Assembly (NCBI RefSeq): GCF_964204865.1
Contig: NC_135250.1
Span: forward strand, 4,030,001 to 4,094,000
DNA length: 64,000 nt
Origin: Styela clava
Lineage: Eukaryota
Reading direction: 5' to 3'
How positions within the stretch are numbered: the stretch's first letter is position 1; each line of letters begins with the position of its first letter. The notes under the pieces were generated by a model. The model made no database searches and was not told the origin of the DNA. It saw only the letters and a program-made list of their open reading frames with translations. The position numbers were made by a program, and so were the translations under genes. Below are positions 1-64,000 of the stretch, piece after piece.

Positions 1-350
1 TATCAAAATTTCCATTGAAAATTCCAGATCATATTCATATAGGTTTGGATAGAAAAGCTCACTTATTAAAAAGCATTACTACGATAGATGACAATAACAA
101 GCAGAATAGATTTCGAATTAGGTATATTCCATAAGCCAAATTGTTGATTCCAGGACTAATCTAATAGTGTCTCCCTACATAAAGACCAGTATATTCTTGT
201 ACAGGGGCTTGTTTTGAACATGAACAGCCATTGTATAAACTAGTCAGTCCATTGTAAACTTTTCTCCAACAAAAGTCAACTTCCTTGAATATGCCAAGTT
301 TTTCTGTTAAACATTAATAACCCATTCAAAATATATTTCATCTTCGAAAA

Positions 351-541
351 TACGGAGTGTCCATAAAGTCTGTACAACTTCAATTTTGTTATGAAGTCAC
401 AGTTCTCAATATATTTTAACCAGGTTTGTTGTTTTTTAATCAGTAATTGTTCGAGTATTTTTACTTCATTTATTAATCTGTGAGGGTCAAAACAATATAT
501 GGTATCGATGAATTCCATTTTAAGACTTTATGGACACCCTA
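351..541. mobile_element. Tc1/mariner-type MITE
   Basis: Inverted ends TACGGAGTGTCCATAAAGTCT ... AGACTTTATGGACACCCTA, resembling CAGGGTGTCC-type mariner ends next to TA. Confidence 0.6.
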
Positions 542-1100
542 CATTATTCCAGAATGTATTCCAAATACCAAACTTCTGGATATGGTCATCCCGAATTAGT
601 ACCTTCATCTTGGATTCAGATTTCTCCTACATGATGAAGTATATACCAGTTTCCATTACTGTGGTATTTTGTAAATAATCTTCAACCCACAACTTCAAAA
701 GTTGTATCAACTGCCTAGAATGGCGAATTTAATTTGCATTTTTTACTTATTTGTGTTAGGATTTGTCAATATTGCAATTTTACCTGAAATGTTTTCATTT
801 TGCTAAATGTGATTACCGGTTCAGCCTGATGTTGTCTTCTTGTGGTGCGTTATTTATAGTTCAACACTGCTAACTTAATAGACTTTTCCCGGTTCAGAAT
901 ATGAATTTCTCTTGTTAAAATGAGACACTGCCTTTTTCTGATTGTAACTAGGACTAGACTGACCATTCGATTAAAAAACGGTTTTCTAGGGCTGGGTTCT
1001 GTATTTTGATAAGAAAACGAATAGTGTGCGGGGCCGCTACGTTTCTCTTACTGAGCTTGGAGGCTCCATATAGGGCACTTAGAGAATCTGTGTACTAGGG

Positions 1101-1413
1101 TAGAGCTACTCAACTATTTTTACCGAAGGTCCGCATACAAAATTTCAAAAATATTTGGGTCAGGACTTTACAGAAATTATATTTCGGCATCCTCAAACCA
1201 GCAATTCCTCGGCCGACTAATGATTCTTAACTAATCGAGATTGTTTGTTATGCCGTTATAGTTCTTATCATATATATTTTTAAATCCATAAAAGTGATTT
1301 TATAAAAGGAAACTTCAAAAGTGGGGCTAAGGATCCAAAATAAAAAATTATGCGCGAAACGAATACCCGAAAGGTCCGGATTCGGACCGCGGTCCGCCAG
1401 TTGAGTAGCCCTG
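1101..1413. mobile_element. hAT-type MITE
   Basis: TIRs TAGAGCTACTCAACT / AGTTGAGTAGCCCTG; 8-bp TSD TACTAGGG / TTCTAGGG. Confidence 0.75.
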
Positions 1414-1466
1414 TTCTAGGGTATAGTCTTTTCAGTTTAACAACCATTAGTAAATTTATTCATTAC

Positions 1467-1846
1467 TAGGGCTGGGCATTTTGAATCGAGAAGCAAATTA
1501 TTCGAATCGGTTCAGAGCTAAATTTCGAATCCCCACCATCTTGTTTTTATCTTTCCGCTAATAGTCGAGGTGAATTCCCCAATTTTTTTTTTTCATTGAA
1601 GTCATATTTTTCAACATATGACTATTTTCTGTAGTGAGTTATTGATAAAACGTGTTTGTTATTCTTTGTGAACGCTAAGCAATCTGTCTTAGTGATGTAT
1701 TCTATGATTTCAGTACATCATGTGTTGACAGGACCAATTACAATAAAAAAAAAGTTGCATACCATTATCTATTTTCGAGATTCGATTCGAAAAAATTATT
1801 CGATTTGATTCTGAAATCACAAGGTATTCGAAAATGCCCAGCCCTA
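1467..1846. mobile_element. hAT-type MITE (TAGGGCTGGGCA family)
   Basis: TIRs TAGGGCTGGGCATTTT / AAAATGCCCAGCCCTA; perfect 8-bp TSD TTCATTAC; related copies at 45581 and 62982. Confidence 0.85.
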
Positions 1847-2089
1847 TTCATTACTTATGTTTGTTTACTTATGATGTCACGACCTGACCTGTTATACATA
1901 GGTGCTGGCAAATTAGATGGGGTTTAATTATATTTTCTGGGTGATGTTTTAGGGGTACGATCCTAGCTAGTGCATGTAAATGATGAAATAAAGTAGATAA
2001 GTTTAAAAATGTCACCAAATTAAAGACATATTCTTTATTGATATAGTACGGTAATTACAAAGTGTTTCTTCAATAAGAGTTGAAAGTTT

Positions 2090-2258
2090 GGTACTTTACG
2101 AAGTATGTGTACCAGGTAAGGGTTAGGCCATAATTTATTCCAATTTCCCCCTATTTAGTTCCCCTGGCCATAGGTTTCAGTTCCTTTACATAAGTTGATG
2201 TGAAATAGGCGAACAAAATTAGTTACCTGCATATTGGTACACATAAACCTTGAGCGCC
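2090..2258. mobile_element. Merlin-like MITE, asymmetric subfamily
   Basis: GGTAC start, AGGGTTAGGCCATAAT core and internal sequence shared with the 18911 and 38966 copies; TSD degenerate. Confidence 0.6.
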
Positions 2259-3678
2259 CACAGAGTGCTACAATACAATGCTAAATTGATGATATTTTCA
2301 GATTTATTTCCTTATCAAATATCACACCATAAATAAGTTTTTAAAAACAGGATGCTTCCACTAAATCATCTATTGTACATTCTCCCAGCAAAGTGTTTGT
2401 CAATTGTTTAATTTAGTGTAACTTTTCTGTAGATCAATTGTTTGGTTGATTTGTGAATTCCCATAGCTTGCCTTGAACTTGCAAAATAAAACATCCTTTT
2501 GAGTGAGTTACTGAACACTGATACTGGTGAATTTTGTATTGGAAACTTAGTGGACAGGATATAGAAGTGCAGAAATTTGTGAGTTATTCATCAGTCTGTC
2601 CTATGGGATATCAAAGTTGTCAATTTTGTTATTCAATTCACTAGCAGAGTGATGTGTTACCGGTTTTCAGCATTAGATGGGAATGAAAAGTGGGGGCGAG
2701 AAATAAGTTTCAAGTAATCAACAAATGTTCGCAGTTGCATACTCATGTAAATACATGTACTGTCACCATAGTTCATTAATAATGCAGCCTTTGCATGTAC
2801 CAGTATTCAACATCTAATTATACTTTTAAAGAAGTCTAGGTTCACACTCACGAACTTGCTTTGTAATTGAAATGGAACCACCTGCAGTGAGCATATACTG
2901 GGTCACAGGGCGCAACCCTGTTTGTGAAATTCATTTTTGACAGACCTCCATCCTATTCCTGATCAATTTCATTGATTAACCAACGAGATACAAACGACTG
3001 CCACATCAATTCAATAGATGTAATGGCTTTTTGATTGAAATCAATCATTTAAGATTGATCAGACTCTTTTAACATCATTCCGGACCCCTGTTTGGGAGAC
3101 GAATTTGCCTGGGGGCATCAATATAGTAGTCTGATTACACTAGCCTCTTATGTTTAAGAGAACAGCAAACTAATATTTTGATATAGGTATATTTAGTATG
3201 ATTGTGAAATATATTTGTACAAATTTTAACAAGATATTTTGTGTAAAATGCAATAAACAATATTTGTAAGTCTTCATTTAAATTGATGTGCAAATGAAGT
3301 TGAGTGAACACTTATATAATTTTTAAAAAAAAAAGTTGATAAAAACCTATTAAAAAAAAATAATGTCCATTGACAAACAAAAAATGGAAAATATGAGCAT
3401 GATTATGAAACAATAATTTAACACTTAATATTCATTTTCACTCAAGTCTTCTCATAGATAATACACAATCCCCCACCTGAAAATAACACTGATGAGGTAC
3501 TAAAACTTGAGATAACCACTGCCTCAAATATTAACATGTTTAACAAATATTCTTTAGATAAATCAGTAGTTATCAGTTAACATGGGCCTATATATCTTAT
3601 ATATACATGTTTAAATGTTTATTCTTTGCCAAAGGAAATACGAATATTTGTGGTGGACTTTTGAGAATGTAAAATTAT

Positions 3679-5022
3679 CTATTTATTTTTTGTCATATAG
3701 AAGAAATTTTTCATTGCCACTGCTTTACCGTTGAAAATATGTTCTGTAGTTGCATCTGGCAATTCGGTAATTTCAAAATGATCTCCAAAAATATCACAAA
3801 CCATTTTTGAACATGTGTGATATGCTGGTCCATTGGGGTTAACGAATCCATCAAAATTGAAAGCACAAAGAAGATAACTTGCATCTGTGGTCAGTTTCTC
3901 AGTGATAACATTTGCATATTTTTGCCGTTCTTGGGGTTTTATGACTACTATACTTGCGTAATCCCAAACTGCATCGCACTTTTCAAATTTCAAGCTCGGC
4001 AGATTAAATATGTCTCCTGCATATAATGTGATATCGAGTTCTTCAGACTTTGACTTGAATACCTGAACAAGGATTGATATTTTTTAGATTTCTAAGCGTT
4101 GGGAGCAATAAAATATTATCGGGAGTCATCACAATTATTTCTAGCTATCAATAATGCAATATATTTAGTTGTCTGACCTATTCTACACCAGTCGCTCTGA
4201 ACAAGGCTCCGTACAAGCAGCCACTGATTGCTGCTATAGTTCAGAATGACCAGAAGACGGTTCGGCATTGCCTACCTAATTTAGAGTTGAGAGATTCTGG
4301 CTTGTGGCACCAATATGATTATTTCTGATGCTTCACCCATTAAATGAATGAAAATCTCATGATTTGTTAGACCTAAACCAGTTTATAGCCCACCCATGGC
4401 CCCCTTTCCTGGCTTTTAGCCCTTACGGTAATCAGTTACTCATTCCAGTGGTTTTATAGTGCTATTTTAATTGGTAAATTCCAAATCCCATTATGTTCAA
4501 ACAATTCATGCTCAACAAGGGAAAATACCCTTATTAAGCAATGTCCCATGCTTCACCCACCAAATGAACGAAAATTTCATAACTATCCATATGCATGAAA
4601 CCATGTGAAATTCCTAGACGCACCGAAACATGTTGACGCATTACACTCAATTGAATTAGTAGTAATTCATTTGATTGAAGTTTATGCCTACTTAAAGATG
4701 AAAAGAATACCTTGAAATTACCATCTTGTGCTTCACTAAATTCCATATTATGTTCAACAAAGAATTCTTTTAAAACAGTTTCAGAGCAGTCAAGCCCAAT
4801 GACAGAATGCCCTTTGCTGGCAAGCCATTCCATATCATAAGACTTTGCACATAACGGCACAAGGACACGATACGATTTACCAGAATCAGGAAAAAGCAGC
4901 TTTTCTTGCCTCAGAAGATCTTCATTATATTCCTTTTTCATGTGTTTGGATAATTTCCCTGAATCCCAATGATTGTTCCAATCTTGTGTGGACCATTCCT
5001 GGTTCTTGGGTGGATTTGCCAT
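3679..5022 (-). CDS. TPMT: Thiopurine S-methyltransferase (TPMT) family SAM-dependent methyltransferase, copy 1; 2 exons, about 231 aa
   Basis: Exons 5022-4711 and 4062-3679 joined in phase 0 by a GT..AG intron. Motifs RVLVPLCAKSYDM, GHSVIGLDCSE, ITLYAGDIF, DAVWDYASIVVIKP, YLLCAF. Confidence 0.85.
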
Positions 5023-6077
5023 TTTGAAAACCTACTTTTTTGGTCTCATTACATAAAAACAAGAATAATAGCAGAATGAAATAAAGCAATCAAAAATTCG
5101 ATAACCCCCAAAATCTTGAAATGTAAGCTCCAAAGCAGCGGATCTCAACCATAAGTCTGTGGCCCCTTAAAAGGGAGGGGCAGTTGGAGAGGGGCCACAA
5201 TGCAAACCGCAAAACTGATTTTACTATTCCCTTTACAAGAGAATTTCCTGTTCGCTCCAGTTTCATTCCTTGACAACGTTATGTATTTAACAGGTTATTT
5301 TCACTTTGCTAAGCATAAAATGTTTTTTCCCAATGAGATTCAAAATCAACCAATAAAAATAACACTATTAAATACTACTGTAATGACAAACAGAGGGGCC
5401 TTAAGTGCTAAAAGCCTCCAGAAGGAGGCCACGAGCCTTAATATGGAAAGAAGATTCATGTTTTTCCTTGGCTTTTATTAATAAAATTGTCATTAGGGCA
5501 GCTCATAACTCGAGAAAGTTTGAGTCTTTTATGGAAACTCAGTTTTGAAGAAGCTGATCTACATTTAGTTTGGCAAAAATCTGAAGGTTACCGACGCGAC
5601 GATTCTCTCGTAATTCATTTATCTAGTATTATAAACAGTAATCAAATTCATTTACTATATCTCCCTCACTCGTAACATTTTAGATCAACAAAAACACAAC
5701 ACATATTTACAAACTCCATTTCTTTTATTTTCCTTCAAAATATTTCTGAAACAAACTTCACTCATAAATAGTACATTATTGCACTTCAGCAATAGCATGA
5801 TATCCAAAAACCCTATCCTAAATGCAAAATAAGGAAAAGCACTAAAATAGTTTGTCAGAAATATACCGGTAACAGCCATGACACTAATTTGGAAAAATAA
5901 TAATAAAAATTTGTTTGAAGTTTGAAATTCCTTGTCAAATTTCCCTTCCATCAAGAGATTATCATTTATTCATGTTTTTTCAACAATAACATTATATAAT
6001 ATTCCTAAAAAATCACCGACAAAATGTTATTATAAAATTAATAATATTTGCACCAAAAAAATGAATACACATAAATC

Positions 6078-6321
6078 GGTGCTCCTGAAGTATGCGAACC
6101 AAGATGGCGGACATCGGAACGTAACATGGGTAACAGGTTGAGGTTAGGCGATAATTTTTTTCCAATTTTCCTTATTTTAGTCCAATTATCAGTTCGAAGA
6201 CTAGCCAAGAGCCTCCCGTAGTATTTATACCTAAAATTATGGCCTAACCCTAACCTAGTACTGTAGTACACATATTACATTCCAATGTCCGCCATCTTGG
6301 TTCGCATACTTCGGGAGCCCC
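6078..6321. mobile_element. Merlin-like MITE, long subfamily
   Basis: GGTGCTCC..GGAGCCCC ends with long TIRs containing CAAGATGGCGG; perfect 8-bp TSD CATAAATC; internal GTTAGG / CCTAACCCTAACC. Confidence 0.85.
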
Positions 6322-6492
6322 CATAAATCAAACATCTTTTCTGAGATACATACGGTAAATTAAAGACTATTTTAAGCAGCAAACTTCATAATATACCTTC
6401 AGTTCAGGAATTTAGGAAATAATTTTACTTAAAATGATTGTTATTCTTGTTTATAATATAGTTATCGGTAGGTGTGTTCACAAAGAAAGGTT

Positions 6493-6599
6493 GGTACTCC
6501 TGAAGTATGCACACCAAGATGTCGCATAACCTGAACTCTAACCTGGTACACAACCTGAGTTCAGGTTGTGCGCCATCTTGGTGCGCATACTTCAGGTCC
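6493..6599. mobile_element. Merlin-like MITE, short hairpin subfamily
   Basis: Near-perfect hairpin; TSD GAAAGGTT / GAATGGTT; homologous to the 21732, 31492 and 54280 copies. Confidence 0.75.
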
Positions 6600-8083
6600 G
6601 AATGGTTCCTATCAAAAATATTACTATTATTCATAGCTTTACAATGCTCTTTCCTCTTAATAATTTCACAATGAAGGGCACTAATTATGACACAAGCCCC
6701 ATTCTCTAGTTTGTCCTTTAAACTAACAAGTAGAAATCAAATCATTTACATAAAAAAAAAAAAAAAATTTCTCATATGAAAATAGACCAGGATTATTCGC
6801 AAATGATAAGGCTAATATTAACATATGTTCATTAGAAAGTTCTCAAAACAACAGAATATCATATTAAAAATGTTGGTAATTTAGGAAATAATTTTACTTA
6901 AATGATTGTTATTTTGGTTTGAAATATAATTACGGTATGTATGCAAAGAAATATACATATCAAAATTAATACTAAGCTAAACCGTTATCATGGTCGTGCC
7001 TGTTTATAAGACAGAAGACTCGTGGTATGAAAACTCATCTGCCATTTCAGTCCCCTATAAAATATGAACAAAAAAACAAAAATCTAAAATAAAATGTTTT
7101 TGGAATTCAGATAGAAACCAACCAAGGCCAATATTTTCATCCAAAAGTTATTACAAAATATTATTCTTGTAGTGAAAACAAGGCAGCAAAGAAAACCAAG
7201 GAACGCTCGAATAACTCCTACTGGAATACATAAATATATTCAAACAAAAATAGGTAGAAAAAAGTCGGGGATGTAAAACAAGGGCGCAGCATGTAATTTT
7301 TTAAAAAAGTCGGGGGTCAGACATTTTTTATTGCAGAGTTATAGTTTTACAAAAATTTGATATAATGAATTTGCGTAACAGTAATGCAGCATATGTTCTA
7401 TTTATATAATATTACTTTTAATTGCAAGGTGGAAAATGAACAAAAATTTATTACACTGATTTTTTTATGCTTAGTACAACGTTTTGGAAAATGTTTTTAT
7501 TTAAACTTGGCTCAATAAACTTTCTTGGACACAGCTAATATGATTGATAAATATTTAATTGTAAGTCAAAAATACAGACAAAAAAATAATGCAACATTTC
7601 AAACTAACGTATATTTTGAATTTAAGGTTTAATATGCAAAACAGCTACCGGCCAACATAATCTAGCAAGTACTTTTTCAATGCATGTTTCTGCGATTTTA
7701 AAAATTTGCTTGGGGCACAGAGAAATGAAAGAAAATTAAGAAATTGGATAGGAAATTGAAAAACTGCTTTCGGATATAGACTGTGAGGCATCTTCACTGA
7801 AGAGTGAGAACTGTCAAATGAATTGGACTATTGACATGCAAAAGGCTTATCCTCACCTACATGGTGTTTATTGGTACATACTGGGTGACCCAAATAAAAA
7901 CAAACATATAAATTTTCTAATTACTTCCATGAAAATAAAGAATATTTACCACTAAAACTTCTGTTTATGATTGTAACCAAAAATTTTAGTAAACCAGGCG
8001 GCATTGCACAAAAATTGTTTGCAAAATCGCAGAATAATGTTTCATTGTATGATAGCATTTTCATGTTCTAAATGATTCTTGTT

Positions 8084-8297
8084 GTGCTCCCGAAGTATGC
8101 GAACCAAGATGGCGGACATCGGAACGTAACATGGGTAACAGGTTAGGGTTAGGCAATAATTGTTTTCCAATTTTCCTTATTTTAGTCCTATTATCAGTTC
8201 GAAGACTAGCCAAGAGCCTCCCGTAGTATTCATACCTAAAATTATGGCCTAACCCTAACCTGGTACGCCATCTTGGTTCGCATACTTCGGGAGCCCC
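8084..8297. mobile_element. Merlin-like MITE, long subfamily, downstream of the SEC63 stop
   Basis: Nearly identical to 6078-6321 and 59936-60162. Confidence 0.8.
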
Positions 8298-8512
8298 TTT
8301 TTTGGGGGTCAGCCTGCGAGTTTTAATGCTCATAATAATAATCCTAACATCATATGCTGTTTTCACATATCTCAACATCAAGAAATAGATATGGTATGAA
8401 CAATTTTATATAAACTTTGGAGTAAAACACCGGAAATACAATACAAAAAACAATAGCGCACTCTTCAACAAAACTATCCTGTTTGGAAACCATTCATTTG
8501 ACCTCTGACCTC

Positions 8513-10732
8513 TTATTCTTCATCCGAAGTTTCATCTGTTGAGATTCCTTCATCTTCACTTTCCTCTACGACAGCAGATTCATCCTCTTCTTCAGAATCC
8601 TCAATTTTCCATTGAGGGTGATCCTCGTCAATTTCTTTTGCTTCTTCCACATTAAATTTCAATTCCTTTTTAACGTCGCAATCTAAATATGAATCGGAAC
8701 GAACCCAAACATCGTACGAGTAACGTCCCGGACTTTGTGGTGCTGGAAACTTTAATTCAACTTCTTGTGAATCTGCTAGATTGCATACCTGCACTGGTAC
8801 AGTTAAAAGTAAATGTCTCTTGCGACTGCATATGTAGACCCACCACCACTCTTGTTTTTCAAGCGGAAAATTAGGAGCGTAAACGGTGTGAGTCATCTTA
8901 TCTCCGGTGTCGGCCATTTTCTTTCGCTTCTTTTTAAAAGTTTGTTGCATTGCTTCCCATTCATCCTCATCGTCGTAAGAATCCGCAGACGTTTCTGTAT
9001 CGGAAAGTTCCGATTCCGTCATATCACCTTTAGTGTCATCAACCTTTTCCATGTCTGCTTTATCACCTGACGCTTCCTCCCCACTTTTTTCAGTCGTATC
9101 AGAATGTTGAGGTTGTTGCTGGGTTGGTTTCTTTTGTGCGGCTTTTTTTGGTTTCTTTTTCGCCCCTTTTTTCTTTTTACTTTGCTTTTCCCATACTTTG
9201 GTTTTTGTAACAACGTTGTTTTGCTCCATTTCGTCACCATCCCCTTGTTTATCTGCAGAAGAATTAACGCCAGCAAGCCTCGGTGGATCTTCTTCTAAAT
9301 CGCCAAGTTTTTTCCTAATCAAAGATACTGTGACGGTAACAATCGCACCTGCTGTAATGATATGGGCTTCCTCATCATCTAACACTTGAATATGGACGTC
9401 AACTTCAAGCATTGGTAAACTCTTTAAACACGCGACCATCGTGTCATATTCCTCATCTCCCATACGTCGCAACATTTGTCTGCGGTCGTGATCGTTTATT
9501 TTTGAGAGAGTTTTAAGATTTCGAACCGAAATTTTTTTCGTCAAACAGAACTTGACATAATCATCACTGAAGTAAGGGAGTTGCAATAAAGGAGATTTAG
9601 TTTCTTTAAGGCCTTGAACCATTGTGGGTGACAGTTTCATGACAGTCTCAACAGTTTCAAGTCTTGGTAAGCTAGCCCTGTCGGCATGAGCAAGCGCGGT
9701 CAGCTGAGTCAAACAGTTAACCATTTCTTGGACTAATAGCGGACATTTTCTCAAAATATAATCCAAATCTTCTAATAGATTATCAGGTGCTTCATGACCA
9801 GCTAAATGGCAATAAATCAGTGTTCTTGCTTTTACACTGTAAGGTAAATGCAGGGGTGCTTCACGTCCTTTAGGGTCAAAGGGCGTTCCTAGTATTCGTA
9901 TCAAGTCTGGTATATCAATGTTATCAGCGGGCGTAGGTGCACGAACTTCAGGATTATGATCACGGGAGAATTCAAATGAGGCAGACAAAATTGTGAGAGC
10001 CCGTTTTAAATTCATATTCGGTGTACGATTAAAGAAATAATAATACAATTGTGTGGTGCTGAGCAAAACTTTTTCCTTGCTGTATTTTATGGATCGATTC
10101 CACCATATTCCAACTATTATTGGAAGAATTATCATAAAAGCTAAAACGTAAAGTCCAAGAACAACAACTGAATTTTCGGAATCGACAATCCAACTTGGCA
10201 AAGCAATACCAAACTCCATTGCTTGAGGACCATCAGGGTTACCATATTCTTCCCAATTTTTTCTTGTAGCTTCGTCTGTCAAAGCTTCATAAGCTTTTCG
10301 AATTCTCATAAATACTGCTGGATCTCCACCTTTATCAGGATGAAATTCTTTCGACAGTTTCCTGTAAGCTTTTTTGATCACAACATTGTCCGCTCCCTCT
10401 CTAATTCCCAAAACTTCATAAGGATCGTATTCCACAAAATCACGCTCAATCATCGATACTTTGTAAGCGAGAATGAAAAATCCAATCCAAGCTAAAACTA
10501 TAAATATTTTACGGAAACTTGGCTTTTTCCGCTTCTTTTGCAATTCTTCGAGACATTTTTTATACCATTTGCTTTTAGCATGAATACTTCTAAGTTTTTG
10601 CAATCGTTTTTCTTCCTCTTTGAAACCTTTTGGCCACAGGTAGTACGTGGCAGGTATTAAGACCATTGCAAAAAAGGACACAATAAAATATAGGAAAGTT
10701 GTTCCTTTTTCGTCATAATTAATTTGTGCCAT
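8513..10732 (-). CDS. SEC63: Translocation protein SEC63 homolog, single coding exon, 739 aa
   Basis: N-terminus MAQINYDEKGTTFLYFIVSF, three TM segments, J domain with HPD (FHPDKGGD, YGNPDGPQ), Sec63/Brl domain, acidic C-terminal tail. Splice acceptor TTTTAACAG 36 nt upstream of the ATG. Confidence 0.96.
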   Translation of the reverse strand: MAQINYDEKGTTFLYFIVSFFAMVLIPATYYLWPKGFKEEEKRLQKLRSIHAKSKWYKKCLEELQKKRKKPSFRKIFIVLAWIGFFILAYKVSMIERDFVEYDPYEVLGIREGADNVVIKKAYRKLSKEFHPDKGGDPAVFMRIRKAYEALTDEATRKNWEEYGNPDGPQAMEFGIALPSWIVDSENSVVVLGLYVLAFMIILPIIVGIWWNRSIKYSKEKVLLSTTQLYYYFFNRTPNMNLKRALTILSASFEFSRDHNPEVRAPTPADNIDIPDLIRILGTPFDPKGREAPLHLPYSVKARTLIYCHLAGHEAPDNLLEDLDYILRKCPLLVQEMVNCLTQLTALAHADRASLPRLETVETVMKLSPTMVQGLKETKSPLLQLPYFSDDYVKFCLTKKISVRNLKTLSKINDHDRRQMLRRMGDEEYDTMVACLKSLPMLEVDVHIQVLDDEEAHIITAGAIVTVTVSLIRKKLGDLEEDPPRLAGVNSSADKQGDGDEMEQNNVVTKTKVWEKQSKKKKGAKKKPKKAAQKKPTQQQPQHSDTTEKSGEEASGDKADMEKVDDTKGDMTESELSDTETSADSYDDEDEWEAMQQTFKKKRKKMADTGDKMTHTVYAPNFPLEKQEWWWVYICSRKRHLLLTVPVQVCNLADSQEVELKFPAPQSPGRYSYDVWVRSDSYLDCDVKKELKFNVEEAKEIDEDHPQWKIEDSEEEDESAVVEESEDEGISTDETSDEE

Positions 10733-11639
10733 ATTTGAATTACTTTAGTCTAAGATTGAAGTAGTTGTCTGTTAAAATAGTTTATAAATGTGTTAGAAAA
10801 AGTTATTACAACAAAATTCTCCAAATTTGTAATTTTTCTATTATTGTTTACCTCACTGTCTGAATCTGTCAATTGTCCTAATAAACAGTTAATAAAATAA
10901 AATGTTAAAAAAAAAATTGTTCCAAGTAGAATAATTTAAGAATATTGGGAAGAAAAAAAAAGTGGACACTTTTGCATATTAGCATGCACAAATCTGAAAT
11001 GTGTCACACACAAAGCTAAATTCATTTTCACAATATACAGATATATAATTTTGTAATATGTAATGTTGTAAAGATAATACCGGAACTGGACATTCGACAC
11101 AGAGTTCAATTCTGCAAGTCCATGGCTGACAAGGCTGAGATATTTCAATTTGGAATTTAGAAAAAAAATTCTAAAAATATATCGAACACCCAGATAAGAA
11201 ATGCTGTTAAAGTTAACATCAGACAGCCAGATGTCAATTTTGCATCATCTACTCATAGGACTGTAGGATCTGAAACTTCATACCGAAAGTAAATTCAGAA
11301 ATTGGAATTACAGAATTAACTTACTACTGTACTTTGCAATTTCACTTCAGAAATGCCCCAGTACAGCAGTACCGTACCAGTAGACTGCCAATATCGCAAT
11401 CTGGGAATAGAAAGACAGAGCACATTGCTCCATATTCAGACTCTAAAATACCAGAATGCTGAAATAATTAACAAAAATCGTCCACAGGCAGCCAGACAAC
11501 CAACATCATGTTGCGATAACGGTATTGTCTAAAATTTAAGATAAGCGAACAAAGGCTATCAGAAGGTCATGTTGCAGGTACCAAATACCGGAGTTTCAGT
11601 TTCTAATATATGCGATAGCTTAATATAATATATAATTAA

Positions 11640-12170
11640 TACTTCCCTGCGGGCCTTTTTCGCCATACGGTAGCAAACAATCGACGCGAAAGCAAGCACG
11701 TCAGCCGCCAGGAAACAACATTTTGACACGACTTCGTGGATGAGTAAATGTGATTACCGGTACTGAGAAATAATTAAACTTCAACGCCAGGTGGTGGCGC
11801 TACATGTTATTTAAAATGCTGCAACCAGAGCCAACAGTCTGCTGCAGCGGTTGTATAACTCTGAAACAATTCTACATTCTAACCAGAGTTTCTATTTATT
11901 CTAAAATTAAGAAACTAAAAGGAGCAAAAGTGAAAATCAATATGAGCATAGACTTTTTTGATTACTCCCGTAACATTGACTAATCAGCAGCATGGTAATG
12001 GTGACGTTACAATTGAAATCTCGGGAGCCGCTCAGACATTTTTTTTTCACGCAGACAGATTTTTAGGTATGGTAATGAGAGTTACCGCGATTTGGTTATT
12101 TTATTAGCTATTTGTCAGTTCTAAGCAATGACATTAAACAACATGATAGGCAACTCTGACGTCACTCCAT
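11640..12170 (-). promoter_or_regulatory. Probable SEC63 promoter region with ACGT-core bZIP motifs
   Basis: Locally CpG-richer DNA about 1 kb upstream of SEC63; CACGTCA at 11697-11703 and palindromic TGACGTCA at 12157-12164. Confidence 0.35.
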
Positions 12171-12199
12171 AAGACTACATGCGAAAGATTGTATTTCAT

Positions 12200-15100
12200 G
12201 ATACGCTCCAATGCACATATTTCTCGTCTCCTTTCGCGACCGTTTTCCGCTTGCTTTTGCTAATCGGCGTCCTCTTTACGTTTAGTACCTGCCTTTTTGC
12301 GCCTGTAACGAAAGAAAATAATCTCTATATCTAAGAAGTTTTGCTCACTTGGAAAGCTGGAATGACATACAAGCTGTAAAGAGTAATTCTGGACATCATA
12401 GACTTTTTTTATCAGATTACAAACGCGATAGAGTAAAGATTTGTGTGGGACATTTTGCAGATAATGACAAAGTTCAAAGTTAGTAATTTTAATGTTTGCG
12501 CTTAAACATTGAAATTTCATTTAAAGAGGGTGTCATACAAAACAGCAAAACTGTTTTTACTTCTCTTAACGGTGCTGTGATACAATTCCATAACACAAAG
12601 TTTGCACCTATCGAACTTGCTTTAGTAGGTGAATTTATTAGACATTATTAGAAAAATTTATTGTGAGGAATTTCGCATGTAATTCTCATTGATTGGTGGC
12701 TGTTTATAATTCCTATTAATTGTGAATTCTGATTATAACAAAGAATTTACTGGCACCTTTTAACAAGACAATACATTTATGTCATCTGGAAGCAAAATAT
12801 GCACACTAATTGAAAGTTTGACACATTGAGATAATACATCATTACAGAAAATACAAGTTAAAGATATGTATGACCATATATAAAAAAAAATTAATAGGGG
12901 CTGTGGAGTATGAAATATTCAAGACAAAGAAAAGAACAAAAGTTCATAGCCCATGAACTCTCAATTTTGCCTCCATTGCTTTGTGAAGGCCAATATATTC
13001 CCAGTGGATGAATTGGTTTACCTTTATGATAGCAACGATTTCGTATTTAATACGGCAAATTTTTTTTCAATTTAATTGAAGTGATATTATTTCCCAAAGC
13101 AATGCTTGAATTGTCTAGAATAGATCAGTGGTGTCAAACTCATGGGTTTTCGAGAGCCGCATTACATGTTGGAAATTGTAAAAAGTGCCGCAAACAGTTT
13201 TTGATAATCTATACTTGAAAGATATTTTCAAGATAGTTTTAGTTTGTGACATATATTAGGATGCAACTAAACAGTTGGATTAAGTTTTATTATTTTCTTT
13301 AATTTCAAATGCAATTTCATGTTAATATTTGCATTCCACTATTATTGCAAGTTACTGTATTTATTACAAAAATCATAACATTTTATGTACAACCATCAAA
13401 ATCATTTTTGAACAAGCTTTGGATAAGGAAAGAATAATACATACACTAAAAAAATGACTTAATCTAAATATATGGACCTAAAATTAACAAAAATACTACA
13501 ATATAAACTCAATGTTTTTTAATTACATTTGTCCTGACGTTTGGCATCTTTTTTGTGTCACCAGCATACTAGAGCCAGGATGAAATAATTTTATAGTACC
13601 AACTCTAACTAACGAGGTCACATGATCATGGGTTAATCTGGATCTTTGCGAATGTTTAATTAATTCCAGTAATGCAAAAAAGTTACTTTTATCATTTCAA
13701 GTATAGATCAGTAAAAAAACAAATGACAGATTTTTTCGACAAGACATTTCGCGCCACATTGCATGGCATAGGATTGCTTGAATTATTATTGATATTTAGT
13801 AACAAAAAAGTTGTATAATTATATTAATATACAAACACATGGAAATTTTCTGTTCGAAGTTGGTCTTCGAATTTGTCATATTGACTGCTGGGCTTATTGT
13901 GTTTTTCATTGTACTGATGGAAATATGACAAATTAAACAATGTGCTTCAGAGAATTTTGTGAAATGCAGAAATATTGCAACTCCCATTTTCTTCGAAAAT
14001 GCCACCTTCTTCATGTACTTTGCGTTTAATTTAATAACTCAAGTGTTTTATTCAAGTATTCTTTTGCTAGCTTGATGTGTATTCTTAAATGGGTTAAAAT
14101 GTGAACAAAAAAAATTAATTTTTTAAAACTACTTTTAGTAAATTGTTTTCTGTGTGAATATTCAATTTCACTTCAAAAAGTTTGAAAAATCTGTTACATT
14201 TAGATGAAAAAAACTTCCAAAATACTTTTACAATTATTGTTAAGCTTTCGATGCCGCACTGGAAGTTCTCTGGGGCCGCGAGTTTGGTCTAGATTGAAGT
14301 TGTCCAAAATATATACCAGTATTTTATCATGAATCATGATTATATCCTTTCCTGAATTTTTTCTATAGTACTACCAAAAGTTGATGAACCAAATATAACA
14401 TAGGTGTAGTGACCCGTAATCCTCATTTTTCAAAGCTGTTTTAAGTATGCCTGGCATGTTTTGTGCTTTTTCACAAAGAAGACCGCTTATGCAATCTTAC
14501 GCATTGGAATTTTTAGTTATTTTCCTCAAGCCTTGCAGGATGTAGGGGCCATACACATCTCTACCGGAGGGTCAAATGCTTTTGCATGCCTTCATAGGTT
14601 GTTCTTCTATTGCAAACATTTATGGAGTATCCTAATTATATTTCTTGGAATCACACTGTCACTGATATGTCGCCAGACTTCTTCTGATATCTCCCCTTCT
14701 GCTACAGTTGTCCTGTGAATAAATAATAGGAAATTGAGATTAGACGAATAGTTGAAAGTTTTGCTTTATGTCGGCTTAATTTTTTGATTAATATACTTAC
14801 TATTTTTGCTATTGCCTCTTGTGCTGCAGGAGTCTCACAATGCTTAGACAGGTTTGTCCACAACTTTCACATCTGAAGAAAGAGAGGAGATTTATTAATT
14901 TTCGTTAAGAATAAATAAAGCAGTCTATATGACTTAGAATGGAAAAGCTAATAAATCCAATATCTCATGTTTAATGTAAAAAATGTTTTACTGAATTTGG
15001 TATATAAATCAACTAATAAAAGGGTTTAGTCAGAAAATTACAAGCATTCGTGGCTCTAAATACTTGAGAGATCATACTATACAATATAGACCGGTATGAG

Positions 15101-15570
15101 TGAAATGTTAGGTGAACTTGTTAACCCTTTGATTCAATACGCAAATAAAAGTGAATGAGCAATAGTATGCTACAGCAATGAGTATATATTTCTACACTGA
15201 TTAGAAAAATCTAAATGGAGGTGCATGAACTATTTGAAACCATAAAGGGTAAGTGAATATGCAATTTCGGCAAATGGGCAACTACGTACCGTATTGATTT
15301 GATAACTTCGTAGTATTTGACAAAAGCTGGCTTTCCCACATGTACTTAACAGTGCTATGTCTGGGTGTGATATACAACAATAAAATTTACCTTACCTTTT
15401 TCCGATTTCTTTTTACCTTCAATTTTCCAAAATATTATTAAAATTGACAACAACTGTCAAAGCAGGCACGAACACCATTTGTGCTACGCCTTGAAAGCAG
15501 CACACATCCGCTCGTTTTCGTCTCGTCAAGTACCAAATCTTCGGACAAAAATGCCGAAGTTGCGCATCAT
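12200..15570 (-). other. Candidate spliced non-coding transcript or decayed gene (4 putative exons)
   Basis: GTAAG donors at 15395, 14800 and 14500; pyrimidine-rich CAG acceptors at 14873, 14713 and 12303; no continuous ORF. Confidence 0.35.
13126..14287 (-). mobile_element. Internally deleted Charlie/SPIN-like hAT transposon with transposase remnants
   Basis: Left end CAGTGGTGTCAAACTC, right end GAGTTTG (truncated). Minus-strand fragments resemble the hAT N-terminus (KWELQYF..AHCLICHISISTMK, allowing frameshifts) and the C-terminal dimerisation domain (LIKHSQRSRLTHDHVTSLVRV). Confidence 0.7.
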
Positions 15571-16364
15571 GTTGTTAAATGTCATTGGTTCTAAGTTGTG
15601 TTTCCGAAATTTGAGTTCATATCGAATAACTTGATTAGCATTCCGTTTTCTGAAGAGTTTTAGTTCAGTTGCAGTAATCACAAATTAGTCCATAAATAGC
15701 TGTGATCGACTAGGCTGAAAAAATAAACTGATTGGGCAGTGATGAAAAGGTCATTAAGTAGTTTGAAAAGCATACAAATCTATGCTGGTAAATAGACCTA
15801 TAGACGGATACGAGTGTCGCTGCTCGATAACCACTTCTGGTTTATCGCGACTCCTTTCACCGCGGAATGCAACTTTTCATTTTTTTCCGGATTTTGTATC
15901 TAAAATAAAAAGCTGAGGAACATACTGCTCAGCACAATGCGCGAATCGTCGTTCATGTTATGTACAATTACTTATATATATATATTGCCGATCTGATGTC
16001 TGTTTTATCTTTTGGTCATAGCTTTTTCACACACTTTGCATCTGTTATTTGGTAATACCAAAAATGATTTTAATTTTCGACAAACGAGTACGTTTCGATG
16101 GTTAAAATAAGTTTTCCTCAGAGAGAAAATATTTCAATAGGCAATCAAAAGTAAAATCGATCTACATGGGCTACCTCAAGCTGACTTGTCTACAAGTCTA
16201 TACATAATCTACTGTTATAATTCAAACCTAAACCTGCTCACCGGGAACGAGTACCAGCGACAATTGTATTTCTTACCCATGTAAAGATCGTACTCTGGTC
16301 ACGCAAAGCGGCATACGCTTATTCGAATATGCCGAGAAAAAATCATACGCGGGGGGATTTCTGT

Positions 16365-18282
16365 TAGGCTTACCATACGTCCCGCTTAGGCGGGACAATC
16401 CCGCTTTTTAGCGTCTTGTCCCGACAAGTCAGCCAAAAGTCCCGCTTTTGCTTTCAGCCATCCAGCATAATACACGAACATGTTCTCGTTACTGCTGTTG
16501 CTGGGTAGCGCAACGCTAGTGTACTTACTGAAGGTGAATGCGTTATTTTGTTTGTTTCGTTGTTTCCCGCTAACATTGTTCGCGTGAATGTAACATTGAA
16601 CAAAGTTTTTTTTAAGATGTTATCTACAGAAAAGCATGCTTGGGCGAATAAGTAAATTCTCAATGCTTGAAAACGACAGACTATTTCATTAACCTTCATT
16701 CTATTTGCTGTACATAAAAAATCTAAATTCGGATCATTTGTATCGTTAGCGTCTAATCCAGTGTTTCCCAACCTGAGTCCGCGGTCTCAAATGAGTCCGC
16801 GGAGCGTTTGAATGGGTCCGCAACGAGCCAGAAATTCGTGCGAGCCGCAAACTATTTTGCGGAACTTAACTATCAGCCAATTTACGATTTACTTTGAAAT
16901 TTACATAAAACATAAAAAGCAAGTTTATTCACATAACATTAATCGAGTCAATAATTACTCGTTACCGAGTAGGGCTAGGCATATATTCGAATATTCAACT
17001 ATTAGAATAGCAATTAAATATTCGGAAATTTGGTAACAGGTTACGCGACAGGTCACTTGCCCTTGTGCGCGTCCCCTAATCAAACAATTGGATTTCACAA
17101 CTCACTCAAGAATTTTCGACGAAAACACACAAGTCTGCACACGCGTCGATAGATGGTGGCAACCCGAATTTTCCAAATTGAAAAGCGGCAATACAAAACG
17201 GAGAACACCATAAGTTTCATATAATGATGGTCCGCGACCGATTAAAAACGCTTTTTTAGACATTGCCAAACGCGAAATTTCGGGTGCTACCGTAGTATAC
17301 GTATACCAGGGCATGTTCCTTTAGAATGGTTTGCTTTACTGCCTCAACATTGATACGCCGTACAGTACTAGTATGTGTTGTACGAACAGCTCAGATTTGT
17401 GGAATTCACAAAAATAGGAAGCAAAACAAAATATAATCTGGCCCTTTACCACGCATTTTTTTGTCCACGGATTGTCATGAGATTTTCTGAGTAGTATTTA
17501 TTTCGCCAACACAATCACAGATTAAAATGATCACAATTAAATTAATAATAAAGCAAGGTGATGAATATTCATTTTTCATTTACTAATATATTTTAAATAT
17601 ATATATATATTATTATTAAGTACTGTGTCAAGTTGTACTTTCTGGAAATTTATAACAGATAGTGAGATTTTTCTAACGACGATAACAAATTTGCAAGATC
17701 GCAAAAAATATGTAACAAAACTAAATATAATCGGGCAATATAGTCTCACATTGTTATGTTCACAGATTGCCGATTGGCATTTTAAAGAAGAAATGCTTTC
17801 ACCTTGTCGTAAGTCGACGCAACCGCGAGTTGCCATGAACACAATTAAATTAATATAGAAAGACATTGGATTGAATATTGTGCGACAGAAAGCCAATTAT
17901 ACACTAAAAAAGTCGGCTCTTTTTAACGAACGCGTAACTGCGGCGAATTTCCGATTTTGAAATTCTTTACAATTCTGTTGTATATATTTGATTTTATTGC
18001 TTCTTCGCACAAGTTGCAATAAACTCACTTTGAGTCCGCAAAGGTTTTCGCGGGTGAGAAAATAGTCCGCGACCAAAAAAGGTTGGGAAACGCTGGTCTA
18101 ATCCTTTCTATTTTTCAAACTGAACCCAATATTTAGACAGAGAATATGCGCATGAACTCTCGATGACAATATGGTTAATGAAGACAGCCGGGATGGCTTA
18201 AATGTAGGCCTATGTAGTAAAATCGTAGTAGTAAAGTTACAGGAGGCGTCCCGCTTGAAGTCAAAAAAATATGGTAACCCTA
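16365..18282. mobile_element. hAT-like non-autonomous element (outer host of a nest)
   Basis: Ends TAGGCTTACCATA / TATGGTAACCCTA with repeated subterminal GTCCCGC motifs; TSD not recognisable. Confidence 0.55.
16759..18095. mobile_element. hAT (Charlie-like) non-autonomous element nested in 16365-18282
   Basis: TIRs CAGTGTTTCCCAACCT / AGGTTGGGAAACGCTG; perfect 8-bp TSD GTCTAATC; subterminal GTCCGC repeats. Confidence 0.85.
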
Positions 18283-18525
18283 CAAATAATATATATATAT
18301 ATATATTAAGTATTGAAGATTTCATTACGGCATTTGATATAGTAAAAGAGGCAAAGGATAGTGTGACTTTGCATATTGCAGATTTCATTACGGCAAAATA
18401 TTACAAGTGTACCATAGGCCGCTTATTGGAACACTCGCTTCTCCGTTTTGGTGCATAGCCGGCTTTTTAATGAAAGTATACGCAAAAGTAAGGTCCAAGC
18501 GATATTCTCAGTTATCCTTGGTTTA

Positions 18526-21500
18526 TCATGGCGCCTGGTAGCATTTCCTCTGCACAATACTCGGTCCACATTCTTCATATTCATCTTTTGTTATCCAATA
18601 TTGTTGGAACATTCCGGTTGAAGCCAGTACCGATCCTCCAAGCCAGGCACAATGTCTTCGGTCGGGAATCGCCTCCACCTGTACAGTGATTCCTGCAGGA
18701 GCGAATGCTTGCACTTCTTTCTGCAGACGTTCAGGGAAGCCTGTCAATATGGTCAAATCGGAGAAGTAAATTTAAAAGTTTTATTCGTTGGGCTTCTGAT
18801 GAACACACAGTTGATCATGTTTATCTAAGAAAGTCTGAATATGGTCAGCTGAAAATTTACAGAAATATATTTGTGTAAGTGTGGTGCAAAACGCTCTTGA
18901 GTAAATTTGGGGAACTCCCGTAGTGTGCGTAGCAGGTTAGAGTTAGGCCATAACTTTATTCAGATTTTCCTTATTTTAGTTTTTCTACGAGTTCAGGGAC
19001 TGTCTGTGTTAGCCAATTGAATGTACCTCTTGCCCATAGGTTTCCGTCATTTTACACAACTTGATGTAAAGTAAGCGAACAAAATTAGTTACCTCCATAT
19101 TGGCGGTACACACACTTGGCGGTACACACCTGGAACGCCAAATTTGGAGCATCGAGATTCGAGAAATTGCTATGCTATCTAGTTGAAGGTAAATAGCGAA
19201 TAACGCGGTGGCGTTCTTATGGTAACATGTTTTTTCGCAATTTTCGAGTCATGAACTATATGGCGTTCTTATGGTAACACGTTTTTCGCAATTTTCGAGT
19301 CATGAACTATTTATTCCCTTGAACATTAGTCAAGCAAAAGCGCAACCAGAAACGTTAAACAGCTTTCAAGTTGAATACCAGCCAAATACACTAGACGGAA
19401 TTTCCAGCAATTCGGAGAAGCGCATTTATGGTCGTGACAAACAAATTTAAACGCAAATTATCTGCGTGATAACGACAGACAACATAATATACCTGGGAAT
19501 AAAGTGGATCCGCCCTCCAGTAGAATATGTTCAAACAGCATATTTCGAATGTCTTCCTCACACCTTGAAATAGATTTGAGAACCAATTCATGAAGAGTTG
19601 TTTCTTGATCTGTCTCTCGAAATAGTATTTCGGGGCAACTGAATTGTTCTTCTGATATAGTGAGATCCTGCCATAAATCATGTCAGGCGCATAATTTTTA
19701 ATACAAATTCATGGCATGTTTCAATTTATATGGAAATTTTATAATCAAGATACACAATATAAAAATAATTTCAAAATAATCTTGAGTGTATGAACATGTG
19801 TATCACAAATTTCAGCAGAATTAGCCAGCTCACTGCTCAACACAATATGATATAATACAACTATCAGTGTATATAGGTAAACATACAGTACTATGAATTC
19901 TCCGCCAATCAGAATTACGGGCGAGAAAATAGTTAGACAAACGATACAGACAATATAAACAAGGGTATTATCCTGCTTTTGCCTCGCCAATATCTTTAGT
20001 GTGTTATCTCTAATTATGTTTATTTTAGGATAAGTTAGATTCGGCGGCCCATTTTTCTCTGAAATGTAATAATAATTCAATCCAACCTAAGAACAGCGGA
20101 GGGGTTCGATCCCACCCTCCGTCACTTTTTAAAAATGTAAAAAGGGCATTTTCTATATCATACATCAGCGGTTCTCAACCGGGGGCCCTCGGCCATCTAA
20201 GGGGGCCACAGAGGAGTTTGAAGGGGGCCACAAGGATGGGCTGAAATCTGAATTTACTTTTCAAGAAATCTCACAGCTTTTCCTAGTTTGCTGCTCAACA
20301 AGGTTATTTCGCAGGGTGTTTTCGCTCTCTTTTGTGCAAATTGTTTTAACATAATGGGATTTGGGATCTATCAATGAAAATAACCCTATTAATACCTCTG
20401 GAATATCAAAGTGGGGGCCATGAGTGCTAAAAGCCTCCGAAAGGGGGCCACGAGTCATAAAAGGTTGAGAACCACTGTCATACATAGTAATTTTTCGTAG
20501 CTTGAAACGATTTTCAGACCCTCAAGAGTCAAGAATCTTGAAAACCCACCCGCTGGTTGATACGGTTTTGACCACGAATCATTGGAATCAAAGATACGTC
20601 ACCGATATTTTTATTTTTGTATACTAGCCCATATGAACTCGACAGAATAATAAATAATTGTGAGAATATACCTTCCCATCTGGGAGTGTGTAGGTTTTGT
20701 TTATAGAATCGGTCGCTTTCTTTTTCTCCTCTTCAAAATCAAGGGCAACGTAACATAATTTTTCCTTGATTTCTCTCAATATTTTAACATCACCTGAAAA
20801 AGATGCGTGGAAATTTTAACTCAATAATTGAATGCTTTGCATTCTAAACAACAAAATTATATGATGACAAGGGCATAAGCTGATGAATTATTCCCAGAAC
20901 GTAATGAAATCTTTTATCGTTTATTTTGATAGCTGTCCAGTCAAAAGAAAATATTTCAACGTGCCGTCATTTTGTTGGACAAACAGCCACTTAAAAGGAG
21001 CCACAGATATCTCTGCAAAAACTACTTTTATTTGCAAGGACCGGAATCTTACCCGTTCGAAATCACTTACCCAACTTATTACACGTTTGGGGAGCTAGAG
21101 AGGGAGGGGTCGTGGAATTGGAACTCGAGATATGAAATTCGCGATGACGACACAGTTAAGTCATACGCTTTAACTGCAAGGCCACTGATCCGCCCGTTTT
21201 TAACATAGCTTAAGAAGTTTTAAGCGCCAAATTTGATCTTTATAAATTGACATTTCTCCTCAACCTTGCATGGCTAATAATATATAATTACTGTATGCTA
21301 AATTGCTAATACCGGCGGCGGCACTTATATATACTGTACTGCTAATCTATGCGAGGAATCTAATCGTCAACGTTTGTGATTTTGATATTATGTATACATG
21401 GAGAACACAAAAGTCGTGTTTTCTTACCTGAAGTTGCAAATGAATGTCCTTTGTCATTCAATAACTTCAATAAATGATAATCCAGATCAGTACCGGCCTT

Positions 21501-24352
21501 GAACATATGTGAAATAGCTTTTCCGATGATTTGACCGCCTTGCATTGGAACTACACGGGCGACATCTTGGCCAACGCTAACCACAGTAGCTGAAAAGTAT
21601 AAGAACATTTGATAAGAATTGCCAATATTTGCTATAAGCTGTAATTGTCGTCAGGCAAGGAACTACTTACTACTAACAAATTAACCAATAAATTTGAGTA
21701 ATTCGATATTGGTAATACGATAACATTCGAAGGTACTCCTGAAGTATGCGCACCAAGATGTCGCACAACCTGAACCCCAACCTGATACACAACCTGAGTT
21801 CAGGTTGTGCGCCATCTTGGTGCGCATACTTCAAGAGTTCCCATTCGAATAGTAGCTTTCGCCATCAGATGTAACAAAATTCAGTAGTTTCGCATGTGAT
21901 TATTAGCAATATACATGATTTATCGTGTTTTACATGCATTTTCGTGGATTGAATTGTTTCGCAATAATTGATCCGGAGCAAAATCCTGCTCCGTGAAAAC
22001 GAATGGTTTTCAAGATAAAAAAGAAAGAGAGGTGATTTCAACGAGTAATATGAAATCTCCAATCATTTTAAGGCAATTCTCAACAACATTTGTTATTATT
22101 AGTTGACTTCAATTCATCTGTTGATACGTATGTTTATTTATGGGACTAAATTGCATTGTAATCTTAATATCGGAAATAATAAAACATATTAAGGCATTCT
22201 TATGGTCTTTGCAGTTATATCGAGTTAACAGCTATTCCAGTTCAAGCTAGTAACCTATATTATTTTTTTATATTTCGGAGTCAGGTCAGTATATTGCACT
22301 ATAACTGTTAGTTAGTAGCAGTTGTAACATGCAAACGTGGTAGTTAAATGTAACCCGAACTGCAAATTAGATTCTAACCTGTTGTATATCCGTACACATA
22401 TTGACAGAGATAAGCATGTGAGCAAAGGTAAGCGCGAGGAACTTTGATTTTCTCAAAGATGGTTTGCGTCGTTTTCTCTCGAGAAACCTGGTATAAAATG
22501 ATATTCAGTTTAGCGTGGAAAACAAGAAGTATATGAACACGAGAGTTACGCGTCGGTACCGATAGATTCAGGTATTCATTTTCAATATACGATATGAAAT
22601 AAATAAAAGACATGTAACAAATTACAAAAAACGGATATCGGCCTGTTGCAGTATACAAATATAGCAACGGAACAACTGAATATTAAACATTTACTTATTT
22701 AGACACAATCATATTGAAAAGAATACGAAATAAACTACGGATGCCACAATAACTATGGAATATTCCTTAAAGGTTTAGCTTGCCACTTTCTAAAATGATC
22801 GGCGACACATAACGAAATGCCGTGTAAAATGTGATAAATTGTTAGTCAAAATAACGGGCACCATAGGCATCAGAGAAATTTAAAATAACAAATTCAAATC
22901 AATTGATACAGTAGATGCGAAAAAAAGCAATTTTTCACCATGAAGGCCCCGTTACGCTGTTATACATCATTAGAATATCTTTCTTATGTATGCAGTGTCT
23001 GTAATATAAGTGTGTGTAATAGTATGATGAATTAGCTTTCTGTGTTAAAAGTTTAATTGGAATCGCTATCTATGATGTAATTTGTGGCAATGACGAAAAA
23101 TTTTGCGTCACGTTTTTAACACTCTATATATATATATGTGAAAAATTGAGAAACGTACAAACTTCAATTTTCCTGTTACAAACTCTCGAAAATAGGTTAA
23201 ATGGCAAAAACAAATCAAATAATACGCATTCTAGAATATATAGGATTCTAATATCACGTATGAGATTTGCGTTGATTTTTTCGAAAGAGTTTGCCCAAAA
23301 CTATCCTACGTTTATCTATTTGAAAGACCTCGAAGAAATAAGTTATAAATTATAATTCTGAATGAAAATTCAACCATTTTCCCAGTATTGTTAAACTAGT
23401 TAACTTACAATTGGGTTTGTAACAGCCTCTGTCAAAAATACTGATCGTTGCGTTGGGTCTATTCGCAGTTCGTTATAGAAAGAGTGAAACCATATTTTTT
23501 CAATGTCATCCCAGTTTGTAATAATGCCTCCTTCTACAGGACGAGTTGTTTTCTTTAAGATGCTATTTTCGACTACTGCTTCGTCCCCAACGTAAGTGTC
23601 TTTAAGGTGAGATCCTACAATGCCTGGCTAAAATAAAGAAAAATTTGTGAAAAATGTATCAGTAAAATAGCGGATAAATTGAAAAATCACAAAAATAATC
23701 AATCTAGTGTTGTAAAACTCTTGGAATTGTGTTTTCACATCTTGTAAGTGTAAGTGATGTCTTAAAGGTGAGATCCTACAATGCCTGGCTAAAATAAAAA
23801 AAATTTTGTGAAAAATGTATCAGTAAAATAGCTGGTAAATTGAAAAATCATAAAATTAAAAATCAAGTGTTATAAAACTCTTAGAATTGTGTTTTCACGT
23901 CTTTATTGCGAACAATGCTTTGAACAAACAGTCACTGATACATAATGAGATACAATTTTGGAAAGACTATAATCTTTCCGCTTCGACAACCTTTGGCTTT
24001 TCCTACATGGGTCTTGGGTGTAGTTATTGAAAGAGATGGCATGGATGACATGAAGCTGTTTTGAGCTTATCTTGCCCGTCTTGATTTCGATATTTATATT
24101 TGTTTATTTTGGATATTTGCGTTCCACCCACGTATTCTCAACGTGTTGTTGAAACTTTCGCCAGATCCACTGCTCTATACCTTTGATTAATATTTAAAAA
24201 TAGGCCCTTACTTGAACTTTTGGCCGTCCAACAATTGATGGAAATATTGCTCTTGGTGCATCATCACCAGCGAACCCAACCCTCGTCAAACACGATCCTG
24301 TGTCAATCACAACAGCGATGTCAGGATCTTCTCTGGGATCGCAATCGGCCAT
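18526..24352 (-). CDS. Divergent actin / actin-related protein, 7 exons, about 380 aa
   Basis: Exons 24352-24212, 23627-23409, 22487-22379, 21589-21428, 20793-20672, 19667-19493, 18740-18526. All introns GT-AG, total 1143 nt, open frame. Actin motifs [86 protein letters not shown]. Confidence 0.9.
18911..19139. mobile_element. Merlin-like MITE, asymmetric subfamily (actin-like gene intron 6)
   Basis: GGAAC..CGCC ends; perfect 8-bp TSD AAATTTGG. Confidence 0.8.
19209..19310. repeat. 52-bp tandem duplication, each unit with an X-box-like GTTCTTATGGTAAC
   Basis: Units 19209-19260 and 19261-19310 are nearly identical. Confidence 0.85.
20166..20477. mobile_element. hAT-type MITE
   Basis: TIRs CAGCGGTTCTCAACC / GGTTGAGAACCACTG; perfect TSD TCATACAT; degenerate relative at about 5136-5458. 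Confidence 0.85.
21732..21841. mobile_element. Merlin-like MITE, short hairpin subfamily
   Basis: GGTACTCC..GAGTTCC ends; perfect 8-bp TSD CATTCGAA. Confidence 0.85.
23601..23903. repeat. About 140-bp local duplication including the exon-2 acceptor of the actin-like gene
   Basis: 23601-23742 is repeated at about 23762-23903. Confidence 0.85.
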
Positions 24353-24939
24353 GTCTACGGCTGGGTAGTAACCAGTAGTGGGATTCAGCCGGTTTGCACC
24401 GGTTCTATAAATCCGTCTCACGGAATTTTATGAGATAAGCGAACCGGTTAGCAATACTGGTTATTGTCAATGTTCAGTTTGTACAAAAACCGACTGAAAA
24501 ATATTACTGTTGTGATGGAACCAGCTGACAAAAAATTTGAATCTTACCACTGGTAGTAATTCAGAATATTAAGACAGAGAAAAGCTTCGACTTGGCTTGA
24601 CTTAATCCTAGCATCACCTCAATTACGTATCCCAATTCCTAACGCCCATGCCAATCTAAGCTGCGGATCTAATTACACGGTAATCTTTATGAATTAAATT
24701 TATTCATAATAACCCACAATTTTGCCTGGGGTTGTGTTGAGTCCTTACGGTGGTGTCGGGTCGAGAGGGATAGGTACATAACATAAGTCTTATTCACCCT
24801 AGTTGAGATTACCAAACCCGGATTATATCGATGGTTGAATACGATTTGCTATTACTGACTAAGCCTAATTAAGCGATAGACAGGAAGTTAATGATAACTG
24901 AACAGTTCTATTCAATATTGCTGAAGTCTCAAGCTACGT

Positions 24940-25950
24940 ATGAAGTTCGGCACTGTCCTTGTATCTCTGATTTTGTTTACCCTGATACCCTGGTAAGATT
25001 AGATTACTGCCCCACCCTTTTCTGTTTAACCCAACTTGTCCAAAACTAAACAGACTAAAAGAAAGCCGAGTAGAGAATTGGTGACGTGAAAATATCAGGA
25101 TAGTGCAAAAAATACAATTCTAGACCAAAACAAACCACGGGACGTTTTTGACACAATATATATATCTTTTACTTTTTGGCTAACGCTCTTCGTGGTCGAA
25201 GCTTTTACCGTATATCTCCAAAGTAACCCGTGCGAGATGAATTGCCCTCAGAGATACTTTTTTGTTTTACTCCCCACCTAAATAGCTGCAACTTCACAAG
25301 CGATTCGCTATGCGATGATTCGCTAGTATTGTGATCATTCAGCAATACGAAAGCTATGTTTATTTACCTCGCGCGACTGAACACATTACTTCTATGAGCG
25401 GATATGTGAGGAGTGAACAAAAGACTGACGCACTGAACGAACGAAGGGACCATACGTATCGCCGCCTTAATATAATTATCGAAGATGAGTAAAACGCACT
25501 GGTATTTTAGTATGAAAGAAGACGTGAAAATCCGGTAACAGGGCTGCCACCCTCGATAAAGTCGACTGAAAACAATGAAATAAAAAACAATTACAACAAA
25601 CGATTAGTAGCCCCAAAACAGAAACCCAGCAATTTAGAACATAATCCAAAGAGAACATAACTATTGTGAGAAGCGTCCTTGATTAAACTTTTGGGTACAA
25701 TTATACACAGAACATAATAAGTTTAAGTGTTAAATAAATTTTCTTTATTTTCGTAGAGGTAATTAAAGGTTTTTTCGGTCACTCTGCTTTATGCGAAAAG
25801 GCAAGTATACGTCGACGAAGCCATCTGGCAAAACCAGAATTCGCACGTTTAAATAAACAAAACAAAAACTCCGACTCATCAAAATCTAAAAACACAAAGT
25901 ATAGTGATGAAGAATTTACTGGATCAGAAGACCGGATTGTTAATCCGTAA
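24940..25950 (+). other. Candidate small secreted-peptide gene or pseudogene; exon joining unresolved
   Basis: ATG at 24940 encodes MKFGTVLVSLILFTLIP, then a GTAAGA donor. An acceptor at 25757 is followed by about 63 open codons, TAA at 25948-25950 and AATAAA at 25960. Confidence 0.3.
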
Positions 25951-26283
25951 GGACAAAGGAATAAAGTTTTTTTTCGACGTACGGGAAATCTTTTTTGAAA
26001 AAAGTAGTTAATTTTTTCAAAAGGCCACATTATTTGTTACATTTTAGTTGTGATTCGATGGTGGCTGACATTGATTAACCGGAGATAAAAAATATTAATA
26101 CTATTTTAGTAATTCATAATTTAGATATTTCACTTTATCCAAATGCAGGGGGCCGTAGTTTGTCCATCCTTGTTCTAGTAGTCGATGATTTTATACAAAT
26201 TGGCTTAAAAAATAGTCCAAATCAGAATTAAAAGTACATAATCTTCCGATAGAAGCAAGTTGCAAGAGTAATGAAACAAATGA

Positions 26284-27915
26284 TCACTTCTTCGTAAGAT
26301 AGTAATAATGTTCTCTCGCTACTGGTTTCGGTACACCACGGAGGTATCTCTCTCTGTCAACGTCAAGTATAGGTTTTATATTGAATATATCCCCAAACGC
26401 ATCGACAACCATTACAGGTGAATTTGCATACGTTGGCGGTTTTGGATCCATATATCCATTGAAGTCAAACGCACATAACAGATAGTTGACGTCCCTTGTC
26501 GTCTTTTTATTGATGACATCAGCATATTTTCTTCTCTCTTCGGGTTTTATTGCGATAACGCTCCCGTAGTCAAAAACTGCGTCGCATTTTTCGAATGAAG
26601 CACTCGGTAAATTGAAAAAGTCGCCGACGTATAACATGATATTACAGCCCGCTGTTGTCGATTGCAGGATCTAAAAGAACGGAAAATATTGTTAGTCAAA
26701 TTCTATAATTTCAATTTTGTAACGTACATGCACTCCATGAAAATTCTTGTGTGCGCAAATAATGACGAATCGCCGTGAAATACAGGCTAAATATTTTTGC
26801 GTATGTCTGATTTTGGATATGTCCCTACCAATTTCAAGAGAAAAATGTCGTTCTAAAATGTTACGTAAGTAATGTTAGGATAGAATTTTACATATTTATC
26901 CTGGGAGAGGAAAGTCGATAAGACGGCTTATTCATATGGCGAACGACGGCCTCTCGTTCGGTTACCAGTCCATATTGGGTATGGGATTAGGTAGCCAGGT
27001 ATTTGTTTTGGGAGCATGGACTTGATGGCGGAGGAAGCCGTAAACCCGTAACCCACCAGCGTTTACGTTAACCACCCCACGGCGGCGAGGGGTCCATCAA
27101 TCCTCTCACCCATAACTATCCCCGCCTGGAATTCGAACCGCTAGTACGAGGATGTTGGTAAATATTTTCTGCCATTTTATACCACTGACTAGTTATGCTA
27201 CTTAGCAATAATTATCTCAGGATCGTGACTAAAACATCGTCCATTTAGGTCTGCATGAAATCATCACAAATAACGCTAACTTTGTTCTTGAAACAATCGC
27301 CACAAATAAGGGCTATAAAGTCGGAGAAAGTTTGCAACTAAATCCGGGTTAAAAATAATTTGTTGACTCCGACGTCTAAAATTCGGACTCCATAGCCCCG
27401 ACCAGTATTCCCCAGCTTTCTATTTTACGAGGGAGGGGGTTCAAGTCTATGAATCAGTTTAAAAATATACATTTTACTTACGTTAAGTATTGAAGCAAGG
27501 TGTCACACATGAAAATTAAGAGGGGGATGGTGTTTGAAATTTTAGACGGGAAGTCACTGGGCCCCCGACATAAACTCACCTTGAAACTGCCGTCGTTTTT
27601 AACGACGAAAGTCATGCCATGCTCATTAAAAAAATCAGTCAATGCTTTCTCGGAGCAATCCACGCCAATGACGGTATGGCCTTTATCAGCTACCCATTTC
27701 ATATCGTATGATTTCCCACATAACGGAAAAAGCACTCGGTATTTTTTATCCGGTATCGGAAACAGCATTTTTTCACGCTTCAATAATTCGGGGTTGAATT
27801 CATTGAGCTGGAACGGAATAACCGGGGCAGAATTCCAAAATTTCTTCCAATGATCTGTTGTCCAATCGTGGTCCGTGATCATTGGAAGGTCAAGCTTATC
27901 TGTGGATACTGACAT
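26284..27915 (-). CDS. TPMT: TPMT-family methyltransferase, copy 2; 2 exons, about 240 aa
   Basis: Exons 27915-27580 and 26670-26284, phase 0, same intron position as copy 1. Motifs RVLFPLCGKSYDM, GHTVIGVDCSE, DAVFDYGSVIAIKP. Confidence 0.88.
26876..27139 (-). mobile_element. 5'-truncated tRNA-derived SINE in the TPMT copy 2 intron
   Basis: Minus strand begins with B-box GGTTCGAATTCC, has a GC-rich body, and ends in a TTCTATCCTAA tail that recurs at about 43298. Confidence 0.55.
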
Positions 27916-28554
27916 GGTACTAAAGTGAATAATTTACGATTATTTAAACACTGCAATAAAGGCTAAAAATAAACACCAACATTTCAAATGGGATTTGCAA
28001 ATCTTCAAACCCATATGCCGGTAAACTTAGCCTACGTATCAAGTTAATCATAGTACGTCACTGCAACCTATGCGTATCCGTGATAATGCGAGGCTTGTAA
28101 GTCTTTACTCATTACTGTGTCCAATCATCACTTTTTACCATTTAAAAAAAAATTGTAAGTGTAAAGACGAATTTATTTTATATTTCATAATCGACATATA
28201 TGTACCTCAAAAAATCTGTTTCCCAAACTGTTTCTCAGAAGGTCACTAAACTTGCCGTGCTGCCCCAAACTTACAGGATGTGTACAGGGATTTGCATCGT
28301 CGGCGTTTGTGTTTCAATTAGTGCTGAGCAACTTCGAACATTGACGATTTCAGTTAGCATCTTCTATGACGCTATAATGCCCGTTTCGTAGGTCGAAAAA
28401 GTGCCGTTGCGACCTATCTGTGTTCCGAAACGCCCAGCCCTAGTCACAAATAATAGTTCTTCACAATAATGATAGAGCTCTATTGGCCTTCACACTTTTG
28501 AAATGATGGCATCGTTTCTACAGTTTTTCGTCTGCGTTTCCAAAGCCTATTTAT

Positions 28555-31262
28555 TCCGTATCAGGTTGTGTAAAATGTCACAAACTGAATAGCAGATTTT
28601 ATTTGGGACAATTTACCTTCACTCATGGGTTTCGCTGCTGGCGTTTTAAAATTTTCCGTCGTCATTTCAGTACCCTATCTGCAATTTTAAGGAGGTTGGA
28701 ATCTTTGACTGTGCTTGAGTTTTCACTCATTTATATTAAATGACTCGAACTGGCGTACTCAACTATCTGCCGGAGGAACTGGACTCAATAATCGAGTCGC
28801 CAGTTGCTCAAGGTTTAAGGTTTTTAACACAGCTAATCGAATCTATCAAATGTTATCTTTAATAGCCCAAAAACCAATGCGATTTAGCTGCTAACGTTTT
28901 TAAATGCCGATGAAGACCGTATCTGTGCCCTATGGTATCATAAAACCTCAGTTTTGTAATGATATCATTTATAATTCATAATTAACTTCTTACCAGTCAT
29001 TTATAATTGTCCGGAAGTCGTATATTGGCAAAGTTCCCGAGAATTGAAAAATGTATGTTGCGTGCAAAATTAACCGAAATGCTTATTATTACGCCGAAGT
29101 CAGGCTGATTGATTTGGTTAATTAACAATAAAACTAGAAATAACTTTTACGATAAGTATGATATTGGCATGACGAATTTGCATAGGACAGCTCAATTATA
29201 GTATATAGAAAAACAAAAAAAATTGTTTAAGCAGCTATTTATTTTTACAATGAAGAACTTTTTTAGAGGCATATGTTGTATTACACAGAATATTACTTAA
29301 ATCAAATAGAACCTAAAAGATAAAAAAGGTATCGAAAAATTGAAAAGTAAGCTCTCATTTTATTCGTGATCCAATCTGACCTTCAAATTGTCTGCTTTTC
29401 AACGACCATATTGACGTATATCATTGTATATAATAACAAAACCAAATAAAAACAAGAAATACAATGAATCAAATGACCTTTGGTTTCATATTTTACTCTT
29501 TACGTTTAGTCTAGTATTAATTACAATAATTTGTTGTCTGGAAAATCAATCGCACAAAAACAATTATGTTAATAATAACGAAGATGCAGTTTCCCTCTAA
29601 GAAAATGTTACACTGAGCAAATGTTTATTTTACTGAGCATGAATATTTTAAGGCTGAGCAGAGTCTTAAATGATTTACAAACTATGTGAAATATTACATC
29701 AGTATAATATTTTATAAGAATGCGAACGAGATACACATTTAACTCGAAAACATGGAATGAGTATTCCAGCTAGGCGTTAGAAAATATGACGAGTCACGCT
29801 TTGAAATCGTACTGGCACAAGTGCGCGAAAATGAAATTCTATTGCGTAAATGGTCTGGTTGCAATGCGCACCTCAGATGGAACCTTGGCGAAAACTCTTT
29901 TGTCAATAAATACGAAGAAAATTTAGATAGACAGAATATTGAAAAAATCATTATGCGACAGCATGTCTGTAATGAGTCACTAAAATCCGTTTTGCCTGGT
30001 TTTAAATAATAATTTAAAATTTAAATAATTGTTGTGTAAATCCTTATATCAAAGAAGTTAAATTAGTCCTGAATTGTTGATGCGTGCCTTTTCCGATAAT
30101 AAATAATGTAAATAGAGTTTGATAAATAACAAATTTCCGCAACACAATAAACGCACAACGATTATTTAAATTTTAAATTATTATTTAAAACCAGGCAAAA
30201 ATGCCCAAGGATTTTAGTGGCTCATTACAACCATGCTGTCGAAAAATGTATTTTTTATTATTCTGTCGGACTAAATTTTCTGCGTATTTGTTGACAATAG
30301 AGTCTTCACTCTTCGCTATCATTAACATAATTATTTTTTGTGCGATTGATTTTCCAGAAAACAAATCAATGCAATTAATACTAGACTAAACGTAAAAAGT
30401 CGAACATGAGACCTAGTCTTTTTTTATTTTATTTGGTTTTGTAATTATATACGTCAATAGGGTCGCTTAAAGGTGGAAATTTGAATGTCAGACGAAATCA
30501 TGAATAAAATGCGTGCTTGCTATTCTGTCGAATATAACACATACCTTTAAAAAAGTTATTCGTTGTGAAAATAAATAGCTGTATGACAAATATTTTTGTT
30601 TTTCTAACGATTAACCCTATATATATATACGATAATTGAGCAGTCGTATGCGAATCAGTCATGCCAGTATCATATTTAATGTAACATTTGTTTCTAGTTT
30701 TTTGGTAATTAAAAAAAATCAATCACTATGACTTCGGCGTAATATTTAGCATTTCTGATAATTTTGCACGCAACATACATTTTTTTAATTCTCGGGAACT
30801 CTGCCAATAAATCGACTTTCGGACAATTTCATAAAGGATAGGTAAGATGTTAATTATGAAACATAAATGATTTTGTTACAAGACTGACTATGGTTTTATG
30901 ATATCATAAGGTACAGATGCGGTCTTCATTTAAAAGCGTTAGCAGCTAAATCGCATTGGATTTTGGGCTATTAAAAATACCATTTGAAGGATGCGATTAG
31001 CCGTGTTGTGTTAAAGTCCGTGAACCGTGAGTCTCGATTCAAGTATCTCTGGCGGATAGTTGAGTATGCGAGTCCGAGTCATTTAATACAGATGAGTGGC
31101 AACCGAGTCAAAGATTTCAACTTCCTTAAAATTGCAGATTAGGTACTGAAATGACAACGGACAATTTTTTTTGCGCCAGAAGCGCGACCCAGGACTAAAG
31201 GTAAATTGTCACAAATAATATGTGCTATTGAATTTGTTACATTTTACATAACTTGATACAAA
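28555..31262. repeat. Large diverged inverted repeat (palindrome): arms about 28555-30036 and 30154-31262, spacer about 117 bp
   Basis: Reverse-complement matches along the arms, e.g. 29990 TTTTGCCTGGTTTTAAATAATAATTTAAAATTTAAATAAT vs 30161-30200, and 28558 GTATCAGGTTGTGTAAAATGTCACAAA vs 31233-31259. Confidence 0.92.
29587..29887. mobile_element. About 300-bp hAT-like insertion present only in the left palindrome arm
   Basis: Arm alignment breaks at about 29586 and resumes at about 29888; ends CAGTTTCCCTCTAAG / CTCAGATGGAACCTTG are imperfect TIRs. Confidence 0.55.
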
Positions 31263-31491
31263 ATGGATGTTTCCCCTACCCTTCACACAAGAAAAATGTT
31301 CTCTATACTTTACCATTGCAAAATTCTTAACACTTATTTTGAGACTGGTATAATTAGTACTCCGAATTTTGTGTGGGCTTAGAACGGATTGAGGGCATTT
31401 ACGGTTAAAATGTTTCTACTTACGAAATTTTTTTACGAAGGGGCTTCAGAATGGAATTACTTTTCGCGGGTAGAGTCTCTACTGTACTTTT

Positions 31492-31601
31492 GAAGCTCCA
31501 GAAGTATGTGCACCAAGATGGCGCACAACCTGAACATGGTATGTGTACCAGGTTAGGGTTCAGGTTGTGCGCCATCTTGGTTTAAATACTTCGGGAGCGC
31601 C
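31492..31601. mobile_element. Merlin-like MITE, short hairpin subfamily
   Basis: Hairpin with CAAGATGGCG; TSD GTACTTTT / GTAGTTTT. Confidence 0.75.
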
Positions 31602-32954
31602 GTAGTTTTCTTGTTGAGGGGTCGCGAATATCTGTAAATGTTGATTTTACGAAAATGGGGGTCGCGAAAAAAAAGTTTGGCAACTACTGGCATAGACTGA
31701 CTGCCACATTGGTCGTTCTATTATTTATGTGTTTACTTATTATCTTTTTTTTTAAACGTTTTGTAACTTCGGAAAATCCCAACATTTTTTTTTATCTGTG
31801 ATTCTTTTCCTTCCATAGTGTTACCAAAGCCGTTTTATATTGGCTCTGGTGTTACCACAAAACGTTTTGTGAGGCAAAGAGACGAACAAATTTTGTGCTG
31901 CTGATAATCGAGTATTATTTCGCATTCATACACAAATATAGGAAACACGAAACTGATAAATAACAATCAATCAATCGTTTATTTGTCATCACAAAAACAA
32001 GTTCAAATAAAACCGTAAATAAATAGAATAAAACTGATGCAATGAATACCTCCTATACAGTAGGCTACTAATTATGTTATTTGTGTGACCGGAGTCGCGA
32101 CCTAAGAAGATCTTCAAGCAGCGACGCCTACATCGATGTTACAGGTTAGAATAAAAAGTAACATGAATGAGGGATAAAATATATAAATCCTAAGAATGAG
32201 TCAACGAATGATGCAAATACAGTTGCGACATTAGAAATATTTGAAATTATGATACATGGTTAAACATATTTATGGTTAAACTAGGAATATGTAAATTATA
32301 TTGGAATAAGTACTAATAAGCATGCGAATAAAAATCATAGAAAAGGCAAATTTGGCGTAATATACAACTAAAAACCAGGCAAGGCAAACCCTAACACAAA
32401 AATGTTTACTGCAGATGCAATTTGGAGGCTCATACAATCAATACAAAAATTGATAGAGTCTAATGAAAGTTACAAACAAACTATTATATCTAGATAATTT
32501 TGGCAATAAAGAGATAAAACGATCAAATCATTTAAAAAAAAAATAGCAAACGTAGATTGAAGGCAATAAATAAACTATCGTGCTCCACTCTAAACGATTT
32601 TGAATCAACTATCAATATAGCAGATATTCTCGGATTCCGACTCCTTGCACCTATTTTCGTCTGCGAAGCTTGGCTGTTGAGGAGTGGGCGGTCCTTCGAA
32701 ACGAAAACGAGCTATTGTTTTCAACCCTATTTGTATAAAAGAGTGTCCGAGCGGCTGCACAACATTTGAATTAGAAATCACTATTGTTAACTTATGGTTG
32801 TGTGGTCATTATTACAGAAATAAAAATGTAGTGTAAACTCGTAGAAATATCCATTGGGGTTCAACCGTGGCTCTTGTTTTATTTGCTTCCAAGATTACGG
32901 GTAAAAATTTGTTTTGACCTTCACAGATTTTTTAATGCCTTGACCCTAGTTACC

Positions 32955-34346
32955 ATGGCAGGACCGTTAGATAAGCAAGGCATCGTTGTGTTAGACCAAG
33001 TTTGGACTATGGAAGACTGGGATAAATTTTGGAATTCTGCAGCGGATATTCCGTTTCAGATCAATGATTTTAATCCAGAATTGTTAAAGCTCGAAAAAAT
33101 GCTTTTCCCCATACCAAATAAGAAATACCGGGTGCTTTTTCCACTATGTGGGAAGTCATATGATATGAAATGGGTAGCGGACAAAGGGCATGGTGTCATT
33201 GGCGTGGATTGCTCCGCGAAACCGTTGGAAGATTTCTTCAATGAACATGGCATAACATATGTCGAGAAGCAAGAAAGTAGTTGCCAGGTAAGTTGCTGTT
33301 GGGGTCGTGTAGTCTGTACACGAAGTGTCCTCCGGTATGGCTTGTTTCGCTACAATGTTGTTGTGAAAAATACAAAGATCGATGAAGCCATTAGAGAATA
33401 TTACTTTTATTTTGTTCAAACTGACTCTGAGTCGATCAAGACCCCATAAATTTGCTTTTTCATTTTTGTCTTATATTTCAGCATTGCCCCTTGAGTATTA
33501 TTACACAAGGTAAGCTTTGCTTAAGTATAGCATACCTGATGAATAAAAATACAATTTAAAAAAATAACAAGTTTAGTCACTATACGATGACATTATTTAA
33601 AATTAAATAAGTGTTTCGTTTATTTGTTTTATAGTTTCGGTTGTCATCGAGCTAACAGTGTCCTACTTGTCCCAAGGTCGTGAAAATTGGCATATAAGTG
33701 AACTATAGGCCTACCTGATTAAAATGAAGTATTGCAAATTACAATTTATATAAAATATTCCTAAATTTAAAAATTTGAATGGCGATAACATGCTTTAAGA
33801 TATACCGGTATCGATCCGATATTGTCACACCTATATTTCAAAATTCATTGCTGGGAATGAAATGAGTTTCATGACCAACGTAGGAACGAGATTTGACAAG
33901 TTATGCGTAAGAAATGAGTCAAATAGCTACATTTCTTGACAATCATTTTATGACTCTATTTTAGGTGCTGCAGTCGACAACTGAGGGCTGTAATATCACA
34001 TTGTACGCTGGGGACATTTTCAATCTACCAGATTCAGCATTCGAGAAATGCGACGCAGTTTTTGACTACGGGAGCGTAATTGCAATAAAACCAGAGGAGA
34101 GAAAAAAATATGCTGATGTCATGAACAAAACGACGTGACGTCAGCTATCTGTTATGCGCGTTTGATTTCAATGGATATATGGATCCAAAACCGCCAACGT
34201 ATCCAAATTCACCTGAAATGGTCACTGTTGCGTTTGGGGATATATTCAATATAAAACCTCTACTTGACGTAGACAGAGAGAGATACCTTCGTGGCGTACC
34301 TACACCTATAGCGAAAGAACTATATTACTATCTTACAAAGAAGTGA
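32955..34346 (+). pseudogene. TPMT: TPMT-family methyltransferase, copy 3, with a 5-nt deletion frameshift in exon 2
   Basis: Exons 32955-33287 and 33965-34346 closely match copy 2. Copy 2 reads AATAAAAAGACGACAAGGGACGTC where copy 3 reads AACAAAACGACGTGACGTC, giving an in-frame TGA at 34136-34138. The homologous C-terminus continues in another frame to TGA 34344-34346. Confidence 0.8.
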
Positions 34347-35449
34347 ATGTATATCCGTCTTGGTTGCTTCATCTGGTCAATTGCAACTTTTCCTCTGTCG
34401 GTACATTCACTTCCAGTTTAGAGTTGGATACATTTTGAGGGTCATCTGTATAAAATCATCACCCAGAATAAGGATGGGCTAATTATGGCACGAAGCACCA
34501 AAGCATTTTGTGCGCCTCCTGCTCTCGGAGAAAATCCCTTGCAACTAGACCTACATACAAATTTATATTACTACTAAAATAACTAAACATTGAATTATCA
34601 AAATGATATTATTTTTTTAATCTTCGCAATCTTCAATTTTAACTCCAACAATTTCAGTCACCATTAAATCAATTTGCAACCAAAACACACCATATATTTT
34701 ACTTGTGCTCGGTAGCTAAAATATCATTATATTTTGACTATTCGAATATATATTGGGATGAACTCTATATATGAATTTAAAAAAATCATGTAATATTTGA
34801 AGTGTATGATCCTGAAGCTAAAGTTGCAACGTAAGCTTCTGGTTGAGAGCGTTTTACTCATCTTCAATATATTAATGGTGGCAACGCGCAGTATGCCTGC
34901 CCGTATGTTTTGTGCGTTTATGCCACATTCAAAGTAAAATATATAAAAACTCATGATTTCCGCCTACCAGTGTAGTTGAATTTGCAAAGTGACTACTTTA
35001 GCATTTACTTGTTCATACAATGAGTTTACTCAACTTGATCCACAGCCCTTGAGTCCAAATCATGTGGAATGAATATTTTATGAATTTTTAATACCGGTGA
35101 ATGGAATTATCAATGTTCATTTGGCGATTTTTTCAACAACGTCTTGAAATACTTTTATTGATGTATATAGCTACTATACCGACTAACTCCATCATAACAT
35201 AACTGTGGAGGTACAGTTATGCTACAAACCAAATGTTACAAAATCTGAAGCAGCATATGCCAAAATCCAAGTTCCAGTAGTTTTAATAGCATAATCTTAT
35301 GTTGTAATTAAGGGATTATGTTAATCAGCTATTGCAACTGTGTTGTTTTTATACTCTTGTTATTTCACCATAACAGTGTTGTGTCATACTGACCCGTTTC
35401 ATATTATTAGTTCATTTTATTTAAATATTTGTAATATGCTTTCTTTTCT

Positions 35450-35730
35450 ATTTTCTGCATAAATTGCCTCATTGTAGTTTTGTACCATGGTGACTTAAAT
35501 TTCTATAATTGAGTGACTTCTATATTCTGCACGAATTGCTTTATTTTAGTATTGTGTGACTACATAATTTAGTGACTTTCAAATTCTGTGTGAACTTCCT
35601 TATTGAACAGTTGTGACTTCTATATTCTGCATGAATTGCCTGATTGCAATACAGAACCGTTGTGGCCTCAAATTTCTGTAAATTAGTGATTTTTATTACT
35701 GTATCTTCTGCAAGAATTGAGTATTTGTAA
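35450..35730. repeat. Degenerate tandem repeat (GTGACTTCTATATTCTGCAyGAATTGC core)
   Basis: About five irregularly spaced copies of the core. Confidence 0.6.
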
Positions 35731-36132
35731 CGTACTGTAATTACCTGGTTTAGTGACCTTTTAATATAGATACATTTTATTCATATTTTCTTCATGTATC
35801 AATTCGTCACCAGCCTTCAGGAATCACAGAACCATGCATCCCTCAAACTTTGCAACCCAGCTTGCCCTATCCGGCCCCAGTTACATTACTGTTACCCTTA
35901 AACATACTTATGCCAGAAACAATGTTAATATTTCAGCGTAAGCTCTTCACTTTAATTAGATTTTTCACTTTGTCTTTTTACTCTTGTATGACCACAATGT
36001 TAGACTTTTCATATGTGTCACCGCTGCCAGTAATGCATTTTTTCTCCTCTTACCTCGTTCTGTATGCACAGTGTGTATTTCTAATATGGTGATAAAATAA
36101 ACTACCGATTACCTCTGTATTAGTCTTTCGTT

Positions 36133-36437
36133 CGCATATGTGTTATTCCTAATATGTGTCGCATATGTGTTATTCCTAATATGTGTTGCATATGTGTTAA
36201 TCCTAACCCCCACATGACTATGTCACCAAAAAATTACTTCATTACGACGCCACAATAGCGTAAAGAATACCTCCAAAGTGTACCGATGGTATGAGAGACT
36301 GCTGGCGTTAATGAGAACGGTATCGTCGGCGCAGATGCCATCTCGGACGATGATAGCTATACTTGCCAAGCTCTGTAACGTGATTGTGACGTAATTTTGG
36401 ATGACATAGTCAGGCAGGGCTAGGAATAACACATACA
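36133..36437. mobile_element. MITE-like element with about 50-bp TIRs and a triplicated 27-bp left end
   Basis: CGCATATGTGTTATTCCTAATATGTGT occurs about three times; ATGTGTTAATCCTAACCC..TGACTATGTCA is the reverse complement of TGACATAGTCA..GGGCTAGGAATAACACAT. Confidence 0.65.
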
Positions 36438-36875
36438 AAATTTGTTATGCTACGCCTACCACAAGTACTTGTGGTACTAAACTATACTAGACCCCAAAAT
36501 TTAAAGAGATTCCACAGATAATTACATTGAACAAATTCAAATAATTTATACTGATATATGTGATTACTTAGCAGAAATGTTTCATTTCATGGCAAAGGTA
36601 CACATTGAAGATATAACTGACATTAATTTACTTTGATTTCCCAAGTTAAGAAAACAATCAATCATATTAAATTTGAAAAGAGTAAGAGTACTGCATAATA
36701 TTTTTACCACTATGACTAAAATACACTCTGATGCGATTTCTGCTCTTCTGAGACTGGATATGCCTCATTTCTCTCTTTTTTCATAGCTTTTATATTCATA
36801 TATAAATATATTTACTGTATCAACCCTCATTTCTGTATTTAGATTCTATGAATTTTACAAAAATAAAACAACAAC

Positions 36876-38273
36876 ATGTTGTTACAAAATAGCCGTCACA
36901 TTCAATCGTACGTGTATTTTCAAAATTCATTTCGCTTCATCAGTGGATACAAGAATAATCCAGAGAATATTCGAATTGATAAACATCCATCCAATGTTAC
37001 AGAAGAAGACTTGGAACGTCAGCGAATCAAACTTGCTATTGCTAGAAAAGCAAAACCAAAGATCTCTGGATTTAACAAGATTACATATATGAGGTTGTTC
37101 AAACAGGCTGAAGGACTAGACCCCAATGCACAATACAGGAACAGGCCTGATCTTCCGACTTACAGAAGCATTAAACGATATTTGGAAACTGCGGAGCGTG
37201 AACGGAGAAAACAAAGAGATGAGGGAGTGTGGTGGAAAACACTGGATTACTGGATAAAAGAACGGGAAGGAATGAATGATAAACTGAATGATATTGGACA
37301 TGAACTGCTGAAAGAAAAAAGGGGTTATAAAATCAGGAGTAAAAATAAAATCGACCCTGAGTTGGAAAAGGCAGCGAGAGAAAGAACTCTAATACTAGAT
37401 TGTGATGAAATTCTTTGTGAATGGGAGAAAAGTAATATAGGGATTCGTCATATTAAAGAAATTGCGCATTACTATAATATTTATAAAGATCTTTTCAAGG
37501 ATTGTGATTTTCATCCTGTTTTACATATGGATGTGGATTACGAATGTGAAAATGAACTTTCAAATCCTGTGTTTTACGGTAACGAGTTGCTGCCAAGTGA
37601 AGTCGCGTCTGCTCCTACGATTACATTTCAACCAAAAGCTGATAAATTGTACACATTGCTCCTGACTAACCCAGATGAGCATTTAGAGGACAATGATAAA
37701 GAATATGTCCACTGGCTTGTTGGGAATATTCCAGAAGGTGATGTGTTGAAAGGAGATACTATAGTTGATTATTTACAACCCATTCCAGCTCGCGGCACGG
37801 GTTATCAACGCATGATTTTCGTACTGTTCGAACAGTCTGACAAAATTGATTTTATTTCAGAACAAAGAGAAGCGCCATGTACATTACTACGAGAACGTGA
37901 TTTTTCAACTTTTGAGTTTTATAATAAACACAGTGCTCAAATAACTCCAGTATCTTTACGATTTTTTCAATGCAAATGGGATTTTACTGTAAAGAACACT
38001 TTTCATCATGTGTTAAAAATGGAAGAACCAGTATATGAATACGAAAAACTCAGCGAAAGGGAGAGACTTAGTGCTCTTACAAATAGACCCGATGGAAAAA
38101 CACTGCAATGGCTTGCAAGGTTTATGCCAAAAGAAATGGTTTATCCCGATGGCAGTCCAGAGGCTGAGAAACTAAAACGGCAAGCTGCCCAAGACGCCTC
38201 TCGTGCAGTTGAAAACCCAAACCATTCTCGGAGGCGCCTTGTTGATCCTGTGTATGTGATGGGCAGAATATGA
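36876..38273 (+). CDS. MRPL38: Mitochondrial ribosomal protein mL38 (PEBP domain), single coding exon, 465 aa
   Basis: ELEKAARERTL, IAHYYNIYKDLF, PVFYGNEL, TLLLTNPDEHL, EYVHWLVGNIP, YLQPIPARGTGYQR, LRERDFSTFEFY, FFQCKWD, MEEPVYEY. Confidence 0.93.
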   Translation: MLLQNSRHIQSYVYFQNSFRFISGYKNNPENIRIDKHPSNVTEEDLERQRIKLAIARKAKPKISGFNKITYMRLFKQAEGLDPNAQYRNRPDLPTYRSIKRYLETAERERRKQRDEGVWWKTLDYWIKEREGMNDKLNDIGHELLKEKRGYKIRSKNKIDPELEKAARERTLILDCDEILCEWEKSNIGIRHIKEIAHYYNIYKDLFKDCDFHPVLHMDVDYECENELSNPVFYGNELLPSEVASAPTITFQPKADKLYTLLLTNPDEHLEDNDKEYVHWLVGNIPEGDVLKGDTIVDYLQPIPARGTGYQRMIFVLFEQSDKIDFISEQREAPCTLLRERDFSTFEFYNKHSAQITPVSLRFFQCKWDFTVKNTFHHVLKMEEPVYEYEKLSERERLSALTNRPDGKTLQWLARFMPKEMVYPDGSPEAEKLKRQAAQDASRAVENPNHSRRRLVDPVYVMGRI

Positions 38274-38512
38274 GACAACCCAGAAGAAAATAGACGATGT
38301 TTAATAATTATAATTAAATAGTTGATATTCAAACGAAGTAATAGTGTTACCACCTGACTGGTATGTTTTATGTATCTCCACTGAGTTGTGAGGGGCAGAA
38401 TATGGGGTAAAAACCCAGGGAAAAAAATACAAATACGATGTTTAATTAATAATCAAATTTCAAGTCTATTCAAACTAAGCAAGTGTTACCACTTGACTGG
38501 TATGTTTTATGT
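38256..38512. repeat. Diverged tandem duplication (about 130 bp) covering the MRPL38 stop codon and proximal 3' UTR
   Basis: GGGCAGAATATG..ACGATGTTTAAT..GTGTTACCACyTGACTGGTATGTTTTATGT occurs at 38256-38373 and 38388-38512. Confidence 0.8.
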
Positions 38513-38860
38513 TGACATAAATTTCCACCAAGTTCAGTATCGTTATGTTCGGAACTCCATAATATTGTAAAGATGGTATCGATATCAATGAAATAGATCA
38601 TTTATGGCTAATGTAACCAATTTGTAAATGTTTACAGTAAAGAAAGATCAACTTAGTTTGGCTGAATATCCACATCTTGCTTATGTTTAAATTTTATTAA
38701 AATACTGTTTATTGAAAAGTGCTGTGTATTATTTTGTAATGCAGAATGTCACATGAAAACTATTGTCTTAGTCAAAATGGCAAGCTGGGAAAAATACAGT
38801 TCAAGCCATTTCTGAATGGAGTGAGTGAACTTTCATTACTCATCGATTTTAATCATGCAT

Positions 38861-38926
38861 GATAGTTTGGCCGAGGCCTTCTATGCAATTAAGGATAGTT
38901 TGGCCGAGGCCTTCTATGCAATTAAG
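38861..38926. repeat. Perfect 33-bp tandem duplication
   Basis: GATAGTTTGGCCGAGGCCTTCTATGCAATTAAG x2. Confidence 0.9.
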
Positions 38927-38965
38927 AAATCAAAAGAGCATACAGTCTAATATTGTTCTTCCTTT

Positions 38966-39178
38966 GGTACTCTCGAAGTGTTTGTACCAGGTTAGGGTTA
39001 GGCCACAATGTTATTCTAATTTTCCCTATTTTAGTTCTATTACGAGTTCAGGGACTGTTTGTGTTAGCCAAGTGAATATACCCCTGCCCATAGGTTTCAG
39101 TCCCTTTACACAACTTGATGTAAACTAGGCGAACAAAATTAGTTACCTACACATTGGTAAACACACTTCTGAAGCGCC
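38966..39178. mobile_element. Merlin-like MITE, asymmetric subfamily
   Basis: GGTAC..GCGCC ends, GGTTAGGGTTAGG core, degenerate TSD CTTCCTTT / CTACCTTC. Confidence 0.7.
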
Positions 39179-40654
39179 CTACCTTCATATGGATTCACAC
39201 TATCACTTCTTTGAAGAAAAAATTTATTATGGTCCTATATATCCAGCTAAAGTAACTGCACTATTTCTACAATACATATAAAATAAAAATGACGGATAAA
39301 AAGAAATGAAGAATAAAGATAGTGTGGTAGTTCACGTACAGTTTATAAAAGTGTTGAAGTTTCAGATCACCTTATTACAGTGTTTTTATCACATGGACTT
39401 TATCATTGTTTAAATGGAAAAGTTTATACCAAGTCGCAACTAGCAAGTAAAAATTTAGTCACAATTTTCCTATTCAGGTTGCAACAAATGAGCTGCATAC
39501 GAATTACGCAAGCAGTTTGAATAAATATAGAGAAGCAAGCAGCTCTGGATTACTATTCAGCATATTCAATTTAACCACTACAAATACAGCCCCAGCTACT
39601 TCCTGTGCTTTTGATTACTGATCCATCACTAAATTGATATACTTTGAAGATTCAATTTACCAATACAATTAAAGTTTGCCAAACCTCTGGCAGCATTTTT
39701 ATATAAATATGGTCCAAGCCAACTAACTTACACGAAAGTGTCTATGTAATAAAATTACAACCAGCCTAATAAGGGCTACACGAAAGTTCTGAAGATATAA
39801 TTTGGAAATGAGGAACAGTGAACTAAATGTTATAAAACTGAAGTCATAAGGTGCAAAGCAAGCAAGGTCACAAAAATAAAATATGGCTAAAATAATAATT
39901 TGACGTAAGCAATACGAAATTGAAGTCATATGGTGAACACAAAACATATGATATGACGACAAACGATATGCCAACCGAACCAATAATATTTGACCACAAT
40001 ACTCAGGAACACACATTGCAATGAGAGAGCATATATAATATTTAGTATCAGTCTGGAGCTGACAAAAGCAACCGACGGCCTGTAGGGCAAATCTGGCCCG
40101 TTACGTAATTCAATCTTGCTCGTCTGATGCTGCCATAACTGAAACCAAATTTTAATGTTATAGCTAAAAGATAGCTCAAGGAATTTGATAAGATTGCAAT
40201 ATAATTTAGTTTTGGCACGAGGCTCATTGTTTCAGACTTTTGCTTTTGTAACACTACGAATAATGTTTATAAAATGTAAATTTTCATGTCACGCTTACAT
40301 GGCCCGTCAGTCTAAGTGGGCAAAATCTTTGGCCCCTGGTACAAAAACCTTGCCCAAGGGACTGTTGGAGATTTTATGAAGGGTTTGTAAATACGAAATA
40401 ATAAGTTCTTCAGTATCAAAATAGGGGCTGGAAAAAATAATACAATTCTAAATTTTACTATAAATACATAGTTCTGTATGATTGGGGTGAATTCTAAGCA
40501 AAAATATTTCATTATTTTTTTTTACAATTGCTAGAGAATATATAACTACATGTACAGTTAGATAATAAAACTATGTGAAATGTGCACAGAAAAATAAACT
40601 TGGCTTCAAGAACAATAAATCATTCCGAGTTCTCATAGATAATCTATGAATGTC

Positions 40655-41920
40655 TTATAAGATAATTTGATTCTTTGTGCATGATTTCAAGTCCTTTCCT
40701 GGAAGTACAATTGCATTTAAAACTACAATTTCCGATTCAACATTCACGTTACCACCAAGGACAGTTATGGAAGGGCTTAGTTTTCCTTCATGGTCGAAGA
40801 GACTACCACTGACTATTTTTGCAAAAGGAGCATTTGGGTCTGGTTGTTGTGCTGTGCCTTCAACTCTGGTCCATTCCCCTATTGTAGATTTCCAACCAAT
40901 GATGCTGTTTAGCACACAGCTATGATTTGACAAATTCACCTCATTAAGAATGATAGAATTTCGAACTCTGACCCCAGCACTGATGCGTACATCAGCACAG
41001 ATTGTGACATTGGGGCCCAGAAGTGCAGTGGGGTCAATCTTAGCCGAAGGGTGAATGAAAACATCCCCGATAATCATCGGGCCTCCTTCCTCACTTTTTG
41101 CGAGCCGATGAGGATGGGTTTTATGATATAACGATAGATACAGCTTGTTGGCATACACTGCGGATGCAGCAGACTTTATTTGGCTCCACATTGAAGTTGT
41201 TTGGTATGCATAAAGCGACCCCAAGTCGGTCAAAGGCATGATGATGTCTTGTTCAAGGCTGAGTGAGAGGGAATCTGAAAATACTCCTTGAGCGTACATT
41301 TCTTCTTGATTTCGTAAAACGGCTTCAGCAAGCATCCCGAATATTTTTGTTGAAAAGAGATACACTCCACAGTTTATTAAAGGACTCACAAATGATTCTG
41401 GTTTTTCAACATAATGTGTAACTTCTTTCGTTTCCTCATTTTCAACCAAGCATCCATAAAACATTGATTCCTTTGAAGGGACGTTAGTTGCTAAAATCGT
41501 CGAGCTGTTCGACGGTGACGCATATTTCAAATGAAATTTGAGCATTTCTGATAACGGAAAATTACAACAAACGTCCGAATTCATGACAAAAATGCCAGAT
41601 GGATTTCCCGCCATAATTTGATCTCTAAAATGATACAATCCACCCCCAGTTCCCATTTGTGAAAATTCTCTCAAATAACGTATACTGATATTGAACTCTT
41701 TACGACAATGATTTATAAAGTTCTTTAGATTTTCATCTTCTGGAAAAAATCCAATCAAAATAATTTCCTGTAGATTTGGAACTGCGACACAGGCCTCAAT
41801 GTGGTGTTGAATCATCGGAACGCCAGCGACTGGAAACAAAGGTTTTGGTTGGTTGAGAGACAAAGGTCGAAAACGAGTTCCTTTGTCCGGCCCACCAATC
41901 AGAATTACTGCTTTCCACAT
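40655..41920 (-). CDS. GMPPA: Mannose-1-phosphate guanylyltransferase regulatory subunit alpha, single coding exon, 421 aa
   Basis: KAVILIGGPDKGTRFRPLS (alpha-type insertion versus the beta-type GGYGTRLRP), GTGGGLYHFRDQI, HYVEKP, WSQIKSAASA, hexapeptide repeats, C-terminus NQIIL. Confidence 0.95.
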   Translation of the reverse strand: MWKAVILIGGPDKGTRFRPLSLNQPKPLFPVAGVPMIQHHIEACVAVPNLQEIILIGFFPEDENLKNFINHCRKEFNISIRYLREFSQMGTGGGLYHFRDQIMAGNPSGIFVMNSDVCCNFPLSEMLKFHLKYASPSNSSTILATNVPSKESMFYGCLVENEETKEVTHYVEKPESFVSPLINCGVYLFSTKIFGMLAEAVLRNQEEMYAQGVFSDSLSLSLEQDIIMPLTDLGSLYAYQTTSMWSQIKSAASAVYANKLYLSLYHKTHPHRLAKSEEGGPMIIGDVFIHPSAKIDPTALLGPNVTICADVRISAGVRVRNSIILNEVNLSNHSCVLNSIIGWKSTIGEWTRVEGTAQQPDPNAPFAKIVSGSLFDHEGKLSPSITVLGGNVNVESEIVVLNAIVLPGKDLKSCTKNQIIL

Positions 41921-43629
41921 ATTGCAAGCTTGTCTGTTTTGGATCTAAAATAAAAGAAATAGAAAGATGAGCATATGACAAGTATTTGTACATTTTTGAA
42001 CAAAATAGTAGTTAGCTTTTCATCATGGAGTCGTGGTCAACTTATACAGTTATAGATACCAAATTCAAAATTTCACAAGATCCAGCCATATCGCTAAGAT
42101 TATGATAGGTGACAAAGTTCAGCAGTTGATTATACTTAAGTAAACTAAGCTCATAAGATTGAAAATATGTAACAACGTAATTCTGCAATGCAGTACTTCA
42201 GGTCTCGGGGATTTGTACCTCATTCAGTCATTTAAAGTTTTCAGTGGCCATTTTTTTAAGTTTTGTTCTATGCTGCTCAGTGTCTGTGTGTTGCATATTT
42301 TTTGCACCATGGCAAGTTCAAAATTAATTATATTATTCTAATTAGCCTAAATTAATTAAGCTCATATGATTATTATATGCCACTTACTCTCATCAAATTA
42401 AAAAAGAACTGAAGAACTGTGTGATCTTGCAAAATAAATGCCCCTTTCAGCTTACTCCACATCTACTGTCAGACTATGTCAATAATTTATATACCGGTAT
42501 ATACCTAGCTTATTTATTATGACTCCGACAAAAAAATTGATGAAAACAAAATAAAACTGATTAGGCCTACAGAATCAAATCAGGAAAACAGCAAAATAAT
42601 TACCTGTTTTCATGAAGTACAAAATATATGTAGTCAAGTTATCTGTCTTGAGTAATGGAGAAACAAGTTCTTCGAAACAAGAAGGATTCAAGATCATGCA
42701 ACCACAGAGAATGATAACTGGATAATGCAACACAGGCGAGAAGTACGGGAACGCGAAGTCTTTCAAAACAGCTGGCGACTGATCAATTACTACTACGGCA
42801 GATGGCAGGCGCGAGTTGGGAACACGTTGACGAGTGGTGGCGGAGTCAATAATAACCATTTCAAAGATCGGAAGCGAGTGATTTTGAATTATTTATAGAG
42901 AAATAACGAAAAAAAAAACTTACTTGATTGGATATAACGGTATTTGAAATATAAACGACGAATACAGTTTTGATCAAATCTTTGAAGTAAATTATTTACA
43001 AGTGTGCTCGCAAAAATGTTGAACTTAGACCATTGAACTAAATTTATCATGATTTATATAGTATATGTATGCCAAACTTTGATCTTGCTGACAAAATTCA
43101 TCACATAAAAACAGTAAACTTTAAGAAAAACCTTTAAAATGTTATCACTAAGCACGTCTTCGCCAATTAATCTATCAGAAATAGAAAAATGAAATACACA
43201 AACAATTGAACTGAGCATCTTCTGTATTGCAATGGATCACAACAACATCATTTATCGCATATTTATATTGCGGGTCTCATTTTACGGTCTACACAAATTA
43301 GGATAGAATTTACATATTAGTAACAAACGAACAAAATATTTAGATTCGCGAGGGTTTAACGGAAACAAACTGCACCAATACAATAGGGGTTAAATTTGAA
43401 AATTCAGCAACAGAAATTCAACTATCTCAACCTTGCATATAATCATTTGGATGTAAATTATTTTCTCGAGTGTCGTGTGTTTCTGTAAGTCTCTTTACTG
43501 TGCTCACAATGAGAGTAAAATCGAGACACTTTTTCCATCAATAATAATATTGAATTTTCCAAACCACTGCCCCAAATACATCAAATTTCCGTATAATCAT
43601 TTGGGAGGTTCTTGTCTACACCCTCTACA

Positions 43630-44016
43630 GGGGTGGTGACTCCACTACGACCCATGGGCCGGGGCCACGGCCCATCTAATTGGGCCACATGGGCCGTGGC
43701 CCATCAAGCTATGGGCCGCGGCCCCGTCAGGAAAAATTCAATTATCTTACCAAAATTTTTCAATTTTTACAAAATTGTCAATATTCGAACCAAAAAATAA
43801 ACTCCTGTAGTATGTGTACCAGGTTAGGGTTAGGGCAAAATTTTGTTCCGATTTTTTTACATTATAGTTCTATTATGAGTTTGGGGACTGTCTGTGTTAG
43901 CCAAGTGAATAGTTCCTTTACACAACTTGATGGGCCGCGGCCCATAGCCTGATGGGCCTAGGCCCAATTTGATGGGCCGTGGCACCGGCCCATGGGCCGA
44001 AGAGGAGTCACCACTT
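43630..44016. mobile_element. GC-rich foldback MITE with GGGCC repeats containing a nested Merlin-like fragment
   Basis: Long inverted ends GTGGTGACTCC..CCCATGGGCCGG / CCGGCCCATGGG..GGAGTCACCAC; TCTACACCCT on both flanks; 43801-43930 matches the asymmetric MITE family. Confidence 0.7.
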
Positions 44017-44219
44017 CCACTCTACACCCTTATTCCGGGCAAAAATGATAAACGGGAACACTTTCATAAAATGATTTGAGTTGCTGTGTTTCCGCACGAT
44101 GCACTCTGTAATAAAGTAGTATGCAAGCAAACCAAGCCTATTGTTTATATTCGCTTCAACAGCGTTTGCGATTCAGTGATGTTACTGCGCGCATTTAGTC
44201 ATAAACAGTGTATAGTTGC

Positions 44220-47200
44220 ATGATGGACTCCGAGTTGCCGTGCATTGTAAGTTTAGAATTTACACTTATTTCAATATCTAGACTAATTATCATATTGTTC
44301 TGGATAGGATAGGAATGTTATAAGTGAATGTTATAAGTAACAGGGTAACTGTGCATTAGGCCTATAGTATTTAAGTCAATTAAGCCTAAACAAATTTTGT
44401 CTTTCTTTTAGTCGTGGCAATATGACATGCGCAGAAAGAAACAAGAAATCATTCCAAATGTATATCTAGGACCATACCAGGCAGCTGCAAAATCTGAGGT
44501 AAAGAGGGTCAGTTTGTTGTCTGTGTTTTATGAAATGTGAAGACCTACTGTTTATGAGGACTTTTTCATAATTTTTATTATAAATGTAGTGGTTTAGCGA
44601 AGGTAAAATAGATCATATTTATTTTGGGATGAGTAGAGTCAACAAGATGGCATAATACGAACCATGGTATGAGAAAAAGTTACCACTTACAGTTATACCT
44701 AACCATTGGTTTCTTCTTTATTATGCTCTCAAGTTAACTCTTGATACAATCAGACAATGCGCCAGACAGAACTGAAACGAAATTGTTTTTTTTTTCAGCT
44801 TGAAAATCTTCGAAATGATGGCATCACTCATATTTTATGTGTTCGGCAAGATGTCGAAGCAAGATGCGTAAAAGTCAACTTTCCAGATATATTCATGTAG
44901 GTACGATTGGTCTAAGAATAATAGCGGGATTCTTGTATTTGTTGAGTGATTATATGTACTGTATTCCTTTAAATAAAAAAACTGTGTGAAAATATTGCCA
45001 GCTTTATTTTGCTTCTGAATATTTTTTTCATTTTCTAACCCAAAATGGCAGTGTGTGAATGGACAGCTGAAATATTTACTTAATATTTGGAGCTGAATTT
45101 GTAACAAGACAAAAAATAAGTGTTTCATTTCCAAAGGAAAACTGTATTAAAGTCCATACACCTGGAAAGATTAACTGTTGTATTATCTATTCACTTCTTA
45201 GTAAGAGAATTTGCTCAAAGCAAGGTTACTCACTCACACTCAGAAGTAAAGACAGAAAGAAGACTAATCACTGAGCAGAGATATGGGCCACTAAAGGGTC
45301 TAAGTTCGGGGACTGTCTGTGTTAGCCAAGTGAATATACCCCCTGCCCATAGGTTTCAGTTCCTTTACACAACTTGATATAAAGCAGACGAACAAAATTA
45401 GTTACCTTCATATTGGTACACATACTTCTGAAGCTCCCCTCAAAATGCCAATAGGTACTGAAACTATATGAAATTATGATGGTGCCTTTTATGCCAGTAA
45501 ATTATGAGACGAGAGTCACAGGCAACCATTTGATTGAGCTAACTTATCTCTCCAGCGTCTTTCCTAGATAGACACATAGATAGGGCTGGACATTTCGAAT
45601 CGAATAGTAAATTATTCGAATCGGTTCAGAGCTAAATTTCAAATCGCCACCATCTTGTTTTTGATCTTTCCACTAATCTTCGAGGTGAATTCCCCATTTT
45701 TTTTCATTGGAGTCATATTTTTTTAACGAAATTCTAACATATGACTATTTTCTTATTGATATAACGTGTTTGTTATTCTGTGTGAACGCTCAGTAATCTA
45801 TCAGAGTGATTTGTTCTATGTCTTCAGTAATTCATAGGTTGAGAGAACCAATTTCTATAATAAAATCGCTTACGATTATATATTTTCAAGTATTCGAGAT
45901 TCAATTCGAAAAAATTATTCGATTCGATTCTGAAATCACAAGGTATTCGAAAATGCCCAGTCCTACTTATAGACTCTTATCATACAATGCAACACATTTT
46001 TCAGATATAAAGTGATAGAGTTCAGGGACCATCCGTGTGAAAGTATCATATCTATATTACCTGAAGCAAGAAATTTTATAAATGAATGTTTGCAATCGAA
46101 AGGAAAGATTCTTATACATGGTGTAAATGGAATGTCAAGAAGGTATTGAACCGATATTTGCATTTTTTATATGACATATTCATATGGCTATCAATTGGTG
46201 TTATGCAAGACTAACTGTGCCCACCCCTGCTCTATGCCTTTGTCAAAGTGGATCTGTATGAGTGTTTATGCTATTTGATTCAAGAGTTTTGCTGCACACT
46301 AAGAGTTTAGATATAAAAGTCATGTCATAGATAACATATTGGAATCTCTCACTAGTTGAAAACAAATCAACAATTTGTAACCATAATTTATGTGCATGCT
46401 TTCGCGTTTCTTATCATGGTTGAAAAATGCTTGTCTGAAGAATTCTGACTCTGGTCAGACGAAACGTTACAGAAATACATCTGTGTTTGTGTGCAGCAGG
46501 GCTCTTGAATTAAATAGTATATTCATATGACTTTTGCTGTGAACAAAGCTCTGAACAAGCAGCCATTGGTAGGTAAGGATTCACACGGTTTGGGAGGATC
46601 AAGATTGTTTCATTTCGACATTTGTGTACCCAATGGAGGATCGAAATAGTTTAACAATCGTATTAACCACCTCACGCAAGGTGTAATCAATTGGGTACAC
46701 ATTATAGTTTTATATACAATGTGGTGGCACTGTGGAATATTGACGTCATATTTCAGAGAGTTTTCATCCTGATCCATGTCTAACACTTAATGACTTGGCC
46801 AGAGTTAAATTCACTCTGATTCAGAACACCTAATCGTAATATGGTTAAAAAGATATGAGATATATACAAATGATATTGACCAACTTGGATAAATAATTTC
46901 AGTGCATCCTTCAATTCAGTCTTATCTCGGGAATTTATTTTTTCAGTGCCTCACTAGTCATCGCTTACATAATGGAAACACGATCAATTTCCTATGAGTA
47001 AGTATTTTTTTGTTTTTTTATCACATGAATCAAAGGACTATGACCAGGTTATGAACTATCTTTGTTATTCAAATTGCCTCATTTTCAATTAGTAGATTTA
47101 CATTAGATTGTTGGATTTGTACTGGTAGCCGGATGAGAGCCATACACTCCTTTATTAAGGTGAAATTTGAAATCCTGTTCAAGTCTTCAAAAAGGGTTAA

Positions 47201-48612
47201 AAGATATTTATAATTTATTCAGTTCCAAATTTACTTAGCATGAAAAAAGGTATTGTGAATATACGGATGGATATCTTATTCAAACTCCTAACAGTTTTAA
47301 AACCTTTTTCATGTAATGTTTTGAACGCATTCTGCTTTAGACAAGGCTCTGTACAAACAGGCATTGCCAGATAGGGATCTACTATGGTTGAAAGATATGA
47401 AATTTTTCCTGATTTGAACGAGAAATTTTTATCTTGTAATGCCAACATAGTAAAGTCCAGCAAGAGCGTAGCAATACGGTTTTCAGTAAATCGTTTAAAA
47501 ATAAATCAAAATGGTCTTGGAAAAGGCATATGAGTTTATATCTTACTGCAAATGACGCAAAATTACATTTAAAACAAAAAATGTTGAACGAAAAAAAATT
47601 TTTTTTTTTGGGGGGAGAACATGGCCCTTTAGGCCTCCTGGCTACACCCGTGCTTCAACCACACAATCATCAAACACTATTATGCAATTTGGGCGTTCAG
47701 CCACATGCCCGTGACACTTACAATATTCCATCAGTACCTATCCTTCTACACTGTTTATATAAATTCATCTAATTTTAAATTACTACCGTAATTCTGACTC
47801 GGCATTCTTATTTTTTTAACCTATTTTATGCTGACTCATGTTTATTTCAATCATAGAGAAGCATTTGAAATTGTTAAAAGAAGAAGGTTTTGTATTGCTC
47901 CTAATTATGGATTCAGATCTCAGCTTCAGGTGAGTTTCTCAATAGTATCTTTTTTAGGTAACAGTTTTAGGTCAGTATGGTCTTGAACATGTATCCCGCC
48001 TCTGTTATACCGTTTAATTATCATGCAGATACTGTTACATTTTTAAAGCAAATAAACACATATATATGCATCTATCTGTCATGTGATTCATGTTGATAAA
48101 TTCTAATGTATAATCCAAACAATGAAAATGGGACATTGGAAAAGAATAAAACTCAAACTGTTAATTGGAAAGTAGAATCTGTCCATATCTTTTGCAAGCC
48201 CAATTCGATTCTGACCAAATCAACTGTCATCCCTATGCAGAAGCAGTGTTGGGGTGGCTTGAGTAGGTTACTCGACTAGAGCCTCCAATTTATCAAAGAC
48301 TTTTATCTAACTGCCCGTGAGACTTTGGTCAATGATTGACTCAACTTTTGTGATCTGTAACTTAACTTGACCTATGAGCTCAGTGACTTACAGTACATAT
48401 TCCACCCAACACTACAAAAATACTGGTGTTTGCATTTATCAGTATATTGAGTGAATAGGTCACATCCCTGAAATAATTCAGTCATTTTAATTTAGGAATA
48501 CGAACCAATATATAAAGCTCGGAATATGAGTAGTCAATGGATGGAAAATACTTCTAATACTGGGAAGAAAAGGAGAGTGTCATCTGAAGAATCAAGTTTT
48601 GAAATGGAATGA
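44220..48612 (+). CDS. STYX: Serine/threonine/tyrosine-interacting protein (catalytically dead dual-specificity phosphatase), 7 exons, about 196 aa
   Basis: Exons 44220-44246, 44412-44498, 44799-44896, 46005-46142, 46947-46997, 47857-47929, 48496-48612 (591 nt, open). Motifs WQYDMRRKKQEIIPNVYLGPY, GITHILCVRQ, signature IHGVNGMSRS (Gly replacing the catalytic Cys), RRFCIAPNYGF, QLQEYEPIY. Not in the ORF track because the exons are short. Confidence 0.92.
45581..45965. mobile_element. hAT-type MITE (TAGGGCTGGGCA family)
   Basis: Full-length homologue of 1467-1846; TSD CACATAGA / CTTATAGA. Confidence 0.8.
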
Positions 48613-49573
48613 ACATTTTGTGAAAAACCCATCGACTGCACCGTTGAATCAATCTTTGAGTTCATGGTCTGTTCCAATCTATTAATCCAGAAAAAGGGCA
48701 CTGATCTAACCCTATTAAATAAATCAGTGTTGCTCCGACGTTTGCAATTAATATGAAATTCATGACTGTGAAATTAAATATTTTTTACAATGTTTACACA
48801 CTCACTTCACTGCAACGACGGCGCTGTGCAAGCAGATATTTGCCGATATGTAAGAACTACTACTTTTGTGTCGCCCACTTTACAATTTGGAATTGCTGAA
48901 CCAATTTGTTTACACTCTGGGTGAGGTCTGGGCATGAGATTTAAACCTGGGATGTGATGTCTGCGATGTCATTCTGCGGCCCGCGGAGAAGTGCCAATTT
49001 TGATTGATGTGTACAGTACGTCCCGCGAAGAGTTTTTAATGTATGTATGTTCGAGTAATTCCAATCCTTTTGACTTGCAAAGCCTATTTATTATCTATGC
49101 CTATGTCGTTGCATTGCCCCAACAGCTAGCCTGTGCGAAAGGAACAATGCATGCACCCAGAGTATTGTGCCTGCATATATTAGAAAGCCTATGTTAAATA
49201 ATGGTGTGGCTCGCGGTTTCACCAAGTTATTTGTATTTGGCCCTCCTGTATTGAAGGTTGCACAGCCCTGCTTTAACCTCTTGTCATCGTTCCAATGTCT
49301 TTGAGGCAAATTAATTTTTCACTCTATCCTGCATAATGACTTGCATCTTTGATTTGTTAATGTGTGCAACCTACCATATTTATACAGCACTGTGAATATA
49401 TTTATAAGCATATCTGCAAAGAGTCTGCTTTTTAGACTTGTTGTAAACTATTGCAAATTACATTTAAATAAATAAATATAAAACCTAATATAAAGTAATC
49501 TATGTTAAACAGAAAAGCCACTTTTTCCATCTTAGAGTATCTGTACTCTTTTACTCTGAATAAGGTCCTAGGC

Positions 49574-50413
49574 CAGTGGTTCTTAAACTGGGTTCGATCG
49601 AACCCCTGGGGTTCGGTGGAGCTGTTCCAGAGGTGCGACGAAAGTGCTCTGAAACAGTTGCATATTATGAGACTTTTTTATCACCCTGCATACTAATTAT
49701 GCAAAAATAACTATAGTTCATGATGACTAATTACTAATGACTTGAACAATTGAATGAAACAATTAATTGGTGTTACCCTTATTGTATTCTACCGTACTAA
49801 TACAATTTAACTCAATTTTACGGATAAATCGAAGATAGGCAGTAATTGTACATGAATGAATGCAAAATCAGAGCGTGTTTGAATTTCACTAGGTGATAAA
49901 TTTGTGACAAGGAATAGTTTATCGCAGAGCTTTATCCGAAATTATTATGATCCATTCAGGACAACCTCGATATGGCGCCGAATTAATCCTATCTCTATTT
50001 CTGTAAAATAAAACAATTGGCAAACGATTTCATTCGCATTTCAGCGCAGTTTAAAGTTTGAGAACAAATTGCTTGAACTACCAACGTTTATGGAGTATAT
50101 TATCATCTTTCGGATTTTCAAAGTTATTTTTTATCAGTTTTCGCCGGTTCACCAGCATAACTTATACAACAAAAACCATCTGCTCTTTCTGCTGCCAACG
50201 CCATTGTGACAAAACAATGGTTATTCCCACATGGTTATTGATATCTAAGGTTTCATCACAATGTTCATATTCTATAACCTTGCAAGAATTAGCTACCGCT
50301 TCATAACGTTACGGTTTGGCTTCTAATTTCAACCGTTCAGTACGATGGGGTTCGGCGGGAGCTTGCAGAATAGCGCAGGGGTTCGGCAGGCTCACAAAGG
50401 TTAAGAACCACTG
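49574..50413. mobile_element. hAT (Charlie-like) non-autonomous element
   Basis: TIRs CAGTGGTTCTTAA / TTAAGAACCACTG; perfect TSD TCCTAGGC; subterminal GGGTTCG repeats. Confidence 0.85.
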
Positions 50414-51286
50414 TCCTAGGCAGTCAGTGATATTTGTAGCAAAGATGTATTACTTTTGGAAGGACTTGATTTTATTATATTTATCATGTTACTTTTAGAC
50501 GCAGCTCGATAACCAGTTTTGGTTTTCGGCATCTCCTTTCACCCTGGAATGCGATTTTTTTTTGTATTTTCTTTAATTTGTAAATGTATAATTCGTACTT
50601 TCAGCATGGTGATGGAATAAATTACTGATTGAAGTGGTTTGGCATTGCCTAGCCAACACATTACACTCTTGGTGAGAATGGCATTGAATCTGAGATCTTT
50701 GCTTTGTCGCTTCTCGATAACCATCTTTGGTTCCTCGCGACTTCCCTCATCCAGTAAAACTGTGATTTTCCTTTTTTTTTTCTTGTATTTTCTGTGTTCA
50801 ATTGTTATTTTTATTTATTTACTGGTTGGAAAAAATAAACTTGACTTGACTTGGTTTCGGTCCAAGGTTTTAATCATTTTTCCACTGTTTTTGACTGTTC
50901 ATTTTGATTTCTAATTTCCAGCTCGTTTTCTAGCAACTGCATTGGTCATATCTATTCCGAACTGCACAGTTTAGTTTACCGAAATTGAAACCATAAATTC
51001 CTCTCTCATTATGCTTATTCATATTTTAAACTGGGCGATGTAATTTGTTTTGGGTAAAAATTGTGCAGTCATCTCAGGGTATGCACATATACAAGTCTGT
51101 CTCGTGCCTGTTTATGAGTTTCATCGTATGTGAGAAAATATTATTCTTAATTGCTCCTTTTTCTTGTTGATGCAGCATGAATTGATTCATCAATCCAACA
51201 ATATACAGCTAATATTTATTATTACAAAATTTGTAGTGACTTTTTACAGAAGAACAAAATATAAAATTTAAAAGCTGGAAAATGAA

Positions 51287-54200
51287 TTAGAGCATGAATG
51301 GAATATCAAGATTCTTTTCTCCTGTTCCAACGTATACTCTGCCATATTTTCTTGAGTCTGGAACATGGTAGAACGTTTGTCCGAGCCACATCAGGCTACG
51401 TAAGCAGACCAGCCCACTTCCACGCTCAAATTTTAGGCTCCATGATCCTGGTGATATAAAAATAATAAATGTATTTTATATAATAAAATTGGGACTCGTG
51501 TAGTGTGTGTAACCTTTTTCTTTAAATTCTAACTCCCATACTCCCATAGTGTGTGTACCAGGTTAGGGTTAGGCCATGATTTTATTCCGATTTTCCTATT
51601 TCCCTATTTCAGTTCTATTACGAGTTCGGGGACGTTCTGTGTTAGCCAAGTGAATATACCCCCTGCAAATAGGTTCCAATCCCTTTACACATCTTGCTGC
51701 ATCCTCACTCCGAAGCAAAGGAGGCAAAAGCTACTGACTAGCAGTAGATACCAATTTGTTGACGAAGACTTGAGCAGGCCAGGTCGATATGACCAGAAAA
51801 ACAGTTATGAGGAACTCCAGATGAGGCGCTCTAAGAAATTTTGGGTTCTTTGGCAATTATTTGATATATTTATACGAAAGTGAAAAGTTGATAGAAAAGC
51901 GACTCAGATATGAATCGACAGATCTTGTTACTCATTAGTGATTGGGCCATGCCCCACCCCCATCTCTCGCTACTAGAAATGGTCATTATAACGACGAGGC
52001 CATGGCGTTACAGTCCTGAGTTTCTCAGTGCGTTGCTAAATTTAGCTTACTATTCAATCTACTTTGGTGATGAGTGACTAGAGTTTCGTATTTCTGACTT
52101 TTTAACCTATATATGTACCTCTTGGTATGTCCTCTTCAATGCAGTCTAAGAAATCAATGGAAGGATCCAAATCTGCCTTTTCCTTGATAGTTTTCTTTGT
52201 GTGGTATTGCCCTTCACGAAAATGCATATATGATGACAGTTTCCCTGCTTCAGTCACTGAAAGACCTGCAGTAAGAAATAAAGTGTAAAATGAAATGTAT
52301 TCTTTAAGGAGCCACAAGATCGAAAAATTACTCAGTATTGTATTTTATATCTTGGTTATTAAAAATTTGCAGGAAATATGTTATATCTTTGGTCATATCT
52401 GCAAATAACACTTTCTATAAATCCGCATTTCATTAAATTATTTGAAATAATAGAATTTTATTTATCTGAATTGGTTTGATTTCTGTAGATAACCATAGAT
52501 AGGAAAACAGTAAGCCTACTGGAAAGTTGGTCCATAGTATTATATGTGATGGCAAGTTTAAGTGTTGGATAGCAGTTCTTGAACCCTGCGTCACAAGTCA
52601 TGCAATCCTCAAGTCTAAGTCGATCCGAATCATTGAGCTAAATGGCAGTTATTCACGCCATCCCACATGGACTCGAGCAACTCCCAGCACTGGCTACAAT
52701 TACGCTATTCCATGAATAAGCTATTTCAGAGTGATACCGACCTTCAAAACTTCTGTTTGTGTGAACTTCACCAAGAGGAGTCCTAACAAAAGCACCTCGA
52801 GGTACAATTGCTGCATCTTCATCTATTGATGAAATCACTGCTGCAAGACGATCCTCTTCTTTCAAATGAATCTAGAATTTCAGATGAAGAAAATCTTAAT
52901 TAACATTTACCTAGTATTTTCCAAGAGATTGAAGATTTGAAACTCTGAAAATTTTAAAAGGATTTGTATAATACCAATCAAAATTACTTGGTAAATACAT
53001 TGAATTTAGCTCTTACGAAATGAAAATATGTTAACAACTTGAGGATATCAATACAAAAAATGATGTGCCAAATACTGCAAAATTTTCAAGAAAAGGATGC
53101 AAGAAAAATATAGAAGGTTATTAAAAATTAACAAATCTCTTCTATACTGCATGAATACTACTGCAATAAAATGTTTCTAAATTTGATAACCATATATCCA
53201 ATATCTCAACACATGGAGACCTGATATTATTAACATCATATCAGTAAATATGAAGTTCCACATATCTCTTCATAAGTTGAGTCATGGGTTATGGCCTCAC
53301 ACACCATCCAAGTTGAGTCAAGTCTCACTGGCGGTTAACGGGTGGCAAGTCCAAGAAATTCTTTTTCAATGGCTCGGGTCCCTTCTATTCTTTGATTATT
53401 GGTGAATTAGTCTATCTCAGTATTTCCCAACCTTTTATGGCTCGTGGTAGATTCCAAATCTCATTATGTTCAAACAATTAATGCTCAACTAAGTAAAAAT
53501 ATGTTGTGAAATAACCTTATCAAGCTATAAAACTAGAAGGTACGAGAGGTTTTTGTAAAGTAAAATTAGTTTTGCGCCTAACATTGTGAACCCCCTCCAA
53601 CTTCTCTGTGGCCCCTTTGGTGGGCCATGGCCCCCATTTGAGAACCAATCGTCTATCAAGTCGATTCATCGACTCAAGCTTCCTCAACACCAACATAAGT
53701 ATCTAAGAACTCACTGTAACTTCTTCCTCTGTAAAGTCCTCTCCATCTCCAACTCTTTTCACTTCTGTATGTTCATATTCATAAGACGGATCTCCCTGGA
53801 ATCTTCCATGAATTATCTTTGAATTTGTCATTGCTGTTTCACTCGCTGGAGGAAGTAGATGCCATTCAACACAATTTAAGCTGGAATATAATGTTATTTG
53901 TAATATAATAGTGTGTTTGATGACTTAGTGGTTAAAGTTATGGACTTAATTGTTGGCTTTGCAGGTTGGACATCTCGGGTTCAAATCTCACGTCCACCAA
54001 GAAAATCTGGGTGTAATAATTTGATTAGAAAATGACGGGTCTTACTACTTACTGAATACAGCGCGAAACACCGCAAAGAGCGCGAAACAGCGCAAAACAG
54101 AAGGAAACCAGCGCAAAACAGAGGGAAACCGCGGAAAACAGGAGACGCAGTCATTACCACCGCCTGCCACGAAAGAACCACTGCGCCTCTCGCCATGGTT

Positions 54201-55204
54201 TTATGGCGCTATTTCCGGTATATTTACAAGATTATGTACCGGATTATAGGTCATCATGCGAAATTTTATCTACCTTTTTGGTGCTCCAGAAGTATGTGCA
54301 GCAATATGTCGCACAACCTGAATCCGCTACACACATACTATTTTCAGGTTGTGCGCCATCTTGGTGCACATACTTCTGGAGGTCCCTTTTTACCTAACCC
54401 TAACCCTAAAGCCAACCATATCCATATGGAAAGTGTTCTAAATTATGGTACCCAAAATGTGTCACCAGCAGGGGCAGACCTGCCATTACAGCATTACTGG
54501 CTACATACGTTGGTTTGTGTTTTTAATTTGCTGCCGTGGTACTCCAACTCAAAACAAATTGCCCCGAACTCATTGCAAAATTTTTTTCTGCTTCACACTG
54601 TTTCCCTCTATTTTGCGCTCTTTCGCGCTGTTTCCCCACTGTTTTGCGTTGTTTCCCTCTGTTTTGCGGTGTTTCGCGCTGTATTCAGTAAGTAGTAAGA
54701 CCGGAAAATGACACACCAAAAATATTTCAACCTTCCGATAGCTTTTTACAAGAACTGAAAGAAGTTACTGCTCAGACAGAGCCTTGTTCAGAATGAACAA
54801 CAAATAAATAAATTGCACTGGACCCCCAAAATAAAATGACATTTCCTAAACGAGCACAAAAGTAAGATCACCTCTGCTTTTATCAAAATCGGGTTACAAA
54901 TGCAAAATGAGTTTACAAAAATCTTTAAAATATGTAAGTGAATAACTGAACATGATAATATTAATTTGAAAAAATACCTGTAAAGTGTTTTTCTGTTCGA
55001 TAATTCATTTCTTCCAGCTCCTTGAGCGATAAAATAATCGTCTTTTATTCCCAAAATCTTTCCCCAGAACCAAACTTTGTGAAATTTATAATTTGTTCTT
55101 AAAATCACCATAGATGTTTCAAGAGCCGCTTTCTGTTCAGCACTGAGTACTATCCCGCTACTGGAAATATAATTCATTGAAAGATGAAGTCCTTCGGCGT
55201 CCAT
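51287..55204 (-). CDS. RSPH9: Radial spoke head protein 9 homolog, 5 exons, 276 aa
   Basis: Exons 55204-54978, 53880-53715, 52871-52742, 52265-52119, 51447-51287 (831 nt, open). Motifs FWGKILGIKDDYFIAQG, GRFQGDPSYEYEH, KEEDRLAAVI, IVPRGAF, NRSFEGLS, DIPRGSWSL, LRSLMWLG, YVGTGEKNLDIPFML. Confidence 0.95.
54037..54703. mobile_element. MULE/Foldback-like element with repetitive TIRs in RSPH9 intron 1
   Basis: About 100-bp TIRs starting GGGTCTTACTACTTACTGAATACAGCGCGAAAC and built from CAGCGC(A/G)AAA modules; perfect 9-bp TSD GAAAATGAC; nested short Merlin-like MITE at 54280-54385. Confidence 0.85.
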
Positions 55205-55291
55205 ATTTATTTTACTCTGACAAGGAAAGATGAAGAGCGAACCGTATGTAAAAGCAGCGAACTTCCAACTGAAAGTAAAATGGATGGATCT

Positions 55292-55305
55292 GTTGCCATG
55301 GCAAA
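55292..55305. promoter_or_regulatory. RFX X-box in the RSPH9/RPUSD2 divergent promoter
   Basis: GTTGCCATGGCAAA is 13/14 identical to the palindromic X-box GTTGCCATGGCAAC and lies 88 bp upstream of the ATG of a motile-cilia gene. Confidence 0.75.
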
Positions 55306-55586
55306 GGTTCCGGTCCGGCAATTCAACCTTTGACTTTAAAATATTACGTCATTATAACATAGAAAATGATATATTTTGCGCCGTTTTTGACAAATATCAC
55401 AATGTAAGTTGAAAAATATACCAATTTATTTATTAATTGCATATTTAATAATAACACATTCATACTATACTCATAAGAATGTCTCATTGCTATACCGCAG
55501 CCGCATGTGGCACATCTGCCCCACAGTGAGTGTGAATGCAAGCTGTAGTTATTGCACGAGACGACATTCGCTCTTTGCATCGTCAA

Positions 55587-58500
55587 ATGAAATTCTTTTC
55601 GCGTGAAATCTTTCGCCAAAGTCGGAAGTTATTGGAATTTAATATATCTAGAGAAAAAGAATACAGAAGAAGCCCGTTTCGTTTGTGGGCGAGTCTAATA
55701 AAAACAAGGAATATATCGCAAATTAACCGCCCCAGGTTTCGTACATTTCATATTCGCACCATGAGTTCGGGTGTTGCGTCGACAGTACAAAAAGATGATG
55801 AAAATAGCTTGCAAACTGAAAATAGTGACATCAACGATAAGCAATTGAATATTCCAGATGACAACTTGGAGGCGAAAAAGGACGATCAGGCGTCTGCCAC
55901 ATCTTCAAAAAATACAGACATTTCCAAAACCAAACCTAAGTATGAAAATGCTCGTAAGCGCAAGGCAAAACGCAGTGCTTCACAAAAACAATTACATATG
56001 ACCTATAAACGTCAAAAAGTCACAATGGAAGACTCCATGACTGAAACAAAATATTATTTTGAAAATGGATTCCGAAAAGTTGTGCCATATGATCATAAGT
56101 ATGATACGTTTTGTAAAGGTAAGTTAGTTGGACCTTTTCTTTTCTGTCTTTGTTGTAGATTTTTAATGGTTTACCTACCATGTTTCCCCGAAAATAAGAC
56201 CCTGCCTGAATTTTATGAATGATGTTAATATAAGCGATTAAAAATTTTTTTGGACTTAATCGTTAGCAACAATTAATCTAATATGTGTGAAAGAGGAAAA
56301 CGTGTTAGTTATAAGTAAATGGATATCGATTTTCATATTTTGTAATTCTCTACTTTATAATTTTGTTTTTGATAAATGAAAAAAAAGACATCTCGCGAAA
56401 ATAAGCCCTAGTGTTATTCTTAGAAAGAAAATTGAAATAAGACCCAGTCTTATTTTCGGGGAATTTTGTTTGTTAAAGTTCAATAATTTCTGAATTCACC
56501 TGTAACGATAATTCTCATTTTGAGTACTCCAGTATCTGATGCTCATAACAAAATGTAGACTGACTTATATTCTGACTGTTTAAAAATAAAGAATGTTGCT
56601 TATTACAACTTTTCTGCATTACCAAATCCATTTTTTATAAATTTGTATGAATTTATGCGTGGATAAAACGTCCCCATTTAGAAAATATTTATGAGGATAA
56701 TTATTCTAAAAAATAAGGCGCTGGCGTTGTTAATATTCTGAAAGATCTTTTATTTTTCCAGGTAGATGGGAAGGAAAATCGCTGAGAGAAATCTACACAT
56801 CAGAATTTCGTTTACATCCTGTTCAATTTTATGAAAAGTCTATAGAAGAGAAAAGACTTATGGTTAATTTGGAACCTATTGAAAGCCTGGATCATGTACT
56901 GAAGAGCAATGATCTTCTAACGAGTGTGTGAGTTTGATATGGCGGTTTATTAGTATTTGAAAATAGTGTTTGATGTAGTCCTCATATGCCAAGTCCAATT
57001 GAGTCACAGGTCCTAAAAATTATAGCTTTTTGCATGGTGATAGCTTCTTCTGCAGAGCCCTCATTCAGAGTGATGATGTAAAAAAGCCTCTTACTGCCTG
57101 GAACAGAGGTGTGCAACAGGTGGCCAGCGGGCCACAATCCGTTCTGCCATGCCATTTAGTGTGGCCCTTCACCATGCAAGCATAAAATCCTAATTCGACA
57201 GTTGGTGTTTAAAAAGGCGCTCACATGGATAAAAATACATCATGATATTTTGCTCTAGTCGCTGCTTCAAACCTTTACCGTTTTACCCGTTGCCTTTATC
57301 ACTGTAAGCGATAGCCTCATTCTCTTGTTCTTCTCGCTAAATTTTTGGTGCTCCCGTAGTATGTGAACCTAGATGGCGGTCAACGGCACGTAGTATGTTT
57401 ACCAGGTTAGGCCATAATTTTATTCCAACATTCCCTATTTTAGTCCTACTACGAGTTTGGGGACTAGCCAGCCAACTGACTTCTGTAGTATTTGTACCTA
57501 AAATTATGGCCTAACCCTAACCTGATACACATACTACATTCCGGTATCTGCCATCTTGGTTCACATACTACGAAGGTACCAAATTTTTTTGTGTGGCCGC
57601 GCTAGATGTCTGAAGTTGATTATATGGCCCCATGAAAAAAAATGATGCACACCCCTGGATTAGAAAGTATATAATTAATAAAAGTGTGTTTAAAAATCTA
57701 TTTTATTAATTTCAGAGTTCACAGACATGAATGTCCGGTCACTGACGCAAAGTTTGAAATAATTTTAGAAGATTCAGAATGGTTTGTCATTAACAAACCT
57801 TGTAGTATCCCGATACATCCTGCTGGAAGGTTCCGGTACAATTCAATCATATCCATATTAGCGAAGGTAAGTTACGCCGAATTTTTCGAATGATAATGGC
57901 ACTATCTTATAAAATAAGAGAGCAATGCTTAAATATTATAGCCTTGAACAGGGTTGCACACAGGTTTTGGACCAGGGGCCAAAAATTGCTGGTGGGCCAG
58001 ATTAAACTACGCAGAGGGCCAGATTTGGCCCACGAGTCGTAGTTTGCCCATGTCTGGTCTTGAAGGTCAAATAAAAGTGTTCCCATATATGTGTTATAAA
58101 AAGTGTTTCCTTTGAGAACATCAAAATTTTGCGTCAAATATCACTCTCATAGAACTTGGTAGACAATTAAAAAAAGCACACGAGTGTAAGCTTACTAATG
58201 ACTTCTTTTATTGCTATTGCTTATTTGACGCTGCTCGATACCCATGGCTGGTTTATCATGTCTCCCTTCACGCTGAAATACATTGTTTTTATTTTAACTT
58301 ACTGTCCGTATATTTTCAGATTTTCGGTATGGGAAAAAATAAACTACTGACTATTGAAAGGAAATTTGAAATTGATCAGCCCGCTAGCTTTCACAATGAA
58401 CCTTTTATAGGATGTTACGAATGCCATTTTAAACAAATTTGGTATATTTTAAAATTCAAATAGAAACAAATGCACAAAATTTAAAAAAAAAATATTAAAG

Positions 58501-61105
58501 ATGTATAATTGTTTTCATTTTTCTGATATCCCAACCCTTCTTTGCAATCCCAAAATTCTTTTTCTTCCCTTTCAGGAGTACAATATGAAAAAGTTATTCA
58601 GTATTCATAGAATTGATAGGATGACGTCTGGATTACTATTATTTGCTAAAACTCAACAACTTGCTCACAAACTGCATGACCAGTTTAAACAAAGAAAGGT
58701 AACAACTTTTTTTAATATCAATGGAAGTACTGGGAAAGGTCGTTATTTGGCCTACTGCTTACCTTGGGCACAATTGTTCAACCCCTACTCTGGGTTTAAA
58801 ACAATTTTTTACGGAAGGATGGACTTCCTATTCATTCTAACTTTTCTTTTGTAGAATGCGCTATTGCATCTCTCTTGCCCCATAGAGTGGTTCGATGTTG
58901 TCTATTTTGAGAATCACTGCACCGTACGATAATCAGTTCTTTACACTTTGCCAAAATACAAAAAGACGTACTCTACTAATGAAAACTTCTAACTAATCTA
59001 ATTGTTTTAGGTGCAAAAAGAATATGTCTGTCATGTAGTCGGTGATTTCTCCAAGTTCAAATTACCTCCCAAAAACGATCATCGAATTAAAGTTGAAAAT
59101 AACATTGTTACAATCAGTGAACCTATAAAACTATTCGACCCAAAAATTGGAACCTCAGTGGTGAGCCGCGGAAGCCAAGCTAAAGAATGTGTGACTGACA
59201 TCGAATGCCTTCATACGGATGGAAAAACGAGTTTACTCAGTTGTAAACCAAAAACCGGTAACTTTTATATAAAAAAAATTCGTTGTGGACGCCTAGAGCA
59301 AACTCCATTATCCTCAACATGAAAAGTGGATTGGGTAGCATACTTATGCAAAGTGACCAAAATAACAGAGCCCAAAACCTCCATTGAATTTATTTTAATA
59401 AAAAATGCAATTTCACAATCAGGATTGGAAAACTGTGTCTAACTCTAATATCGATCAAAACATGCCAAGCTAAGACTTCACAGCAATATTACTGAATTTG
59501 CATTTTTACCAGGCATGCACCAATGTTAATTTGATTTATTTGTATTGCAGGCAGAACACATCAAATCAGGGTACATTTACAATATCTTGGCTACCCGATA
59601 TCGAATGATCAAATTTATAACAGTCCTGCATGGGGAGATGAGCGTTTCACGCTCGGCCCGATCAATAAAAATTTAGGTGAAGTGAAAACAGAATTATCAG
59701 AAAGAAAAAAATGGCTTGTTTTAATGTCAAGTGTTCATAAGACTATGGCTGAAGACGAAAAATTAAAATCAGGAAGAAAGAATCCAGCGAAAAATGATAA
59801 AGTAAGTTGACAAAAACTAGCAACAGAATTTTTTTTATGTGACGCTCATTGATGTATTATGCTCTAAACAAGGCAGGTACAAACCGTGTCCGGAAAATTT
59901 GGTGCAAGAGCACTTTTCTGTAAAACTAGTATTTGGGTGCTCCCGAAGTATGCGAACCAAGATGGCGGACATTGGAACGTAACAGGTTAGGGTTAGGCGA
60001 TAATTTTTTTCCAATTTTCCTTATTTTAGTCCTATTATCAGTTCGAAGACTAGCCAAGAGCCTCCCGTAGTATTTATAGCTAAAATTATGGCCTAACCCT
60101 AACCTAGTACACATATTACATTCCGATGTCCGCCATCTTGGTTCGCATACTTCGGGAGCCCCAGTATTTGTGATAAAACAGTTAGGTTTATAGGGTTAGG
60201 TAGGGTATGCTCGTATGCTGTGTGGCGAAATTTTCCTTGGTGAATTTTCCTAGAACCGGTACAAACAGTCAATCAGCTACGATCTATAAAAGCTGTCAAC
60301 TAATTGCGGCATCATTATTCGCTTTTGATTATCTTTGTGTGGTTCACTTTATAACTAGGGTTTCGATGGCATAGCAGTTGAAGTGTTGGCGTACATCTCT
60401 GGCTCAATCCCATGAGAGTGTAATAAATTGGGCAATGCCGAAGCGAAAAATATTCTTGGTCTCTTTACACAAAATATCTCTTTACATATTTATGAAATTC
60501 AGGTATGAATCAAACAACACAGGGATGTTTTGTCTTCCAAGCAGTAGTCTATATAGTTCCAGTGATCGAAAATTTGAAATATAATCAAATCAAAATTAGT
60601 TTAAAAACCTACTATAAACGGAGCTTGAAATTGTCTGTTCTACGACTTTTTGATGTGATTTGTACTATTTATCTATCTCTAGCTGTGTTAGTTGGGTACG
60701 GTACTCGCCGTCAATATTGGCATTTTCAAAGTTCTAAACTTTCAAACCAGATATAAGAATCATTGGTGTTGCTGCTCGATAGCCAGATTTAGTTTCCTTT
60801 CCCGAGTAAAACTGTTCTTTTTATCATATTCTGCATTCGAGTGATTTTTTTACTGATTAAAAAAATAAACTTTAACGTTACAGGATCCAACAACAGCAAG
60901 CTTAATCCAGCAGAAAAAATTCGAAGATGAGGGATTTGTACCTTACAAAGCTGATTGTGAGGAATGTATATACCCATTACCTGATCCTAGTCCAGAAAAC
61001 ATGGTCATGTTTCTACATGCTTACAAGTATGAAGGCCCAAACTGGAGTTTTGAAACTAAACTTCCCGAATGGGCCGCATCCCGCTTGCAGGCGAAGACTA
61101 AATGA
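55587..61105 (+). CDS. RPUSD2: RluA-family pseudouridine synthase RPUSD2-like, 7 exons; start uncertain (55536, 55587 or 55761)
   Basis: Exons ..-56118, 56762-56927, 57716-57866, 58576-58698, 59011-59257, 59551-59801, 60884-61105 join in frame. Motifs [46 protein letters not shown], catalytic [56 protein letters not shown]. Confidence 0.92.
56176..56463. mobile_element. Tc1/mariner (pogo/Tc2-like) MITE
   Basis: TA-CCATGTTTCCCCGAAAATAAGAC .. GTCTTATTTTCGGGGAA with internal AAATAAG(A/C)CC repeats. Confidence 0.65.
57347..57580. mobile_element. Merlin-like MITE, long subfamily, nested in an older hAT-like MITE (about 57104-57657)
   Basis: GGTGCTCC..GGTACC ends; TSD AAATTTTT on both sides. Confidence 0.8.
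57949..58056. mobile_element. Short hAT-type MITE
   Basis: CAG..CTG ends, GGGCC motifs, TSD GCCTTGAA / GTCTTGAA. Confidence 0.6.
59885..60258. mobile_element. Unclassified MITE with 8-bp TSD hosting a nested Merlin-like MITE
   Basis: TSD GTACAAAC on both sides; imperfect ends CGTGTCCGGAAAATT / AATTTTCCTAGAACCG; has its own GTTAGG motifs. Confidence 0.6.
59936..60162. mobile_element. Merlin-like MITE, long subfamily
   Basis: GGTGCTCC..GGAGCCCC ends; perfect TSD AGTATTTG. Confidence 0.85.
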
Positions 61106-61537
61106 TCTTGCCACTATGCCTCTGTTTGAAGATATGACAGAGTCAAAAGCCTGTTTGTGGGTGCAATGATCTGATGCAGTGATTCTCATACGATGGGGCA
61201 CGCACTAGGGTGGCTAAGGCAATCTTTAAAGGGAGGGAGGAAGCTAATTTAAAATATTTGTTAGATTTGATCCTGCCTGCCTTATTTTGGTTATTTACCT
61301 CCCATTCACGTAATTACAACGTGTTTTTGAATAAAACATACTTTACTATCTGTTATTTGTAGCTTATTGTTAGCTAGTTATCTTTTGAGATGGAGACCGA
61401 GACTTGGCAAATTCTAAAAACGGGGCGCGGCTTAAAAAGTTCAAGAACCACTGGTCTAGTTTTTAATGTGTTGGACTTGGTTATGATCGTGTCATGGATT
61501 AAAAACTCCCTATGTCACCCTGGATGTAATAAAATGG

Positions 61538-61753
61538 GGTACTCCAAAGTATGTGAACCAAGATGGCAGACACAGGAACGTAGTATGTGCACCAGTTCAG
61601 GGTTGAGCCATAATTTTATTCCAATTTTCCTTATTTTAGTTTCATTACGAGTTCGGGGACTCCTGTAGTATTTGTACCTGAAATTATAGCCTAACCTGGT
61701 ACACATACTACATTCCAGTGTCTGCCAACTTGGTTCACATACTTTGGAGTACC
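61538..61753. mobile_element. Merlin-like MITE, long subfamily
   Basis: GGTACTCC..GGAGTACC near-perfect TIRs; perfect TSD TAAAATGG. Confidence 0.85.
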
Positions 61754-62981
61754 TAAAATGGGTACACAAAGCCGAACCGAAAAGTTTAAAAAAAAGCTCC
61801 AGACCTTTGAAGTACAGAGCCATGTATGGGGTGACAAGCGTATAAAGGGTTCTATGATGAAAATATCTGATCTTAAACTTTGAAATTTGGTACTGGTATT
61901 GTTTATTCTGCAAATATCCTTTATGAATATGAAGTATTTCAGCATGGATTTTTTATTGAACAACCTCTCAACGGGGTTACCGGTTACTAATTTTTGTATA
62001 TTATTAGAACTTAGCTCTAATTTGTTTTGTTATTCCCACCACTGCTCAAGATAGCTGTTCTGCTGTATATTAACGTATCTACTTCAGTGTTCATGGGAAT
62101 TTCATTTGATTAATTTAATTGAAGTTTTGTCCTGTGATTTGCTGAGTGATTGAAATTAGGCAATTGTCAGGGATGGCAAAGACTGTGCCGTTGTCGGTCA
62201 TGTGGGCAACAAAGTAGGCCGTGAAGTGTCCGAATTAAGAAACTTCCTTGGTGCACATACTTTGTGAGCACCCATTATTGTTTCGAAACCCAAACCATTG
62301 AACTCAACAAACTTTTGCAAAACCTCTATAAAGTGTAACAAGTTTAATGAAGTGGCGAAACCTAACACAGACTCTCAGGTTAGAATGGAAACTTGCGAAA
62401 CCCGAGGGTGTCACAGAATTGAGGTTATCATCTATCATTGGCAGCCTGTGATATAAACGGATTCACGCTGTGAAATTCAAAATGTCTTCAACATTCCATC
62501 GCTTACAAAATAAATGAGAAATCCTTGACGTAACATAACTTGATATTAATAAAATAAAGACACATATATATATTTGAATTAGTAGCAAGCAATTAACGCT
62601 AAGAATACGGAAAGGATAGCACAGTCAGGAGCAGTGTAGTATATAAATCTTGCGTGAAAGCTGTATAGAAACAGAAAAAAAACATGGATATCGATTAGTT
62701 GGAGCAGTTTCAAATAAAACCAATGAAACTTAAAGTCCTGAAGCAGAGTGCCCCACAACAGAATGGATCCCCAGATAAACCTTTTATTCTTAATATTAGC
62801 TCCCAAACCCAATAAGGGATGAATAAACATTGGCATTCCGAGGCATTGTAGATGCATTTGCTGTATATACTATTACTGCCATAATCAGCAGTGCAATAAC
62901 ATTGTATGAGGTAGAACATCTCTATCTAACTGCACACCGAGTTGAAATAAAGTCTTATATTAATTTGGAATGGATGGTTAC

Positions 62982-63221
62982 TAGGGCTGGGCACTTCGAA
63001 TCGGAGGATGAATAATTCAAATCGGTTGAGACAGAATTTTGAATCGCTGCCATCTTGTATTTTGAGTCTGCCAAATGTCGGAGTGAATCCTTTCAATATT
63101 TGTTTTTATTAGACCCATTATAATTAAAAATGTCACATACATATCTCTTAGTGTTTGAGATTCGATTCCACAAAAAAAATAGATTCTGAAATGATTCGGT
63201 ATTCAAGAACGCCCAGCCCTA
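62982..63221. mobile_element. hAT-type MITE (TAGGGCTGGGCA family), shorter diverged copy
   Basis: TAGGGCTGGGCA .. GCCCAGCCCTA ends; internal similarity to 1467-1846. Confidence 0.7.
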
Positions 63222-64000
63222 ATGGATCTATATTCAAAGCTTTTTTAAAATCAGTACCAATCGGCCAATGAAAAAACTTGAAGAATGCGGTATTCCATTG
63301 GATTTGACCATAAATCGCCTGAAAAAAATTAAGGCCCCAAACGAGGTATGTAGGTACTACTGTTTTTTTTCAACAACCAGTACAGCCGAGAACTCTGTAA
63401 GTCATATTCAGGTGCCATCCAATGTCAGCACAGTATCAGCGATACATAAGCATATTTAAAAAAACATGGTCCAACATGTCATTAATTAATTTTTACATAC
63501 CTATCCCGAAACAATCTGCACCCTACAGACACTCGGAAATCGTAGCGATTTTCATTTTGAAAAACAACCACAAAACATGATTAGATATAATTAAATAGGC
63601 AAAACAAATGATTGTGAATTGTGCAATAATAAAATAAAGAATGGATTCTTAAAATCGTTTCGCAGATCACATAATTTTGTTTCTAATGGAACTTCCTCAG
63701 CACCTGAGATATTTATCTGATAAAGATCAATTCTTCCATTTGGTTTCCTGAAAAAAATTGAATTTTGTGTTTTTTATGTTGGAACGCATACATGCAGTAA
63801 TTGCAAGGTGAAAGAGTTTGGTATTTTTGCTGGCGATCGAGACAATATCATAATTTCAAACACCTGGGAGCATAGTTTCTTCTGAGGTGTGCTCTTGCGG
63901 CATTGCGCAGTAAAATCATCCCAGAGGGAAGGAACACTGCTTGGCAGGGAAACAGGGTTGTAATTTATTACTTTTAAGGTGAAAACCAACAAAAAAGCTT

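What the first reader, a model, noticed from the sequence alone, without database searches (positions are those of the whole stretch)
3679..34346. All three TPMT-like proteins replace the conserved DRG arginine with tyrosine, as in halide/thiol methyltransferases
Seen: the motif after strand 4 reads VWDYASI (copy 1) and VFDYGSV (copies 2 and 3). Known (from recall): vertebrate and bacterial TPMTs have WDRGAL/YDRAAL, where the Arg (human R152) contacts the thiopurine acceptor. The related plant and fungal halide/thiocyanate methyltransferases (HOL1/HMT) have FDY/YDY at this position. The rest of each protein (PLCGKS.DM, YLLC) is TPMT-like. Inference: a locally expanded subfamily with a changed acceptor pocket, possibly methylating halides, thiols or selenium compounds in a marine animal. 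An animal methyl-halide-producing enzyme would be notable.
Basis: partly seen in the sequence, partly recalled or inferred. Interest (0 to 1): 0.7.

Follow-up and report, generated by a model that had tools for sequence, protein, structure and literature searches.

The report
Sea-squirt TPMT copies with Arg-to-Tyr pocket
Three neighbouring sea-squirt genes encode relatives of the drug-detoxifying enzyme TPMT with a tyrosine where TPMT has its substrate-binding arginine, so they likely methylate a different small molecule, but they are TPMT offshoots and probably not halide-methylating enzymes.

Summary
Three two-exon TPMT-family genes of the tunicate Styela clava carry Asp-Tyr where human TPMT has Asp-Arg152. 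Two details were missed: copy 1 reads PLCAK, and copy 3 is frameshifted in this assembly but intact in other alleles and in 3 of 3 RNA-like runs. The Tyr is rare (1 of 159 related domains), predates a synonymously saturated duplication, and the genes are under purifying selection (dN/dS 0.23). The halide-methyltransferase (HMT) reading is weak. Sequence (TPMT E 3e-31 vs Arabidopsis HMT 0.0095), predicted fold (Z 28.8 vs about 20) and tree (grouping with bacterial HMT-type rows rejected, p 0.002) all place them among animal TPMTs. Of six mappable HMT pocket residues only this Tyr and a Trp shared with TPMTs match. A proven bacterial HMT has Arg at this site. The Arg is also replaced in 15 of 159 related domains and in two other Styela paralogs, while three Arg-type paralogs remain. 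Most likely these are specialised paralogs that methylate a less anionic thiol or heterocycle; the substrate is untested. A real but modest variant of a known family.

The parts
4711..5022 (-). Copy 1, coding exon 1 (PLCAKS variant of the SAM-binding motif)
   Evidence: PF05724 E 2e-17; spliced product equals stored protein P0157, 231 aa
4063..4710 (-). Copy 1 intron, 648 nt, GT..AG
   Evidence: joint seen in 3 of 3 RNA-like runs and not in the run that covers the intron
3679..4062 (-). Copy 1, exon 2, with WDYAS; Tyr codon at 3958-3960
27580..27915 (-). Copy 2, coding exon 1
   Evidence: PF05724 E 5e-21; spliced product equals P0001, 240 aa
26671..27579 (-). Copy 2 intron, 909 nt, GT..AG
   Evidence: no splice joint among those listed
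26284..26670 (-). Copy 2, exon 2, with FDYGS; Tyr147 codon at 26566-26568
32955..33287 (+). Copy 3, coding exon 1 (divergently oriented from copy 2)
   Evidence: PF05724 E 4e-19
33288..33964 (+). Copy 3 intron, 677 nt, GT..AG
   Evidence: joint in 3 of 3 RNA-like runs
33965..34346 (+). Copy 3, exon 2, with FDYGS (Tyr codon 34067-34069) and a 5-base deletion near 34134 that shifts the frame in this assembly
   Evidence: 168-aa product equals P0005; intact 239-aa alleles P0002 and P0006; 5 extra bases in 3 of 3 RNA-like runs

Best explanation
These are three Styela paralogs of animal thiopurine S-methyltransferase that carry Tyr in place of the substrate-binding Arg152 and likely still transfer a methyl group from SAM, but probably to a less anionic, more hydrophobic or aromatic acceptor (a small organic thiol or N-heterocycle) than the S/Se anions that ordinary TPMT handles. 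Shown: family, fold, common origin of the three, splicing of copies 1 and 3, purifying selection, and three Arg-type paralogs elsewhere in the genome. Inferred: the Arg-type copies keep the ancestral S/Se detoxification job, freeing this clade; Tyr147 removes the positive charge beside the SAM methyl and offers a stacking or hydrogen-bonding wall instead. The substrate is untested.
For: TPMT placement: best PDB hits are TPMTs (E 3e-31 to 5e-18) ahead of HMT-type entries (5e-9 to 0.15). The AF2 model (pLDDT 90.6) gives TM 0.82-0.83 and Z 28.6-28.8 to mammalian TPMT, against TM 0.63-0.68 and Z 19.4-20.3 to HMTs. The three form one clade (100/100) inside the animal-type TPMT group (99/97). Constraint: dN/dS 0.225 over 236 codons for copy 2 vs 3; synonymous sites saturated between copy 1 and copies 2/3 (pS 0.85) with the Tyr kept; 19 of 30 listed coding variants of copy 1 are synonymous, with 142 synonymous and 551 non-synonymous sites. 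Role of the site: human R152E and R152L lose 6-mercaptopurine and monomethyl-Se methylation, and INMT, which takes neutral acceptors, has Leu at the same position (PMC10844679); R152E cuts persulfide methylation 6- to 8-fold (PMC13089183). Back-up: three WDRGS paralogs on contig C9. Ascidians make methylated purines (PMC5793054), a candidate class only.
Against: No enzyme assay exists. In human TPMT the hydrophobic swap R152L destroyed activity and did not give INMT-like activity, so the swap alone does not make a new enzyme. Copies 2 and 3 have three Arg in the lid segment where human R226 lies (the segment aligns poorly), which could restore anion binding. Copy 1 lacks the conserved motif-I Gly and the Phe-His motif; copy 3 is frameshifted here. 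None of the purine-review passages seen names Styela (0 occurrences).
Confidence: 0.5

Rival explanations
1. They remain ordinary S/Se-anion detoxifying TPMTs; an Arg from the lid makes up for the lost Arg152 and the Tyr is a tolerated change.
For: The TPMT scaffold is kept. Copies 2 and 3 carry three Arg in the lid segment. Mouse R221 (human R226) dominates HSS- binding in some simulated poses, and R152E keeps partial activity (PMC13089183). The site is variable: 15 of 159 related domains lack Arg.
Against: Arg is kept in 144 of 159. R152L and R152E lose 6-MP methylation. Copy 1 has no Arg in the lid segment. The clade has a long stem (0.74 changes per column).
Confidence: 0.25
2. They are dedicated halide/thiocyanate methyltransferases that converged on the plant and fungal HMT pocket.
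For: Tyr147 sits at AtHMT Y139, one of ten pocket residues listed in PMC7839550. All three have Asp at the ribose-binding site, as in 12 of 12 bacterial HMT-type rows, against Glu in 139 of 159 TPMT domains. Phe180 at the Y172 site is compatible with bromide and thiocyanate in AtHMT Y172F (PMC9026064). The animal is marine.
Against: Not HMT by descent (AU p 0.002 against bacterial HMT-type rows). At W47, V140, C143 and Y172 copies 2/3 have Phe, Gly, Ile and Phe. The motif continues GSV/ASI as in TPMT, not TFF/VFF. The proven Paraburkholderia HMT has Arg here, as do 120 of 120 listed relatives. Asp at the ribose site also occurs in 20 of 159 TPMT domains.
Confidence: 0.1
3. The cluster is decaying or non-catalytic: duplicates losing active-site residues.
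For: Copy 3 frameshift; copy 1 Gly-to-Ala in motif I; copy 2 only thinly covered in the RNA-like runs.
Against: dN/dS 0.225 and excess synonymous variation; intact copy 3 alleles; spliced forms of copies 1 and 3; confident whole-domain model.
Confidence: 0.1

Closest known systems
Animal thiopurine S-methyltransferase (human 2BZG, mouse 2GB4/3BGD; Pfam PF05724)
   Same: Fold (TM 0.82-0.83, Z 28.6-28.8), about 30% identity, WxxxW, PLCGK, D-x-G/A-S, RxxY and YLL motifs; same branch of the tree.
   Different: Arg152 is Tyr; ribose-binding Glu is Asp; Phe-His is Phe-Gln (copies 2/3) or lost (copy 1); copy 1 has PLCAK.
Plant and fungal halide/thiol methyltransferases (Arabidopsis 3LCC, Tulasnella 9H04-9H09, 'thiol methyltransferase 1' 9H0D/9H0G)
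   Same: Same superfamily; Asp-Tyr after the strand; Asp at the ribose site; Trp at W36.
   Different: About 20% identity, TM 0.65-0.68; PGCG and PWD motifs absent; W47, V140, C143 and Y172 not matched; TPMT-type insert before the motif is present.
Other Arg-less TPMT paralogs of invertebrates (snow crab Trp, Bulinus Phe, Patella Ala, Sinanodonta Ser, Clavelina Gln; Styela C2 Ser and C5 Thr)
   Same: TPMT scaffold with the same Arg replaced, in several cases beside Arg-type copies.
   Different: Scattered over the tree (14 changes on a FastTree tree); none is a close sister; I found no functional study of them.

Membership tests
TPMT superfamily PF05724 | Pfam score above the curated cut-off (26 bits) | tested here: met
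   6 of 7 exon pieces score 44-76 bits; the piece after the copy 3 break has no hit
Animal TPMT subfamily | Groups with animal TPMTs by sequence, fold and tree | tested here: met
Animal TPMT subfamily | Arg152 equivalent | tested here: not met
   Tyr in 3 of 3
Animal TPMT subfamily | Second Arg (R226) in the lid | tested here: inconclusive
   Lid aligns poorly; three Arg in copies 2/3, none in copy 1, and none conserved in two of the three Arg-type C9 paralogs
Animal TPMT subfamily | Methylates 6-mercaptopurine and S/Se anions | not testable with these tools
   needs an assay
NCBIfam TPMT equivalogs (TIGR03840, NF009732) | Score above curated cut-off | tested here: inconclusive
   116-126 bits against cut-offs of 213-223, but these are prokaryotic models and Arg-type Ciona TPMT (168-177) also falls short
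Halide/anion methyltransferases (HOL1/HMT) | Descent from the anion-MT branch | tested here: not met
   AU p 0.002 against 5 bacterial HMT-type rows (no plant or fungal rows in the tree); plant and fungal entries rank far below TPMT by sequence and fold
Halide/anion methyltransferases (HOL1/HMT) | Tyr at AtHMT 139 | tested here: met
   not diagnostic, as 8AJP has Arg and 2 of 12 bacterial rows have Gln
Halide/anion methyltransferases (HOL1/HMT) | Rest of the pocket (P20, V23, L27, W36, W47, V140, C143, Y172, R214; PMC7839550) | tested here: not met
   W36 matches but is shared with TPMTs; W47, V140, C143 and Y172 differ; P20, V23, L27 and R214 could not be mapped
Halide/anion methyltransferases (HOL1/HMT) | SAM-dependent halomethane production | not testable with these tools
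   needs an assay

The most novel reading that the evidence does not exclude
An animal-encoded halide or thiocyanate methyltransferase that arose from TPMT by convergence on the plant/fungal Asp-Tyr pocket, making sea squirts direct emitters of methyl iodide or bromide.
Probability: 0.1. Interest if true: 0.75.

Novelty: new variant of a known kind. Interest (0 to 1): 0.3.

Why it matters
The natural substrates of TPMT are only now being defined (selenium and reactive sulfur anions, bound by Arg152). A natural, conserved, spliced Arg-to-Tyr clade sitting beside Arg-type paralogs in one genome is a ready test set for what that residue decides. It also points to a wider, apparently unstudied set of Arg-less TPMT paralogs in marine invertebrates that may supply methyl groups to their small-molecule chemistry. 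If the halide reading were right, it would add animals to the known sources of atmospheric methyl halides, but the evidence here does not favour that.

Tried and rejected
HMT ancestry or transfer: rejected. Orthologs in other species: two word-index searches found only Styela clava (2 of 116 and 2 of 197 candidates). The best 150 of 2643 representatives held only Styela copy 1 at 50%, the next at 40% or below. Clustering at 50% and limited sensitivity could hide orthologs, so this is not absence. Plant and fungal HMT sequences could not be obtained as usable proteins: a plasmid search gave 16 records, of which I opened two; the one I read (L017) was DS-type and closest to the Methanosarcina entry 6MRO. 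The last homolog search listed 120 of 7558 hits, all bacterial-type YERAFLC. Co-variation of Arg loss with Glu-to-Asp at the ribose site: none (Asp in 2 of 15 non-Arg and 18 of 144 Arg domains). No RNA holder was listed on record; the runs used are flagged as RNA by guess. The raw-read DNA run had no depth at the copy 3 break, so null allele versus assembly error is open. ESM Atlas: 30 of 30 feature hits were TPMT clusters; no structure search. Earlier findings of this scan: none in 3 look-ups. Literature searches (20 of 4,512 listed; 13 listed; 2; 4) showed no study of tunicate TPMT paralogs or of an animal halide methyltransferase; the library lacks most subscription papers. No complex prediction was run, as the question is a small-molecule substrate.
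Full report
What is there. The window holds three two-exon genes of the TPMT family (Pfam PF05724). The databases name their products as thiopurine S-methyltransferase-like proteins of the tunicate Styela clava. Copies 1 (5022-3679) and 2 (27915-26284) are on the minus strand, copy 3 (32955-34346) on the plus strand. Each has one GT..AG intron at the same place. Spliced, copies 1 and 2 equal the stored proteins P0157 and P0001. Copy 1 has PLCAK instead of PLCGK. Copy 3 lacks five bases near 34134 and ends at 168 aa in this assembly. Two other stored alleles are intact at 239 aa, and 3 of 3 RNA-like runs, from three studies, carry the five bases. The break is a null allele or an assembly error; I could not tell which.

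Are they working genes? Contigs join the exons of copy 3 and of copy 1 in 3 of 3 runs flagged as RNA by guess. Copy 2 is touched only by short contigs in one run, with no joint listed. Copy 2 versus copy 3 gives dN/dS 0.225 over 236 codons. Copy 1 versus the others is saturated at synonymous sites (pS 0.85) at 49% protein identity, yet keeps the Tyr. Of the 30 coding variants of copy 1 listed, 19 are synonymous. So the clade is old and constrained.

How unusual is the Tyr? Among the best 150 of 2643 representatives, leaving out Styela copy 1, 159 TPMT domains from 149 proteins were scored. 144 have Arg and 15 do not (K 3, H 2, S 2, and one each of Q, V, W, F, Y, T, A, C). The single Tyr is in an unnamed protein that sits among bacterial-type rows. 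So Tyr is rare, but loss of the Arg recurs: named cases are a crab, a snail, a limpet, a mussel and the tunicate Clavelina, and a FastTree tree needs 14 changes. The genome itself has five more TPMT-like open frames: three with WDRGS in tandem on contig C9, one with WDSAS and one with SDTAS.

Is it a halide methyltransferase? By descent, no. Copy 2 matches mammalian TPMT at E 3e-31 to 3e-29, the fungal-type entries at 5e-9 to 1e-4, Arabidopsis HMT at 0.0095 and Paraburkholderia HMT at 0.15. The AlphaFold model (pLDDT 90.6) matches TPMT at TM 0.82-0.83 and Z 28.6-28.8, and HMTs at TM 0.63-0.68 and Z 19.4-20.3, level with unrelated methyltransferases. In a 28-row IQ-TREE tree, chosen by me from the 179 rows, the three form a clade (100/100) within the animal-type group (99/97), and holding them with five bacterial HMT-type rows is rejected (p-AU 0.002). 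That tree used LG+G4 without the mixture model and had no plant or fungal rows. By pocket, the match is thin. PMC7839550 lists ten pocket residues of AtHMT. Mapped through pairwise alignments, Y139 matches, W36 matches but is shared with TPMTs, W47, V140, C143 and Y172 are Phe, Gly, Ile and Phe in copies 2/3, and four could not be mapped. The site itself is not diagnostic: the Paraburkholderia HMT, a proven halomethane producer according to PMC9303522, reads YERAF.

How it most likely works. The SAM-binding scaffold is kept, so methyl transfer from SAM is inferred. In human TPMT, Arg152 binds anionic acceptors: R152E and R152L lose 6-mercaptopurine and monomethyl-selenium methylation, and INMT, which takes neutral acceptors, has Leu at the same place (PMC10844679). 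R152E lowers persulfide methylation from 354 to 59 and from 223 to 29 nmol/min/mg (PMC13089183). A conserved Tyr therefore predicts poor canonical activity and a shift to a less anionic, aromatic or hydrophobic acceptor, with the Arg-type C9 copies keeping the old job. I put this at 0.5. Methylated purines, reported from several ascidians but not from Styela in the passages seen (PMC5793054), are one candidate class and no more. Against this reading: R152L did not gain INMT-like activity, and copies 2/3 have three Arg in the lid where human R226 lies, which may compensate. That rival gets 0.25, a dedicated halide enzyme 0.1, decay 0.1.

What I read. PMC9303522: parts 1 and 2 of 3 of the text. 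PMC7839550: part 1 of 3. PMC13089183: passages and section 13. PMC10844679, PMC9026064, PMC5793054, PMC8733467, PMC12025149 and PMC13137591: passages only; the last three added nothing on animal halide methyltransferases beyond a hypothesis that mice exhale methyl iodide. No supplements were opened. The original TPMT and AtHMT structure papers were not read; their results come second-hand from the papers above. That residue 86 binds the SAM ribose is recalled, not from a call. Searches showed no study of these genes.

Verdict. The halide link rests on one residue that does not define halide activity. New variant of a known kind; interest 0.3.

Noticed in passing
G000 C9:18372034-18376035 (L001-L003): Three tandem single-frame TPMT genes with canonical WDRGS, 41-62% identical to each other.
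   Followed up: partly
G000 C2:20820446-20821000 (L004) and C5:17158637-17159173 (L005): A second Arg-less pair (WDSAS, SDTAS) with an insert after the N-terminal helix; a separate clade from the Tyr trio. The C5 copy also has PLSG for PLCG.
   Followed up: partly
G000 C8:13333558-13345741 (L012-L014) and C14:8208039-8208161 (L015): Weak partial PF05724 matches, three evenly spaced about 6 kb apart on C8; probably exons of another methyltransferase.
   Followed up: no
P0008, P0009, P0010: Proteins with two or three TPMT domains (Owenia, Clavelina, one unnamed); in P0009 and P0010 one domain keeps Arg and the other has Gln or Lys. They may be fused gene models.
   Followed up: no
window 8513-10732 (-), 36879-38273 (+), 40655-41923 (-): Long single-frame genes: DnaJ+Sec63 (SEC63), a PEBP-domain protein (MRPL38-like, name recalled) and a nucleotidyltransferase with GMPPB C-terminal domain (GMPPA-like, name recalled).
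   Followed up: partly
window 18526-18771 and 21360-21650 (-): Exons of a divergent actin-family gene between copies 1 and 2.
   Followed up: no
window 4453-4518, 26886-27030, 31495-31600: Short high-copy repeats with very deep coverage in public runs, two of them inside introns of copies 1 and 2; a related-looking element recurs in ORF translations near 8061-8405, 59926-60195 and 61378-61952.
   Followed up: no
window 54788-59810 (+): Exon-like frames that resemble a radial spoke head protein and an RluA-type pseudouridine synthase (recalled motifs; not scanned).
   Followed up: no

What the first reader, a model, noticed from the sequence alone, without database searches (positions are those of the whole stretch)
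26040..34680. Fold-back inverted duplication: two TPMT-like genes head-to-head around a 2.7-kb palindrome
Seen: 28555-30036 and 30154-31262 are diverged reverse complements around a spacer of about 117 bp. Further out, exon 1, exon 2 and the 3' flanks of TPMT copy 2 (minus) and copy 3 (plus) mirror each other out to about 26040 and 34680. The proximal upstream regions and introns align poorly, while the distal non-coding arms still align clearly. Known: short-spacer palindromes arise by fold-back/template switching and can undergo arm-to-arm gene conversion. Inference: an 8.6-kb palindromic gene duplication. The persistent central arms suggest conversion, a shared regulatory element or hairpin-RNA potential. 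Alternative: an independent long-TIR foldback transposon between the genes.
Basis: partly seen in the sequence, partly recalled or inferred. Interest (0 to 1): 0.75.

Follow-up and report, generated by a model that had tools for sequence, protein, structure and literature searches.

The report
Mirror-image TPMT gene pair in sea squirt
Two copies of a methyltransferase gene in a sea squirt genome face each other around a 2.7-kb mirror-image stretch of DNA, an old inverted duplication partly re-homogenised later, which is a tidy but ordinary kind of gene duplication.

Summary
Two two-exon TPMT-family genes (copy 2 minus, 26284-27915; copy 3 plus, 32955-34349) lie head-to-head around a palindrome with arms 28559-30036 and 30154-31259 and a 117-nt spacer.

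The arms occur nowhere else in the 377-Mb assembly, apart from embedded small repeats. They have no tandem subrepeats and no visible target-site duplication, so a foldback transposon is unlikely. A ~300-bp MITE present only in the left arm explains the unequal arm lengths.

Divergence is mosaic:
- central arms: K80 0.13-0.23
- exon 2: Ks 0.28-0.61
- 3' flank: K80 0.45
- exon 1: Ks about 1.2
- introns and proximal upstream DNA: no more alike than shuffled sequence

My best reading is an old inverted duplication followed by patchy gene conversion between the copies. A later second fold-back of the intergenic DNA cannot be excluded.

RNA-like contigs show copy 3 spliced as predicted and none on the unique arm sequence. 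The window's copy 3 has a 5-bp frameshift deletion. The three organism-A runs laid, and a Styela clava database protein, carry the intact form.

This is a new member of a known kind, of low to moderate interest. The scan noted these TPMT genes before (s1-810873), and many foldback transposons elsewhere in this genome.

The parts
3682..5022 (-). TPMT-family copy 1. Exon 1 is 5022..4711 and exon 2 is 4062..3682. It has the same intron position and serves as the outgroup paralogue.
   Evidence: tblastn; exon ends; 43-61% aa identity to copies 2 and 3 by piece
26133..26283 (-). 3' flank of copy 2. It mirrors 34350-34537.
   Evidence: K80 0.45 (0.34-0.60) over 215 aligned columns
26284..26670 (-). 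Copy 2 exon 2 (128 codons plus stop)
   Evidence: Pfam PF05724 E 9.6e-13; identical to the database protein P0001
26671..27579 (-). Copy 2 intron (GT..AG). It holds an abundant ~265-bp dispersed repeat at about 26875-27139.
   Evidence: no similarity to the copy 3 intron above shuffles
27580..27915 (-). Copy 2 exon 1 (112 codons, ATG at 27915)
   Evidence: PF05724 E 4.7e-21; matches PDB TPMT chains at E 1.9e-15
27916..28558 (.). Proximal upstream DNA of copy 2, not mirrored. It holds a ~105-120-bp dispersed repeat at about 28338-28458.
28559..30036 (.). Left arm of the central palindrome. It includes a shared ~200-bp dispersed repeat (29206-29409) and a left-arm-only MITE (29587-29887).
30037..30153 (.). 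Unique, non-palindromic 117-nt spacer
30154..31259 (.). Right arm of the central palindrome. The mirror of the shared repeat lies at about 30465-30612, and the empty site of the MITE at about 30309/30310.
31260..32954 (.). Proximal upstream DNA of copy 3, not mirrored. It holds a very abundant MITE (31495-31598) and a ~700-bp dispersed repeat (about 31964-32672). RNA-like contigs cover about 32681-32937.
32955..33287 (+). Copy 3 exon 1 (111 codons)
   Evidence: PF05724 E 4.2e-19; covered by RNA-like contigs in X5 and X9
33288..33964 (+). Copy 3 intron. It holds a ~190-bp dispersed repeat at about 33658-33844.
   Evidence: splice joint in an X5 contig, 33285/33963 with cut +2, GT..AG
33965..34349 (+). 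Copy 3 exon 2. In this assembly it carries a 5-bp deletion near 34134 relative to copy 2, which shifts the frame.
   Evidence: five letters are put in there in X1, X5 and X9; the intact 239-aa database protein is P0002
34350..34537 (+). 3' flank of copy 3. It mirrors 26133-26283.

Best explanation
This is an old head-to-head inverted duplication of a two-exon thiopurine-S-methyltransferase-family gene. The organism is Styela clava or a very close relative. After the duplication, non-allelic gene conversion between the inverted copies re-homogenised some segments at different times. The latest event covers the 1.1-1.2-kb intergenic arms next to the 117-nt spacer. An earlier one covers exon 2 with its 3' flank. 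Exon 1, the introns and the proximal upstream DNA kept diverging.

Shown: the geometry, the uniqueness of the arms in the genome, the mosaic of divergence, the later MITE insertion, and the splicing of copy 3.

Inferred: conversion as the cause of the mosaic, and fold-back or template switching as the original mechanism.
For: Geometry.

Both genes are TPMT family. Four of the five exon pieces tested exceed Pfam's cut-off, and the splice model of copy 2 equals the database protein P0001.

The arms are locus-specific. Own-genome searches with 28555-30036, 28555-29584 and 29888-30310 matched, outside embedded repeats, only the two arms.

Mosaic divergence:
- arms: K80 0.13-0.23 with overlapping intervals
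- 3' flank: K80 0.45
- intron and proximal upstream DNA: 44% identity, against 43% for shuffles
- with repeats masked: best local scores 19.7 and 21.1 bits, against shuffled maxima of 18.3 and 22.6
- Ks between copies 2 and 3: 1.16 in exon 1, 0.61 in exon 2a, 0.28 in exon 2b
- synonymous differences in exon 1 versus exon 2b: Fisher P = 0.0005

Constraint does not explain exon 2b. Against copy 1 it is as diverged as any piece (Ka 0.47), yet between copies 2 and 3 it is the least diverged (Ka 0.08). Exon 1 gives 0.41-0.44 and 0.18.

The transposon-derived piece inside the arms is about as alike (K80 0.23) as the rest. That points to shared recent ancestry, not to selection.

Literature, passages read:
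- Gene conversion is reported between adjacent inverted paralogues, for example the C. elegans hsp16 inverted repeat around 416 unique bp (PMC3966223).
- Head-to-head pairs make up about 10-21% of linked duplications in four of the animals tabulated (PMC3194840).
Against: One genome cannot separate conversion from a second, later duplication of the intergenic DNA.

The arms look like one age with sharp edges. A single discrete event of either kind fits that.

The arms show no raised G+C, as biased conversion might leave: 0.33-0.35 against about 0.35 for the window.

The synonymous-site counts are small (36-64 sites per piece), and Ks in exon 1 is near saturation.

The lower divergence of exon 2 and the 3' flank could partly reflect constraint on UTR or synonymous sites.

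No read spanning the centre was seen.
Confidence: 0.55

Rival explanations
1. Two separate events. An old inverted duplication made the head-to-head genes. Much later, a second fold-back or template-switch duplication copied about 1.2 kb of the intergenic DNA in inverted orientation next to itself. No conversion is needed for the arms.
For: The arms have one roughly uniform age (K80 0.13-0.23) and sharp edges, beyond which similarity drops to background within 20-40 nt. A 117-nt spacer is typical of fold-back events. This is my general knowledge; of PMC7467729 and PMC10622511 I saw only the abstracts.
Against: It leaves the lower divergence of exon 2 and the 3' flank relative to exon 1 and the intron unexplained. 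After subtracting repeats, the palindrome centre lies roughly midway between the two start codons: about 1760 against about 2050 bp, my arithmetic. A second event need not produce that.
Confidence: 0.25
2. The arms are kept alike by selection because they work as a pair. They could be a source of hairpin RNA or small RNA, or a shared regulatory or structural element for the two divergent genes.
For: The central 423 nt fold into a near-perfect hairpin: -177 kcal/mol against -69 for shuffles, z = -20.8. The innermost 47 nt are 98% complementary. The arms are more alike than exon 1.
Against: Any inverted repeat folds like this. The two RNA-like runs laid (X5, X9) show zero depth on the unique parts of the arms: bins 28200-29199, 29800-30399 and 30600-31199. 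The transposon-derived segment is conserved about as well as the rest, and indels are frequent: 56 gap columns against 619 aligned columns in the outer arm. A MITE insertion into one arm was tolerated. Rfam matched nothing in the arms. The mirrored small ORFs (29821-30009 +, 30185-30364 -) differ by eye at about a third of their residues although the DNA is 88% alike.
Confidence: 0.08
3. A foldback or long-TIR transposon inserted between two genes that were already head-to-head.
For: First-stage notes list many foldback transposons in this genome (unchecked notes). The palindrome has sharp outer edges.
Against: There is no other copy of the unique arm sequence or of the centre in 377 Mb. No target-site duplication appears at 28558/31260. 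The arms hold no tandem subrepeats, and no transposase-sized ORF is present. Arms that are 12-20% diverged would make it a very old, orphan element.
Confidence: 0.05
4. An assembly artefact, such as a fold-back chimeric read or a mis-join, created the palindrome.
For: No listed contig spans the centre. Fold-back artefacts in long reads are described (PMC12870357, abstract only).
Against: The arms differ by 12-20%, by many indels and by a MITE. Artefacts give near-identical arms. X1 contigs identical to the window tile most of both arms, and all 30 bins have depth. Both genes exist as separate S. clava database proteins.
Confidence: 0.03

Closest known systems
Adjacent inverted paralogues with gene conversion, for example the C. 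elegans hsp16-1/hsp16-48 3.8-kb inverted repeat around 416 unique bp (PMC3966223, passages read)
   Same: It is a small, gene-bearing inverted repeat around a short unique spacer. Conversion is invoked to explain segments that are more alike than their surroundings.
   Different: There the modules are 100% identical. Here the youngest segment is 12-20% diverged and lies in intergenic DNA, not in the genes. Conversion is long past and patchy.
Large sex-chromosome palindromes kept by arm-to-arm conversion (Rozen et al. 2003, seen only in reference lists; PMC6790999, abstract only)
   Same: Two inverted arms carry paralogous genes around a unique spacer.
   Different: Those arms are far larger and, by my recollection, over 99% identical. 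This one is 8.4 kb, with arms 80-90% alike at best and mostly decayed. I do not know whether piece C1 is a sex chromosome.
Fold-back inversions / inverted duplications primed by hairpins at breaks (PMC7467729 and PMC10622511, abstracts only)
   Same: An inverted duplication with a short spacer is the expected product.
   Different: Those are fresh somatic or laboratory events. Here the junction is old, and no short priming inverted repeat can be identified.
Foldback transposons, noted by first readers elsewhere in this genome (s1-822938, s1-823067 and others)
   Same: Long inverted arms around a short middle.
   Different: The arms are single-copy, with no subrepeats and no target-site duplication.

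Membership tests
Palindromic (inverted) gene duplication | Two arms in inverted orientation around a short unique spacer | tested here: met
   The spacer 30037-30153 is unique and not self-complementary.
Palindromic (inverted) gene duplication | Arms carry paralogous genes with the same exon structure | tested here: met
   Copies 2 and 3 have two exons each, with the intron at the same codon boundary. Both hit PF05724.
Palindromic (inverted) gene duplication | Locus-specific, not a dispersed repeat | tested here: met
   Three own-genome DNA searches matched only the two arms outside embedded repeats. Only three close TPMT copies exist, all in this window. The tool scores only the best 40 candidates, so this is not an exhaustive count.
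Palindromic (inverted) gene duplication | Arm-to-arm gene conversion (concerted evolution) | tested here: inconclusive
   Mosaic divergence supports it.
Foldback / long-TIR transposon | Several copies in the genome | tested here: not met
Foldback / long-TIR transposon | Target-site duplication at the outer ends | tested here: not met
   The flanks at 28558 and 31260 share no direct repeat. An old duplication could have eroded.
Foldback / long-TIR transposon | Arms built of tandem subrepeats. This trait is as I recall it for Foldback elements and as first-reader notes describe them in this genome. | tested here: not met
   TRF found only two 15-nt AT-rich arrays in the arms.
TPMT family (Pfam PF05724) | Match above Pfam's gathering score | tested here: met
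   Scores were 75.9, 48.7, 69.5 and 44.1 bits against a cut-off of 26 for four exon pieces. The 73-aa C-terminal piece of copy 3 gave none. PDB TPMT chains match exon 1 at E 1.9e-15.
TPMT family (Pfam PF05724) | Catalytic and SAM-binding residues, and enzyme activity | not tested
I did not examine it.
Hairpin-RNA (hpRNA) locus | Transcript through both arms and small RNAs from them | tested here: inconclusive
   No RNA-like contig lies on unique arm sequence in the two runs laid, X5 and X9. These are contigs only, and no small-RNA data were available.

The most novel reading that the evidence does not exclude
The central 2.7-kb palindrome is not a mere relic. It is kept as a hairpin-forming element between the two divergent TPMT-like genes. 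It could be a source of endogenous small RNAs, or a structural or regulatory element whose pairing is selected. That would explain why it stays 80-90% alike while the introns have been randomised.
Probability: 0.07. Interest if true: 0.55.

Novelty: new member of a known kind. Interest (0 to 1): 0.25.

Why it matters
The locus is a compact, well-resolved example of how an inverted gene duplication ages. Segments of at least three apparent ages sit side by side within 8.4 kb, and datable transposon insertions fall before and after the last homogenisation.

It could serve as a small test case for conversion between inverted paralogues in a highly polymorphic chordate relative. It does not open a new question.

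For annotation, it shows that the frameshift in copy 3 of this assembly should not be read as a fixed pseudogene.

Tried and rejected
Foldback transposon: rejected on copy number, absence of a target-site duplication and absence of subrepeats.

Known RNA family or tRNA in the arms: none.

Coding arms:
- Only ORFs of 46-74 aa are present.
- The mirrored pair near the centre differs, by eye, at about a third of its residues although the DNA is 88% alike.

Introns unalignable only because of repeat turnover: rejected. With repeats masked they still score at the level of shuffles.

Biased-conversion G+C signal: not seen.

Paralogue letters in alleles:
- Eight of the 14 differences I checked in copy 3's exons carry copy 2's letter. 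That does not separate ancestral polymorphism from micro-conversion, so I draw nothing from it.
- The X1 differences in exon 1 have the same depth (11.6) as the copy 2 contig laid across in the opposite strand. They are probably cross-laid paralogue sequence, not a second haplotype.

Organism B run X8:
- It holds pieces about 99% like the left arm only, at low depth.

Literature:
- No held paper has both 'Styela clava' and 'thiopurine'.
- None of the 12 papers listed mentions Styela clava.
- I opened no supplements.

The joined spliced model was never searched. Exons were searched apart. The splice model was checked only by reading it against P0001.
Full report
**1. Observation**

The repeat finder on 24000-37000 reported 16 inverted pairs.
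- Twelve of them tile 28553-30036 against 30154-31264. The innermost is 29990-30036 / 30154-30200: 47 nt, 98% complementary, 117 nt apart.
- Three more pair 27563-27873 with 32994-33304 (78%) and 26284-26699 with 33936-34346 (81-90%).
- The sixteenth (31495-31598) is a separate small palindromic element.

Self-blastn confirmed this: 28558-29584 against 31259-30310 gave 73% over 1062 columns with E = 0. It also confirmed the two exon-bearing pairs. The window holds no N.

**2. The genes**

tblastn of the ORF translations found three related copies in the window. Exon ends were read from the alignments and the translation.

| Copy | Strand | Exon 1 | Exon 2 |
|---|---|---|---|
| 1 | minus | 5022..4711 | 4062..3682 |
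| 2 | minus | 27915..27580 | 26670..26284 |
| 3 | plus | 32955..33287 | 33965..34349 |

- All three have the intron at the same codon boundary.
- Searched exon by exon, four of the five pieces hit Pfam TPMT (PF05724) at 44-76 bits against a cut-off of 26.
- Exon 1 of copy 2 matches solved TPMT chains at E 1.9e-15.
- The whole assembly holds only these three close copies. Distant family members lie on C9 (three in tandem), C2 and C5.

A protein search with the open frame that starts at copy 2's ATG returned two database proteins, both named thiopurine S-methyltransferase-like of Styela clava.
- P0001 (240 aa) reads exactly as my two exons of copy 2 laid end to end.
- P0002 (239 aa) corresponds to copy 3.

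So the organism is S. clava or a very close relative. An earlier agent's note had already called this genome Styela. I never searched a joined spliced model.

**3. Is the arm a transposon?**

The window is G000:C1:4030001-4094000 of a 377-Mb, 380-contig assembly. I ran three own-genome DNA searches.
- Left arm, 28555-30036: 47 matches. Positions 1-1030 and 1336-1482 matched only the right arm. Positions about 1033-1333 (window 29587-29887) matched dozens of loci.
- Arm without that piece, 28555-29584: again only the right arm matched full-length. A second small dispersed repeat showed up at 29206-29409, and it lies mirrored in both arms.
- Centre, 29888-30310: it matched only itself, on both strands.

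The tool scores only the best 40 candidates, so these are not exhaustive counts. Even so, no second locus shares unique arm sequence.

Further points against a transposon:
- Aligning the left arm, the right arm and three genomic copies shows a ~300-bp element with terminal inverted repeats inserted cleanly in the left arm. The right arm keeps the empty site. This explains the unequal arm lengths and places that insertion after the arms' last common ancestry. The shared repeat was there before.
- The arm edges are sharp at 28559 and 31259, and the flanks show no direct repeat.
- TRF found no subrepeat structure.

First-stage notes describe many foldback transposons in this genome, with satellite-built arms and target-site duplications. 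This palindrome has none of those traits.

**4. Divergence profile**

A global alignment of the two halves, read outward from the centre, gave these figures.

| Segment | Identity in 100-column windows | K80 (where computed) |
|---|---|---|
| Central arms | 72-91% (80-91% in all but two) | 0.13 (inner 147 nt), 0.20, 0.23 (shared repeat), 0.18 (outer 619 nt); intervals overlap |
| Exon 1 | 72-85% | 0.29 |
| Exon 2 | 73-90% | 0.15 |
| 3' flank | 58-74% | 0.45 |
| Proximal upstream DNA | 43-64% where aligned | about 1.1 |
| Introns | 40-52% | about 1.0 |

- Intron and proximal upstream identity overall is 44%, against 43 ± 1.5% for shuffled controls.
- The unaligned regions do hold repeats private to one copy: 26875-27139, 28338-28458, 31495-31598, 31964-32672 and 33658-33844.
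- With those masked, the best local alignments score 19.7 and 21.1 bits. The shuffled maxima are 18.3 and 22.6. The arm positive control scores 525 bits.

**5. Coding divergence**

Nei-Gojobori counts between copies 2 and 3 were made piece by piece, and only the numbers were pooled.
- Overall: pS 0.44, Ks 0.66, Ka 0.13, Ka/Ks 0.20.
- The pieces differ. Ks is 1.16 in exon 1, 0.61 in the first half of exon 2 and 0.28 in its second half.
- Synonymous differences in exon 1 versus exon 2b give Fisher P = 0.0005.

Copy 1 serves as an outgroup.

| Piece | Ka against copy 1 | Ka between copies 2 and 3 |
|---|---|---|
| Exon 1 | 0.41-0.44 | 0.18 |
| Exon 2a | 0.23-0.27 | 0.10 |
| Exon 2b | 0.47 | 0.08 |

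Exon 2b is as diverged as any piece against copy 1, yet the least diverged between copies 2 and 3. So its likeness between copies 2 and 3 is not stronger constraint.

The locus therefore shows at least three apparent ages:
- arms at about 0.18
- exon 2 with its 3' flank at about 0.3-0.45
- exon 1, the introns and the proximal upstream DNA at 1 or more

**6. Reading**

Selection is a poor explanation for the arms.
- A transposon-derived stretch inside them is about as alike as the rest.
- Indels are frequent.
- A MITE insertion was tolerated.

Shared recent ancestry explains them better. Patchy gene conversion between the inverted copies accounts for both the arms and the exon 2 segment, and I rate it at 0.55. 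A later, separate fold-back duplication of about 1.2 kb of intergenic DNA explains the uniform age and sharp edges of the arms equally well. It does not explain exon 2, and I rate it at 0.25. One genome cannot separate the two.

Conversion between adjacent inverted paralogues is documented, for example C. elegans hsp16 (PMC3966223, passages read). Head-to-head pairs are a regular share of linked animal duplications, at about 10-21% in four of the animals tabulated (PMC3194840, passages read).

**7. Reads**

One run search and one laying were allowed. I laid four of the 15 runs listed on 28200-34199: X1 (DNA-like, best holder), X5 and X9 (guessed RNA, from two studies) and X8 (organism B). All are contigs.

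For my reading:
- An X5 contig of 1202 nt covers copy 3's exon 1 with 5 other letters in 353. It carries the joint 33285/33963 (cut +2, GT..AG), which is my splice model.
- X9 contigs cover both exons.
- X1 contigs identical to the window tile most of both arms, and all 30 bins have depth.

Against, or neutral:
- No listed piece spans the centre.
- X5 and X9 have zero depth on the unique parts of the arms (bins 28200-29199, 29800-30399, 30600-31199). Their depth in the arms sits on the embedded repeats.
- The X5 contig over 32052-32697 lies on the ~700-bp dispersed repeat, so it cannot be assigned to this locus.
- RNA-like contigs at 32681-32937 (X5) and 32708-32897 (X9) suggest a 5' UTR that begins more than 1.4 kb from the arm.

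**8. The frameshift**

Against copy 2, the window's copy 3 lacks 5 bases in exon 2 near 34134. The frame then shifts and meets a stop.
- In all three organism-A runs laid, each of which covers that place, five letters are put in there: X1 at depth 7.88 of 7.88, X5 at 8.39 of 8.39, X9 at 76.9 of 76.9.
- The X1 contig carries letters at 34108, 34125 and 34130 that are not copy 2's. It is therefore a copy 3 allele and not cross-laid copy 2.
- P0002 is intact at that point.

The deletion is thus either a haplotype of the assembled animal or a consensus error. It is not evidence of a fixed pseudogene.

**9. Other checks**

- The central 423 nt fold as a long hairpin (z = -20.8), as any inverted repeat would.
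- Rfam and ARAGORN found nothing in the arms.
- The neighbours are ordinary genes: Sec63/DnaJ, a PEBP-domain ORF, a GMPP-type nucleotidyl transferase and a radial-spoke fragment.

**10. Verdict**

The structure is a decayed, locus-specific palindromic gene duplication with a mosaic of ages. It is a new member of a known kind, and I score its interest at 0.25.

The boldest reading the data allow is a selected hairpin element or small-RNA source. I put that at about 0.07.

The decisive comparison is the same locus in other assemblies and species.

Noticed in passing
window 31495-31598: A 104-bp palindromic MITE (41-nt arms, 90% complementary) has at least ten more copies or fragments in this window. 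Summed contig depth in the bin 31400-31599 is 145,471 in X1 and 9,854-41,896 in the RNA-like runs. It gives a sub-threshold Rfam match to mir-559 (44.7 bits against a gathering score of 95).
   Followed up: partly
window 29587-29887: A ~300-bp element with terminal inverted repeats has dozens of copies in the genome at 72-90% identity. It sits in the left arm only, and the right arm keeps the empty site.
   Followed up: yes
window 34125-34140: The 5-bp deletion in copy 3's exon 2 in this assembly is not seen in any of the three organism-A runs laid, all of which cover the place, nor in the S. clava database protein P0002. It may be a consensus error or a null allele.
   Followed up: partly
G000:C9:18372358-18376041: Three distant TPMT-family matches lie in tandem on the minus strand, each inside an open frame of 237-241 aa. 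They appear intronless, unlike the two-exon genes of this window. Single further matches lie on C2 and C5.
   Followed up: no
window 28452-29811: Run X8, labelled as a different organism (B), holds low-depth contigs about 99% identical to the left arm. It holds none on the right arm's unique parts or on copy 3's exons. The reason is unknown: a close relative, a mislabel or a mixed sample are all possible.
   Followed up: no
window 29821-30009 (+) and 30185-30364 (-): Mirrored open frames of 62 and 59 aa read towards the spacer from both arms. By eye, about a third of the residues differ although the DNA is 88% alike, so they look like chance frames.
   Followed up: partly
window 33086-33194: In RNA-like runs X5 and X9, the few differences from the window in copy 3's exon 1 (5 and 4 places) all carry copy 2's letter. 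In exon 2, only 3 of the 9 places I checked do. This may be ancestral polymorphism or micro-conversion.
   Followed up: partly
window 8513-10732, 36876-38273, 40655-41920, 54788-55321: The long ORFs of neighbouring genes carry these Pfam domains: DnaJ plus Sec63, PEBP, nucleotidyl transferase with a GMPPB C-terminal domain, and radial spokehead.
   Followed up: partly
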